Part shown: positions 1 through 64,000 of the stretch, in pieces | Layout of the letters: each line of letters begins with the position of its first letter | Position numbering within the stretch: position 1 is the first letter of the stretch | NCBI GenBank assembly: GCA_905178155.1 | Contig: CAJINV010000002.1 | Location: 10,524,709-10,588,708, forward strand | DNA length: 64,000 nt | DNA from: Amoebophrya sp. A120 | Taxonomy: Eukaryota; Protista; Dinoflagellata | Reading direction: 5' to 3' | The notes under the pieces: generated by a model | What the model was told of the DNA's origin: nothing | The model's input: the letters and a program-made list of their open reading frames with translations, nothing else | Database searches by the model: none | Translations under genes and position numbers: made by a program

Positions 1-918
1 GCGGCGGCCGCGGGTCGGGCGGGCCGGCAGGCGGCAGGGACCGGCCGCGGGCCAGGCGGGGGCGCCACGACCCGATGGGGGCCCGTTCCCGATGGGCCCC
101 TGGTTTAACGTTTGGATGGGGCTGGGCGCCGAAGCGCGGTTGGACGACACCGACGGCACTTTTTGACTTAGCGTGTGGACGAAAATCTTGGCGCGCAGTT
201 TTTTATTTTTCGAACGAACGACAGCGCGCGGTTTTTCTAGCTAGCCGCACGAATTCCGCGGCCTTCAGTCTGTAACTTTTTGCTTTAACTATACTGGCCA
301 GGGGCCGGACTGCTTTCCCTAGTATATACTGCCCGCACTCCTTGTCGTTGTTGTCCACTCAGTTCAGAGAATTGCGTCACGGTTTCGTTTGCTCATAATA
401 TCCGGAAAACGAAAACACAATTTCTGGTCATACAGGGACAACTTGCTTTGATCCCGATAGTCCACTCCGAGTTTCAGCTGCCTTGCAAAAGCTTTGGAAG
501 TTTCCGACACGGCTTCATGCCGTGCTGATCTGAGTGGTTCACTCAGCCCAGTGACCTGAGCGGAGTGATCTTGTCAAAGTGAATTGTACAATGCCAAAAG
601 ATATTGAAAGTAGTACAGTCTTGCTGACACTAACGCCAGCCGCATTCATGCTGTCACTACGATAGTACAACAAAACTACAAGAGGGTGCTTCATATCAAT
701 TCAAGTGCGTATTTTTCAATCTTATGGACTGAATCGTACAACTTCTATCATAGCACCAACCTTCAGTAAAGTTTATTTGTACATTATTTTTCTGTAGCTC
801 TGGCAGATTTTTACACAAGCCTTTCACTCATTCAACATGTACTGTAGATGTGATGCACTAAATATGACTATTGCACATGCACTGGGCTTCTGTTATTGTG
901 CAATTCTTTTTCGAGCCG

Positions 919-3900
919 TTACTTGTTGTCCTGCAAAATCCAACCAAGTTCGGGATCTAACGTGAGTTCCTTCCCGTCCGCGGCCACGCAGCGAGTCACG
1001 GTCTCCGAGGCCCGAAACCCGTTGGGGCACGCAACTTCCATAAACTGCTCCTGGGACAGACCGGAAGTTTTTTGAAACTTTTGGCTCCACTGCTGCGCCT
1101 CCTCGTCCGACAACAATTTTGCCTCCAACACATCGCCAAATTGCAAGTCCTGTATGCAGATTCATGTTGACATGTTGACGTGTCCGACTGCACAAAAATG
1201 CTGATCAGTGCATAGATACTAACCAAAAGAATTATGAAAAAAGAACCATGTGGTTTTGCTGAGCAGCGATGAGAAACAAGACAAGGAGTTTTCTTCGAGA
1301 GCAGAAGCATACCTCGTCTCCCGTCTTGTTTTTCAGCAGGAAAGCGTACATGGCCTCCAGCTCCTCGCACTTTTCCGACGGTAGCAAAGGTGGAGGCTTG
1401 ACCTTGATTCGCTTGTTGTGTTCCTGCAAGTCGAACGAAAGGATCCACTGCCGAATCTGGGCGAGCTGCTTTACTGCTTCTGTGGGCCACAGGATTTCGA
1501 AAATCTTCTCCAAATGCGTCGGCTCTTCCGAAACGTGCGGACAGTCTGCGAAAATAAATTGAGGTAAAACAAGTACACTGCTGAGGACAAGAACTACTCA
1601 TCAATCAATCACGAAAGTCATGATCTCTGTAGCGAGCAGAGCGAAATCTTTGCTTTGCGGTGGACCTCCAATCACTATTGGCCGCTGTCTTCGCGTCAGC
1701 TCAGAAGCAGATTGATACCTGGATAAAACTTCTTCAGCTGCACTTTCAAAAGTGCAAGCAGAGCGTTTTTCTGTGCCTGTTTCACGTATGAAATGAACTC
1801 ACCCCACCGGTAAGCGGACGCCCCGGGTGCGCCGCCAATGGAAGACGAGGCATTGGCCGCACCACTGCTGGCGCTCACTCCCCCCGCTGCCGTCCCAGCT
1901 GTTCCGGAATTCGTGCTGGAGCGCTGGAGTTTGCGGAACCATTGCGAAACGACAAAGGCGTTCTGCCGGTTGAGTGGCTGGTCGAAGGAAGGGACCAGGA
2001 CGCCGGATATCAGCTGCCACAGCTGCACTTTTGCCTGCTTCTCGCTCGACATGGACTGCGGCTGACTCGCTACTTGTTCTACTGCTACTCGACTTGCAGG
2101 GTCTCTAGTGGCATTGCTACCCGCGCTGGCACGGCGATTATTTGCGGTGGTAGAAGAAGTTGCTTTTTTCTTCGAGGAAGTTTCCCCCTGATTCCCAATT
2201 GTGTCGCTGCGGCCGTAAAAGTGGTCCGCGTCCCCGCACAGCGGGCCCAGGGCCGCACTGCTCGCCAGCATCGCCGCAGGCAGCAGGTTCGCGGGCGTGC
2301 CGCTCAGGTTGGAATCTTTGGACTGTTGACGCAATTGTTCCAGCTGTACCAGTTCCTCCTGCTCTTCCCGCATCTGGCGTAGCATGGTCGCTTGGTGCTG
2401 CTCGTGAAAAGACACGCGCGCTTCGTGGTCCGCATCGTGGTGCCGCTCCGCTAGGACGTCCTCCTCGAGATCCCGCTCTATCAACAGCATCGGGGCCCGG
2501 ACCGAATGCAGCGCGTCTAGCGGATTCAATGGCATAGAAGTGTCGGCACCACCCGGATGCGGGACGTCCGTCTCTGCGGCATCCTCACTTCCAAGCGACG
2601 AGGAGGCTGTGACACTGTGCGCGGCCGGTTGCACCAGCCCCCGTTCGTTCTTATTTCTCGTTGGGTCCGCTGCACTGGATGTCCTCTCTGCGTGGTCAAC
2701 ACGCGCCGCTCTATTTGGAGATGCAGCTGCTGAAGTCTTTTCCCTCTCGCCACTTCTCGATGTTGTGGCAGATGACCCTCCGCCGGGCTGCTGGTGTAGC
2801 CGGTTTCTTGCTTCAGACGCAACGGCGGCGCTTGTTCCGCTTGAGGCGGTGGAAGATGAACTGGCCTTGTTCGCCGGGCCGAAATCCACAGGGCTTCGCG
2901 TTTCTGCCAGCGCGTATTTGTCGTCCAGAGCGGCAATGCTCTTCGCGTCTGAGCTATCGTTTGCAAAGGTCAAAGACCGACGCGCTGGACCCGGTCGAGG
3001 GGCACCGGTCGGCGGTGACGGTTGTTCCCTGTTTTGGTGAGGCTCTGCACTGTCGCCTGCTCGGGCTCTTCCTGTCGCCCCCGGCTCCGTCACGGTCTTG
3101 CCAACCTCTGTCCCTTTCCCCGCGGCGGCGGCGAGCGTAAAGCTGGTCGTGGCCGCGCGATTGACGCCAATTTTTGTACTTCGGGGCGACCGGGAGGCAG
3201 GAGATGAATTCGCATCCCCGCTCGGCGCTCTCGGTTTGGTGGGTGTCATGCTCGACGTCCCGGAAGTAGTACTAGAGGGAGCTCCTGATCCGCCGCTCAC
3301 GTCTTTGCTACTCTCCGGCTTCGGCCCACTGGTCGTGCCGCCGACGAACGACGCGGAGGACTTTGCTGCGCCGGGAACGGGGGGCAATACCCGGTCCTCA
3401 ATCACTTTCTGCAGCGGGATACTTCGTTCCACGCTACCACGTCGTCCGAACTGCGACGGGTAGTTTGCTGCGAGTTGCGCCATGAACCCGGACGTGGTGG
3501 AGCTCGTTGTAGGGATGCCGCAGAGCTCCTCCGACGCCAAACCGCTTCCTGCGCTGAGCCGGCGCGAGCGGAAGCCCTCACTGAACGTCAGGGACGCCCG
3601 ACGCACAGTGGGGGTGCCGACCGAGTCCTCTGGCGCCAAGCTGCTGGAGGCGCCGAAGCTGCGACGCCGCACCTTCTCGTACAAGCTGTCGATGTCCTGC
3701 CGCGCGGCCTGGCTCTGCTTGGTCTCCGTGGACGTCTGTCGCTCCAACGCACCCAGCCAGTCGTCATCGGACAAGTTGGACATCAATTCGTCATCGTTTT
3801 CCTCAGTGTCCTTGCTCCGTTCAGCGCTCGAAGATGTCGGTGCTGGGCTGGAAGACGGGTTCGGTTGGGCCGTCTTTTTCTCGCTCGCAGCTTGATGTTT

Positions 3901-4938
3901 TAGGGCCGTGTCGTCATCACGAGGCTTCGCCAATACGGCGCCGACAGAGGCTGCTGGTTCACCCTTGTCCTTCGTACTACCCGCTGCAAGGTTATTTGCG
4001 GAAGGTGTTGATCCAGAAAACGCAGAAGACGTTACTGCTGTTGCTTCGGCAGCAGGTGGAGCCCTGTCCTTGGAAGTAGACCCTTCACTGGCTTTACTTG
4101 ATGCACCCCCGCCTCCAAGGGGTGGGTTCATAGCAGCTCCTGCTCGAGTCGCGTTTGCAAAAATTGCGTGATTCGCTTTTACAGGGATGCCACTGGTCGC
4201 CCCAGCGCTGCTGCTAGGACCACCTGACGCCGCTGCTGATCTTCCAGCTGGATCGCTACCTCCTGCACTACTACCTGCTGCAACTGCAGCAGAAGGCACG
4301 ACGCCTCCGCTTACTTCTTTATCCTTCGAGGACGTCGAGGACGACACCGCTCCCGTGAAAAGGTTTTTCATGCGCGTGAAAGTGCTGCTTCCTCCTGACC
4401 CTGTGCCGGTCGCGGCTCCCACTCCGGGCGGGACAGCCGTCGCTCCGCCAGGACCAACTTGCTTCGTGTTACTTGTTCCAAATCCGATCTTCCCGGTCGC
4501 TGCCGCGCTCAGCGCAGCGGCCTGTGACAGCGCGGCTTTCAACTCGTCCGGGACGGTGCCGCGCAACACGGGAGGACCGCCGGTCGAAGATTGTGCATTT
4601 CCACTCCCGCCCAGTTGCTGCGCCGAGAGGCGTCCTCGCACGGAAGACGGCAGGCCGAGCAGGTCGTCGTGGTCCTCTGTCGAGGTCTGGAAAGTGCTCC
4701 GGTTTACCGGCGGCCCTTCGTCGTTGAAGGTGCCGCGCTGCCGCATGATGGATTTCGAGTCGCTCAGAATGTTGTCTAGGTCCTCCATGGCCTGGTCGTT
4801 CGTACTGGCGCGCCGACGCGATATACCTGAACCTTCCGCGCCGGTCGGGATCCGCATACTCATCTCATTGAGGCCGCGGCCACCTCCCCCCACACTGCTT
4901 CTCCCTCCCGCGCCGCCACGGAACGCGCGATCCGCCAT
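919..4938 (-). CDS. Large low-complexity (S/G/A/T-rich) hypothetical protein with degenerate EF-hand-like C-terminus; 3 exons: 4938-1719, 1545-1313, 1149-919
   Basis: 1080-aa ORF joins in frame to ORFs 1232..1513 and 919..1146 through GT-AG introns 1718-1546 (KFYP/DCPHV) and 1312-1150 (KTGDE/DLQFG). The C-terminal LSQEQFMEV resembles an EF-hand. Confidence 0.7.
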
Positions 4939-5251
4939 CTCTTCTTTCCAACTCTTTACGACAGCCTTTGTAGCTGCAGCGAGCTCTGTGCCGAGCTTCT
5001 GTACTTACTTACATGAGCGTGTTTTGTTAGCGAGATCACAACAGGACGCGTCTAGCATTGGAGCTAAGCAAGCAGCACAACTCAACTTCTGCCTGCTCAG
5101 CACATGGATACACAACACATCTGAGAGAAGCAACTGCTCGCTTCTGTATGGCTCGTCTCCGTATCTTCTTCAAAAATGTTCCGTCCCTCACTTCCACCTC
5201 TCGCTCTCGTCGGTCGGAATCGTCTTCTTTTAGATCATAGGCTCGGTGAAC

Positions 5252-7294
5252 TCATATGAAGAAGAAGCGAACAAGTACTAATGATTCCCAAAGAAGAAAA
5301 TTGAGGCCAAACCTACCACTGTGAACGGGAGCAGCATCTCCAGAGCGAAGATTTCCATATCTTTCGGACGCATAAACGCTTTTTTCAACTTTTCGATACG
5401 CGAGCACTTTCTTTTGAAACATTTCGTACAGAAGAAGGCCGTCTTCTTCGGTGCACAGGCCGCTTGCTGCCACTCTTTTTGCCAGGTCGCCTCTCCACTC
5501 TCGGCCCAGCGTAGGACCGTCCAACCAAGCATAGCAGGCAGGTGCCATGTGTTTGAGTTTCTCGTCCGACAAGAGCCATTCTTGCACCTGCTGGTCTGAC
5601 CATGCCCTGGGGTTTTGACCCTGCAAGGCGTTTTTTTCTTGCCCGCTGGCCCTTCTGGTTTTGCTGCTCTTTGACAAGGCGGTGGCACTTTTTCCCAGCG
5701 CCCGCACCGCTTTCAGGGTGGCCAGCGCTCTTCTCGTGTAGTTCGAATGACAGCTCAGCGGGCAAAGATGAGCGACCCAGTAAATCTTGCACGACAAAGA
5801 GGGAGCTGCGTTCGGCGTGTCTCCTTGTACAAGATCACCTTCTGGCGGGTCAGCCACATCCCACAAGGGCGCCAAAATTTCGTCTCGCAGGAGCAGGGTC
5901 AGCTTGCTCCCGCGCCACACCGGCAGATTTTTCAAAGTTTGGAACGCAGTAGTACGCACCGCGTCTTCATCATCTGCAATTTCCTTTGCCGTCCGTGCTA
6001 TGACCCGAACGCAGTCGTGCAGCGCTGCAAGCGACGACGAGATGAACTTGGTCTCGACCATGGCCTGGCCGCGATTGTGAAACGTTTCCAGGCTCTTTTC
6101 TGACCCGGCGAGGTCCAGCACAGTGCAGCAAATTCGTTCTTTTCCCTCCCTAATTTTAACCTGAAACGTCCAGATCGCATGCGACCTGGAGGAGTGCTCG
6201 TGCAAGTTGGTTTCTCGCGAGGCTCGGCGCGCTTCGGCCCGAGAGAGCCTCTGTTCCAGCTTCCCGATCATAACGGTGGCTGTGTTGGGCGAGAGACTTG
6301 CATTCGTTTCGGTGGCGTCACCAGCGGTCTCAGCTTCCGTCGAAGCGGCTGCGGGTGAACGCGGAGAAGCCCGACCGCCCTTACTGCTATTTCCAGCACC
6401 GTCAAAAATGCTGTCTTCGTCCTCGGGCAGCAGCAGGTCAACCAATTTTGCACCAGAGAGCGTTTTCCCGGCCTGCAATTCTCGGTACTCCATCGTGACA
6501 TCGGAAAGACCCAAGACACGATTGTCGCTGTTTTTCGACGAAGCTAATATCGGCTGACGACGATCGCGAAAACCGAGCAGCGTTCGCATGACCGCACGGT
6601 GCACCTTGTGTGCCGTGTGGGTCTTTCCCGCCCCTGTCTGTCCGTGGAGAATGACCACCAAATTTTGATTTTCGGCGTGATCTTCCGACACAGCGGCAGT
6701 GAGGTAGTTGAGGAGGTCCTCGTGACCGTCAGGTCCAAACGCGCGATCAACCGACGTTGAATCGGTAGAGACGAGTTCTGGCTCCTTCGCGGGTGTTTTT
6801 TGTCCTTCTTCGGCAAACGTCCGGTCCGCCGATTCCGGTCCCGCAGGATCCCCTGGCCGCGCCACCTTTTCAGTGTGCAGCGAGACGCTGGACCTCGACC
6901 AAGACAAGCATTCGTAAACCGGACGCCCGCGCTGGTCCGTAGTTCCGGGCACCTCCGACTCTCTCCACAGCGGCCGAACGGTCGCCAGGCCTTCCACCGA
7001 GAGATGATTTTTAGCGGCCGCAGTTTCAGTTGCAGCGATCTTGTTGATCTCTCGTCGTCCGACGTCGGCGGTAGATGCCCGAATTTCCTGTAACCTAGCT
7101 TGCAGCTCCGCCGCAAGCGTTTCTGCAGCCACCTGCCTGTCGTCTGCTGTTAGTTGCTCACGTCGCGTGCTGCTCGGCAGAGGAGCAGCGTCAAGCTCCA
7201 CGACAACCCCACCCCTCACTGGAGCAGGTGCTGCGGCCGCGGCAGCCTTAGCCACGTCGGCATCGAGAAAATCGTACACGCGGCGTCTGTCCAT
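5252..7294 (-). CDS. Kinesin motor-domain protein with C-terminal SAM-like segment
   Basis: P-loop GQTGAGKTHT, switch I NLHEHSSRSHAI, switch II DLAGSE, WRGSKLTLLLRD. C-terminal NPRAWSDQQVQEWL is SAM-like. The 3' end may contain a further intron. Confidence 0.9.
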   Translation of the reverse strand: MDRRRVYDFLDADVAKAAAAAAPAPVRGGVVVELDAAPLPSSTRREQLTADDRQVAAETLAAELQARLQEIRASTADVGRREINKIAATETAAAKNHLSVEGLATVRPLWRESEVPGTTDQRGRPVYECLSWSRSSVSLHTEKVARPGDPAGPESADRTFAEEGQKTPAKEPELVSTDSTSVDRAFGPDGHEDLLNYLTAAVSEDHAENQNLVVILHGQTGAGKTHTAHKVHRAVMRTLLGFRDRRQPILASSKNSDNRVLGLSDVTMEYRELQAGKTLSGAKLVDLLLPEDEDSIFDGAGNSSKGGRASPRSPAAASTEAETAGDATETNASLSPNTATVMIGKLEQRLSRAEARRASRETNLHEHSSRSHAIWTFQVKIREGKERICCTVLDLAGSEKSLETFHNRGQAMVETKFISSSLAALHDCVRVIARTAKEIADDEDAVRTTAFQTLKNLPVWRGSKLTLLLRDEILAPLWDVADPPEGDLVQGDTPNAAPSLSCKIYWVAHLCPLSCHSNYTRRALATLKAVRALGKSATALSKSSKTRRASGQEKNALQGQNPRAWSDQQVQEWLLSDEKLKHMAPACYAWLDGPTLGREWRGDLAKRVAASGLCTEEDGLLLYEMFQKKVLAYRKVEKSVYASERYGNLRSGDAAPVHSGRFGLNFLLWESLVLVRFFFI

Positions 7295-7679
7295 CGTGAA
7301 TCAAACTACTTTTGATGAACAGTTTTTACACTTTAGAGTAGGAGAATCACGAACGCGCCATCGTGGGCGAGCGGGACACAAATCGAACAAGCCCGGAGCG
7401 GCAGGCCGAGGCCGAACTCGTCGTCCCCGTCCCGTAGAAAAAAAATTAAAGGAAAGGCACTCGCTCTCACACGTGTAAGTATCTCCGTGGTTTACGTCAC
7501 TCAACTCTTGACAACTGGAGGACGATGAACACGTCAGCAAAACGATCAAAGATGAAGAGCAAGATCAGGCTTCATATTCATGTCATCATGAAGAAAAAAG
7601 GAATTATCGTCGCTTTTTCGGAAGAGGTTACTTCTCATGCGGTATGATTCGGAAAAGTTTCTGGTATCTTTCTGTATCA

Positions 7680-10600
7680 TCAAGTATTTGGGTAATCTCC
7701 ATTCATTCTTGTAGACAACAGCTTTTTCATGGCCGCGGCATACGAGCCTGGCATGTGGGTTTTCAGCATGTTTGAACTGAGCACAATCTCGTCAAACCAC
7801 CCCGGGGAGTGCCAGTGCCAGCACTTGCGGGTCCCCCGCGGGGTTGTGGCAACGGCTCCAGGCGTTGAGGAAGACGAAGAAGACTCATCTTCGTCGTACA
7901 CCATAAACAGTACCTTTTCCCCGGGCGGATAGAGCTGGTGGATCACCCGCCGCGTTCCTGTCTCCTCGTCGAACACCAGCTCGTTTCCTGACTGCTTCAT
8001 CGCCTGCAGCGTTTTCCAGATCGCAAATTGAAACTCCAGGTCTTGCTGCCTTTTTCTGCTGCTCGGGTTTTTGTCCTTCTCATCGGTTTGTGATGCTGCA
8101 ACAGATGCTGAACTTCTATCACCTCCACCGCTTGTAGTTCCTCCGTTCGTTTTTGAAGTAGTGGACGACGACAGCTCCTGTCGGATATCACACAGGTGCT
8201 CCACGCACTTGCGCAGGTTCAACACCGAGGCCTGCGAAAGCCGCGGCACAACATCCCAACCGACCACTGTGGCAGTGAAGAACCGGGTCCCAAGGGGACG
8301 GGCCGGCTGCCCGTGCTGCTGGTCGTGAGAACCACGAGTTCTTATTCCTGAACTTCCGGAGGAAGTGAAAGACAGGCCCGAAAGTCGTGGGGGCAGCAAA
8401 GTAGATTGAGCTTCTTCGTCTTGACAAGGTTTGCTCATTGGCGACAAGAATGTCGCATCCACTTCCGCTTCCGGAACGGCCGCGGCTGCAACATCTTCGG
8501 GGTTTTTCGTCGTCCAAAACTCCTTGTCGGTCATATCCGCGGTGAACCGCAAATTCTGGGTGCAGACCGGCGGACAAGCGTGCGCCGCGCAAAACATGTT
8601 GACGTGGGCGAAGTAGGGCGACCGGCTCCAGATCGCGTACAACAGCGACGTCGTTCCTGCGCCGAGACTGTGGCCGGTTAAGACCAGCTTGTAGTTTTTG
8701 TGCTCCTTCAGTAGGCTCAGCACCGGGTCCGCTAGCGCTGTCGAGATGTTCTGCGCGGAGGCCCACATCCCTTCGTGCACATAGAACTCCCCATTGGACG
8801 TCGATGAACTTGTGGAGCTCGTTGTGCCCGAAGAGGATCCACCGACGCCGTTGTTGCTTAAATGCGTTTGTTCTGCTTGATGTAGCCCTGCTTCACCCTG
8901 CCGATCCACCCGACTGTTGGGTTTGAACTGCTTCGCAGCCGGCGCTACCAGAACCTCCTCGCTCTTCTGCGCAAACTCGACTTTGGGCACTTCGGAGTGC
9001 GCCACCGCGTCGGAAATGAGGTCCGTCAGGACGTCATTGACGCTGAGGGTCCCCCGGACGCAAACCACTACGGCCTTCGACACGTGGTCAATAAGCACGG
9101 CGTGGGCCGGGACAAACGGTTTGGAGGTAAACACCGTGTGGGGCTCAACCACCTCGACCTTGTTCAGCGGGCTGATGTCCTCGAAGAGGTAGGTGTTCAG
9201 CTTCTGCATGGAATCGCGGAAATCGCCCGGTGCGCTGGGCAGACAGGCCTTGTACAGGCAGTTGCAGTACAACATGGACCTAAACAGAAAGTGCCGCATC
9301 TCTTGGTCCTGCCGGTACAGAGCCGCGGGGTCCGGGGGATTGCCGGACAGGTCCAAATCCGGCACGGGGAAGAATGGGGGACTTAGGTCTTGCTCCCGCT
9401 CAGCTTGTTCTTCACAGATCGACCTTATAGCAGCCGCCTGCTGCTTGCTCATGTCGGACGAGCTCTTCGCATGTGCTTCCTGTGGAATATTGCGGGCTGC
9501 TGGTGCCTTGTGTGCATCCGCATTTGGGACAACTGGCGCAGCAGCTATATCACCGATCTCCCGTTCTCCTTCTTCAATGCTTTCGATCTCGTGCGCGTGG
9601 AGGAACATGCGGCGAATCATGCGGTCCAGGTAGGTGGGCGCCGTCTCCGGTTCGAAGCCCTTGCGCAAAAACTTCTTCTGCAGGTCAATGTAGTGCAGGA
9701 TCGCGGCATACAGCTGGTTCGGCGTTCGGTGGTCCCGCATAGGGCCGATAAATTTGGGCAGCGTCTCAAAAATCCGAAACACTGACTCGGCAGCGGGGTC
9801 GCCACTGACGAAGTCAGGCAATCTGTTGACGCCAGCACTCCTGTTCCCGGCTGCCGCGCCACTGTCCGTCTTGGCCAGGTCGGCCTGTAGTTTCTGCAGA
9901 GCCTGCGACTCCAGTTGGTCCGCTTTGTCCAGACAGGCTTCGCGAAAATTCTTCAAAGCATCCAACGCGGAGGACGAGGTCGATGTTGCCTCCACAGCAG
10001 CGTCTTCCTGATTTTCGCCTCGCAGCTGTTGCGGTGGATTTTGTTGATTTGCGGGTTGTACTGTGTGCAACACGTCGTGCGCGACACCGGTCGCGAAATT
10101 CGCCGCGAGCCGGGCCCCGGCTGCGATCAGCGGCACTGCATGCAAGCCCGTGCGGAGACCGTCCGCGTGGGCCTGCTTCCACTTGTCTTCCCACTGCTGG
10201 AGAAACGTGCGCGGCTCACTCGAGGTTGAACCTGGCGCCGCGGGCTCCGAACCCATGGCGCCGGTAGTTTGCGCTTCGTTTACGTCCATTCTAGCCGATT
10301 GAGTTTTCTTCCGTGCTTCCCGTCCGGGGAAATCTGTACGACCCTCTGCATCAGCAGGATTCTCCGTTGTATTCCTTGCGGCTACACCAACAGTGGCCGG
10401 ATTTTTGGTACCGCTGTACGTCCGGGCAGACGATTCGGTAGAACCAAACTCCACGACACTCAGACAGCTACTGGTGGAAAAAACCGTTCCGACCGATGCT
10501 GGTCGTCGCGAGCCGGTCCACGAGTTCTTGTTCCAAAAGGGGGCCCCGCAATTATCATGAAAGTGGTGGTAGCTGCGCCTAGGTCTACTTCGTAGCTTCG

Positions 10601-10736
10601 CGCGCCAAGTCACGAAAGGCGGGTAATGGCTGATATGACTCCTTGTAGCTCCACGAACCCTCTTTAAAAGATTGCTCCAGCTGGTCCACGACGAACGTGC
10701 GCTGGTAGACATCAAGGTACAAGGAGGGGGAGGCAC
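7680..10736 (-). CDS. Class 3 lipase (diacylglycerol lipase-like); true start probably ATG 10712 or 10289
   Basis: VVVCVRGTLSVNDVLTDL, YVHEGM, nucleophile motif LTGHSLGAG, DVVPRLS, LYPPG and late His (MLKTHMP). Confidence 0.9.
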   Translation of the reverse strand: MPPPPCTLMSTSARSSWTSWSNLLKRVRGATRSHISHYPPFVTWRAKLRSRPRRSYHHFHDNCGAPFWNKNSWTGSRRPASVGTVFSTSSCLSVVEFGSTESSARTYSGTKNPATVGVAARNTTENPADAEGRTDFPGREARKKTQSARMDVNEAQTTGAMGSEPAAPGSTSSEPRTFLQQWEDKWKQAHADGLRTGLHAVPLIAAGARLAANFATGVAHDVLHTVQPANQQNPPQQLRGENQEDAAVEATSTSSSALDALKNFREACLDKADQLESQALQKLQADLAKTDSGAAAGNRSAGVNRLPDFVSGDPAAESVFRIFETLPKFIGPMRDHRTPNQLYAAILHYIDLQKKFLRKGFEPETAPTYLDRMIRRMFLHAHEIESIEEGEREIGDIAAAPVVPNADAHKAPAARNIPQEAHAKSSSDMSKQQAAAIRSICEEQAEREQDLSPPFFPVPDLDLSGNPPDPAALYRQDQEMRHFLFRSMLYCNCLYKACLPSAPGDFRDSMQKLNTYLFEDISPLNKVEVVEPHTVFTSKPFVPAHAVLIDHVSKAVVVCVRGTLSVNDVLTDLISDAVAHSEVPKVEFAQKSEEVLVAPAAKQFKPNSRVDRQGEAGLHQAEQTHLSNNGVGGSSSGTTSSTSSSTSNGEFYVHEGMWASAQNISTALADPVLSLLKEHKNYKLVLTGHSLGAGTTSLLYAIWSRSPYFAHVNMFCAAHACPPVCTQNLRFTADMTDKEFWTTKNPEDVAAAAVPEAEVDATFLSPMSKPCQDEEAQSTLLPPRLSGLSFTSSGSSGIRTRGSHDQQHGQPARPLGTRFFTATVVGWDVVPRLSQASVLNLRKCVEHLCDIRQELSSSTTSKTNGGTTSGGGDRSSASVAASQTDEKDKNPSSRKRQQDLEFQFAIWKTLQAMKQSGNELVFDEETGTRRVIHQLYPPGEKVLFMVYDEDESSSSSSTPGAVATTPRGTRKCWHWHSPGWFDEIVLSSNMLKTHMPGSYAAAMKKLLSTRMNGDYPNT

Positions 10737-11490
10737 GGCAGGATTACCAAATCTTGGTCTTTCAGTTTGACAGAGCGATCGGCGTCAGCTTCAGTGGGCC
10801 CTTTCTTGTGGAAAATCACATTGCTCTTCGGCAAGAGAAAATAAATTTGTAAAAAACATGATGAAAACTACAGCGTGACATCCAGAGAAGAAAAGCCTTG
10901 TAGTAATCATTCAACACGGGTTGGGGTCACCTTTGTACTTACAGAACATACTTGAAATCACGATCAAGGTCCTGACGTCCAACAATCTTTGAAAGAGTTG
11001 AAGCACCACCTAATTCACATAATTCTGATCATATCGAACATATTCTTTATCATTTCTGATTGCTCTCGCCGTCTCTTGCCCTCAAATATCCTCTCCCTGC
11101 AGACTTGTAACTTCTGATCTTGCCTTGATGATCCCTTACCCTTCCATCAGAGTGCAAGTGGTGCACGACAAAATTCTAAACTTCAGACCTCATGGTAGCA
11201 ACAAGTAGAGGCACTGAATTCCGATCTCCGGTTCCGAAAACTGGCATAAGCAATCACGCAACGAACTGCAACGTTCTTGCTCCACAAGCATGATAGCCCA
11301 CTGCAACCGGAGGTTGCAAGAAGGTACTTATTTGTTACTCCATGATATTAGGAACTGGCTACTTAAGTATCTGATATGCCACGCGAGAAACTCTCCTTGC
11401 TGTCGTGCTCTCTTGTGCGAAAACCGTTTGCGTTGAAAAAGTCGTTAGATTTGGTACAGCATGGGAATTACTTGCACTTCCCCCTTCGCT

Positions 11491-14400
11491 TCACCGGCCG
11501 ACGCTCAAGATTTCTTCAACCCTCTTGCCGTACAGTGCGGCAAACTGTTCGGACCAGGAGTGACCCAGCCGACCAAACGCCAACGCCAGAACAATGATTT
11601 CGCGGGCTTGCAGCTGCGGCAGCCGCTCCATCGCTTTCATCTCCCACACCTGCAGAAACTTCGTTTGTTTTGAGGACGCAACCTCTCTGCCAATCTTGTC
11701 ACCCTCACCGGAAGCTGGAGATTTCCCCTCATAGTGGTCGCTGGTACCCATAGCACCGTCATCCGCGGAGGGTGCAAACTGTGCGACTGCGGGCGCGGGG
11801 AGTACGACCTCCGCTTGCAGGTCCGCGAGCTGCACAAGGACCTCGACCAGAAACTCCCCCGGGCACTGCTCCATACTGAACAAGCAAGCGGTTTCCCACG
11901 CGTGCAAAAAGGACGCGAGACGGCCAGCGACGGGCCTAGACACGGCGCCATTGGTCGACGTTTTCGTTTTTCGTACGAGGAGCACCTTCACAGACCGCAG
12001 CACGCTCTCGAGCTGCGCGAGCTTGTTCGCGTGCTCTTCTTCGGTTGCCGTGGTGGTCTCGAGCGTGGCCAGGTCCGACGCCAGGTGGTCCAACACTGCG
12101 ACCAGGAATCCATCGCTCGGGATGTGCTGGAGAGAAGCGAACAGTCGCAAGGCTTCGGCGCGCTGACCGAGCAGGTCCGTCGTTGTTGTGGAGATCAACT
12201 TCTGGCCTGTGTCTGTCCGCGGTGCTGTTGTCTCGAGGTCGCCAGATTGTTGTTCGACACCAAAAACTGATCCAGTGCCGCCGAGAACCCCTTCGCAGTG
12301 TACGAGAAAATCGTTTTTGACGACACTTCCCGCTTTGCTTTGCGCATTGTTCCCAGCCGGGGCGCCGCCCCTGAGGCGCTGCCTTGCCTCCAGCAACAGT
12401 CGTTGCCGATTCTGTGTCGCGTTCCAACTGGTCTCCGTGAAGTTATCAAAAGGAAAAATCCCCCCTCCCCATATCGAAACGAAATTTCTGATGCTGGATT
12501 TGCGTACACAAATCAGGTCTCTCTTGCTGGGGATGACTGCAGGCATATATCAAGCCTGGGTCGAGAGGTTTTGACGTAGGGGACTAGCATGACAGACGTC
12601 GGCCCTGTAAGCCCAACAGCATCACAAACCGCCTGCATAATGCGGCGGACTCTCTGGCTTTGCCTTCTTGCAAGACTGACAGGATTTGTGACCTCAAATC
12701 TGCATCACAAATTTGCAGACGAATGCGTTTTCAATATGGGGAGGGGGGATTTTTCCTCACAATAGAAGTCTTTACGACATCGCTGCAGGATTCGCTCCAT
12801 GTGCAGGACAAAGCTCGTGTAGATTTCTAGCAGCGCGAGCAGTTTCTCCGCACAGTGCTGGGCCTCTGACTGTAGTATTTCGTCCTCGAAAGCGAGCGCC
12901 AGCTGCTGCAATTGCTGCAACGCCTCGTCGTCAATCTTCACCTCGCTTTTTCGTCTGGCGTGCTGCTCCTCGGCCGGTATGATCCTGTTCGCGTTAATCT
13001 TATCTAGACCTGATTCTTCTTTTCTCTCTGCTTTTTTCTGACTGGCGTCCTCCCTGTCGTCTTCTTCCTCTAGCTTCAGCAAATGCTCCATGGCCTCCGC
13101 GACTTCAGCAAATCGTTGCCTCCACACGTGGAAGAGCTCGCCCTCGCTTCGTTTCCACATCTCGAGCTCGGCTGACTTCCCACTGTTGACAGCTTGTCTG
13201 CTTTTCGCCCCGGCGCCCGCGCTCCAGAACCGATGAAAAGCAAACACCAAATGCGGAATGCCCGCTGGGTGCAGACCCTGCGTCAGGATGCGCAAAAACT
13301 CTAACTCCATCAGGTCGATGATGTCCGGTGTGAAAAGCGCGAGATCGCACATCACCGAAAGCGCGTACACCGAGTTCGCGAATTGTTCCGGCGACATCAA
13401 CAGAAAGGCCTGCAGGGAACCCGCTTCCTCCGCAGCAGCGGCGTTCTGCTGCTGCATTCGTCTGGTTGCTTCCGTGTGCTGGCGCAGGAGGGTGTGGAAA
13501 TGCCCGACCAGCTTGTTCAAAAAGGGTCTCGATGGTCGCATGCGAAACTTTCGGAAGAGAAACGCCAGCGAAAGCACGCTGTTGGAAAACGCATGGCTGT
13601 CAAAACTTTGCAGAAGAACCTGGGTAGTTCCTGCTGCTGTACCTCCGGGACTCGCTGTGTCGCTCTTGCCTACAGCGCTTGTTTCCGTCGAAAACTCCTG
13701 CAGGATGCGAAGTTGCAGGTCGTTCGCTTCTTGTACAGCACCAGTATTCTCTTCCGCCGTTCTTGGTCCAAGAACTAAAGCCTCCTGCCACTGCTCAAAG
13801 AACGCAGTGCTCGGCCGCACCCCGGTCGTAGCGTAAAGGTGCAGAACATTGGCCAGATCTACGGCAGTGAAGTCGCCCCGGCCCATGCACTTCCCCGCGC
13901 TTTTCTCCCATTCATCGAGGAACCTTGGGCCCAAAATCATCTTTTTGAGTTGCGGCAGGCTGCGGATGTAGTTTGGTGCCACCGGCTGGTCACTAGTACC
14001 GCTCGGCGAATCCTTACTAGGCAGCGACGCCTGCTCGTCCGACAAAGCAGAAATACTGGACGACGTCGCGGCCTGTGCATCCATCAACTTCCCGAGTGCA
14101 GTTTGATTGTTCAAAATTTCTTCCTTCAACAAGTACTGCAGCTTCAACAAGTCCTTGGCGGACAGCGATGGCAGCAAGGGGATGCAACGACTCTGCCAGT
14201 CCTCTATGTAATTGAGAAACGCGGTGAGGCTCTTGCACTCGCACACCTCCGCCAGCCGCGAATCGCGGATGTAGCGACTCGCGTACGCGACGAAAAGCGC
14301 TCTACCGGTCGTGTCCTCTTGGTCACCCGCCCCACTTCGTGGCTTCGCCTCACTTGACGGTCCAAAGCACGACCACGAGGAACCATCATTCTGGCTCGCT

Positions 14401-14915
14401 GTTTCCGCAGCCGCGATGATTGCCTTCTGTTCCTCTGGTGTCAGGGGATCCGGATTCGACGATACTTCCTCGAACCAAGAGTGGTGGACTGAGTCTTCTC
14501 CCTTCAGTCGCTCGGCGAAGATGAACAGCTCCAGTCCGACCGTTTCTTTTTGCACCGTCCCGCTACTGGGGCTTGTTGTTGATGACGAGTGACGCAGGTC
14601 ATTCGCATTGTGATTGTCCTTCAAAAACGCAGGTACGGCGCGATGAAACCCTGCTGCTGCACGACCGCGTTGAAGCTGCACCCAGCTTGTCGCGGCCCGA
14701 TCAGTTCTTTCAGACAGCTGCTTGCGTGCTGAGCAGGTTTCCGCAGGAAAAATAAACGGGGCGATTCGCGGCAAATGAACGGTCGCAGTGTGGAGGCTCC
14801 GCCTTGCATGGTACTCCACAAGTGTTACAGAACGGAAAATTCCTGCTTGTCTTGACTGACGCAGTGACGTGTTCAACAGCCTCGAACGCAGACTTCTGGT
14901 GACCGGTACAAGCAT
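11491..14915 (-). CDS. Helical-repeat (HPR/OPR/FASTK-like) protein with probable mitochondrial transit peptide; 2 exons separated by a non-canonical introner
   Basis: ORFs 12705..14915 and 11491..12546 fuse in frame (RKDF/TETSW) on removal of 326 nt. Repeated motifs FTAVDLANVLHLYA, FDSHAFSNSVLSLA, MSPEQFANSVYALS, LQAREIIVLALAFGRL. R/S/L-rich, acid-poor N-terminus. Confidence 0.65.
12444..12764. mobile_element. Introner/MITE-like element 1 (321 bp), TAT...ATA termini, 5-bp direct repeat GAAGT
   Basis: Perfect 24-bp inverted repeat AGGAAAAATCCCCCCTCCCCATAT starting 7 nt inside each end. GAAGT at 12439-12443 and 12765-12769. Removal restores the frame. Confidence 0.92.
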
Positions 14916-15184
14916 CCTCGACTTTTCTGCATTTTTGCGTCACGTATTAGTAGCCGCCTAGTTAGTTTTGATGGCTGTTCAATCTTCCGAACGACCCAGC
15001 TGTAAGTATGCGCAACAAAGAAACTGCCTGCATCTTTACGCTCGTATGTAAGTCTAGTCTCTTCAGAGCCATCGCCCGCACCAAATCATCAGCTCATGTC
15101 TCTCTGCGGCCTTCTCGTCCTTGCCGTGTCCAGAATTCTCCTTGTTGTGAATTCGGTATGCATGCTGGTGTTCGACGTCATCTC

Positions 15185-17992
15185 CTACTCCACTTTATAC
15201 CAATGATTTCCAGAACAACAGCAGGTGACTCTAGTTCTCGAGCTCGTTTGCCCAAGTGTCCTTCTTTGAAGCAGTGTAGCTTCTTGACCATTGCGATCAC
15301 GTATTATAACGAAGAAGTACTGGTGCAAAAGCAGCGAAGTGGGTACATCAGAAGTAGTAGTGATTCCCAGCAAGTAGGGGAGAAAAATTTTATGGTTATT
15401 CCAAGTCTTTCCCACGAGCGCCTTCCATGTATTCCAACCTCTTTCCCGCACCAGCAAGCAGCATGGTCTGTTCGTCCTGCATGCTGTACCCCGCGCTGCT
15501 GCGAGGCTCCTGCTTGTTGCCTCCCTCCTCTGTCCCTGATTGCACTGCGAAGTTATCAACATGCAAACAAGCGCTTCAGCCCCAGACTTGGTACTGCCTA
15601 GTTTGTATCTGCATATGTACAAACGCAGTCCCTTTCTGCTGGCAGAGCACTTTTCAATTTGATAGGAGGTCGAGGCACTCCTGAGAACCTCCTTTTCGAG
15701 CTCCTCTAAGGTTTTCCCGGCAGTTTCCGAAAGGTAGAGGTAAATCAGCATCCCACCAACGAGCGCCACCCCGCCGAAGATACCAAACACGCCCCCCAAC
15801 CCGATCTCCTTCTCTAGTGGCAGAAACAGGGTGGTGACCAGACTGGTGCACAAAATGTTGACCAAAAACGCCTGGCCCGAGCACAGGGCGCGCACCGACG
15901 TGGGATACACTTCGGCGTTGTATACCCAGCACAACGGCGAAAGCCCGTATCCAAAAGCAAACAGGTATAGCTGGTTTTTTTTATTTGTACTTGCATCAAC
16001 AAACTATGCGACAGAGCCAAAGTAGAGCGAGGGCTCAAGACTACACAACAACTGGTACAAAATCAATGACTGCGGAACAAAAAATGGTGATCAGAACTAG
16101 TGCCGGTGTGCTCAGGAGTAGCTAGTCGAAGGGGAAGAACCCGACCCCGCTACGTAGCCGAAGTGAATAAAAAGTAGTGTATGAGTCCGTAAAAAGTAAG
16201 GTACCAGCAACGAGGAGATGGCGAGCATTCGGTAGTCTTCGGGCTCTCCCACCGAGGTGGCTATGCCTAGCACCATAAGAGACAGAAACACCAGGGCGCA
16301 GGATCGAAGTGCTATCTGGCGGCGCCCACCGGCAGAATCGATTTCGACCACAGCCAGCACAACGCCGCCGGCCTGGGTCACCGTGAGTGCGACGGTGGCC
16401 CAGATGGCCGTGCGGAGGCTAAAGCCCATCTCCTGAACGATGGTCGCGCCGAATAGCATGACCGTGTTGATGCCCGTCAATTGATTCATCACCGTGAGAC
16501 CGAGACCCGACTTCATCGCGGTGCGAAGCCGTTTGTAACCGGGCAGGGTCCAGAACCGGTACAGTGTCAAGACCGGGTGTTCCCGCGGGCCGCTGGCCGC
16601 CAGCTCAACCTCGCTCCGACCGCTGTCCACTTGTGGTGCCCCGAGAGGTTTTTTCGGCGTCAATATCACCGACCCTTGTGGATGTGGAGCCACCTCGCTG
16701 TCCTCATCCTTTTCGGCAAGAGCAGCTGCCTCGTGATCCCTGGACGCTCCTTCGCGTTTGTGATTGCTCTGTTGCCTCCGTTTGCTTAACCCCCCTGGCG
16801 TTCCGTTCTGCTCCGCGATTCTTTCTGACCGCGACCCTCCGTGCAGCAGGTACGCTCGCTCCTCGGCCTGCGCCGTGTGGATTGCCGCCAGCTCTCTGTC
16901 GTCGCCAAACAGCATCACGAGACTCCGCTTCGCTTCTTCGATGTTGCCCTGTAGCACCAACATGCGGGGCGACTCCGGAATAAAACCGAGGAAGATCAGG
17001 AGCAGGCAAACCACCGCGGGCGCGACGATAAAAGCGTAGGAGCACCGCCACGAGAGGTCGTGGTTATCGCGAAAAACCTCTTGAAGCACCGCGTTTACCA
17101 GGGCGGCGAGAATTTGCCCCACGACTATGAACAGATCCAGGTTAGCGATGGTGGAGCCCCGAGAGCTTGCGGGCGCACACTCAGACAGGTGCATCGGCAG
17201 AACGACGAAGATCAGGCCCGCGCCCACCCCGACAACCGCTCGGCCGACGATCAACGCTTCGAAATGGACCGCGATCACGCACAAAATCGTGCCGCTAATG
17301 TGCAACAGCATCCCCAGACAGAGAACTGGCCGGCGACCTGCAACGTCGTGGAAGATACTGTTATAAATTTAGCAGAGAAATGTTTTGGGGATTGATGGCA
17401 CTGGTCCTGGTGCATTTGCAAAACCCAAATCGCATTAGATTTTGACTTTCGGTCTGGCAGGTGGACGCCTGTCATTAGACCGCCTCGAGCGAAAGAAGCG
17501 CAGAGAAGCATACACAGGTCAAAGTAAAAAATCTTCAAAGAAAAGGAGCACAGCTAGAGCTAAGCCGGAAGGGAAGGCAGTTCTGGTTCTTGCGGGCTTA
17601 ATGTTGGACAAACCCTGATTAAAAATACCCCAATTCTGTAGGGTCGTGCTGAGGAGCATGGCGAAGGCCGACAGCATGGCGCAGATAGTTGTCGCGGCAA
17701 CCACCGCTGTCCTTTGAAAGGTGTCATCCTGCTTTGAAAATTTCAGCGATTCCGCCATGAAGTCGATCGTTCCGCTTACCACTGCCGTATCGTAGCCAGC
17801 CATGGCGGTTCCCGCACAGCCCACCGCAATCAAGTAGCGCTTGGTCAGGGTGGGAGGTGGGGGAACCAATGTACCTCCTGCAGAACCACCGACAGGGGCT
17901 CCTACATTCCCTTTTCTCCGTGCTGCAGGAGACCCGGCGGCCCCGACTGGGGCCAACTTTTCTTCATGGTACATTTCGTCCTGAGTCAGCAT
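15185..17992 (-). CDS. MFS sugar/inositol transporter; exons 17992-17629, 17337-16205, 15970-15185 (3' end uncertain)
   Basis: GYDTAVVSG, GRR, GRAVVGVGAG, LSECAPASSRG, PESPR, NQLTGINTV, WVYNAEVYPTSVR, ETAGKTLEE. GT-AG introns 17628-17338 and 16204-15971 join in frame. Confidence 0.92.
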
Positions 17993-19917
17993 TTTTTCAC
18001 GAGAGTGGCATCACAGAACAAACAGTTCGATGCTTTTCTGGTATGTCGTGCTTTCTGTCTCCTCGTAGAAATGAGTCGTATGTTTTGGATCGCCCCGCGG
18101 TCCAATCTATCTAATTCTGCATCGTCCAAGCAATCGGAAACTGCAACACATGATCCAAATGATACCTTTTCAAATATCTATCGCGTCGCTCTCCGCTGCC
18201 GCTTTGTTTCGTGTTTTTCTCTCCTCAACGATGTGAAAGCACAGGCACGAGACTTGCACGCAGTAAGCCCACGACTATCGATACAATTTTCCGCGGGCGC
18301 GACTTCATCAGTAAATGGTGCAAGCCTCGTTCTTGTTGTACAATTCATTATGTTTTATATTCAAACTCAAGAGCCCCGAGCCCGATTCTTCATGAACTCA
18401 AAACAATGGCAAGCAAAGAGTAATGGACACGGCATGGAATCTGCCCGTGTCAGAAGATGTGATGAGTAGATCCACGAAGGAACTACGGATTTTGTAGCCC
18501 ATAATTTACTCCATAACCATACCCATTCTGTTTCTCTAACAAATTGCATAGGATGTCAGCGTTTGCATGGCTAGCGCATCAAGATGAAACTAGGACTACA
18601 CGGGACGTCATTTTTTACATTAGAAGGAAAAATGAGAGGCGGAGGTACAGGTACAGAAAGTGTAGATAAGACTACTTGACGACAAGGGGGCTGCCGCTCG
18701 TAAATTTTTACTGAAACAAGTTACAGCAGAAGGATGAGAGAGAAGTATCACTTTCCGCGCAACTTTCAAATATGATTTTCATACAAGCACACAGTTTCTA
18801 TTACGGAGAGACGGAGAGCGAAACCGAAAGGGACTGCCACAGGGTCAATACAATAGAAACGGTTTGTACTACGCAGACAACAACCATAATGGGGATGTTT
18901 TTGTTTGCGACTGCGGGACTGTATTAACACGAATAAAAATAAAATTCGGAAACGAGAAGCAGAGCCAAATATTGAATGACTCCAGCACTGAATACTCTTT
19001 ACCCATCAACTAACTAGTCGCATATTTCCACGATCTGACTGTGGTTCGATCAAGACTGATAGGCGCGTCGAATCGTGCTGATTCATCGTTGAAGCACTAA
19101 GATACCAATTGAAAGCCCGAAGGAATAATCGAATTTGCAAGGGCACTTTCTTGTGCGTCGGTGTGTACTCAGCATGATACGTTTACGTACGCGTCAGAAA
19201 AAAAACGCTTTGCTACTTTTCAAAATACACATTCATTGTAGTCGAGAGAGAAGAACGAAAGTCGAGCCGTTGACAGTATTCCAACTCGTTACCTAAAAAT
19301 GGCTGTGAGAGCATCTGAAAAGAAGGACCGGGGTGTGAAGCGTGAGTCCTTCTACGTAGGGTCAAAACTTTCAAAATCAACGGTTTTTGTATGGGGTTAC
19401 GTACAACTGGGGAAATCAAAATCTTTATTCAAGATACATCATTTAACTCATGCGGTTTCATGCTACATTTAGTTTGAGGACAGTTTGTGTTTGGATTTGG
19501 TACAAAATATAGTTTTTCTACTTTTTTTGACGTTTGATAAATGCAACCTCGAAGTCGTGGAACTAGAGAAGGACAGACGTTGTAACTCTCACTGATACAT
19601 GAATAACTCGCGTGAGCTGCTAGCAGGTACTTCCAAAATTCCCAGCGAACAACATGGAAGCAAACTGCTCCTGCGTGTTCCGCGGATTTCGGCGAGCTTC
19701 CAGGTCGTCCAGAATTCGGCGTGGTACGAGCATAGATACAGACAGGCTCGGGATGTAGTAATCGAGCGCGACACTCAGTGGGCCCCTCCGCCCAACAGCC
19801 GACCTATGCGCAGCTACCGAAGTACTGGTGCATTTTGACGCAGCCTCGTACCGCTCCGAGTTGTATACGTACCTTGTTTAAATCAAAATGAAAACATAAA
19901 CATAAAGCAGAGACAAC

Positions 19918-20761
19918 TCACAGTAATAGCACTCGAAAAATCAAAATGTTTGTCGCTATTGAAAATTCCTTTGAAGAACAGGTTACCTTTGCTTCTGCGC
20001 GCGTGCGGAACGCCGACGCAAATTCGTCTTCTCCGGGCCGTCTACGCGTACCCGCAGGCACCAGCGATCGTCCGTCATATGAACATCCACAAAGTCGAGG
20101 ACTCAAACACGCGACCAGCATACCACCCCGCTATGCAGATACATATGATGCAGGTATGAAAGTGAAAAGACGGCTCCCAGGATCCCAAACCAATTGGTAT
20201 TTTAAACACATTCTAAAATCCCAGAGGGAAGCGTGTATGAATCTGGCCTTTTGCAGCGGCATATGTCTTCAAAAATGCATCTTCCAATTCGGATTTGGGC
20301 TGCTGGGCACTGTCACCATCTTGGTAGCTTGGGGCAGTCAGCAAGCTTTCTCGCGGCACTTTCGTCTCTGGTAATACCGGACTGCTAATTACTGTTCGTA
20401 TTTAATTTTTTGTTTGAGCGCATGCTTGAAAATGAACAGCCTCGACTCTGGTCCACCAGGCCGGCCAAAGAAAACAAGTAGGCACTATGCATCTATGCGT
20501 CCAATTTCTTCGTGTACTACATTAGATTTAAAATTCGGCAAAATGTGTGTACAGACAGGACTTACCTCTTCGCGGGAGTTCGGGTATCCTTTTGCTGGCG
20601 GTAGCCGGGCAGTTTTCCATGTCGACGACGGAAAAGTAGAAGCACAGGAAAAACGACAAGATAGCCGAGAGGTGGGTACAGCAGACCAACAGACTCGCGT
20701 GCGACTTCACGTGCTGCAACGCGCCAGCCATGGCGACGTCTTGGCGGGAAACTTTATCCAA
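19918..20761 (-). CDS. Possible small multi-exon hypothetical gene (model unresolved)
   Basis: Short minus-strand ORFs ending in donor-like sites (AG/GTAAGT near 20565, AG/GTAACC near 19985). No recognisable domain. Confidence 0.25.
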
Positions 20762-22032
20762 TTTAACCTCGCTGATTTCCTCCGGACGCGCACTAGGGGC
20801 CTACGCGTCGACGTCGGTAAAGAATGGAAAGAAAGTCGAATTCCCACTTCAGAAAATGAAACCAGAAACGACGGCCTCTCGACTGAAACGTTCGCAATAC
20901 CTTCTTTGAGTTTGACTTTGTTCTTCTAATTGTGCTGTTGTAAGCCTTTCATAGAAAACTACGGAAAACGAGAAGAAATATGAGGTCGACGAAGAATGAA
21001 CGATCAAACGACTCCTGCAGCTGCACACGCTCTAGCCATAGCATCACTATCAAGCGATCTTTCAGCTGCTCCGAAGGTAAAAAGCGAACTACTTAACGGT
21101 TCGTTATCAAGAAGGAAACAAACAGAGGACACATAAACGAATAGAGACGCACGATAAGTATTTACATGTGACACGAAATCAACACTCCTCGTCGATGTTC
21201 TTCAGACGACAACGATGCAACCACAACCCATTCGAATACTGGTCTATTAGTGACCTCAATGACTCTCCCGAATTATCCGCGAAAAAAAAAACGTCAGAAA
21301 TTCGACCAATTCGAGTTTCGAGGAACCAGTGCCGGGATCATCGTCATCGTTGAGGCTATCTGCAAGAGCAAACACTTAGCTGCAGAGACAAAAAAAAAAC
21401 GACCTCGATCATAGAACAATTTCATCCTCTGAGGCCGACAGCAGGTAAACCGCTACATGGAACAAAGAAGAACAACTACAACGACGAGGCAATACTTACC
21501 AGCACACACTCGCATCTGCGTACTCGCGGCGCATCTGGGAGCTCCAAAAGAAATGTTATGTGGTGTAGCCTTTTGCCGAGAGGTAAAGTAGTACTTATGT
21601 CAGTAACAAGTAAATGCAGCTTTGCCGAATTGCAAATTCAGACCGGCACTGGCAGCCCTCCGAGGACGGTGATAGATAATTATGGAAGAACAGCACATGA
21701 ACATGCGAGTAGTTTTCTTTAGATTTATATAGGTCAGCGGAAAACACTACATGCCGATGTATTAATCTTGACATTGCAACCGCAGCTCGTCTTACCCTCT
21801 TCTAGCATCTATTTTAGCACCAAGCTGCAGCTGCACCACTCATTTCTATCTGTACTGTTTTCTCGAACAAACAGACTGGTTTTACTATACTCAGTACGAC
21901 GTCGACGCGCGACCGCGATCAAGAAATCATAACATACGAAGCACGAGGATGCATTCTACCTCGTTCTGCTTCTACTACAGTCAAGATGTGCAAAAGAAGT
22001 TCAATGTGGACCTTGACGAGGCTCGGCCATTA

Positions 22033-24334
22033 TCATGCATCCGTGCCTTGTTTTGCGTTCTCTGCACCGAGCGCTAAGAACTTCTCCTCCTGCTCCATAA
22101 TGAACTGGAAGATTTTCTTGGCTAGCTCGGGTTGGTCCGAGTTCTTGTCTGGATGCCACTTCAACTTCAAAAACTTCATGGTTTTCTTCCGGCTATCCAT
22201 CGCCTCCGTCTTCTGTCTCCGAAAGTCCTGCGCGATGCTCGTGGTGATCCGCAGCACCTCCTCACCCTCGTTCGCCTCGGCCAGAAATTCTGTATCTGGG
22301 TCAATCGTCTCGCTGTTTGACCGCTTCCGCCCGTACGCCTTCCGCGCCCCCTTCGCGTTCCAAGCATTCGCGTTGAATTTCGGCCCGCCCTGCTCTTCCG
22401 CAGAGGACGACCTGCGGTTTTTCTCCGCGTTCATCCGCTGTCGGCCTCTGTCAGCACTGCTGTCGTCTTGCGTCGTTCGCTTTTGCTTCTTCTCCTCGTT
22501 TTCTTGCACCTTCCGCGCATGCTCCTTCGCCCGTCGCTCTTCAAATTCTTTCTCTCTGCGTTTTGCTATATCCTGCACAAAAGTATTGCAATCCAACATG
22601 ATCATAGCGCCACAATTGCGATATACTGCACTAGGCTAGTCTTCCCGTTTACAGTATTAATCATCATGCACTTTTTTTCGTCCTTGTTGACATCAGATGA
22701 ATGCGGTTGCTGTGTAATCCTCGATGGATCGATACTTTTGCAATGCATATCGAAGCTCCTCAAAGGATTCCTTGTCACGGTACGTCGCTCGTTCCTGCTT
22801 CGCACCACCGTTGATTAGATCATCTACCGGATCCTCAGGGGGAATCGTCGCGTTAGTCTCCCCCTTGCGGTACTTGTTCTTCGCTGTTGATTCTTCCTGG
22901 AAGGTCCCCGCAGGCGTGACCACCTTTCCATACGGCCGCTCCGCTTGTCGGCTTTGTTGTGCATCCCGGGCCATCCACAGCTTCCTGGCGAGGTATGCCA
23001 CCGCGGCGAGGCCAACGAAGACGAGGATGACGATCAGCGCGATCATGCCGCCGTCGCCGTCGTCTTCGTCGTCGGCTTCAGTGGCAGGGATTCCCCCGGC
23101 TGTTGGCGCGGGCGTCTTGGCCGTCGGCGTGCTGCCAGTGCCAGTGCCAGTGCCGGTAGTCGCTGTCGCCGCTGTTGTGAAGGTCAGCGTGATGTCGCTG
23201 GCCGGGGGATCGCCGCTTAGGTCCTGTACATCCATACGGTTCACTTCGAATCGGTATTGCGTGCTCGGCAACAAGGCACTGCTCAACGTCCACCAAATCA
23301 CAGTGATCACCCCGCCACCAATCCCGACACGGTTAGACATCGTATTGGTCAACGACTCGCTTTGCACCACCGAGTTTGCGAGGTAGAGTCGGGCAAAACC
23401 GCCAGTTGCCGTCACGCGCTCGTTGAAGGAGACTCGTATGACTAGACCAGTGTTTTGCACGTTGGTCGGATTAGCTGGATCGGGATTGGTCACTGTCCAG
23501 GTCGGTGCGTTGTTACCCACTGTTGGCGTTGGAGTTGGTGTGGGAGATGGCGCTCCTGTTGGAAAAATAAAATGAGCATTAACAGAGCAATGTGTTCATG
23601 GGATCATGGACCCTTTCGCTGCACCCACGCACAGTAATCGTGTGCAGTACGAAAGTGCAGTAATCCTCAGAACCACCTTCAAGCCGCGCATGAATCGCCA
23701 CACAATCACAAACCAAAACCGAGCCCTTGTTTTTCATGTTCATGTCTACGAAGGTAGCGCAAAACACATTAGGCACACCTGGTGATGGCGTCGGTGTGGG
23801 GCTAGGCACCGGAGCAGGAGCTCCACCTCCTACGACGAACTGTTTTGCCGTTTGGTACGTGGAATGGGTCGTAAAAGTGCCATGCGTCTTCCATTCCCCG
23901 CCATCTGCGTAGTTCAGGTGGTATCCCGAGGTGCACACGGTGTTTATCTGCGAAAAGCCCGAATCCACGCAAATATTGTTGTTCAGCTTCACGCAGTTGA
24001 TTTCTAAAGCCGAGGACAGCGTGACGCCAAAGTAAGAATTCGCAGCAGTGTATGGGCCACGGACAGTCGTTGCCTGAGACTCCACGGGGTCCTGCTGAGT
24101 GAGCTGCCCATTAAAGTCCACTTCCGTCATCGGATTGCTGGCCTGCGAGGCGTCGTAAACGGAGCTACTGCAGGCCGTGTCGGTGTACATTGCGAATTGG
24201 CAAAACTTCCACTCCGTCCCGGCAGGATTCAAACACACAAAACGCCACAGCCGTGCGGGGGCGGCGAGTACAGGGCCGGGCAATGCGAGCGAGACCAGAG
24301 CAGGTATGACCACGAACAGCATAGAGATAGGCAT
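22033..24334 (-). CDS. Type I membrane protein: signal peptide, Cys-containing ectodomain, PT linker, Ig-like (Big_5/SbsA-like) domain, TM helix, C-terminal J-domain; exons 24334-23779, 23555-22720, 22572-22033
   Basis: Signal MPISMLFVVIPALVSLALP. Ig-like PTWTVTNP...IRVSFNERV...LLPSTQYRFEV...VQDLSG...LTFTT. TM IALIVILVFVGLAAVAYLA. J-domain LKWHPDKN. One GT-AG intron and one inferred GA-AG intron. Confidence 0.7.
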
Positions 24335-25385
24335 CAGAATCCACGGCTTGCGCCTCTGGCTCACAGGCCAATGGTACTGCCCTTGTCGGTACAAAAGTCA
24401 GTCTGCGCAGGCTTGCGGTTTGCCAGACACCATTTCGCGCGAGCTTCAAACCGGGCAAGCTACTCTCTTCTTGAGTCGTCGAGCTTTCTGTGAGTACAAC
24501 ACTAAGGCAGGTTTACTGTGTTGGAAAAGCGAGGCACTCAACCTCGTTGTCTCGCGGGGCGGGACGAGCACTCGTGTCATCATGTCTCACTTGCGGCCAT
24601 ATGCAGCACGAACAGCCACTTCGACAAGAAGAGCCGCACGGGTACTGAGAAGAAAAGCGAAACAAAAGTGCTACAAGCGCGAGAAGAAATAAACAGAAAT
24701 AGGGTCCTGTCAGGGTAGTTCTAGTTGCAGTTTCACTCAAGATGACACACTCCTCACATGCGACCAGTGCAAACAAACAAAAAAAAAACGTCTTCTCGAG
24801 TGCGGCCAAGCGGAAAGCAAATCTCGATCGCAAACTTTATATCCTAGCTCTCTCAGCTTCCGATACTGATTGCGGCTGTAAGTACTCGCACTCAGGATAC
24901 GCTCAGAAGTGCCGGAACACGCTGTGCGGATCCCTTCACCTTGGCTCGAAATTGCGCTGCAGTATGTTGTTCGATAGTCCTGTGCGATCGCTTAACTCGC
25001 TATCGGATCCTTGTCTACATTTGAAACCGTAAGTTCGATATCTGCCTGAGCTGCCTGTTTTCTCTAAAATAAGTTCTAAAAATACCGAATGATCTGCCTG
25101 TTAAGATTTAGAAAAGAGTTCTGTGTCTGCCTGTTAACATGATAACTAAAAAAGCGCTGTGTAGACGAATAGTGAGTGAAACGAAGGCGCTGGACTATGT
25201 GCAAAACTTGAAAGTGTTTTTTTCCAAAATAAATCTGCAAAAGCTACATAATATGTGCGAGAATCATACACAGAAACCAGTAGATCTTGCTTGACAAACC
25301 GCGCAGTTTAGAATTCTCCATCGCTGATCTCAGACACCGACAGCTCCGCCGCTACGAGCTGCCCGGATCCCTCTCGCTGCGTCAA

Positions 25386-26497
25386 CTAGTACTCCTTGAA
25401 GCCACCGACATCCTGGCACCCGTCGTCGATCAGCTCCACCGTCTGGCCTGTTTTAGAATTAGGTGTAAGTGATTTTTCTATTATTTTTCGCATCGTGGAG
25501 GGAATCCACAATCAAATCTTCCGTTTCTCTTCTCATCTTCGTGTCGCGAAGGCAAATTCCAGAAGTCACAACCACTCGTGTCCTACTGTTAACAAAAAGA
25601 GCCACAAAAACATGTCCTTAATGCCCATGCGGGAAAAGCACTTGTTAAAATGCTGTACACAAAACTTCTTTGCCGCCCATTTTGTAGAGCAAGTTCATGA
25701 CTTCGTTGTACTTTCCGGGCACCGGCTCTCCCTCAGAATCCTTCTGGTGCAAAAAGTTTTTGATCAGGTACATTTGGAGCTTCTTCGGCGTGGACGTAAA
25801 CATTTTGTTGAAGGCGACGGACGGATCCTTGCATTGTTCCTGAAACGCGCGCCGCGCGGTCGTGCCAGAGTTCAACGGCGGAATCTCCCCGCAACCAGTA
25901 GCCCGCATGAAGCCGTACCAGCATTCCAGTGGTTCTTTGAAGGCCGTGGCTAGTTGGTTGCGGACACCTTGTTTTGGTTTTGTTTGCGATCTTCCAAAAG
26001 GAGATAGAGAGAAAAAAAATATATGTCGCAAAGGAAAAAAGAAACGGCTAGAATGTATGAAGGACTTCAAATCCAAAACCTGTTAACTCGACACGCAAGT
26101 CAACAACATCTCAGCCAACATCAAGGTACTTGGACAAGGTTATCTAACACAAATTTAAATTTTTGAGGCAAAGAGCCATCCAAGATTGAGCCTTATTTCT
26201 GCAGCCGCAGAACCAACGACCGACACATATTCTACCTCCTACATCTAAATTTACATGTCCTCCTTCGTTTTTTTACCGAAGCAAGTCTATTTTTTTACAA
26301 AAGTATGTACCACTGTGCTGAAACGCCTTGTGCAGCTGACTAACGTAAGCTTTCTGGGCATCTGGAATTTTGTTAGCCTTGCAAACGTCGGGGAAACTGT
26401 CGCCGTCGCCGAATCCAAAATCTGGGGTCTGTTTGTTCTGCACTCGCAGCGAAGAGGCAATGCCGACGCTAGAAACTAGCAAGAGGGACCGCATCAT
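25386..26497 (-). CDS. Small secreted Cys-containing hypothetical protein; exons 26497-26311, 25967-25659, 25447-25386
   Basis: Signal-like MMRSLLLVSSVGIASSL. GT-AG introns 26310-25968 and 25658-25448 give in-frame joins FQHS/GVRNQ and KEVLC/QTVEL...FKEY*. Confidence 0.6.
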
Positions 26498-27769
26498 GTG
26501 TCTATTTCCTAGTTTAAAGGCACTATTGCAGCCTCCTATCAAGTCGGAAGAAAATTTTGGTTTTGTCTTTGTCCACTTAGACTGACCAGTTGCCACCAAC
26601 AAGAGCAAAAAAGATGGCACACAAAGCCCAAAAAAGAACGAGGGAAAACTGTTTCCACGTGAAAAAAACTGATGGCCAGCAATCGACAAGCTCATACCAC
26701 TCGAGACAAATGGATCGATGACATTTTTCATTGTACTTTCAAAATCTCACTGATCGACAGATCTTCTGTGACTTAAGATTGATCTTCATTGAACACCGGG
26801 ACAAGGCGCTCTGGTGGGCATCCTCTCTTTCACCCAAGTCGACGCGCGCCACTGGTTTCTTTCGTTTTTGTGCTAGATGAGGGGCCAAACGCCATATCTA
26901 AAGGTTCTGTTGTGTTCAAAACGGGTACGCATCAAAGCGAAGAGGTCTTTGGTCTTTGCGCGAAGAAAGTGCCTCCGTGGCGGTGCCTCGAGTAAAAGGT
27001 ATTTTCGGACCACTCAAATCAAATTTAGATTTGAGTGGTCGATGGCTTTTTTGAAAAAAAGCGGAGGCATTTCTGCTTTTTCGTAAGTAGGAGTAGCTGC
27101 ACTGTCTTCACATCATAAAACGTCAAGAGCGGACGGAGGTAGTGTTTATCAGGTTTTTCGATTGCTTTCGTGCATTGGCGCACGTAATGGCGAAGCTGTG
27201 ACACGCCCGACTCTCTTACTAGTCAAAGTAAGCTAAACACTGATTTCTCGGACCCGGTATCTATACATCCCGTCAGCAAAAACCGCATACCGAGATTCAC
27301 ACCGTTTTCCGAAAAGCGTGCAGCGTCACAAACCTGCTGTCATGACCATGGCGAAAAAGTAATGGATAGATCTAGCTAATCATACATGCTTGCTCTGTCT
27401 CGGCAGAGATGTTTCATCTTGAAAGGTTCTGGGTAAAAAATTTCTCCTTGACAAGCCGCTGCGGTATCGGAGCCGTCCTATCATGCCCCCAGATCGATTG
27501 TCCACGTTCAGCAAAAAGCTGCTTACAGAACCGGCACATCAGTCGAACTCCCTCTTGACACTTCAGAGCAAGCGACTAGATGACGAACCGACTGTTTTCA
27601 TTGCTACAAGTTCCCCGACGTAAAGTTGCGGAGCTGCTTCTTCTGGCATTCGGTAGTATGCAGTCAGAAAACTGTTTGAAAGCATACTGCAATGCTTCTC
27701 CACCTTTCATAGACTGCAATCCACCTCGTGCACTATTTTTGCGCTCCCCGATGAACTTTCGCACAAACA

Positions 27770-29368
27770 TTACATGCATTCGTCCACGCGCGTCGCCTCC
27801 GGCCGCACCGCAGCAGCTGCTTTGAATCCCTCTCCTTCTCTGCCATTTGCCTCGTACACCATGGCAGCTGTCCGGATAACAAGCTCCAAGCAAATCTTTT
27901 CCGCAGGAGAAAACGCGAGCAGTTTGACGCGGCGGATCTGGTGAAGCAGGGAGCCGTTTTCTCCGCTCGCCGTCGCTCCCTCTGCCGCCGCCGCTGCAGC
28001 GACAGCACCAGCCGAGGACTCTTGTTCCAGGTCCTCCTCTCCTGCTGCGCCCTCTACAGCTTCAGATTTCGTGTGCTGTTCCGGCGTTCCGCTACCTGCC
28101 GCAGCCAAAAAGGACGTCGTGCTGGACCCCGCAGCAGGCTTGGCTGGTTCACCGACCTGCTCCTTCTGTCCCTGTTGAAAAGGAATCTCCTCGCCAACGG
28201 CAGCACCTCCTTCTTCTCTCGCCTCATCCGTGTCCTGCTGCCCCTCGTCCGGCTCCTCAACGACGCCATCTTCCGCGGATGCCGCAGCGTGGCCTGCCTC
28301 GGTTGTGGCCTCTGCATCGCCCCCCTGCGCCTCCGCTTCTTCCGGCTTGTTGCCCGAGCCCGCCTCGACGCGCTTCTTTTCCGCGTCCACCTCATAAATG
28401 AGCGCCGTGACCGCCTCCCACAAGATGTCGCCGGTTTCCTTGTGACCCTTGAAAATAGCGGCACCCAGCAGCGACACCCCGACGGTCTCGACCTCATTTG
28501 TGCCTCCCGCCGCCAGCAACGCCGCTCGGTACGCGTCGCCGACCAAATGCCGGTCGCTCTCCCATTTGAGCATCTTTTCCATGGCACCGAGGTGCTGCAT
28601 GTTTTGCATGTCCTTTTGGCTGAGCGCCACATGATCCGGCGTTTGTTTGTTGAATTCGTAGCGGTATTCCCCGATTCTTATAGGAAATGCATTGTTCCAA
28701 TCGGGAGCCACCGCTTCGATCAGGTACTTGACATTGAGGCTCCCCCATTTTTCTTGTCCATCTTGTAGGTCGGTAACATTCAGCGCCGTTGCGAAGCCCG
28801 GCGCGCACAATTTCCCGGCGAGGCGCAAATCCGTGCCCATGTCAGCGCTCTCGTCGTGGACCGCCTGTCCGCCCTGGTAACCACTGCGAATCTTTTTCCG
28901 CAGGCTTTCTAAGTTTTTCCCACCAGCTAACCTCCACGTAATAATTCCATTCAGGCCGGCGACCTTGTTTGGTGACTTCTCGTCATTGGGGTAATGCCAT
29001 ACGATATTCCCTTCCGCGTCCCTAGCCGCGCCGCCCATGTACGAGGCGCAGCCGTAGGCAGCCGCGTTTACGAGTGCGGCTTTGGCGGCCGGGCCGGCGC
29101 CTTTATTGAAGTCCGCAGGGCCGCGTTCAGGGCCGACAGGATACGTCGCCGCAGAGAGCGAAATGGTGTACGATTCCCCGGTGCTTGGCGTCGTGATGCT
29201 CCACGACACTGACGACTCGGGGCTGAGCAAGATCACACCGTCTTCGTGGTCCTGCCACGTACCTTTCACTTCACCAGCGGCACCAGCAGACTTCGAGACC
29301 TGCAGCGAATGCGCTCCCGGGATGGCACCCAGAGCGCTGAGGCCGACGAAGGCGAGGCCCAAACTCAT
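27770..29368 (-). CDS. Signal-peptide-bearing macrodomain (ADP-ribose-binding/hydrolase-like) protein
   Basis: Intronless 532-aa ORF. Signal MSLGLAFVGLSALGAIPGAHSL. Macro-like motifs ALVNAAA..GG, YLIEAVAPDW, AYRAALLAA, VGVSLLGAAIFKG, and last strand IRRVKLLAFS. Confidence 0.7.
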   Translation of the reverse strand: MSLGLAFVGLSALGAIPGAHSLQVSKSAGAAGEVKGTWQDHEDGVILLSPESSVSWSITTPSTGESYTISLSAATYPVGPERGPADFNKGAGPAAKAALVNAAAYGCASYMGGAARDAEGNIVWHYPNDEKSPNKVAGLNGIITWRLAGGKNLESLRKKIRSGYQGGQAVHDESADMGTDLRLAGKLCAPGFATALNVTDLQDGQEKWGSLNVKYLIEAVAPDWNNAFPIRIGEYRYEFNKQTPDHVALSQKDMQNMQHLGAMEKMLKWESDRHLVGDAYRAALLAAGGTNEVETVGVSLLGAAIFKGHKETGDILWEAVTALIYEVDAEKKRVEAGSGNKPEEAEAQGGDAEATTEAGHAAASAEDGVVEEPDEGQQDTDEAREEGGAAVGEEIPFQQGQKEQVGEPAKPAAGSSTTSFLAAAGSGTPEQHTKSEAVEGAAGEEDLEQESSAGAVAAAAAAEGATASGENGSLLHQIRRVKLLAFSPAEKICLELVIRTAAMVYEANGREGEGFKAAAAVRPEATRVDECM

Positions 29369-30539
29369 CTTCGAGCTGCAACGACTCGTCTTTCCGGTTT
29401 TGTGAAGGTGTTAAAAGATCACTTGTTATTTGTCGTTTTGGTTTTTATCTTGTATCTGTCGTCTGTGGGTGTACAGAAATTGGGGGGACAAAGTGAAAAA
29501 CTCGTGTGACAGACTTAGTTCGACTTCCAGACTGGCATTACAATCTAACAGCGATAATTGAGATTACAATCTAATAGGAAAACCGCTCCTACGCAAAACT
29601 ATTACACTGTTTCTTGAGATAGAACTCTACATCAAGACTGATTGGACAGGAGACAACAGAATCAGATGACTCGCACTCGTTGATGTCCTAGTACTAAGAA
29701 GTAGTTGCTAATCGGTCCAATGTTTGAGAAAAAATTTGGCGGTTACTTCTCTTCAGTATCGCGAGAAAGAAGTGATTTCGAGGGAAACGAATCACGGCTT
29801 CCGTAAAATGTAGCTGCGCACAATCAGTTGGGAATGGTTGCATGTAACCATTGATCATGTTTGCAAACTCCTCCTTCGGTGCTACCAGTTGCCATACAAA
29901 TTTTTATAAAACCAAGATCGCCTTTGTCTTTCGTCATTTCGATCTACATCATATAGAATAGCGAGCTGTTGGGATCCTCGCATTTCTGAGCCTTCTCTTT
30001 AAGCACATGGGTATCAGCGAGTACCGATGAATCTCGTTGAACTCTTCAGCGGATAACAGCACGTACCGACTTTTTAAAGCACCTCGTGTCATAGCCGAAT
30101 GTTTGAATTTTCCAGTGATCGAAAGTTTTCCCGCGTTGTTCGTCCAAAAACGAGTTCACATACCGACTCACTACCTGTTGCGCATGTGTCTGTACATACA
30201 TAGCTGCGCCGCGAAGTTCCGCTTCTTTTTGTGTATCTGCAACATGTACCAAGAGGTAGTACTGTACTGAGCTAGAAATTCAAGGAACAGGTTAATCGCG
30301 ATCATAAATCGCGTCCGAAGAGGAAGTCCGCATCTCGAAAGTGCACGATAGTCAACATGTATCAGGTTTTTCCATCCACCACGAGCGAGCCCACTACAAC
30401 AGGCAGCACATTTTATTCAGTACGTCATAGTTTTGACGCAACGATTCGAAGGACCTGCGAGACCACGATTACGATCACGACCTTAGGCTCGTATCAGATG
30501 AAAATCACAGATCGTGTAAACTTACAAATTTGGGTGGCT

Positions 30540-30615
30540 CACGCGACGAGGCCTCATGATGACCCTGACCATCACGTTGTTCACGAGACGAGGCCTCACG
30601 AGACGAGGCCTCACG
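30540..30615. repeat. Short 15-bp repeat CACGAGACGAGGCCT (two tandem copies plus one variant)
   Basis: Copies at 30582-30596 and 30597-30611. Variant CACGCGACGAGGCCT at 30540-30554. Confidence 0.7.
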
Positions 30616-31005
30616 TCGTTCAAATCGTTTCTTCCTACGCTGCTGAACTCTACGCCTGAACCTGAAGCTGAAGGTCCCCGTGATAGCATTACATTTTGCC
30701 AACACACTAGAGCCTGTTGATGTAACTGAAAACATGGTAGATCGACGTTGTAGCCTCACAGGATAGTCTGCTATCATTCACTGACTCACGCGCATAGAAG
30801 GAGCCATCTCCTGATGCTGGTGCTGCGACTTTGCACTGCACCACAAACATCGTCAATCGAATTCGGATCGTCGACGCATGTTTCTTGCTCTTGCAGCTGC
30901 TCTTCTCCCAAAAATTTATTGCGCGAGATTAAAACATAAGATTGGCAACATCTTCTTGATCTTCTACTAAACTCCTCACATCCACCATAATTGTGTGGCG
31001 CACTA

Positions 31006-32493
31006 CTACTCGTCGTTTGACACAGGCGTGGGACTGGGGTTGACGGTATCGTCCCCGGTGATTCCAAGCGCCTCGCACGCTTCCGCCCGACTTCCCACCA
31101 GCTCGGTCGCCCGGGTGAGCACCTTCTCTTGCTTGGCGGGCTCGAAATCCGCCTTGTACTCCAGCAGTTTGGAGACCACGAGTTTGAGAGCGGTCATCGG
31201 CTCGGGAAGAACTTTGATGTACTTCTTACACTGCGGCCACCACTGCCCGAACCCCCACCCGACGCGGGACCAGCCGAAGTCGCCCTTCTGCGTCGGGTAG
31301 ATGAACACCAACAGGTGCGACAAGAGCAGCGTGACGTCCTTCCCGTTCACGATCTCCTTCCCCTCCTCTGCCGAGAACTTCGCGATGCTGTCCTCCATGC
31401 ACTTGGGCGAGATCTCCTTCTCCTTCACCAAGTGCGCCAGGATGTCCGCCAGCTCCTCCTCGTCCTTTTCGGCGGAGATCTTCTGCACCAGCGCCACCGT
31501 GGCGGCGACGACCTGCTCGGGCGTTTTCAGGTTGCAGTGGGACCAGACCTGGAACCAGTCCTTCAACTTCTTGGCCAGCCGCAAGGTCTCGGAGAACACC
31601 TCCGCAAACCGGGTTTCCTCCAGTTTTCCCTCCGCCGTGATCACGGGGGACTCCCCCAGGCTGTGGATCAGGTCCTGGAACTGCTGCTCCTCCTCCGGGG
31701 CTCGCCGCTCGGCCTTCGCGCGCTGGAACACCTTCTCGTCCTTGGCCTCCTTGTCCGCAGCGTCCTGCAGGTTGTTCAATGGGTAGAACGACCCGCTCAG
31801 GTTCGGCTTGTCCCCCTTGTCGTCCGCAAGTATCAACCCCGTCGCTGCCGCCGCGGCGGTGTTGCTCACGCTTGCGTTAACATTTGGATAGCTGTTGTTT
31901 GTTGATGCTCCTCCTGTAGTTGTAGTTGTGGTTGCAGCAGCAGTAGCAGCAGCAGCGCTCCCTGAAGATGTCGTTGCACTATTTGGTACCGCATGATTGT
32001 TGATGTTGGCAAAGGCAGAAGCGGGCTGGCTTTGGTTGTTTACGTCGCTGCTTTTCTTGAGCGCCTTTACCTGCTCCACGCCCCGCTTGACGTGCTGCAG
32101 GAAGTAGTTCAGGTCGCTCATCTTGAACTCCGCAAGGGTAGTGGCGGCAAACGCCTTCAGGACGTGTTTTCTCTCTTCCGTGGTGAGGGCCTTGCTTCCG
32201 TTTCGTGCAGTAACCTGATCCGAGAGCTTGGCTCGAAACACCTCGGCAAGCTGCGGATCGGGGTCGATCACGGCCCCGCTGCTACTCGTCAGGATCGGTT
32301 TCTTGGCGGCCGGAAAGAGGGATGGATCAGGAAACCCCGCGGGCCTCTTGTTCGACATCATGCTGTGATTGTTCACGACCATACCTCGCCCATTCGCGCT
32401 CGCGATCGCATCAAAGCCGATCGCATTAGCCGACACACCACTTGGCCGGTGAAAATGGTCCGCACGGTCCGCCATGACGAAAATGGTGCTCAA
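31006..32493 (-). CDS. Hypothetical protein (495 aa) with low-complexity middle and helical (possibly MA3/HEAT-like) C-terminus
   Basis: Long intronless ORF with strong GC3 bias. The domain call is only a resemblance. Confidence 0.75.
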   Translation of the reverse strand: MSTIFVMADRADHFHRPSGVSANAIGFDAIASANGRGMVVNNHSMMSNKRPAGFPDPSLFPAAKKPILTSSSGAVIDPDPQLAEVFRAKLSDQVTARNGSKALTTEERKHVLKAFAATTLAEFKMSDLNYFLQHVKRGVEQVKALKKSSDVNNQSQPASAFANINNHAVPNSATTSSGSAAAATAAATTTTTTGGASTNNSYPNVNASVSNTAAAAATGLILADDKGDKPNLSGSFYPLNNLQDAADKEAKDEKVFQRAKAERRAPEEEQQFQDLIHSLGESPVITAEGKLEETRFAEVFSETLRLAKKLKDWFQVWSHCNLKTPEQVVAATVALVQKISAEKDEEELADILAHLVKEKEISPKCMEDSIAKFSAEEGKEIVNGKDVTLLLSHLLVFIYPTQKGDFGWSRVGWGFGQWWPQCKKYIKVLPEPMTALKLVVSKLLEYKADFEPAKQEKVLTRATELVGSRAEACEALGITGDDTVNPSPTPVSNDE

Positions 32494-34628
32494 GAACCTC
32501 TCGCAGCCTTTGCTTCGTGGAAAGATCCACTCTCCGGCTTCTGCTCTAGTGCGATGGAAAGCTCTTCGTTGCGCGAAGCACGAGGCTACGGTTCTTGGTT
32601 TCGTGTTCTAGCAAATAAACACAGTGCAAGTTGTGATGGTCTTCCTTTCAGAAATCTTCTTGTTTCATCTCATTCCTCAAACGGCGCTTCAAATTTCGCT
32701 GCGGCTTCGAGGGTCATGGTATAGCTTTAAGTACTTACTCGATCCACTAATACAGATTTTGCAATCAAGAAGATCAATGACGCCCTGACTTTTCGTGTTT
32801 GAATTCGATTCACTTGCTTTACATTTATCGACGCCGAGGTACCGTTTGCAAGAAAGTCAAAGTGACAAAGTCGACAAAGAGGTAGCTATCTATGTATAGC
32901 AATCAATACAATGCACGTAAATTATCTTTATTCTGCGCCTTTGTTCTTTGTCCCTGCGTCTTCTGTCGTCCAGGGATGTGCTTAGTACATTCGCTCAAAA
33001 AAAGTCTTTTGTGTCCTGTCCCGCCCAAGTGAAAAATGAATTTTGCTGATGTTTGCATCTATTTCTGGATCCTTGACTGCTTTTCGTACGACGAGGAAGA
33101 GGAACAGCAAGTAAACTTCTCTTCGCATTACGATGCAAATGCAATGACTGAGCCTAACAACGTAACCTTGCACCACCGTTGTAGCAGCAAGTGATATATG
33201 GGAATCACCTACCACGCAAAAGCGAAGAAGCAACGAGATTTGATTTTGGCCTTGCGCGAGGATCTAGATTTTAATTTCTTACGTGAAAATTTGAGGGTAA
33301 TTTGGAGTTCCAAGTTTTTCATTTTTTTGGAATCGCGTGTCTGTGCATTTCCTTAGAGCTGTGTGTCCGTGCACAGCTCTACCGAAACTTGCAAGATCTG
33401 GCGTACGTAATTTCGATTTGGAAGATCTTTTCCTCAGCCGTGTTACAGCGTCGCAACCATGAAGGCACCTCAAGTCTACTACGTAGGGAGGTGCACTTCA
33501 TCCGCTGCAGCAGTGTCACGCCTCAATTCCTTTAACGAAGTTCCTTCACGACACGCAGCGTTACGTCGGTAGGCTTAGGTTTTCGCAGGACGAGGAACCC
33601 ATACGATGGACATGGTGTCGCTTACGTACTCGCTACTAAAAATATGCGACAACGATCATGTAGCTACATCTTCAACTGCCTCCATTAATTCACGATGAAA
33701 GGATTTCATGCTTTGGCTGCTAACGAATGTGAACGAAAAGGCACGAGTACGAGCATGAGGAAAACAAACGAGACTATGTGAGATAACAAGCTGTACCAAA
33801 ATGCCGGCTCAATAAGCAGATTTACGATTGGGGCAACGGTCACAAAGAATCATCTGGTGGAACAATGAAGGTGCGGCGCACTTCAGAAACGAATCTGAGG
33901 GTGGAACCATCGAGCCAAAGCTTTTGAAGAGGACCTGCTGCGAGAGCCTTTTCACACGGAGGGACGAATGCACGTGTACTTCACCAGAGCTCCTCATGTA
34001 GTCGTATTGCAGAACTTATGTTTGCTCAACTAGCGGCCTGCACGTCATTTGCGTTGTGTCCTTCAACTGTTCTGCGATACCTTCAACTACAACTTCACGC
34101 AGCAGTATACATAATAAAATATCGTTCTCGTTCTCCTTCTATGCAATTGCAGAAGGCAACCTGCTCGGTGGATGCGCCCCGGCTCCAGTTGTCTGAGAGT
34201 GAGACTGAAGAGACGAACGAATAATAAATCCCTAGCCCGACTCAAAAAGGTGACTTGTGTCATGATGTAAGTACATCAGCACATGTGCGACTACAAAAAC
34301 AACTTCACAAAATGCTCAACGAGGTCACGTGAAGCCGCCGCAGCCGATGTCAATACTGTATTCTTTCACTCGACTCACTGACACTGAAATGCTGCGCCCA
34401 CAATAAAACATTGACTCGAGGGAGTGTATTGAACAAATAGCCCACTAGAAAGATATCTGGATAAGTAAGTAAGTTTTCTTCACTCGAGAAGCAAGATGGT
34501 CCACAACGGATAAAAAAGATCAAACCACATTCATTGCCGGTAGCACAGCGAACCGCGTACCACAACAGAATAACAACGCTAGATTCTTTCTTCAAGCAAA
34601 TTACCCCCTCGTGTCTCAAGACCTTGCC

Positions 34629-37463
34629 TCAGGCGTCGGCGCCCGAGCTCGCTGCGGCAGCCGCTTTGGACCAGCGATAGTCACGCCACGCGAGGTACTG
34701 TATGTTATCCAAGCGGTCGGGATCCTTGACCTGGATCCACAGGAGCAGGAGCACCACGAAGAAGCAAATCCCCCCGCACGCGATGAAGGTTCCTCCGATG
34801 ATGACGTTTTTGCTGCCCACCCAGTGTGCGGTTGTCAGCACGACGCGCTTCTTGATATCATGCTCATTCCCGGCCTGCTTTTTCAGATCCAACCGGTGGG
34901 CATAGAAGATGCGGAGCTGTGTGCCCTTCGGGATAGTACTGGTTGGCAGCGTAATCTTGCTATTCAGCTTGCGAAACTGCCAGTAACCCGCGATCCTGAA
35001 GGTAAACATGTTGTTCCCAGTGGTCGTCACCAGCATTTCATTCGTTTCAACATCAAGTATCTATCATCCTGATTAAAGTCCTCCAGCTAATGTTATTTTT
35101 GTGTTCGGATATAACACCAGCTTAGAATCGCGTGCTAGAGGAACTGACTACACCAGTAAGGTCTGGCACGTGCTTCTAACGCTCCGATTATAGTGCTGTA
35201 TGCAGTGATCGCAAAATTTCCTGCAGCCTCAAATTCAACTACATTCCCTGTCTACTTTCCCGCACAACAACATGATGAAAGAAAACAGTGCATACCTCTG
35301 CCAATTGAGCCAGTCCGAGTGCTCCAGCCCCCAGCCAGCGGGGTTCGGGAGCTTTGTGGTGCACGCAATGTTGGTGCCGGGCGTCAGCGGGTTAGGCACA
35401 CTGGTGGTGCTGTACTGGCAGGTCGCGCCGTTCGTTGCTGCCTCAAACTGGAAGTCCTTGTAGTTTGCGCAGTTCGGCGTTTTGTTGTCTGCCAGGTACT
35501 GCAGGGGCTGCAGCCGGAGCGGGTCGTCACTACAGACCGTGGGCGGGAAGTGGCGGAGCAGGTGCATGTCCAGAATCTTGTAGAACTCCTTGCCGTCCAA
35601 GTTGTTCACCAGGTCGAGCCCCGACAGGTCCTTGTCCTCGACCTGGTCCTTGGCCTTGTCGAATACCCGTTCCGGGTCGAGATTCCGCTTGGCGTAGGAA
35701 AAATCCGCGTCAAACGCGACGGTTTCCGGCTTGGCGTCCGCCGTGCCGAGCGGGACACTGTTCCCCGCCACGGAGGCGTCCGGGACGGTCAGAACCATGG
35801 TGTCGAGCCCGTCCTCGGTTGCCATCTTGGCCGCGATATGGATGCGTCAGGTTTGAAATCGTCAAAGTTGAAATAGATTTGTAATGCATAAAATGGATAC
35901 CAGTTGTAACACAGTTTCTAAGTGGCGCATGACAAATTTGGGTAGAGCCGAGACCCAGTTTGTCATGCTGTTTGGGTAAGGAAGACGCGTTTTGTCATGC
36001 TATTTTAGCAGCTTAGTTGCTACCCCTATACAGGCTTACAATCTGCCTCACTTGCCTACTCTGCAAGACAAGCACTTTGTGGGCTGCATTTTATGCATGG
36101 CAAATCATTTCAACTTTGACGATTTCAATTCTGACACGCCCATACGCGAACCCGCAGGGGTAGTACACGCGGTTGTCGGTGACCGGCGGCGGCCATTGCC
36201 CGCTCGGCCCGGACTTGCACACGCTGCTCTCGTCGTTGTTGCCGTCCTTGATGCACTGCTTCGACAAGCTGCTCCACCACATGTAGCACCCGCTGGAGTC
36301 CTTGGACAGCTCAAACGGGTACCACAGCGCGTACGCAGCGGACTCCCACGACTCGGTGCCCAGCATGAACACGGCGTTGGATTCTGCGACGCAATCCGTC
36401 CGCGGTTTCTGGTACGCCATGCAAGATCCCGTCCGCACTTGCTTCGCGGACATCGCGTTCTCGGACCCACGTATAAAGCCCCTGTGTCCCTGGTAAACGC
36501 CATCGAGCTCGTAATACCTGTTCAGTGTTGTATATTTGTTCACATGATCACACGTCTTCCGGGTTGAGCTCGCTGCTTGTGCTTCTTCTTTCCGGTGTGA
36601 ACTAGTCATGCGTGCTCAACATCCTGATCTGACAATTTCGATCTGTCGCTTTCGGTTAGTCTAGCTACAGTGCCACCTTGTGTTGACTTCGTTTCCGCAT
36701 TTTTGACGATCATATAGAAATCTCGACTATTTCAGTAGTACTCAACCAGCGGTTCATTACAGTAGCAGCGGGCCCTCCATATCTTCCGTGGTCGTGAAGG
36801 TGATGCTTTCGAGCATCCTGGCTGTGCCCAAGGTGGCGGAGGTGCTGTCTACGCACGTCCGCTGAACATTTTCGGCACCGTCCACCGTGGTCTCGACGTC
36901 GTTATTGCCGTAGTCGTCACACCCAATATTGGGCTTTAGCTCGATGGAAATCTCGGTTATTCCCGCGGCGCCAGAGAAGTAAAGGGAGCCGAAAATCAGC
37001 ATCGTCAGTGTGTAGAAAACGAAAATGACCAGCAGCGTCTTGGGGGTGCACAGCGGGGCCCAGTTCCAGGGTTGCGCCTTACCTTTTTCCGAGAGTTTTT
37101 TGGTGGAAACCTTGCCCATACCCTCGGCAAGGATCACGCTCGCCGTTTTGCTCTTGCGCCCGTTCTATCAACTGTAAAAGTGTCTGGGTCTGGAAGAATT
37201 CATGTTTGTCATGCTTGTCTGGCATGACTCTTACATCTGTCATGCACGTTACCCAAGAGCTCCGTTTTTCTGTGATGCAGAAGCGCGGTTTGTCATGCAG
37301 AATAGGCAACACCTAGGAGCTCAGAAACTTGTCATGCTGAGCCAGCATTTGTAGCCTCATCATGAGACGCCACCCAGCATCACAAGTTTCCAGACCCAGA
37401 CATTTTTACTTTTGATACGTTCAAGACGGCGGAGCTCGGGATGGAAGACGAAGCGGATGCCAT
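34629..37463 (-). CDS. CDC50/LEM3 family (P4-ATPase flippase beta subunit); 5 exons, two introns are introners
   Basis: N-terminal TM, MEGPLLLYYELDGVYQGHR, YYPCGFAAKM, WLNWQRIAGYWQFRKL, KRVVLTTAHWVGSKN plus TM. Introns 37418-37165 (or 37162), 36760-36518, 36145-35833, 35295-34996. Confidence 0.92.
35837..36144. mobile_element. Introner/MITE-like element 2 (308 bp), about 55-bp imperfect TIR, 5-bp direct repeat CGCGA
   Basis: Left TATGGATGCGTCAGGTTTGAAATCGTCAAAGTTGAAAT; right end reverse-complemented TATGGGCGTGTCAGAATTGAAATCGTCAAAGTTGAAAT. CGCGA at 35832-35836 and 36145-36149. Confidence 0.92.
37166..37417. mobile_element. Introner/MITE-like element 3 (252 bp, family A), 30-bp TIR, 5-bp direct repeat CGTTC
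   Basis: TATCAACTGTAAAAGTGTCTGGGTCTGGAA ... TTCCAGACCCAGACATTTTTACTTTTGATA. CGTTC at 37161-37165 and 37418-37422. Homologous to 53020-53270. Confidence 0.95.
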
Positions 37464-39171
37464 TTTCGTGGGGACCCCCTGGTCCTTGTCACACGTCACG
37501 GATTCCGCTGGAACAACCTGCATGAAAGAGCATAAAATGGTTGCAGGTCAAGATGTTGTAAAATAAAAATTTTCCCTCTACTAAACCGATTCGCTTCATC
37601 AGATGGCTGCACTACACTGGTACAAAAGCAATGGGATAAAAATTGTGTTTAGAACAGGGAGGTACTGTACGGCGGCCGTGCGACAGGTCGCGGAATCGGA
37701 ACGTTGTGGTGACTCCAGCTATCCAACAAAAAAAGTGCGCCAATGCACTTCAATGTAAAAGTAAACGTGTCGTGAAGAAGATGCATTAGACGCTCACTCT
37801 CAGTGTGAGGGATATATGTCCCGTACTATTGTTTCCGCATCACAAGTTTTCTGTAGTACGGGTTATATGCTCGTTGTACATACAAGCGTGTGCAGTAGCG
37901 CACTCTTTTCCTTGGATACTCTCTCGTCTCCGAGTAGCAGCAATCTGCTGCTGCAGTTCTTGCCCGAGAAAAGAACCGGGTGAACAAGCTCGTCCACAGG
38001 AAGAACCGAGGCAGTGGCAGCTTTCTCAGCACCGGTAATTCTGTCAGATTTTTCCAGCTCCGCGCAGTGTAGTCGACCCATCCGAACGGGTGGAATTACA
38101 AGATAGCAGCTGGACGGAGCCCTGCCCAAATCTCCGACGCGCTGCAACGACAGCAGCTACACCGATGACACACGAAGATTCTTGCAATGTCATCATTATG
38201 AAAATCGTATCCAAATCGTGAACCTCTATTGGCACAAAAATGGAGACTTCCTTCACATATTTCTTATTCATTCCGAAAAAAAAACTGCAGATAATACGAA
38301 GAATGTCGGCACCTTAGAACCACTCTATTCTGAATGTGCTGCGGCAGAGACTACAGACGCAGACACTCGCTTCTATTCAGAAAAACAGATGAAAAAAGGC
38401 CTTGCACGTGAAACGCAAAGGCACGTCCCTGCTCATCTCACACAAAAACGACAGACCAAACGAATCAAATGCGTCGTGGAGTCAACGAAAACCAAAAAAA
38501 AAGCAACAACGCATTAATAAATAAGCATGCGCGCAATTGCGCTGGTGATAGCGCCACACATACTGCTTTGTGCGTTTGGACACACTAGACACCAGTGGGG
38601 TAAACGCAAACCTATGTGTAATCACCCATGCGATAATAAAAAAACACAATACTACACTGCAGCGAGATGAAGGTCAGGAGGGTGGATCGCGATCGCCTCC
38701 CCTTCATTTAATGGAGAATAAGAGCATCTTGAAAAATAAGGCACCGCGCAGTTGTTTCCTTGAGTTCGTTCCGGTTCGAGATAAGAAGTTGTTGGTCTGA
38801 TACAATTTTATGTACCGCGATCGTAGGTGTATTAAGCACTTTTCCTCGGTGTAGTCGATACAGGTCTATCTGTGCTCCCTCTCTTCAGCGTGGAAAATGT
38901 AATAAATCGGTATGATGACGATTCCATCTATCATAAAGAATGACATACCGTGACCATTTCCATGATTATTATTTCGAAATTCTCCAAAATCTATTGTCCA
39001 TATTTATTAGATGACCTTTAGCCATCTGCTTCTCCGCGGCAGTGATGCCAAGAAACTACATGGTTTCGCTTTTCAATGTTCCACACTTGTGTAAGTAAAG
39101 TATTTCTTGAACCGCACGCATGATACCGAACAAGGAAGTACATTTCTGCACGTCGTCTACTTGATCTTTTT

Positions 39172-41567
39172 TCACTTTGCCTTCCGCACGTTGAGCATAC
39201 TCCCACTGAGACCCGCGTCTCCGATGGTCGTGTCCAGTCCGATGTCCTTCCTGGCGGACTTTGGTGGCATTGCAGTGAAGAGGTCCACGCTCTCGATTCC
39301 CATTTTAGAAAGATGCGCGGCGGCCTGCAATGCGTGCGACACCGGATCCGTTTTCAAAAACAGCACGGGGTCGGACCGCTTGCCGTCCAATAGGCGGAAG
39401 GACATTTTTGCCAACGTGGCCGGATCCGTGCCCGCCGCCGGGGCGGGTGGCATCGCGGGTACATCTTCCTCCGCTGCGGCCGCTTGCTCTGCTGTGGTCT
39501 CGCCGGTGGAGCCGAATGCCGCGGTGCTGCTACTCGCCCCCGTTTCGCCGCCCTGCGTGAGACCCCCGGCGGACCGCGGCCTCTTGCTCATCGGCTCGTC
39601 CCCGTGCGCCGGCCGGGAGCCCCCGCTAGTACCACCGGTCAGGTCAATGGTCCCGCCCCCGCTCGCGGCAGCCAGGTCGCCGGTCCCGTTTGCACCGGAC
39701 GTAGAGGTCGCGCCTGTCGCGGAAGAGGAGGAAGAAACCGCCCGGGAGCTGGAGCCCGGCTGCTGCGGCCTCAGCTTGTCGGCATGTTTCTCAAGGAAGG
39801 CAGTGATCTTCTCCATCGCCACCACAGACGAGTTCTTCGGGTTGTGCGGGTCCATCCACTTTTTGCCCTCCCAGAACTCCACGGCCATTCGCGTGCGCGG
39901 ATCCACAAAACAAATGTACGGCAGCGATTTCACGTTGTAGTACCTGAGATGAGTAAGAGTCGATTTCAAAAAATTGCAGACGAAAACGTAGTTACGACGC
40001 GGTCTATAATCTCTATGAATGTAGACAACTACGCGACCTCGTTTGTTCGTTACAGCTACGACTGCGCACGAGCATATGGTGCAAAAGGATGAGGATAAAG
40101 AGGGAGGAAGATGACTTTTAACAAAGTGCAGAAATACTGCGAGAAAGTGCTCCCCTGTTCGGACACGTCATCGCGCTGCCAGAAGACGAAATTCGATGTC
40201 ACCGTATCCTTCACAAGTTCGTGAAAATATCACGAAGAAAAGCGCCAGCGCATTCATGGAACTAATCAATGCGGTACAAATGAAAAACCCACTTGGAAAT
40301 TTTGGCACGCAAGACCGTAGCATGTTACTTCTGTTCATGTCGTGATTAGTATCTTTTGTGTATTGGTTTTTAGTTTCACATTGCAAATAGGTTGAATGCA
40401 CGCTTTTTTTCTCTATGATAGGTTCCAAACGTCTCGATTCAACTGGCTACTGGGAAATTCCTGGTCCTGAATGTTCACCAGAATATACTTGTTCTCCTCC
40501 ATAGCGCGCGTGTGCGCGATCGCAAATGCCCCGGACTGTAATGGTATTGAATTAAATGCCTTTATTTCATACAATATAGATGTCGACCGTTGCAGTGGTC
40601 ACACAGAAAATAAAACGTCGAGTAGTTGAGCTACTGCTTCAATATCTAGGTGACAGCGGTAATCTTTCCACCGCCACCGGATGAACCAAAGATGCAACTA
40701 TAAGCACAAATACAACAAACCTCGTTGTAATCAGGCACTTGGAATATCTTGTTGAGATGCTTCACTCTGTCGTTCGCTTCAGTCGCGGCTCCCTGTTTTT
40801 TATCCTTGCTTGCATCCCACCACGCGGACCGCTGCAGGTACTTTCTGTGATCTTCCTGCAGCTGCTTTTCTTGCGCTCTGTTAGTGGAAATGAAATTTTT
40901 AGGTGTCGATGTTGACACAGTAAAGATACAGGTGTATCTTGCCGACGTGTAAAAACACAAACTAGTAGTGTGATCTAGCCCACTTCTCCACGACGCCGTC
41001 ATCAATGGGGACAGGGCGCAGTAGAAGTACTGCTTCCTTGTCATCGAACAAAACATGAAATCAAATAGGATCTTTTTCTTTTATACTTTTTCTCGCTTGC
41101 CGACGGGCCCTGAATCATTTGGTCATCAAAGGCCGCGATGGCAGCGCGGACCTCTTCATCGATGGGCGCCGCGCCCGTGTCGCCGCCGCCCGGCGGAGGC
41201 CGCCCGCTCCCGTCCGGCCCGGCGCCGCCGGTGGATGCTGCATTGGGCATGTTGTCCAGGTTATCCCAGAGAAAAAAGCTGGCAGGGCATATTTGTAATG
41301 CAAAAATAGATACACAGAAAAATCTGTCATGGGCGGCCTCCTAGCATGCTGCTTCGGATATGCAGTACAGATTTTTTTGTGTATTTATTTTTGCATCACA
41401 AATATGCCCTGCCAGCTTTTTTCTGTGTGATACAGGTACAGTGCGACGGCGGTCTCCAGATCCCACACCTGTCCGGACATCTCGAGAAAATGCCGCGCTT
41501 GCATCATGTCTTCGCACCCGGTGGTGCTCATGAAGGTCGCGATCGTAAGCTGCTCCTCGTCCGACAT
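39172..41567 (-). CDS. UBX-domain protein (UBA-like + UAS/thioredoxin-like + UBX; UBXN7/Ubx5-like p97 adaptor); 6 exons
   Basis: UBA-like ARHFLEMSGQVWDLETAVALYLDN. UAS KYILVNIQDQEFPSSQLNRDVWNHELVKDTVTSNFVFWQ...LPYICFVDPRT. UBX MSFRLLDGKR...LFTAMPPK...TIGDAGLSGS. The ORF is open upstream to 42509, so the start is uncertain. Confidence 0.9.
40228..40420. mobile_element. Degenerate introner element 4 (193 bp), TATCA...TGATA termini, direct repeat decayed
   Basis: Left TATCACGAAGAAAAGCGCCAGCGCATTCA; right end reverse-complemented TATCATAGAGAAAAAAAGCGTGCATTCA. Flanks GAAAA and GGTTC. Interrupts the conserved UAS motif with an in-frame TAG. Confidence 0.75.
41262..41432. mobile_element. Introner/MITE-like element 5 (171 bp), about 66-bp TIR, 5-bp direct repeat CAGGT
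   Basis: TATCCCAGAGAAAAAAGCTGGCAGGGCATATTTGTAATGCAAAAATAGATACACAGAAAAATCTGT and its near-perfect inverse. CAGGT at 41257-41261 and 41433-41437. Confidence 0.95.
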
Positions 41568-44463
41568 GTTGACTCCTGCTTGTTCTTGCACTTCTTCTTG
41601 CACCGGGGGTACTTCTGCGTGTGGCGTTTCTGGTGCAACAGGAAAAACCCTCGACGACAGGCGCTGCGTAGTTACATGAGCCGACGTCGGCCGCGAAATA
41701 GGATTGAAAACCCTGCTGCTCTCGCGCACCGCTGGGCCACCTGAAGGGCCTCTGGCTACCTCGTTGAAATCCTCCTGGTTGGAGCTGCTTTTGCTGGCGG
41801 CTGCGGCTCCCCCACCTTGCAAGAAATGCGCGGGTGAAACAGAGGTACTAATACGTTCTTGCGGTGTGGACGTGCTCCGGATCTTGTCAGGACTGGTGCT
41901 AGAGATCGAAAGTGCTGACGCAAACAGGAACGGCGACGTGCTTGGGAAAGGGAATGTAGATGTTGGCGAACTAGAATTAGATCTCAAAAAGTCGTAGTTT
42001 TGGTTTTCCTCTGTGTCTGGTGGTTTCGTCAAAAAATACAACGCTGCGTCCTCTCGTGCTGCTGTTCGTGGAGAGCTCGTGATCAAAAAGGAACGTTTTT
42101 CGAGGAAAGCTATGTTGTTCAGAACTGCCAAAAAGAACGCGATCAATTCAAAAACGGCGAGAGCTAAAAAAATTTGGTCCAAAAAAAGCGGCTTTGGAAA
42201 ATGCGCTTTCGATTTGGATGATGAGAAAAGCCAGCGACAAAGTTTGCTGGACTTTGCAATGAGTCGACTACGCTTCTCGTGGAGATGTTTATTGTGCTTT
42301 TTGTCAAAAGGAGGGCTTTCTTTGCTGGAACTTCTACTTCTCAGACACGAGCTTTGCAATTGTTGAAAAAAAAGCTTGCTAAATTTCTGCGTCTTGTTTT
42401 CTTTGTCGGCATAATTCTCCAAGAAGGCGATCAGGTCTTGACAAGAGGAATCGATGAACTGCGAAAAACTTGAAAAATTGCGGTCCATTGATTTCTTTTT
42501 CGATCCCATCTTGCCAGATTGAGATTCTGCGTTCGTTCTTTCTAACGTTCACAAAATAGTTATCCAAAGATAGAGCTTGATGCTTGTTTTCTCCTTAGCG
42601 GACGTATATCAGTTATGGTTTTGTCTTTCCAAAAATCATATAAACATAAGTACGCTTGGCTTCGTTTGGATTCACTTTCAGTTGCTAAATCCAGTCAGCG
42701 TCAATTGGAGCGATCTTCCTTTTCTTTCTCGATTCCAAAAAAGGCTTGTTAGTTTTGGTCTTCGTTGCTACTACAGGAAGAACTATTTTTTATGTTGTAG
42801 CCTTGTTCTAATCCTAGGCCTCGGTGTAAAAAATCAGTGTTCCAAGAAAATACAAATAGAGTGCTGACGATTATAATTCGAAAAGCTTGAGAAGTGTGGA
42901 CGATATTAGGCTATCGCCTCTTTTTCTTAGCTAACACTTATAATGTCGGTATCGGCTGCGAGTATTGATTTTTGATGATTCGCAATCGGTTGATGGATGA
43001 TGTTTCAGAGATAGAATTAGCACAACATCTACATCCCAGCGTTAACGTCGCCTGTCCTAGCTCCCTTGTAGAAGTAGATTTTGAACTTTTCAAGCGTAAT
43101 TAGTTATGATTACTCTTACTTTTTACACCTAGTAGTAGTACTGACATCCATTTCCATGCTAGTAATGCCAGAGGACATAATATCTTGGTTTTGCAACGCA
43201 ATACTGACTACGACCTTGAGGCCACTACTTATCGAGCACTTTCTTGCCACCACGACCTTGGCATTGCTACGTCACTTGGCCTGAAATCATCAGGCAGTGA
43301 AGAAAGGAATAATGACGTTTTTGATCCGATGTTTTGCTCGCTCTTTTCCATCCAAAAAAAAAATCATGATCATGCATCATTATCATCTCTCCCGTGCGAA
43401 AAAAAAAAACGAGCTCAGCTCTGTGGTCGTGTTGTACTTGGGAGATCCAAAATCGTTGGTTCATGAGGAAGCCAGGTCGCGCTTGATCTCGCCTTTCATC
43501 ACTGGCAGCCACGCAAAGATGCTTCCCGAACAACGTCCCTGGCGACGCGTGATACGGATCGCGTACCATTTAATGCGTTGCTAGCGTCGCGAACGCACCT
43601 GGTGGAGCGCATGGCGTGAAGTCCGGAGATGGCAGCCAGTGGCATTTCCCGTAAAAAAACGTTCGATTTTAGCAAACAAACCTGTAATCCGTTATTCGAC
43701 GCATGTGAAGACCACGGCCAGAACGCCGGTTGCTCCTCTGTCACGACTTTGATTTCTCTGCAACTCGGTTCAGTACATTTACAGCCACAGGATTTATCGA
43801 AGCTGAAGACGCAGATCGATGCGGATCTGAAAACTACAAAAGAGGTGCTGCTAAAAGGTGCTCGAACAAATGTACACCACGGCAAGGATTGATAAATACT
43901 GATGCCCTCGTCGGCTAAAAAAAGTATTCACGAACCAGGTGGACTCCCATCCATGTAATAGATAAATGTCTTTTTTAGGTTGACACTGGCTCTGCATTGA
44001 TTAGGTTGATCTTGATTATAAGTCTCGTGGATACAAAAAAAGGTAGCAACAAAAATAAGCACTGTCATTGAAGCAAATTCTATCTTTCAGATTGAGTGAC
44101 CGAGACACAAAAAATGATGCAGCAGACACACAAGTGCGCGCCAAATACGCTTAAGTGTGCCAATGTCAATGCGAGACAGCACGAAGCTCAAATTAGTAGC
44201 TATAAAACATTCGCAAACAAATCGATACTACTTACAGAGCAAAGATTATCAATCAATCTATACTCTGCAGGTGCGAGTATGAAGACGAACTTTACCTCCC
44301 AGCTCACGTAGCGAGATGGAATACGTTTTTCGTCTCAGGTTGAAAAAACGAAGCAAAACCGGTCCCGAAAATCTTCATCAGTATCTATTCTCACAAGCGT
44401 CTACTCTTCTGCGCAAAAACAGCTGCAGGAAGTTGCTTTTCCTTCACATAGGTAAATCCCGAA

Positions 44464-47400
44464 CTACTGATCGTCTGCTCTTGCAGGTGCTTCCCTGTGT
44501 TCGGAGGAAGTCGAAGTTGCTGATACTGTGCTGGTGGGAGGTGTGATGAAGTCCAAGATAACAGAGTCTCGCACCCACGTGTCGCCCAAGTCCGCCCGGC
44601 GCAGGTTTGGGTGCCGCTCCCGGAACATTTCCTTGAGCAGGGATGCCACCTCGTCCTCCTGGTCAGCCCCAAATCGCGCCAGCTGCTGCTCTGAGGGCTT
44701 GCGGAACCCCTGGAAGGGGTTTGGGGAAACCCGCAGATGCAGCTCCTCGAGGTGCCTGGACACCAGCACTTCGTTGAGGAACTCCAGGGATTTTTCGTAG
44801 TGCCACTGTGTTTGCGCGTCCAGGTCACGAGCGAAGTACATCCGCGACAAAAGCCTGTGGTCCGCAGGTTGCAGCCAATCCGTTTCCTGCACGCCGAGGA
44901 GCTCTAACACCTTCAGCTTCCGCATTTTCGCAAGTCCTGCTGCGAAGTTCCGCGTCCGGCGGCGACGCGTGCACGCCCAAAGATCCAAGTGGAGCCGCAC
45001 TAGTCGGCTCGGGAGCACTAGGAAGTCAAAAACAAAGGGATCTTCCTCTTCCCCGACGTCCAATGTTGCTTGATCCCCTTCCTGCTCCCGTCGTTCAAGA
45101 ACTGCCGTCGCGGTGGTCGCAGTGCCAGTACTGGATGTGACAGCATGATTACTTGCGGAGGCGATGTCGTCGAGGAAAGAAGAAGCGTGAAACTCGTCCC
45201 TACTTTCATTATCCGATGCCTGCTCTTCTTCTGATGCGAAAACCTGCGGGCCGCGACCATCGGCGAGATTCAAAAAATGTGCGCCGGCGTTGTAGAAGGA
45301 CCCGATTTTACCCGAAGGCGCGAGGTAGTTCAGCTGAGTCTCTGGGACGACCAAGAGACGATCTTCATCAGCATCCCGAGGACCGCATGCGTCATGGACG
45401 CGTAGGTCTTGTTCCTCAAGCAAACGAAGGCCGTGGTCCTCCACCTCCTCCACGGCTGGGACGTTTATTGTGTTCGGGTCTTGCCACATGTGCGTCAACA
45501 ACGGGCTGTTCGGCGAAAAATCCGTACGCAGTGTCGGACCCATCTCCTCCCGGCGTGCATCACTGCTTAAAGAGCCCGTAATGCTGACACGAAGTTCGCT
45601 CAGGTGCGCAAACGATTTCAAAAACCGCAGCGAGTAGTCATCAACCGTGTGCAGGTGCAGGGTGACCAAATTCGGCATTCTTTCCGAGTTCACAAAGCCT
45701 TCCGCGCCCGAGTTGGTCGAAAACTTCAGGAAGTTCAGGTGTGGCAACTCGACTTTGTGTAGAGCGGATACGAGAGTTGCAACAGATCGTCTTGTAGAAG
45801 TACCACAACCACGACCTACTGCCGAACTATAAACGGGCCCTTCGAAGCGGAGCTTCGCCCTTTCGAGCGGGATGGGCCTCATGCCCATGCGCTGGATGCT
45901 GACCAGAAAAATTTCCAGGTGTTCCAGTTGCGGCGGAAAAAGTTGCTGCAGCCGGTCCGGGAGGAACCGCGGGTTACTGTTCAAGCTTTGGAGCAGTTCC
46001 TGGTGATGATGTTTCTCTCTTTCATTCGAAGCTGAGGACGAGATGACATCGTCGTTCATCATACCCCCTGCCCTCCTTTCCCGGGGAACTTCAACTTTTC
46101 CAGCTGCAGCATCACGCGAAGAAAACAACAGACCAACATTCTTCAGACTGAGCTTCTGCAGCTTGGGAAAAAGCAGTGTCGGAAAGAAGCCGCTACGCTT
46201 ACTCGCGTCGCTTGGGACGACATGATCGTGACCTCCACCAGCCTCGATTTTGGGTAGAATCGCAGTACAGTGTACTAGCGTCAAACGTCTCAGGTTCGGC
46301 AAAAGCGATGCCACAAAGTCCAATTCCACTTCTGCGTCCGCAAAGGGACCCACCCAATCTTGGCAGTTTATGTACAACTCGATGACGTGCCGCGGCACGC
46401 GCTCGTACAGGAAACGGGACAGAGACGTGGGGCACCGTGCGCGCGCCAGCACGCTGGCGTAGTCGTGCCGGTGCCATTGGAAGCAAGAATCCGCGCAGCT
46501 CAGTCGGGGGAAAACGTCGTCCTCGTTGAAAAAGTATCCTGTGCAAAAGTATCGTACTCGTATTGTAATCATGCATTACAAATCCTGTTCTTAACGCAAA
46601 TTAGCATTACAAATCTTATTTTTCATGCTGAGGAAATTTGTAATGCATTTATACGAGTATGTACGATACTTTTGCAATTCATAAAAAGCTGTGCCTATTC
46701 TCCCACTGCTGGTGGACTTTCGAGGTCGATGCTTTACCGAAGGAGCTCTCGGCACTGCTGTTCAGGTTGTGTTCTTTCTCCTCGAGTCGGCTGTACTGCA
46801 CATCGGCCGTGCTGGCGTCGTTTGACGAACACGCTTCTGTACCTTGATCATCCTCGCAGGCGTGGCCCGAAACTGCACAATTACTGCATACTTCTCGACC
46901 TTCTGGTTGGCTGACCGGTGCAGCCGATGAGGAAGAAGACGCTCCACTTGTCGTCGCAAATGTTGAGCCCCCCCGACAGCGGGATTTAGAGCCGCATCGA
47001 GTGCAGCGCTGCTGCGCGGAATCGCAACCATCGGCACATGAGAGATGCGAAGACAACGTGCTTGCCTTGGATGCAGTGCGCTTCATCCCTGCGGGACGAG
47101 TGCTGAATATGGCTTTCAACATCGACGGGCTTCGGGCGCCCCAGAAAATCCGCACGGACTGCGCCGCGTCGTCCAAATAACATTTTACCTTCGGACAGCT
47201 GGCGCGCAAGCGGTTCCGGTAGTGTTCGTTCGTATCCGACACCGAGCACGTATCGGAAAAAAACCCTTGCTCGCGTACGACACCCAGCGCAGATGCGAAC
47301 AGCAGGCGCTGTTGCGATGATGTTTTCGTTTCTTCATTGTCAGGCTCTACCGCAGCTGTGCGTTCGTTCCGCACGGGAGTTGAAAGCGGTAAACTGCCCC

Positions 47401-47506
47401 AACGAGCCCTCAGCAAGCTGGCAAGAGGACAGGGTGCATGTAATGCGAAATAAAGCAGCAAAAATAGGGTTAACCCTGGGGTGCCCATGTCACGCTTTAT
47501 CTTCAT
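44464..47506 (-). CDS. Leucine-rich-repeat (F-box/LRR-like) protein; 2 exons separated by a non-canonical introner
   Basis: LPNLRRLTL, FPKLQKLSL, QLEHLEI, MPNLVTLHL, LVRLHL, KLKVLEL, HLEELHL. ORFs 46679..47527 and 44464..46572 fuse in frame (RHSF/FNEDD) on removal of 154 nt. Start uncertain. Confidence 0.7.
46535..46683. mobile_element. Introner/MITE-like element 6 (149 bp), about 48-bp imperfect TIR, 5-bp direct repeat AAAAG
   Basis: Left TATCCTGTGCAAAAGTATCGTAC...ATGCATTACAAAT; right end reverse-complemented TATGAATTGCAAAAGTATCGTAC...ATGCATTACAAAT. AAAAG at 46530-46534 and 46684-46688. Confidence 0.92.
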
Positions 47507-48033
47507 TTTGCAACAGAAGTTACTCACACGTGCTACTTAAGCCGTTTCCAATGAAACAATAAAGTTCGAGTGTAACGACTGAACGAAAACAAAACATCGA
47601 AACGAGCTTCCTTCCGTGTTGGGAGAAATGAAAATAACAACATGTATCTGTTCTGTGTGCTCGCCCCTAGTACTCATCAAGATGAAAAAGAAAAAAAGAG
47701 AACGAAAAACCATCTGTGGTGTTGCTGGACCACGCCCACGCGGAGAGTAGGTCATACCACGCACCGGGGACAAGGGCTCACGTCACTGTCCAACACAGTA
47801 GTGGTGGATGTAAGTATCTGATCTTCTTACATCTGAAAAACATAAGCATTGAGATTGACAGGCTCTCCATGCACACAGAATTGATCGTGTTGACGTGCCA
47901 CGTTGAAAGGAACAAGCACGCTTTTTACAGCATGCATCACCGAACACGTTTGCAAACATTCTTCATTCTCCTATGTTTGACAAGCCATAGCACATCAGAA
48001 CTGTTTCACTTCTTGAGGCTCGCCGCATTCTGA

Positions 48034-48630
48034 TCAACTTGCTATCCCTTTCCCTGACGAACTGTGCATTTTTTCCCGCGCAGCTAAGTCCACAAAAAGC
48101 GCGCTGCCAGTATTGAATAGAACTGTGCCATCTAATGAAGTTACTTTGCAGTTTGTGTTGTACTTGTATGTCAGTTCCGTGGCGGCACTTCCTGGGTCCT
48201 CGCGCGACCCTTGTTCCTCTCTGGAAACATTCGGAATGTCGCCCAACTGTGCTTCGAGCAGCACGAACGACTCACACGGCACGGGCTTCTTGTAGTTCAC
48301 ACTCAAATTCGCAGTGACGCACCGCTCGCTGTTGCTCACTTTGTTCACGCACCGCGCCATGCCCACATCCAACACCGTCGCAATGCAGCCACCGTGAACC
48401 ACCGCGCGCGGACCCTCGGTATTTCGGAAGTAATACACCAGTCCGCGTAGCTTCCTCTCGCTCGGAAAGAAGAACCACCGCCGCGCCACGCGGCCAGGAT
48501 CCAGCCAGTTTTCGTCACTGATAGGCTTGTCGTACTCTTCCAAGTCAGGGGCGTCCCCGTCCGTCTTCCATCTTGCAACCATTTCGAGAACGGAGGGGTC
48601 CGTATGCAGAATTTCAGCGCTAGCGGACAT
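48034..48630 (-). CDS. Hotdog-fold acyl-CoA thioesterase (PaaI/THEM4-like)
   Basis: EGPRAVVHGGCIATVLD and VTANLSVNYKKPVP motifs. Confidence 0.9.
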   Translation of the reverse strand: MSASAEILHTDPSVLEMVARWKTDGDAPDLEEYDKPISDENWLDPGRVARRWFFFPSERKLRGLVYYFRNTEGPRAVVHGGCIATVLDVGMARCVNKVSNSERCVTANLSVNYKKPVPCESFVLLEAQLGDIPNVSREEQGSREDPGSAATELTYKYNTNCKVTSLDGTVLFNTGSALFVDLAAREKMHSSSGKGIAS

Positions 48631-49884
48631 GATATGTTTTTTCCTAGATCTTGAACAAAATAATCCTGTTCCTGAGCAAAATGAAAATCGATGTTAGACT
48701 GAAAAGTAACTAATGGAATACTTAAAAATGTAGGGGGTCGACCTCGACGTTTGCGTTTCACACTGCGGCCAGAAAGGATCTTGCATAAGAGTGAGTGGAA
48801 CGACGAGAGCAACACCTTCTATGGATGCGTGGCGGACACGGGCACGATGTTGACGAAAGAATAGAATAACAGCGGCAGAAGAGAGATCCAATAGATATGC
48901 ATATCGTGACAATTCTTTTGTTCGTTCACAATCACAGACGCGACCGAAATAGAAATTGCTCCTTCATCACATCTTCTAGGTAAGTAAGACCCATTTTTTC
49001 GCTGTCCTACTCTTTCTTTGATTTCATTTTCCAGAACAGTGCCTGCGGCAATGCTTTATCGATCTGTGTGCGCTTCCTCCTTCACCTTTCGAGCTGCAAC
49101 AGCCATCGGAATTTCCTTTTGCATTCACTTCTTTCGAGAAACAGCATCAGGCCAGCTAGTGTCGCCAGCAATGCAAAAGCAGCAGCACATTGCTTCAACG
49201 CAATGAATCAGAATACGTTTCTTCAAACTTCTACTTCTGTTTCATTGATGGAGTGCTTCTCCTTGGCTCGAGACAACGAACAGAAAAAGATGCTTTTCTT
49301 CTTTTTCTAAAATGCACGATCAATCTTTTGTTCGATTTTGGTTTGACAGACATGGATATAACAGAGCGTGCTCAAGTAGAAACAAAGTTAGTTTAGTACG
49401 CAAAAGTTTTAGTTCTGCTTCGCGTCATTCATAAGTCTTGCCTTTGCGCCACGTGACGGGGTCAAACACCCCAATTCGATTACAAAAATCGCGAGGCAGA
49501 TAATGGTCCGCGAAAATGGAGCGTATGTGTAACGAATCTGCGTAGCATCTTCTCGTATCCATACAGAAGTATTCTTTCAGGGCACACCAACCCGTAGCGA
49601 GTCTTTATTCTTGTCTGCTAGAGGCTGTTCATTTTGACAGGCAGGAGCGAAACAGAAACGGCATGCGGATGATGATAGATCAAACGAAGATAGAAGCAGC
49701 AGGACATTTTCGTGCGTAAACTGGAGTTTTTTCATTTGTTTCCAACTCGAACTCCCAGCGAAAACGATGAATAAGAAAGGAAACAAATCGATCGCTCAAA
49801 AAAATGTGCTGAGGTTTGTATGAATAAAACAAAAGAAACCTACGTACCGGTATCAGACAAAAATTGCCGAGATCGGCCCCCCCC

Positions 49885-51810
49885 TTAGCAGCATGTACTC
49901 CGAGCGCGTCGGGAATGGGTCTTTTCGAATCCCTGTCCTGCGCAGCAGTAGGGTAGGACGTAATTTCCACACTCCCCGAGCAAGTAGTGCCGGTAAGGAA
50001 GCCCGTACTCGGTACCCAGCACTTGCTCCGCCATGAAGGCGACAAAGTGGCAGCAGTTCTTCTGCAGCAAATTGTAGCCGCTCCAAAGTTCTGACGCATT
50101 CACAATGTCGAGCAAGTGGTGCAACTCCGCCTTCGAAAGAAAAGTGTACCCGAAGTAGATGGATTTCTTGAACATTTCGGCATACGCACTGGAGCTGACC
50201 TTGGGTTCGCTCATCTGCAGCACATTTTTGACCGAGAAATCGTACTCCGCGAAAATTTGGTCCCGGAGGTTGAAGATCGCGTCCGTATTCGCCGGCCCGT
50301 TACTGAGAACAGTGCCCATTTCGCCGACGACATGCTGCGCGTTGTAGTACCCCCGACCAGCGCTTTTGAAGAGCTGGCTCGCCGTCGTGCGCCACGGCAT
50401 CCGCTCCTGCTGATCGTCGTAGGTGTAACGGACGGCCTGCGGCCGCGCTTTGCGAGCACTCACGCAATTCCAGGTGCAGACCTCGTTTCTGTCGATCGTG
50501 CCCATGGGCAAAGCCATGGGGGCCCACAGCAAGGGATAGTCGGAAAAGTCCCGTGCGCGTTTCCCGAAATGTTCGAATGAGTTCCGACGTTGCTGCTGCT
50601 CCGGGCTACTCGTGAGCCGGAAAAGCCCCATTTTCTGCTCTTCTAGTGCGTTTGTGTACACGCCGAGCGCGTGGAGATAGGAGGCACTCTGGTCCCGCTC
50701 CTCGTTTGGGTTGTTCAGTTGCCCGAACGGGACCGACCGCATCTCCAGCCCCGCGTGGTACGCGCCAGCGGGGGAAACCGCGTTGAAACAGTTCGCGAGG
50801 CTGTACAGGTTTCCCCGCGCCACCTGCTGGTGCCAGTAGAAAGGCCGCACGTTCTGGATTGTCACGGTTTTCGTGATCATCGGATTTGGATTGATAATGT
50901 TTGACGGGCTTGGAATGCGATCCGCACCGAACGCATTTTGCCCGCCTAGCATGGACTGCAAAACGCCCACGGTGCGACCGACTACGCGCACGTTGTTCAC
51001 CTCGACAAAAGCCATGCTGGCGGTGATAGCACCACTACCGTGCGCACTGTTGTGCTCCACCTGGACCAGCAGCTCGCCGCCCAGCTTCAGCGTCGTGCCG
51101 TCGCCCGCGTCCGCGTGACGCAGCGCTGTCACGGTGGAGGTGCAGGAGTAGGTCAAGTCAAGCGCGACCGGGCGACTGGGGTCGCGGTCGCGGCCGGTGC
51201 CCACGTAAAACTGCACGGATCCAAACTCCTCCGCCAGGTGCCGGGAAAACTCGCCGACAAACTGCTCCCACGGCAGCGCGACCCGGCGGGTCTTGTCAAA
51301 AACGACGACCGGGGTCGCCCGATCGTGGTTGGACAAAACCGCGTAGCTGCCGGAGAAGATCAATCTCCGCCGGTAGTCCTGCACGTTGCGCATGCGTTGC
51401 GTTAGCGCCTCCATGTCCTGGCGTCGCGCGCCGGTGCGGCCGTGCTGGGGCAAAAAAGGCACAAAGTGCGTCCGCTCCGTGGGTGTCAGCCGGTCGCCCC
51501 AAACGCTCTCCCGGCCCTGAACTCGGCGCACCTGCTCTGCCGCCGCAAAGTCTTCCATGATGACCTCGGGAATTCCCCCCTCCAGCCCCAGCTCATAGTC
51601 GCTCGCCGAGATCCAATCGATCTGCGCGTAGTTGCTCTTCCTCAACAATACTGGAAAGACCGGCACGACATTTGATGACGGAAAAAAGAGCAGCCGCAGA
51701 AGGGAGTTGTACGCGAGGAGAAGAGAAGAATTCGAGCAAAAATGAAAGCCTCGTGTCGGATTTCTTCTTCCGGAGCGAGGACAAAACGGAGACCGCGACA
51801 TGCTTCGCAA
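49885..51810 (-). CDS. PPPDE/DeSI-family cysteine peptidase-like protein (start uncertain)
   Basis: GAYHAGLE (His) and SIYFGYT...WSGYNLLQKNCCHFVAFMAEQVLG (Cys) match PPPDE motifs. Confidence 0.75.
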   Translation of the reverse strand: MRSMSRSPFCPRSGRRNPTRGFHFCSNSSLLLAYNSLLRLLFFPSSNVVPVFPVLLRKSNYAQIDWISASDYELGLEGGIPEVIMEDFAAAEQVRRVQGRESVWGDRLTPTERTHFVPFLPQHGRTGARRQDMEALTQRMRNVQDYRRRLIFSGSYAVLSNHDRATPVVVFDKTRRVALPWEQFVGEFSRHLAEEFGSVQFYVGTGRDRDPSRPVALDLTYSCTSTVTALRHADAGDGTTLKLGGELLVQVEHNSAHGSGAITASMAFVEVNNVRVVGRTVGVLQSMLGGQNAFGADRIPSPSNIINPNPMITKTVTIQNVRPFYWHQQVARGNLYSLANCFNAVSPAGAYHAGLEMRSVPFGQLNNPNEERDQSASYLHALGVYTNALEEQKMGLFRLTSSPEQQQRRNSFEHFGKRARDFSDYPLLWAPMALPMGTIDRNEVCTWNCVSARKARPQAVRYTYDDQQERMPWRTTASQLFKSAGRGYYNAQHVVGEMGTVLSNGPANTDAIFNLRDQIFAEYDFSVKNVLQMSEPKVSSSAYAEMFKKSIYFGYTFLSKAELHHLLDIVNASELWSGYNLLQKNCCHFVAFMAEQVLGTEYGLPYRHYLLGECGNYVLPYCCAGQGFEKTHSRRARSTCC

Positions 51811-52513
51811 TAAATCTGAATGTCAAAAAATATAGTACATCAAGTGTTTTCTCATGTGGTCCCCAAGCGATGTTTTCCTCGCGCTCGGTGTGGTAAGCGA
51901 ATGTTGCTTCATCAGCGGCAAGTACGGAGTCAGAGATTTATGAACAATTTTTCGGAGAAGCAAAAAATTTCCCTTCCGTACGTAGCTTGCTATCGTAAAA
52001 CAAAAAGGCTCTAGTACATACCGATGTACTCAAGAAAAGCAGTAGTGCTCGGAATGCATGAAGCCAGAAACTGGATGCGCCGCGACCGCAAGTTGGGCTC
52101 TGCGATTCATTGGCATTCTTTCGTGTATACATTTCAGCCTATGTTTTTCGGTTTTCTCTTGTCACGGTAAAGAGCTGGATCGTCGTAGATAGGTCTCTTA
52201 CATATCATGCAATTGTTACTTTCCACATTCCAAAACTGCAACTGCTAAAGTACAGGTGTTGTATCGTGATCGTCAACTTCTGTGTAGCTTTTTCAAGAAA
52301 AACGGTACTGTACATTAATTTGGGCAAGACCACGTAACAAACTCGAAATCTGTAAGTAGGTTTTGATATGTTCTGTCTGTGAAACTAAATCAAAAGGATA
52401 AAAGCCAAATTGAAACATGAATGAAGCTGATTCCGTCTAGGGAAAATGATCTTGCTCGGCATACATCTGAATGAACAAAGACGAACGAAACAATTTGACC
52501 CGCAATCTCCTTT

Positions 52514-55500
52514 TTACACGTCTGCGGGAGAAACGTTCTTCGTGACCACCACCGGCGCAGAAGTAATGACGACTTTCTGGGGCCCCGGCGGCATGCTTGC
52601 CGCACCGTAGTTGTTGTACATGCCCTCGGGGCCAAACCCCTGGTCGTCTTCGAAATAGGGCTCGGGATCTTCCGCGACATGTCGGTTCTGCCGGATCACG
52701 TAAGAAACCCCAATCGCACAGCAGCAGACGCAGCAACACAAAATCAGGGGTAGAACCACGTACACAACCAGCCACTTGCCGCAAATCTGCAGGGTAGTAG
52801 ATTTGAATTTGGTTCTGATCCAGAACGATGCTTCCGCGAAATTGAAATATCTTTGCACAGGCGTGTCACGCTTTCGGAACCGGATGTCTTTCTAGAATAA
52901 AGCCACAAAATAACAATACCGTCTGGTCCGAGAGCTGGATTTGTTGTCGGCAACCCTGGACGTTGGCATCGGTCAACGCCGCTGTGGTGGTGCCGCCGCC
53001 CCGGGATTCGTCGCCCTTGTATCAATTGTAAAAATGTCTGGGTCTGGAAGAATGCAAGTTTGTCATGCTTGTCTGGCATGACTTGAGAATCTGTGTTGCA
53101 TAGGCACGAAAAGGCCCTCTGAACTGTCATGCAAAAACGCAGTTTGCCATGCGGAATACGTAAGACATGGGAGCCAAAAAACTTATCATGCATAGCTGCG
53201 TATTGCAGTCCGTCTACCATTCACTTTTAGCATCACAAGTTTCCAGACCCAGACATTTTTGCATTTGATACCTTGAACCAGTCAACGATCAAGACGGTTG
53301 GTCGTCTCTGCACCGCTAGCACGTCCTCAAGTGCTTCTGTTGTGACTCGTTTTCGGAAACTGGTGAAGTCTTCGCCCTTTACTTTTTCGGTGCGACGCCG
53401 GCGGGCCACGTTTACGGACGTCGGTCGAAAGGCAGAGTGCACGAACGCGCTGGAAGATGCGTCCTCGCCACCTCCCACTTCTTTCGAGTCAAGACGACCC
53501 GCCAAAGACGTCGCAGTGGTTCTCCGACCGCCGGTCTTTCTGCGGCCTGGCTGGGTTGCATTCGCTTGGTTCAGCGCGCCCCGAAGCACCGCGTCCTGTC
53601 CCTGGTCGATTTGGCCAATCATGTACGCATCTCCCGAGGACAATAAATCGTATTCGAAAATGGGCACCGTGATCATATTTTCGACTGTATTTCCACGATG
53701 AAACACTGTGCCACCGATTTTCACGAGCTCCCCGCCTGCATCTGTGTACGGGTTGTAACCCGGGTGTGCATTTGCGTTCTGCGCCAGAGTGATGGGCGCG
53801 TGCGCCCGCATGCATTCGCCAAGCATCCCCGCGTTCTCGCTGATCCGTGTCCCGCGCATGAGCGCCCCGCCCGTCTGCTCTTTCAGGTACAGCTGGTGCG
53901 TTTGCGGATCGTGAGCCCAAAAGGCGACGCGCTCACAGCCCACAAGCTCCTTCGCCACCGAACAGATGACCGGTAGAATGTCATCGTGATATGCTCTACC
54001 CTCGTGCGTGGTCACTTCCTCTAGCGCGTGGATCATGGCAAAGGTCACGCCCTCCAACACGCGTTTGGCTCTCCGCGCGTTCCAGGCATCCCACTCCTGC
54101 GACAGACTTTTGGTCATGGCCCACAAGGAATCCACGCAACGGTCGACGTCAATCTCCAGTTCCTTCATTCGCTCGCGAGACGACAACGCCGAAGTTCTTG
54201 GATCTACTGATGTAGCTGCGTCACCGAGGAATTTTCTTGCGTACGCCTCGAGCGACAAGCCGTCAGTTGTAGATATCACTACCATGCCCATGGCGGCCAA
54301 ACTGGTGAACGCCTTGCGTGCGGGTGGCGTCTTCAAGGGAAAGGCCATCCGTGTGGACTCCAATACGGGCTCGTTAGCGGCCAGCGCTTGCAGGCCAAAC
54401 TGAAACCACGGATCGTTCGCCGCCGTGCAGAGCATGCGATCGCTTTGGGATATCCGTCGCGGTTCCGCTGCCTTCGGTGCGGCCAAAACCCCGGACTTAC
54501 GGGTGGTCACGGACTGTCCGCTAAAGTAGTCCCGAAAGTCGAAGGTGTCTCTGCTGCCCACCATGCGAAGCGTGGTGCGGACCAGCAATCTCCGCTTCTG
54601 CACCTGGTCCCAGGCCTTCTGCAGACCTCTCTGCCCTCGGGGCGAGCGTTGACTCGTCGTATCACGGGCGGTCGGCTCGGCGGAGCTTTCCTGGCGCTCT
54701 AGTTCAGTGGTACCCGCAGACGAGCGCGTTCCATCGTGGGATTCCGATCGAAGACGCGCGGCGGCCACCACGGACGCCCGATACACTGCCGTATGCAGCA
54801 TATCAATGCCGGCCAGCCGGTCCTTGTCCTTGGCGTGCGACAGCATGGCTTCGGAGCTTCTCTTCACGTCCGCTCTATTCGTATTATCTGTAGCAGCGAC
54901 CTCTTCATCGGCGTAGTAATGGAAGTCGTCGTGCTGCTCCCTTAGCGCTGGCGCGTCAGCAGCCTCGTGGAGCCGCGCCGAGTGGGCCCGAATGGTCAAC
55001 GGATCGAATCGCAACGCCTTGTTCGGAAGATAATGCTGCACCGCGTCCGCAAGCACATTCTGCACATTTCCAGCTGATTCACCCGCTCGTGAGTAAAACC
55101 TTCGGCGTTCCTCCCGGTTCAGCGCCCGGGCGTAACGACAGATTGGGTCCGCCTCGTGCAAAATTTTCGCCGTGTGCCAGGCATGCGCCGCGCGTGCGTC
55201 CAACTGGATTACGTGGTCTACAGCGGAGGTGGCTGAATTTTTGCTACTTCTCGAACTGGGCTGGAAGAGCATTCGCCGCTTGTTTTCCGCGTTTTTGGAA
55301 AACCTCGGCTCATTTGTTCCACCAAATCCCAGCACTTGCTGGCGGTGCCGCTCCAAGCGCTCGTCTTCGGAAGCAATCTCAGCCGATATGGCTTTCGCGT
55401 AGTTCTGCTGGTTACCCTGAGCATTGATGCGCGAAGCGCTGCTCTGAGCAACTCCACCAGCTGCAGCGACGATGTGACTGGAGGACCCCACCGAATGCCG

Positions 55501-55896
55501 CCGCGTTACTTTCTTCGTATGCCCCCCCAAAGGGTGGGGATGCAAATGCTCCTCATCCTCTGCGTTGGCGTTTCGGCTGCTGCGCTTTTCCAATCTCTGG
55601 GCGATCACGTCCTCGATCTGGGAGTTTCGGAGCGACTCAAGCGCAGGATCCTCTCCTCGTGCCGCTTCTGGCAGCGGTGCAAGAGAACCTAGTGCACCTG
55701 CGCCGCATTCGGCCAACAGAATCCCCGCGTCAGCGTCCACAAGTTCGTAAACGCGAACGACCGCCAGTGGGTGATTGGCGATCTGCTCGCATAATCCCGC
55801 CCAGTCTTCGCACAACTCCTTTACGGAATGAAACTGCTTGCCTTCGCGGTGCACTACCAGTCCACTGGATCTCTTGGAGGGAGGTCTTCCATCCAT
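52514..55896 (-). CDS. GAF-domain protein with predicted C-terminal TM/Cys-rich tail; exons 55896-53272, 53015-52920, 52786-52514
   Basis: GAF-like ICSVAKELVGCERVAFWAHDPQTHQLY...GMLGEC...AHPGYNPYTD...NMITVPIF. In-frame GT-AG introns 53271-53016 (introner) and 52919-52787. Confidence 0.7.
53020..53270. mobile_element. Introner/MITE-like element 7 (251 bp, family A), 30-bp TIR, 5-bp direct repeat CCTTG
   Basis: TATCAATTGTAAAAATGTCTGGGTCTGGAA ... TTCCAGACCCAGACATTTTTGCATTTGATA. CCTTG at 53015-53019 and 53271-53275. Homologous to 37166-37417. Confidence 0.95.
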
Positions 55897-56890
55897 TATC
55901 GAGGATGACCTTGTTCTTCGCTGGATTGACTGATATACGAAGCTTCCTCACGTCGTACTCGATCCAGCGATCTTCCAGCAAGCAAAGGCCTGGCTTGATG
56001 GCACTAGGTCCACAACGCGATTCTAAATGCACCAACGGCACAAGCGACCGAGGCCCTCGCCACCTCGGATTTTCCCATCGGGGGGAGCAACGAGAAGGTG
56101 AAACCCGGAATCAAGTGACAGAGTTTTTAGGGGAAGGGTAGGGCGCTGATATGTCGTGGCTGGAAACTCAGAAACTTCAAAAACTACATTGGGAACACGA
56201 CTTACAGCATGGATGCATGGCTGGTAGCTTGGGGGAGGGATGACACGAATAAGGCTGGAGTAGTAATGAATGTCAATGAACTAAGAATCCTGGTGGGAGA
56301 TTTTGATTTCGGTAAAACGGTAACGGAGATACCAATCTCGATTCATAATGCACGACTTCTCGCACGACAAAGATCAGAACGAACGAAACGGAAACAAATT
56401 CCAAATGTCAGACAAGCCGATTTTTCTTTCAAGGGCGCACGAACCGAGAGTGAAAATGGCATTGGATTTATGAAATGGACGTTACAAGCGCAGACCGATC
56501 ATGAGCCGTTGTTTTGAGTACGACCTGTACCTCTGCAGTACGAGCAACCGAAGAAAACAACTATATATCGTCTTTTTTCACCGATTGTTTTTGTGTTACT
56601 TTAAAAGCGGGAGCTGCAAGGCTACTGCAGCTGCGACTACGTTTCATACGATCTCATCTAACTCGCAGCTGCACATGGTGCCTTTTGAGTGGCGCTTCAG
56701 AACAACAGCAACCATGTCACTTGCGTCGGAATGGCTAAGCAAATTGTAGCAGCCAAAATGATTGCGCCAGGTAATTTTGCAGATAGGTAAAAAAGTGAAA
56801 AAACGAGAAACTCGCGTTCGGAGGTTCGTGTAGTGAGAGCTAATTCCTTCAGTCGCTGTAAAGGTCTACTTGTTCTCGTCTGCTCTACTC

Positions 56891-58174
56891 TCATGCACCG
56901 CCGATGCGCTCGCTCTCATGATCTTCGGCTCGCTTTTTCTTTTTCTTTTTTTTCGCGCCGCCCAGTTCATTTTCAAGTGCTCCTAAAACTTGATCGACCG
57001 ACTCCAGCACTTCGTCTTCGTCTTCCGCGTCTTTCCGATCTCGCTTTTTCTTCTTTTTCTTCTCTGCGGACGACGCCACGTCCGGTGCAATGCTCTGTGG
57101 TTCTTCCTTCTCTACTCCACCAGCATCAGCAGCTACACCTTGTTCTGTCCCAGGAACGTCCGCACCTTCCCTGTTTTTTCTTTTTCTCTTCAGCTTCCCG
57201 CCCTCCGCGAATTGAAACACCTTTGCGATCACGTTGGTCCTTGCTACCTCAACCTGCGCGTCGCTCCCCGGTTCCCCGTTAGAGTGCGGCTCAATCTTGA
57301 ACTTCACTCTTGTCTGCTCCGGAATCAGCGCTTTCGTGTTCATATACGCCAAAAGCTCCTGTCGCTTTTCCTGACTCAATGGCACCTTGCTGGTTGAGTT
57401 GTAATCTCCTGCGGATTCCATTTGGAGTTCCTCGTCGTTTTCGTCCAATTCGTCCGCCAAAATCGGCTTAAGCGCCATACTGTTTTTCGGCGCGGACACT
57501 GTCACTCCGTGTTGGTTGATCAAATTTTGGTTCTTCACCGCCTGTTTCCTGTCGACGTCCTTCATCACCCAGTAGCGGCAAATGGGGTCCTTTACGTAGA
57601 CAAGTTGGTGCTCCTGCAGCATCTTGGCGGGGAACTTGACCGTGAAAAAATCCATACACCGCACTAGGACGAAATTCTCCTTACAGGTGATCACGCGGCC
57701 GGGAAAGAACTTCTTCGGGTCACAGAAGGGGTTGAAAATGATTGCGTTGAAGGTTACTCGCGTGTGGATGAACCCGAGCGAGGTGTGGGAGAAACCCGTG
57801 CCCACCGCCTTCTCCGCGCCGGTAAAAGAGAGGAGGTACCCCTGGCATTCCGGGAAGTAGTGAAGCAGGAGTTGACGCAGCAGTAAGTCCAATGCTTCGT
57901 CCATGCGCCCAAGCGCGCTCGGCATCAGCGCGACCTCCACTGTGATGCGACTGCGGGAAAAGTACCCCTCTTCCGCGCCCAGCTCCCGCCACCCCTCGTC
58001 TTCCTGCAGGGCGCGGTACAAATTTTCGATATCCCCGGTCTGCGTGGCGTCGGGGTGGCTGCGGCACCATTGTTCAAGTTCCGTCGCGGCCTCGTCCACC
58101 GTCATGGCAATCTCGTCGGTGAGTACGCGCATCCGCCGGAAGCGGTGTCGGATCGGATTGTTCGCCCAATTCAT
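56891..58174 (-). CDS. RNA polymerase I subunit RPA43-like (Rpb7 family) protein
   Basis: VALMPSALG...LLLHYFPECQGYLLSF...GFIHTRVTFNAIIFNP...GRV pattern plus Lys-rich nucleolar-type tail. Confidence 0.7.
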   Translation of the reverse strand: MNWANNPIRHRFRRMRVLTDEIAMTVDEAATELEQWCRSHPDATQTGDIENLYRALQEDEGWRELGAEEGYFSRSRITVEVALMPSALGRMDEALDLLLRQLLLHYFPECQGYLLSFTGAEKAVGTGFSHTSLGFIHTRVTFNAIIFNPFCDPKKFFPGRVITCKENFVLVRCMDFFTVKFPAKMLQEHQLVYVKDPICRYWVMKDVDRKQAVKNQNLINQHGVTVSAPKNSMALKPILADELDENDEELQMESAGDYNSTSKVPLSQEKRQELLAYMNTKALIPEQTRVKFKIEPHSNGEPGSDAQVEVARTNVIAKVFQFAEGGKLKRKRKNREGADVPGTEQGVAADAGGVEKEEPQSIAPDVASSAEKKKKKKRDRKDAEDEDEVLESVDQVLGALENELGGAKKKKKKKRAEDHESERIGGA

Positions 58175-59567
58175 CCTTTATTTTCTGTGCGAAAAATATC
58201 AATATGCGGGTGGGATTATTGGTTCGCCTTTTCGGATGCAATCTTGAGGTGCGTGTCTTTGCGTTTGGTTTTTAGAGTCTTGCGCTATGCAGAAAGGATA
58301 AAGAATACTCACCGCCATAAGACATGATATGACTCATAGAATCATGTATGCATCCCAATTCGACTTTGCAAAATGAAGCAAATTCTTACTAACTCTCGCT
58401 ACACCATACGCCTGGTTTGTATGAAATTCACAGCTGAAATGTTGGCACAAATTCTAGTATTCTTCCGAGCTTGAACAACGATGAAAGATCGCACAGTTGG
58501 CAACAGATCAAGTAGCATTCGATCGCAAGTGTCTGTTTCGCCTTCAGTTCTTCAGCCTGCCTCGGGATCGTTATTTGTGGATCTTAGGCGTTGCAATTGA
58601 GGAGCTCGTCTAGGTCTCTTGCGCTCGCTTCTCTCGTCTCAGCCTTTGCATTCGGATCAGTTCTGGATCAGATCTGGTCAACGCGCGATGATCTACTTCG
58701 TGTTTACGATTACGACAATTTTCTGAAGATCTTGCTCTATTTCAAGAGACACCGGCAGTGTACGGATATGAAGCGATAAATCGTCACTTTCGGTTTCTAG
58801 AGGACACAAACTCAGCATATCTTGTCTTCAAACAAAAGCAAATCAGCTGTCGTGTCAAATCCTTTATTGTCAAAGTCAATCAATCTGTATGTTCGTCCTC
58901 GTGGTCGTGCTCAACATGGAAGAAAACTGTAATAAAACACCGGCGCTAATCAAAAGCGCAATGTTTACATACTCGGAAAATGTTTCTCTTCAAAAAAAAA
59001 ATGACAACGGGTAGGGCACCGCCACCGTCCGAAGAGTGAGAGCTATCGAAAATTGTATAGTGTTCTTTATTCTTCTAAAAAACGTACGAGACTCTCGAGT
59101 GTGATGTGTACAACATGTCAAAGAGGACGACCCTACTGTAAGTTGCGTTCCAATACTCTCTACAGTGTCAGAAGAAGAAGTAGTGAAGACTGCAGAAGTG
59201 TGCAGTTGCACATATATTTTGTGCGGAAAATATTTGAAATTCTTGACAAGAAGTAAAACGCCACTTCATCTATGTGTTGATGCTGTGCCAATCTGATTGA
59301 TTCGTTGGAGTCCGAACGAATCAATGAATGTTGCTTGTTCAAAATCAAATGCACATCCACATGCGCAAGCACACGAAAAAAAAAAAAACAGATGATGTTG
59401 TTGACCGGGGTTTCTCCTAGAAAGATACTGTAGACGCCAAGTAAAAGCTTGGCGCTGAAAAACAAAATTGGTGCAAGTTGACCTATAGAAGTGAACACAG
59501 ACAAATCACAACGTCGACAGAGTGCAAAAGTACCAACCACTTCCGTAAGTAATCGCGCAGTGGCAGA

Positions 59568-61408
59568 TCAGCGCACCTTGGTTCGATTCAGGTAGAACCG
59601 TTCCGCCGTCTCGACCAGCATGTAGAGCTGTCGCTGCAAGTGAAGCAGGTGGCTGCCGATGGCTTCTTCGAGCGTTTTTTTCCCCGCCTTCGCTGCCTGC
59701 ACCTCTTCGAAGTCGATGGTTTCGTCGATGGACACACTCTGGTCGTCGATTTCGTGCTCGGCGAAGGAAGTGGGATTTTCTGCAAACACCTCTTCCTTTG
59801 CCTGCTGCTGTTTGCGCAAAATTTCCGCCAGTTTTTCGGGCCCGCCGAGCCACGTGTGCTCCATCTTCTTCAGTTTTTTCGCGTCCAAGGTCTGGAACGC
59901 CTGCTTGCGGGACGAATCCCCGGCGGCCGCCCGGACGGTTTGGTTGAAGCAGAGAAAGGCGCGGTTGAACTGCTCCCAGTCGTTCACCACGAAGCCCCAC
60001 CAGCCCGCGTAGCACCACATCTTCTCCCCGATGGCGTTCGCCTGGTCGTCAATCTTCTTTGTGGTCGCTTCGAGGAGCTGCAGTTCCTTCTCGTGCACTT
60101 TCAGCAGCTCTTCCGCCTTTTCCACACGCTCGTACTCCTTTCGCCGGGTGGAATACTTCCCGTACACGTCGGAAGCAATCTGTTTGATGCGTTTACATTT
60201 CCTCGTGAAATATTAGTTGAATGATGCAAAACAATTCAGTGCAAGCGCGCGAGCGCGACAAGAAATAGTTAGGAGCAAAACGACGGTGCTTATTCGTATC
60301 CCCCGGAAATCTTATCGCAGAGCCGATGAGAATTCTGGGCTTTTGCATGATGACAAGAATGTACCTTCGCTGCTCCGAACACACCTAACATGAGCCACGG
60401 GGCCGATTTCAACGCGGATTTTCCAATCTCCTCGTCGTTCAATTCGGACTCCTTCAAAAATTTGTCGTACTCGTGCTTTTCCCTGGCCAACGTGTCTTCC
60501 GAGCTGTCGCGCTGTTTCATCAGAGCCCGCCACCTGGTGTGGTGGAACTTCGCCAGCGTAGAACGAAGTTGCCGGACGAGCGCAACGGAATGGTTCATCA
60601 TGGTAACGGGTGGGTAGTGGTTCTCGTGCAGGGCCGTGACCTGCTTGGAAACCTGCTCCAATCCGGCCACGATCGATGGCTGCGAAGAAGAGGTGGAGGA
60701 AGTAGACTTGCTAGAGCTGGACCCGCCGGTCTCCCCGTGCTGCGCAGGGTCGCTGCAGCTCCCAGCGTCCGAGCCCGTGGGGGACGTTGCGGCGCTGGAA
60801 GCCTCCCCCGTCGAGGAGGCGACGTTGCTAAAACTCCGGCTCCGGTCGGGATTGCTTCCCTTGGAAGAACTGCTGCTACTGAGGCTGCTGGTTCCGGTCA
60901 TAGTCGACGCAGTCGAGGTGGTGCTCGAGAGTGGGTCGTGGTCACACGACGACGCCCCTGGCTCTGCTGCGCACGACGAGTTCTGCTTCTTCAAATCGAC
61001 AATCTGGATCGGTCCACCCGCGTAGAGATTGAAGGTGATGTGCGCCGCGGTGAGATTGGAAATGTTCCACTTTTTCTGCGCCTGCAGGATCTCCTCGGAC
61101 ACATTGATCATCGTCGACCACGTCTCGTCCCAAGATTGCAGTTGCATCACCTTTGTGTGCGAGTGCGGATCGATGGATAGCACTAAAATGTCTTCTGTCC
61201 TCTCGAAACAAATCATGGCCACATCAACAATGCCACCCGCTGGGGGTTGCACTTCGCGGCTGAAGATGTGGTTCTCTTTGTGTCGGAAATCGAAATTCAA
61301 TGCAAGAACGAGGAGAACAAGAACAAAAATCGCTGTGTTATACCAAATTGTGCAAGTTTTGATGCAGTCCCAGCCGCTGCACCTCGTCGTAGCCTGCCCA
61401 GAGATCAT
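59568..61408 (-). CDS. Hypothetical membrane-anchored coiled-coil protein; exons 61408-60365 and 60179-59568 (further exons possible)
   Basis: N-terminal TM AIFVLVLLVLALNF. GT-AG intron 60364-60180 gives GAAK/IASDV in frame. Confidence 0.6.
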
Positions 61409-62670
61409 CCTTTCCTAGATTGTACATGCTCAAAAGTTGCTGGATATCTGCACACAGCGCATTTTGCAGTTCCAATGTGTGCTCCCGCCATGGATCCGAC
61501 GCCGATTGCGGTCGCTGAGGCGGGCGACCAGCGCGTGGCTGGACGGCAAGCTGCATTACTTTACTTTTGGTTTTGCGTTTGCCTGGTGACGGAAATTGAA
61601 AAAAAAAGAAGAATCACTTAGGCTTTTTTTGACGAATATTGTCTAACACTAGCTGACGCAATCTGTATCTGTCACAGTCACACGCTCATAGTCTATAAAA
61701 AGTTGCACAACAAGCAAGTCTTCATTTTTTTTAAGTACAGATAGATGCAAAATTGGAAAGCAATGTGTGATGGATTGACGCGGTTTGAAACAATATTGCT
61801 GAAAACAAAGACCGAGACACCATGGCTACGAAATCTGCAGGGGACTACTAGCATATTCATACTATTGGCTGATTAGCAGCACAACGATCACGCGACTTAC
61901 TTAATAGAATGTAGTTGTCACCGAATCCAGTTACTACACAGAACGAGCAGACACATCCCCAGAAGCTGCTGCAACTCTGACACAGATGATTTTCACAAAT
62001 TGATGAACAAATCTTGGACGGCCTTCTCGGAGTTGGCACCTCGAAACAGAAACACAGACAGATTAAGCCCCAGAAAGGAACAGCGCAACCGTTCCACTTG
62101 AACATATGGAAAAATCAACAGCCTGTAATGACGTAAGAAAAAGTAGTGACGACCGAAGGAGTGCGCCCGCGCACTACAAAAATTGAAAGGCAACATGGAG
62201 GAGCTACTTACGTACCCCCACGGGGGTGACCAATGGCACGATACTGCTCAGCTTTGCCGCAGCCAGCCGAACCACATGCAATAAATAACGCCTGGAGGCA
62301 GAACAGGAGGGCATCCCAAGAGCGCAAAGCCACCCGCACGTATTACATCCGACCGGCGGAACACGTAGCGCGGGGGCGTGGATTTTTTTCGCTGCCATCT
62401 ATCATTGTGAGCAATGAATAGGCCCGAGACCCCCGGGGCCGTGGAGCTGTAGAAGTAATTCTTGCTATCATGTCGCTTGTTGTCGCTAATATTGTTGAGT
62501 TGAGACGTGAAACAAATCTAGCAAATCTAACGCGCCGCCCTCGTCCGTTTGTCGTGAATCTGCGGGAGCTCGCTGCTGCGCGCAGGCGTGACCGGTGTGG
62601 CGAAATTTGCCGAACGGCGGGGCTGGAAATAATCGCGGTGGGCAGGCAGCTGGAGAAACATGCCCGGGAA

Positions 62671-63999
62671 CTAGGGGCCCGCAGTGGAGGTGGCTCGCGG
62701 AGTTTGTGCGGGCTGGCTTTTGCTATTGCCGCTGCGACTGCTACCAATGTTCCCGGAAAGTTCAAAAAAATGGCTCTCTTGCAGCACAGCTAGCGCAGTG
62801 GGCCTCTGGCCTGGAATGAGCTCCAGGCAGCTTCTCACTAGCGTCTCTGCCGCGTCTGCACGCCGTGCGACTTCTTCTGACCATGCATGCTGCAGGAAGT
62901 CACTGCCTACGGAAACATCGAAGCCGGGTGACCTCGTTGCACTGTCCCAGCCGTCGCTGAGGGTGCACGCGGTTGCTGCGCTGGCCCCGGAAAACGAGAG
63001 CGCCCCGGGCGTTTTCGACACAGCCGCGAGCGTCCCTGGCCTCGCCGCCGGGATGACAAGGTTGGAGAACATCCGAAAGGCCTGACGCACTCCTGCAATC
63101 TGCTGGAGCTTGCTAAAGGGAAACGCCGCGCCCGAACCATAGAGCCGACCACCAACAGGGCCCCGCTCTCCGCCTGGGACGCGGAACACCGCAGGGCCGC
63201 CAGCGCCGTAGTACGTGCCTGCGTGCTTGGGGAAGTCTCGGCGGGCGTCGCGCACCATTTCCACCGGGAGGGGCCCCAGCTCTGCTTGCATTCGCGCCAG
63301 GTGCATGGCGGCAACAGGCGGCGATGGATCCACACAGCAATCGATTTCCCGTAGTGCCTGCCCCAAAGGCGCCGGCGCGGGTCGCATCCCCTCAAAAACA
63401 AAGTCGTCGCGAAACATCTCCACGCCGGCGATAAGCTCGTAGACCAGCTGCCCTGCGGACCAGATGTCCGCGCTCTCTGAAGGCTCCGGGCAGCCCAAAA
63501 AGAATTCCGGAGCGCGGTGAGTCCAGGTCATGCGCTGCGTCCGGCGGGCGGGCGGATCGGCGGCGCCTTTTTGCGGGTGCACTTCCGAGGTGGGCGACAT
63601 TTCCCCAAGGTCGGAAAGCTTGAGGGAGAGGCCCTGCGCGGGGCTCGACAGTAGCGACCGGGCGGAATCCGGCGTGGGCCGGGTTTCATCGGTGTAGAGC
63701 AACATGTTCTCGGGCTTTAGGTCCATGTGCGCAAACCCATGCGAATGGACCCAGGCCAATCCCCTAAAAATATGCCTCGCAAGCACTTGCGCGACATCCC
63801 AACTCAGGCCGTGCGACTGCCAATGCGCAGTATGCGGGTTCGAGGGTCGCCGCGAAGCAAAGAGGCTGCCACCCCACTTTTTCGCAACCCCAATTCGTTC
63901 ATCTAGGGACCGCGGGGCGGGCACCTTCCCGCAGACCTCGCGGCGGTAGCAATCAAGTGCCTGGCGCAGGTCGAGGACCCCGATCTCGTACGGCGTGCA
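62671..63999 (-). CDS. Ser/Thr protein kinase, CMGC/SRPK-like, 5' end beyond window
   Basis: HMDLKPENML, KLSDLG, TWTHRAPE, ADIWSAG, HLARMQAELGPLP, CLELIPGQRPTA. The frame stays open to the window edge. Confidence 0.92.
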   Translation of the reverse strand, partial: CTPYEIGVLDLRQALDCYRREVCGKVPAPRSLDERIGVAKKWGGSLFASRRPSNPHTAHWQSHGLSWDVAQVLARHIFRGLAWVHSHGFAHMDLKPENMLLYTDETRPTPDSARSLLSSPAQGLSLKLSDLGEMSPTSEVHPQKGAADPPARRTQRMTWTHRAPEFFLGCPEPSESADIWSAGQLVYELIAGVEMFRDDFVFEGMRPAPAPLGQALREIDCCVDPSPPVAAMHLARMQAELGPLPVEMVRDARRDFPKHAGTYYGAGGPAVFRVPGGERGPVGGRLYGSGAAFPFSKLQQIAGVRQAFRMFSNLVIPAARPGTLAAVSKTPGALSFSGASAATACTLSDGWDSATRSPGFDVSVGSDFLQHAWSEEVARRADAAETLVRSCLELIPGQRPTALAVLQESHFFELSGNIGSSRSGNSKSQPAQTPRATSTAGP

Positions 64000-64000
64000 G

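Follow-up and report, generated by a model that had tools for sequence, protein, structure and literature searches.

TAT…ATA inverted-repeat elements act as non-canonical introns in Amoebophrya sp. A120

A 64,000 nt stretch of Amoebophrya sp. A120 contig CAJINV010000002.1 (the window) contains non-coding elements that lie within genes, which raises the question of whether they are removed from transcripts and, if so, what sets the borders of the removed segment. The initial annotation of the window claimed seven such elements. All seven coordinates proved exact, and each element starts with TAT, ends with ATA and carries inverted repeats. A perfect 5-bp flanking duplication is present in six of the seven, with none at 40228-40420. 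Two elements had been overlooked (22569-22749 and 37720-37918), both with decayed duplications, and exact 5-bp duplications are therefore found in 6 of 9 window elements (Table 1; elements are named by their first position). The element class and the A120 genome are already published.

A scan of the window for TAT…ATA pairs with an arm match of at least 17/24 gave 8 hits, against 0–3 in 20 shuffles; one of the 8 is an inner pair inside 41262, and 40228 falls below the cut-off. TAT followed by 7 loose bases and at least 3 A occurs at both ends of 8/9 elements, 35837 being the exception, and long terminal stems close in all 8 elements that were folded. Being non-coding, with terminal inverted repeats (TIRs), target-site duplications (TSDs) of constant length and many copies, the window elements have features of MITEs.

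Table 1. Elements, host gene and conventional introns in the window
Feature	Position	Strand	Support
Introner element, 321 nt, perfect 5-bp TSD, host gene without assigned function	12444..12764	-	In silico ORF of 1040 codons stop-to-stop; outside RNA coverage
Introner element, 181 nt, decayed TSD (2/5 match)	22569..22749	-	Frame restoration; outside RNA coverage
Introner element, 308 nt, perfect TSD, in CDC50 gene	35837..36144	-	RNA joint 35831>36145, skip 313 = 308+5
Introner element, 252 nt, perfect TSD, in CDC50 gene	37166..37417	-	RNA joint 37160>37418, skip 257
Introner element, 199 nt, decayed TSD, 5' part of CDC50 transcript	37720..37918	-	RNA joint 37714>37919, skip 204, 1-nt ambiguity
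Introner element, 193 nt, decayed TSD, in putative UBX-type gene	40228..40420	-	RNA joint 40222>40421, skip 198, 1-nt ambiguity
Introner element, 171 nt, perfect TSD, 66-nt arms, same gene as 40228	41262..41432	-	RNA joint 41256>41433, skip 176
Introner element, 149 nt, perfect TSD, host gene without assigned function	46535..46683	-	RNA joint 46528>46683, skip 154
Introner element, 251 nt, perfect TSD	53020..53270	-	RNA loose end at 53019
CDC50/LEM3 host gene	34629..37918	-	3 GT-AG introns and 3 elements in span; Pfam PF03381
RNA-supported GT-AG introns in CDC50 span	34996-35295, 36518-36760, 37518-37670	-	RNA-like contigs
Further RNA-supported GT-AG introns	39944-40137, 40536-40720, 40878-41086, 52787-52919	-	RNA-like contigs

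Transcripts, genomic DNA and reading frames

RNA-like contigs, which come from one sample of unrecorded library type and cover all elements except 12444 and 22569, lack element plus 5 nt at 7 of 7 covered elements (six joints and one loose end). The joint at 35837 is present in four of four runs of that sample, and beyond the loose end at 53020, seen in X1 and X2, the sequence resumes with the 15 nt found after the second TSD copy. Seven GT-AG introns are missing from these contigs as well, and four of them have donors beginning with GTAT. The covered elements are thus absent from the assembled transcripts, the outcome that the initial annotation had named as its check, and the junctions skip exactly element plus 5 nt. 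That these MITE-like TAT…ATA elements act as non-canonical introns is supported.

Removal occurs from RNA rather than DNA, since DNA-like contigs retain the elements. In the DNA-like run X5, with a flat depth of about 27–36 outside the elements, contigs pass from the flanks into element ends, and one contig of 3897 nt contains 37720 and 40228 intact. Summed X5 depth is very high over five elements, which are accordingly repeated in the genome. If certain cells or life stages lost the elements from their DNA and the transcripts came from empty alleles, this would suit a transposase acting on TIR ends and leaving one TSD copy; in addition, contigs drop rare variants, and the X5 joints considered are part of a longer list. 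However, at five elements X5 unitigs cross from the flank without a break, and two elements are spanned completely, so that this run contains no abundant empty allele, and we consider DNA excision highly improbable.

When element plus 5 nt was removed in silico, each of the five host genes examined yielded a long ORF, in agreement with the claimed repair of reading frames. Retention introduces stops in every sense frame for 8/9 elements; with 40228 retained, the single open frame (ORF 40168-40446) differs from the coding frame. At 22569 the open frame is longest with removal at +5, with 309 aa versus 198 (+4) and 179 (+6). The host ORF of this element ends in an HPD motif, presumably a DnaJ-like C-terminus. 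A query exon of the CDC50 gene matches solely, and with 100% identity, the annotated Amoebophrya sp. A120 protein P0003, from which 37720 is likewise removed. Of the conserved motifs that had been named, CDC50 was recovered by Pfam (PF03381), whereas two exon pieces scanned for UBA/UAS gave no Pfam hit; that label stays putative, as does the UBX-type assignment of the gene carrying 40228 and 41262.

Element population and cut register

For comparison we used 157 related loci with 292 elements in about 0.4 Mb, which do not overlap the window flanks. Five of eight window elements have blastn matches in these loci, with none for 37720, 40228 and 41262. An exact 5-bp repeat flanks 227/292 loci elements and a 4- or 6-bp repeat flanks 0, while shuffled flanks gave exact 5-bp repeats at a mean of 1.1 and a maximum of 4. 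Element lengths are spread over the three classes modulo 3 (107/98/87), yet separately called flank frames require +5 modulo 3 in 83/84 copies with 150 nt flanks, 82/88 with 120 nt and 86/93 with 90 nt; about 200 copies were tested per flank length, the remainder being uncallable. The TAT-N7-at least 3 A signature is found at 391/454 element ends. A GCATNAC motif is contained in 259/261 elements across 27 TIR groups, at 14.3/kb in elements versus 0.42/kb in the rest of the window. The common TAT end, the 5-bp TSD and this shared motif bear out the suggestion that several families use one machinery.

Single TSD mismatches are synonymous in 15/21 cases, a set selected for clear coding signal, where a fixed cut predicts a share of 0.38–0.46 (p 0.004–0.017 at 0.40–0.46) and mutation of only the free intronic copy predicts 0.24–0.30. 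Together with the frames in register in 83/84 copies, these synonymous-leaning changes argue that the spliced product is under selection. They bear on whether the junctions are template-switch artefacts of reverse transcription ('falsitrons') at repeat-flanked hairpins, the true mRNAs retaining the elements. A hairpin with a short direct repeat is the known signature of such artefacts, and the runs are contigs of a single sample with no library type recorded. Against this, 37720 and 40228 are removed at the +5 length with only 1 nt of homology at the joint, whereas the CD19 artefact was abolished when its repeat was broken; dependence on an intact repeat is thus absent at these two elements. 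In each of the 9 window cases retention would also break the ORF, and an artefact is very unlikely.

The excess of synonymous mismatches over both expectations hints that the cut may float. Micro-homology between the duplication copies could then guide removal, by strand transfer or copy choice in vivo, and both RNA-tested decayed elements do join where the copies still share one base. Sites are also described as variable by Farhat et al. 2021 (PMC7789003). However, the mismatch set is small and selected, a single common base is little homology, and the copies at 37720 share a base at two positions and still give one joint. The fifth TSD base is mismatched in 5/27 imperfect copies, as read from sequence at sites with no RNA junctions. 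We regard guidance by micro-homology as unlikely.

The removal length is element plus 5 nt, and at the two decayed-TSD elements with joints (37720 and 40228, one sample) the cut is confined to 0/+5 or -1/+4, which fit equally well. We favour -1/+4. In this register the donor reads N-UAU, resembling the GUAU donors of 4/7 canonical introns, although a crude donor proxy applied across the window did not single out GTAT. On the sense strand, 53020 alone has an exact GT…AG register (-1/+4). The claim that five elements have no frame-preserving GT-AG solution needs revision: an exact GT…AG register is absent in 6/7, but looser frame-preserving pairs lie within 30 nt of all 8 elements checked, and their use would alter the protein. 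No observed junction uses them, so splicing at other GT-AG sites, the case that would have counted against the proposal, was not seen. Both 37166 and 37720 have an in-frame GT…AG at -1/+1 that is not used, the skips being 257 and 204 rather than 254 and 201, which shows that the 3' site is not picked by AG scanning. The TSD sequence itself is free. Among 112 oriented copies, G stands at -1 in 40 (background 0.32), AG at +3/+4 in 9 versus 9.4 expected, and any GT…AG register in 7, so that the elements as a rule lack the GT/GC donor and AG acceptor of U2-type introns. The limits on register, the N-UAU donor likeness, the bypassed GT…AG pairs and the cross-family GCATNAC motif were not found in print, nor did a search of the open-licence literature yield a paper fixing the cut site or enzyme for Amoebophrya non-canonical introns. 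Elements with decayed duplications can reveal the register from ordinary RNA-seq.

Possible routes of removal

The reading that we put at about even odds is that these are A120-type introners, likely mobilised by an integrase-related DDE enzyme, and that a relaxed U2-type spliceosome with a hairpin ruler is the likely means of their removal. The overall reading of the initial annotation is supported. In the spliceosomal route the TAT of the element would serve as positions +2 to +4 of a GUAU-type host donor with +1 free, and a stem of 20–30 bp would join the ends and place the 3' cut four bases beyond AUA, with AG unneeded. At the removal length shown, as many bases as one TSD copy stay behind and the host protein is restored without a scar. 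Symmetric ends would account for splicing in both orientations and for the absence of splice-site sequence recruited from the target. The N-UAU donor model predicts which bases matter.

Table S4 of Farhat et al. gives an NT donor for each of the nine predominant non-canonical pairs of A120, and A25 non-canonical donors are reported as TT, with inverted repeats starting TTA (PMC7789003); both strains thus appear to retain U+2 and A+3. The NT donors of that table may stem from aligner placement. According to the same paper A120 keeps U2, U4, U5, U6 and 83/89 spliceosomal proteins, while U1 was not found. A precedent for the spliceosomal step exists in Fritillaria borealis, where TIR/TSD transposon introns without GT-AG are reported to be spliced by a modified U2 spliceosome (Soo 2026, PMC13326754; PMC11282704). 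Fritillaria, however, keeps U1 and a preference for AG-AC and AG-AT, whereas here the acceptor is free. Counted against the spliceosome are that neither G+1 nor AG is needed and that the donor would lie buried in the stem.

Alternatively, removal may be independent of the spliceosome, an endonuclease reading the terminal stem and cutting at fixed offsets before a ligase joins the exons, as proposed for euglenid nonconventional introns. Neither GT, AG nor a strand-specific signal is needed, an available AG is bypassed, all 8 folded elements have long terminal stems, and U1 was not found in A120 by Farhat et al. In the -1/+4 register the 3' overhang would also exceed the 5' overhang by 3 nt, comparable to the N3 and N5-6 spacers of Euglena. 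On the other side, the NT donors and the GUAU match suggest a spliceosomal donor, the stem shows no preference for G·U over A·C, a candidate enzyme is lacking, and the direct and inverted repeat layout is reported in about 15% of A120 canonical introns (PMC7789003), a continuum reportedly absent in Euglena. We hold this route to be possible but doubtful. It would amount to a second A120 splicing pathway that reads the TAT…ATA stem and is convergent with the euglenid machine, a proposal we make equally tentatively; the fixed cut offset would then equal the 5-bp stagger of the transposase, and insertions in either orientation would be erased scar-free from mRNA. Euglenid nonconventional introns resemble the A120 elements in their MITE-like origin, terminal stem, lack of GT-AG and a 3' spacer that exceeds the 5' spacer in length (PMC12501133, PMC11282704). 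Their code, N3CDG…CH'GN5-6 before R at the exon border, differs from TAT…ATA with a strict 5-bp TSD and is absent here, and the excised products in Euglena are circles (PMC12501133).

Structure-guided removal, as had been suggested, is plausible, though a test for strand asymmetry gave it no independent support. Arm pairing is weakest at positions 4–10 (46–90%) versus 71–97% at 11–28, a point in favour of the spliceosomal step. No sense/antisense asymmetry was seen in stem mismatches (G·U 69 vs A·C 67), and none in folding energy (62/132) or motif position; hence neither a branch point nor selection for pairing at the RNA level is indicated, which speaks against the spliceosome.

Mobilisation and related systems

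The class matches the A120 introner elements of Farhat et al. 2021 (PMC7789003), as had been stated. Shared features are the TAT-N7-AAA start of the inverted repeat, 5-bp direct repeats, a length of about 240 nt, the organism label, RNA-supported non-canonical junctions and many families; the window elements likewise combine a non-GT-AG RNA-supported intron, a boundary direct repeat in the 3–5 nt size range, repetition in the genome and the A120 host. There is no difference in kind from the elements as described in that text, which leaves the border position undefined. What is added here is a cut limited to two registers, a uniformly 5-bp TSD and the cross-family motif. Farhat et al. count about 30,000 exonic insertions in A120, and either answer as to the enzyme bears on the limits of splice-site relaxation and on genome tolerance of exonic insertions.

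Insertion may involve one transposase that binds the common TAT ends and the subterminal GCATNAC motifs and cuts with a 5-bp stagger, at almost any target sequence and in either orientation. Farhat et al. report that no transposase was found in A120 and ruled out general transposase mobilisation (PMC7789003). Of 186 long ORFs from the loci, 82 were searched here against Pfam and none gave a transposase; the same holds for 23 window ORFs. Four long copies with perfect TSDs and strong TIRs (457–1104 nt) were found in about 0.4 Mb, and the only ORF scanned among them (238 aa, locus L022) had no Pfam hit. The initial annotation knew of no mobilising enzyme; a candidate is in print, however, as family 38 of Gozashti 2025 (PMC12130899), classed as Ginger, with a 5-bp TSD, TA/TA termini and LTR-integrase-like ORFs. 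Family 38 differs from the window elements, which are non-coding. Lengths listed for A120 TIR families in that work (149, 209, 252, 305 and 317 bp) match length classes here, in a comparison limited to 41/58 A120 rows of its dataset file 8. Its automated 'co-opt' splice-site calls conflict with the free TSD sequence observed here.

Introners of Symbiodinium and Polarella, also TIR elements of dinoflagellates, likewise leave a single TSD copy behind when spliced, but they recruit GH/AG from a constrained TSD (10.1101/2020.10.14.339549), whereas the TSD here is unconstrained. Filing the elements as Ginger was rejected, the termini being TAT rather than TGTNR; no Gypsy-integrase-like transposase was found in the ORFs scanned. 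Ginger/Tdd elements also have TIRs, and an integrase-type transposase is the likely class here, yet Ginger1 and most Ginger2 have 4-bp sequence-biased TSDs in addition to their TGTNR termini (Bao 2010, PMC2836005). Among Ginger-type TSDs, otherwise 4 bp, the 5-bp duplication fits those of TDD-4 and TDD-5 only.

Elements of the window and of related loci

The seven element positions of the initial annotation were all borne out, each with a TAT start, an ATA end and inverted arms, and the exact 5-bp flanking repeat (target-site duplication, TSD) claimed for six of them is present in six. The list was however incomplete, as two elements with decayed TSDs had been missed. A plain TAT…ATA scan of the window (arm match at least 17/24) gave 8 hits, against 0–3 in 20 shuffles. 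The minus strand carries all host genes of the elements. As had been proposed, retention breaks the coding frame in each case, and in silico excision of element plus 5 nt opened long ORFs in the five host genes tested.

Features of the window and of related sequence; skips are exactly element plus 5 nt
Position	Feature	5-bp repeat	Skip in transcripts (nt)
12444-12764	element	exact	outside coverage
22569-22749	element, missed initially	decayed	outside coverage
35837-36144	element	exact	313
37166-37417	element	exact	257
37720-37918	element, missed initially	decayed	204
40228-40420	element	decayed	198
41262-41432	element	exact	176
46535-46683	element	exact	154
53020-53270	element	exact	loose end, 2 of 4 runs
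21274	lone element-like left end, 17/20 match to known ends
29757	lone element-like left end, 18/20 match to known ends
30534-30616	short cluster of 15-nt-period repeats, non-coding DNA (family D6)
53233-55947	904-aa ORF, weak GAF hit
L022 95-1198	1104-nt TAT…ATA element in a related locus	perfect

No partner was found for the two solitary left ends, which are possibly decayed elements or chance matches. Every long ORF examined lies on the minus strand, making window 1-64000 one unidirectional gene block. A Pfam scan gave no hit for 16 of the 23 window ORFs, an Rfam search of the window and a viral-contig scan gave no match, and a homolog search with 56894-58174 matched only itself.

Using the terminal inverted repeat (TIR) pattern of one family, 157 loci were fetched from 13 of the 64 parts of the collection; all are JACKZZ01 contigs of one public assembly, from the window's strain or another. 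These contained 292 distinct elements at an arm match of at least 17/24, a cut that under-counts old copies. An exact 5-bp repeat flanks 227 of them and an exact 4- or 6-bp repeat none, with about 1 exact 5-bp repeat in the shuffled-flank control. Element lengths are spread evenly modulo 3. When frames were called independently on each side in 150-nt windows, 83 of 84 callable copies (196 tested) needed +5 modulo 3, and shorter windows gave 82/88 and 86/93.

The target sequence is free: the 227 repeats comprise 178 distinct sequences. Orientation could be assigned for 142 of 243 scored copies, and 112 oriented copies showed neither a G bias ahead of TAT nor an AG bias beyond ATA, with GT…AG available in any register in just 7. 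A G bias at -1 in the window (5/8) was gone in these 112 copies. Introners of Polarella and Symbiodinium, in contrast, are described as recruiting splice dinucleotides from the TSD (10.1101/2020.10.14.339549).

Removal from RNA and identity of the elements

Four contig sets of one sample, X1-X4, cover seven of the elements. Their RNA label is a software guess, and we judged them RNA because they skip seven GT-AG introns. Between 34600 and 54400 they show 14 joints, comprising six skips of element plus 5 nt, these seven introns and one joint inside an element (one run). Junctions lacking element plus 5 nt, the check suggested initially, were thus found for all seven covered elements, counting the loose end at 53020. 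Reverse-transcriptase template switching, a real hazard where hairpins carry short repeats, is unlikely to have produced these junctions because two elements are removed with a single shared base at the joint and the spliced frame is under selection.

Removal had been proposed from RNA or DNA. The RNA part stands: in X5, a run of flat, DNA-like depth, contigs run from the flanks into element ends and one spans two elements. Among the X5 joints listed no abundant empty allele was seen; rare ones may exist. Two raw-read RNA runs of the same species label, X8 and X9, matched element interiors only, with 0 junctions and with the flanks of window elements unmatched. Reads at 41328-41364 (613, X9) and 53020-53051 (95, X8) come from close element relatives in other contexts, each mostly one locus; therefore some element-containing RNA is retained or transcribed.

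The last CDC50 exon had a single protein match, at 100%, to a protein named Amoebophrya sp. A120, whose annotation already omits the three CDC50 elements. For A120, Farhat et al. 2021 (PMC7789003) describe 29,850 repeated introns, and introner elements with direct repeats of 3–5 nt and inverted repeats of TAT, seven loose bases and at least three A. In the window, 8 of 9 elements carry this pattern at both ends; in the related loci, 391 of 454 ends fit it. The A120 TIR families of 149, 209, 252, 305 and 317 bp listed in Gozashti et al. 2025 (PMC12130899) are the length classes found here. Both the class and the genome are therefore already known, the class as initially stated; the observation itself is real and sound. 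We are highly confident that the window elements belong to the A120-type introners and are taken out of the RNA in vivo.

At 53276-53303, the X1 and X2 transcript lacking element 53020 tracks the genome for 15 nt past the TSD and then diverges, for at least 255 nt, into sequence with no match in the window or in any of the 157 loci. Candidate explanations are trans-splicing, a rearrangement or a non-canonical intron of great length. An X5 contig begins at 53303, not within the arm. Cover of the adjoining 904-aa ORF ends near 53770; we rejected this ORF as the transposase of a long element, given its weak GAF hit only.

Position of the cut and route of removal

The border of A120 non-canonical introns was left unknown in Farhat et al. 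2021. A perfect 5-bp repeat makes six cut registers equivalent, but the decayed TSDs of 37720 and 40228 narrow the choice, on the sense strand, to 0/+5 or -1/+4 (offsets from the TAT start and ATA end). At -1 the intron would begin N-TAT; GTAT starts 4 of 7 canonical donors in the window. In Table S4 of Farhat et al. the nine predominant A120 non-canonical pairs all have NT donors, and strain A25 is given TT donors and repeats starting TTA, suggesting a pattern in which U+2 and A+3 would survive in both strains and G+1 would not; aligner placement could contribute to it. Elements 37166 and 37720 offer an in-frame GT…AG at -1/+1 and transcripts cut three bases beyond, so the first AG is passed over as 3' site. 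An obligatory match at the fifth TSD base fitted three of three decayed window elements and was not borne out in the loci, where mismatches by position were 14/10/8/12/8 (30 imperfect copies, including three inner mis-calls later dropped). Stops at the junction did not filter registers, as none arose in any register of 27 copies.

We favour, at about an even chance, a relaxed U2-type spliceosome, which would accept N-UAU as donor and measure off the 3' site along the stem. Nearly all spliceosome parts except U1 are reported kept in A120 (Farhat et al. 2021), and Fritillaria offers a precedent (PMC13326754). The arms pair most loosely at positions 4-10. Counting against this reading, the two strands did not differ in any measure compared (stem mismatches, G·U 69 vs A·C 67; folding 62/132; motif position equal), and a crude GC-step donor proxy gave noise. 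An enzyme route separate from the spliceosome, as in Euglena, is a weaker candidate, with a similarly longer 3' spacer in both (PMC12501133). Single TSD mismatches were synonymous in 15 of 21 cases, above the fixed-cut expectation, which speaks for the spliced protein being under selection but also hints at a cut floating within the TSD, a reading we consider improbable.

The two-register limit, bypassed AGs, free TSD and shared motif (below) sharpen the open question and do not answer it. They were not found in the open-licence literature covered, including 41 of the 58 A120 rows of Gozashti et al.; the sequence logos and U6 alignment of Farhat et al., or the other 17 rows, may already show the register.

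Mobilisation

Several MITE families moved by one transposase type had been proposed. A TAT end and a 5-bp TSD are indeed common to the 27 TIR groups, and so is the motif GCATNAC, present in 259 of 261 elements and at 14.3/kb within elements, against 0.42/kb in the rest of the window. This sharing favours a single, putative mobilising enzyme. GCATNAC was considered as a branch point (U-N-A-C), but its equal placement on both strands and 1–7 copies per element make a transposase-binding role the preferred one.

Long copies encoding a transposase were another suggested check: of the 186 long ORFs in the loci 82 were scanned, and neither these nor the 23 window ORFs included a transposase. Gozashti et al. 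2025 describe LTR-integrase-like ORFs between the TIRs of A120 family 38, tabulated as Ginger with '5-bp TSD, TA/TA Termini', while the text notes that the expected Ginger ends are absent. The elements here work like Ginger/Tdd MITEs, yet end in TAT; since true Ginger termini are TGT (Bao et al. 2010, PMC2836005), we do not file them as Ginger members.

The L022 element has a GC-rich core with internal repeats and a 238-aa ORF lacking a Pfam match, and is possibly a deletion derivative of a longer element. Positions 4-10 after TAT form a loosely paired 7-nt stretch in all families, with a few variants common to unrelated TIR groups; this may reflect exchange of ends or a degenerate site of enzyme contact.

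Follow-up and report, generated by a model that had tools for sequence, protein, structure and literature searches.

Introner elements of Amoebophrya sp. A120 were described by Farhat et al. 2021 (PMC7789003), whose passages on introns give them an inverted repeat of 8-20 nt that starts with TAT and carries an A stretch about ten bases in, a hairpin, a direct repeat of 3-5 nt, non-canonical intron ends and no internal transposase. A cognate transposase is reported absent from A120 in the same paper, and parts of PMC12130899 report TIR elements with integrase-like ORFs. The genome paper states that the removal of the two thirds of Amoebophrya introns without GT-AG is open, and that intron borders could not be placed because the direct repeats hide them. 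Comparable arrangements have been described in other lineages. According to the sections of PMC9860276 and PMC11282704 that treat them, the MITE-like introners of Micromonas, Aureococcus, Symbiodinium and Florenciella also combine TIRs with a target duplication, lose one duplication length with the mRNA restored, and draw their splice sites partly from the duplication. The non-canonical introns of Fritillaria borealis, as summarized in a passage of PMC11282704, are MITE-derived with TIR and TSD as well, and are removed by an adapted U2 spliceosome. Euglenid nonconventional introns and hemistasiid diplonemid noncanonical introns (passages of PMC11282704 and PMC12621601) likewise have paired ends, non-canonical termini, TSD-like repeats and set stem offsets.

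The element studied here lies in A120 DNA, in a stretch of 64,000 nucleotides (the window) whose exons match the A120 models P0001 and P0007. Its body (40228..40420, minus strand) is a single-copy sequence of 193 nt running TAT...ATA, as judged from sequence, DNA depth and a family search. The host gene, GSA120T00020177001 (P0001, 791 aa; 39172..42509, minus strand, from the A120 gene model and contig joints), has six exons mapped to 42509-39175, separated by three GT-AG introns and two element introns. The exon just downstream of the element matched one protein, P0001 itself, at 99% over 82 residues, and the P0001 model already has the element spliced out, reading RDVWNHELVKD at this place. 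Pfam assigns to P0001 a UBA-like domain and a thioredoxin-like domain (Thioredoxin_7, residues 475-550), the latter spanning the junction 40222->40421; a UBX domain had no Pfam match at E 0.001, and "UAS motif" is the label that the initial annotation put on this stretch. Across positions 1-64000 the minus strand carries the longest open frames and all of the genes checked, a layout that agrees with the co-oriented gene clusters that published passages report for Amoebophrya.

On the sense strand the 5' inverted-repeat arm (40401..40420) begins with TAT followed by an A tract, and the 3' arm (40228..40245) ends with a T tract followed by ATA; 11 of the 14 terminal positions are complementary, making an imperfect inverted repeat. 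The upstream copy of the target duplication is GAACC (40421..40425) and the downstream copy TTTTC (40223..40227), with only the last of five bases in common, just as the initial annotation had described. The decayed copy is real rather than an assembly slip, as a single DNA contig of 3897 nt spans it without other letters or gaps. Translation reveals an in-frame TAG at 40413..40415, at which a protein made from unspliced RNA would end, two residues beyond residue 506. A duplication-blind scan gave the element a score of 23.2, and shuffled sequence gave 0.2 matches of at least 22 per 467 kb. DNA depth over the element is about 30, equal to background, and that over its intact-repeat neighbours reaches thousands; given this depth and the lack of any family match among 329 elements, we consider the element old.

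The element belongs to the published class of A120 introner elements and is ordinary for this genome. It has the organism, the TAT-starting inverted repeat with its A stretch, and a non-canonical intron with RNA support. The direct repeat of 3-5 nt is absent (1/5 bases in common), which we read as decay because 250 of 329 elements have a perfect 5-mer and the other 79 show graded loss. The element also has no repeated family and fits the "singleton IE" class. Passages of PMC7789003 give a repeat of 3-5 nt, whereas the duplication found here is 5 nt long (182 of 276 pairs, below) and this copy is a decayed singleton. As for the properties of MITEs, the class as a whole has TIRs, a duplication of constant length, high copy number and no coding capacity, and this copy departs from them in copy number.

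Evidence for removal comes from contigs of four sequencing runs. In three of three RNA-like runs (X4, X1 and X3, from two samples of one study) a joint 40222->40421 skips 198 nt, and in the one DNA run (X5) the joint is absent and a single contig covers the stretch unchanged. X1, X3 and X4 were taken as RNA by guess, with no RNA label on record, and their contigs drop rare forms; they lack four GT-AG introns and the intergenic DNA, from which we take them to be spliced RNA. Six joints were obtained over 37423-41255. Four are the GT-AG introns; the other two are non-canonical, and each of these falls at an element with decayed repeats. The second non-canonical joint, 37714->37919, removes 204 nt and again has one base that fits either side; it was seen only in X4, and this site lies outside the coverage of X1 and X3. 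A wider contig comparison over 20 kb showed no RNA joints, its signal being dominated by high-copy elements. The junction expected by the initial annotation, with the element plus 5 nt (198 nt) taken out, is thus matched exactly, and the joint places positions 1-4 of the downstream copy in the intron, as it had proposed. Its view that the direct repeat is dispensable for removal is borne out by the same joint, and the second decayed element (37720-37918) behaves alike.

One base at 40222->40421 fits either side, so that the RNA is compatible with an intron at 40224..40421 (CT...TT ends) or at 40223-40420 (TA..TC ends). Neither has the GT/GC donor and AG acceptor of a U2-type intron. The first four bases of GAACC are exonic and the first four of TTTTC intronic. 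The initial annotation had argued that the spacing of the protein motif pins the register; this does not follow, since keeping three, four or five bases of the upstream copy yields identical residues. The RNA narrows these three to registers 4 or 5 (the number of upstream bases kept). The initial annotation had placed the donor at or one nucleotide before TAT and the acceptor 4-5 nt after ATA, two candidates that other elements resolve further.

For those elements we collected 144 loci (L001-L144, 403 kb) from one assembly, JACKZZ01, chosen by the TIR pattern of a single family and hence biased toward element-dense genes and young copies. Four element families are common to JACKZZ01 and the window, at 66-96% identity, and JACKZZ01 exons match A120 proteins at 75-100%, which together make it a close relative of A120. 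Viral contigs gave 0 matches. Among 276 TAT...ATA pairs with strong arms, a perfect 5-mer duplication was present in 182 and any other duplication length in at most 29. The duplication-blind scan returned 354 hits against 2.2 per shuffle, of which 329 were unique. A codon model oriented 251 of the 329 (8 from the window), with within-locus pairs concordant in 317 of 329; the 78 unoriented elements, including 37720 of the window, are omitted from the counts, as is 35837 of the window, which fell below the score threshold. Insertion phase among the oriented elements is uneven (111, 78 and 62 of 251), which may partly reflect the codon model. At one of the loci, a gene for a 357-residue UDP-GlcNAc dehydratase-like protein (P0005; L054:119-5273) is split by about 15 elements, and adjacent elements leave micro-exons of about 8 and 11 nt (L054:1978-1990 and 929-945).

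The initial annotation predicted that mismatches between the two repeat copies would pile up in positions 1-4. They are not confined there: in 62 oriented decayed elements the five positions hold 23, 23, 16, 17 and 21 mismatches, and in the 59 outside the window 21, 21, 14, 14 and 21. A rule that the last duplication base must match, which held in four of four decayed window elements, failed in the larger set and was a small-sample effect. At positions 1-4, mismatches are independent of codon position (30/362 at third positions vs 49/642 at the others), as expected if one copy is intronic. At position 5 they favour third codon positions (12/78 vs 9/173, P = 0.012), a bias not fully explained by a purely intronic, freely drifting copy alone. 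Third-codon sites at positions 1-4 carry no extra mismatches even though the exonic copy should drift there, and constraint on the final four bases of the exon is possible. Drift of decayed copies toward a longer stem was considered and rejected (25 pairs observed, 22 expected).

The remaining tie of one nucleotide can be broken where position 5 differs between the copies and changes the protein. Eleven elements have such a mismatch; A120 proteins were sought for nine of them (L057 and L131 aside), of which three were found and six were not. Against P0003, only four upstream bases fit the element L032:1226-1437, with three giving His and five a stop, and one residue differs between the strains. 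Five upstream bases would place Pro where P0005 has Arg at L054:3511-3813, and Glu where P0006 has Gly at L004:307-658. The fifth base therefore comes from the downstream copy in three of three informative cases, a comparison of a related strain with A120 models; in two of these cases a substitution in the exon between the strains could produce the same picture. The A120 models were built from transcript mapping according to the methods passage of the genome paper. For the L054 exon, an alignment to PDB ended short of the junction. At least four upstream bases are kept in five of five informative elements, namely 40228 and 37720 of the window (RNA), 22569 of the window (P0007), L032:502-653 and L032:1226-1437 (P0003); at 22569 a GA..AG pair lying one base earlier is present and unused. 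Cutting one nucleotide before TAT and four after ATA (-1/+4) is the sole register that fits all seven informative elements. Among the 62 decayed elements this register leaves no stop codon, and registers 0, 1 and 5 leave one each. Independent support comes from Table S4 of PMC7789003, where all predominant non-canonical ends have T at +2, in A120 (NT) as in A25 (TT), and acceptors vary. Taken together, the seven elements make a fixed -1/+4 register very probable. Passages of PMC7789003 see no clear end signature; with the register fixed, the variety of ends would be borrowed target sequence. For the element at 40228-40420 this register would give the CT...TT intron, with the last base of GAACC at intron +1 and the last base of TTTTC in the exon.

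With the borders placed, the end bases can be compared with exon background. G at +1, before TAT, occurs in 60 of 188 intact elements (32%) against 33.3% in same-phase exon sequence, and an acceptor AG in 19 of 188 (10%) against 8.3%; GT-AG ends occur in 7 of 250. Recruitment of a G donor or an AG acceptor from the duplication was thus discarded, and in the relative neither +1 G nor terminal AG is favoured. The initial annotation had linked its register to G-TAT donors of other elements; with G at background this coincidence is due to chance, and the intron 40224-40421 itself starts with CT. In this the A120-type elements differ from the introners of Micromonas, Aureococcus, Symbiodinium and Florenciella, which in the sections of PMC9860276 and PMC11282704 cited above carry or co-opt GY and AG, and from those of Fritillaria, which per PMC11282704 keep preferred termini (AG-AC, AG-AT). 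Where the fifth bases differ, the upstream base at intron +1 is A in 10 of 21 elements and T in one, and A at +1 is slightly raised in intact elements (60/188 vs 25%, P = 0.04), so a weak preference for A is possible. The host gene has three GT-AG introns, of which two (window 41086-40878 and 40137-39944) also begin G-TAT, one of them with an A tract next that resembles an element arm; it may be that part of the canonical introns descend from old elements whose ends drifted to GT-AG.

Signals within the element were sought through strand asymmetry, allowing one change per terminal triplet; the idea of an A at -7 had been recorded before this test. In 248 oriented elements, variants number 1, 2 and 9 at +2, +3 and +4, and 7, 3 and 2 at -5, -6 and -7. 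The U at +2 therefore varies once against seven times for its mirror, the A at -5, and the A at -7 twice (two elements carry a non-A base there) against nine for the U at +4. Combined, +2 and -7 have 3 variants against 16 in their mirrors (P = 0.004; 3 vs 14 and P = 0.013 in a stricter set of 216 from the same data), while -7 against +4 is not significant singly (P 0.065 and 0.29). Pairing predicts more A-to-G changes at -7 than U-to-C changes at +4, and the opposite is observed (1 vs 7). In the element at 40228-40420 the +2 U is supplied by the 5' arm (40420), and the -7 A (40230) would be a candidate branch nucleotide. An A stands at -7 in two of five exactly mapped GT-AG introns. Ab initio GT-AG intron calls were tried as a source for a branch motif and discarded, as they recovered one of four known donors and gave flat profiles.

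The arms of the element are predicted to pair in both MFE and centroid folds (z -2.26; 5 of 200 shuffles as good), and mean mirror pairing is about 0.8 in 40 intact elements. G-U is no commoner than A-C in the arms (146 vs 152), which gives no sign of selection for pairing in the RNA. Across elements, mismatches between the arms peak immediately inward of the TAT/ATA tip, at positions 4-7 (where ends read TATC vs TATG), and pairing is best in the A/T tracts, at positions 11-14; the stem thus has an internal loop close to its base. In sense orientation the two arms are compositional mirror images, which indicates that both orientations are spliced.

The RNA loses this old introner as an intron of 198 bases. 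We think it likely that the cuts fall one base ahead of TAT and four beyond ATA, and that they are made by a modified spliceosome, which would measure from the element ends instead of reading GT-AG. Judging from its anatomy, a MITE-like DNA element would have inserted into the exon and duplicated five bases. The RNA joints show that the element plus five bases is then lost and the frame restored, an intact duplication being unnecessary. From the seven informative elements, the intron would take the form N-UAU...AUA-NNNN, its first base and last four being target sequence, on which drift is unrestrained; the statistics of the relative show that neither a +1 G nor a terminal AG is favoured in them. 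The 5' arm would then give the +2 U, and folding of the arms would draw the two ends close. Distance would define the 3' site, in the simplest case distance from a branch A at -7. We lean toward a modified major spliceosome that uses the +2 U and measures its 3' cut from the element end, perhaps from that A. Against the branch A, it is paired in the predicted stem, and 7 nt would be a short branch distance. Because the ends mirror each other and target letters are irrelevant, an element landing in either orientation almost anywhere would still be removable, which would explain its spread.

A bolder generalization, which we offer tentatively as possible rather than probable, is that the "highly variable" non-canonical introns of A120 all follow the one rule N-UAU...AUA-NNNN. 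A spliceosome lacking U1, a snRNA not detected in the published A120 genome according to its authors' passages, would ignore the first and last bases, read only the palindromic tip (+2 U as donor, -7 A as branch) and find the 3' cut by counting six bases. On this view the end of the transposon would be a self-sufficient, orientation-proof splice signal, and A25, using another element, would have arrived at the +2 U rule too.

Could the gap instead arise by repeat-mediated DNA excision, or by a reverse transcriptase jumping the hairpin? Hairpin-flanked gaps can arise during cDNA synthesis, and the runs showing the joint were only guessed to be RNA, as contigs without rare forms. We regard this as very improbable: the available homology is one base, the DNA contig is uninterrupted, the same contigs lack GT-AG introns and so represent spliced RNA, an in-frame stop lies inside the element, and the cut lies 4 nt past the stem in every informative case. 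The codon-blind decay of positions 1-4 further implies long-term intronic status. No literature on reverse-transcription artefacts of this sort was found. Splicing from both -1/+4 and 0/+5, coupled so that either fifth base reaches the mRNA, is less improbable and still distinctly unlikely. The joint at 40222->40421 cannot separate the two registers, and the third-position excess at position 5 and the shared last base in all four decayed window elements would suit such a mixture. Against it stand the 11 non-synonymous mismatches at position 5, one of which is a stop at 0/+5, a non-synonymous rate there (9/173) not clearly below that at positions 1-4 (49/642), and the three tie-breakers, all of which favour -1/+4.

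The same fixed -1/+4 cuts might also be made outside the spliceosome, by a structure-guided nuclease and ligase that would recognise the terminal hairpin at its base, a mechanism suggested for the nonconventional introns of euglenids; we hold this to be unlikely, though clearly less so than the two readings just weighed. Indifference to +1 and to the acceptor dinucleotide would suit such enzymes, as would a stem whose overhangs are short and unequal, resembling the +4/-6 geometry that part of PMC11282704 gives for euglenids, the undetected U1, and the fact that elements with 3-5 duplication mismatches keep their arms largely complementary (9.3 vs 10.3 of 13). Yet the arms show no excess of G-U over A-C (146 vs 152), the primary sequence carries strand-specific signals, a conserved +2 U and -7 A, that match spliceosome chemistry, and published passages credit A120 with U2, U4, U5, U6 and nearly all spliceosome proteins. 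The euglenid and diplonemid introns have CAG/CTG motifs at +4/-6 and belong to another lineage, whereas A120-type elements have UAU/AUA at +2/-5 (PMC11282704 and PMC12621601, in the passages cited). We prefer the modified spliceosome. The U12 donor consensus is RUAUCCUU, and many element donors, N-UAUC, come close to it. Passages of PMC3584512 describe U12-type introns as similarly tolerant of varied terminal bases, with the 3' site set by distance; the U12 branch distance, however, is 11-13 nt against the 7 proposed here, no conserved U12 branch motif was seen in the elements, and U11, U12, U4atac and U6atac are reported absent in A120. The elements are not assigned to U12 introns.

The value of these observations lies in the rule rather than in the single element at 40228-40420. 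Decayed repeats act as natural markers that give a fixed register and show G and AG to be dispensable, and the +2/-7 asymmetry points to two nucleotides under selection. The rule makes an unexplained splicing process testable in the existence and place of a branch, could correct tens of thousands of intron borders, and would explain insertion in either orientation without visible target preference. It was not found in the literature searched, where figures 3 and S19-S25 of PMC7789003 could bear on it and Roy et al. 2023 and Henriet et al. 2019 are known only as cited.

Ten such elements lie in the window; the 5-nt duplication is perfect in six of them and decayed in the other four. The second decayed intron (37716..37919, 204 nt, minus strand) holds the element 37720-37918 between GAGAG and GCTGG and is given in the same probable -1/+4 register, with which its RNA joint agrees up to the one-base tie. 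The third (22565..22750, minus strand; element 22569-22749, TTCGA / TAGCA) is fitted by the A120 model P0007 in registers 4 or 5 only, and the fourth decayed element (15554..15664, minus strand; CCTCC / ACTTC), found by sequence scan, lies in a sugar-transporter gene. Elements with intact duplications, mostly high-copy with DNA depth in the thousands, include one in the host gene P0001 (41262..41432, minus strand, ACCTG on both sides) and, from sequence, those at 12444-12764, 35837-36144, 37166-37417, 46535-46683 and 53020-53270. Raw RNA runs X8 and X9 gave no coverage of the window exons; 87 reads of X8 match only the TIR at 53020-53051, mostly with one foreign flank, and represent this element family inserted elsewhere, in a different strain or sample. 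A weaker TAT...ATA candidate at 20155-20263 (score 16.5), without a duplication and with no open frame across it, is possibly an element outside coding sequence.
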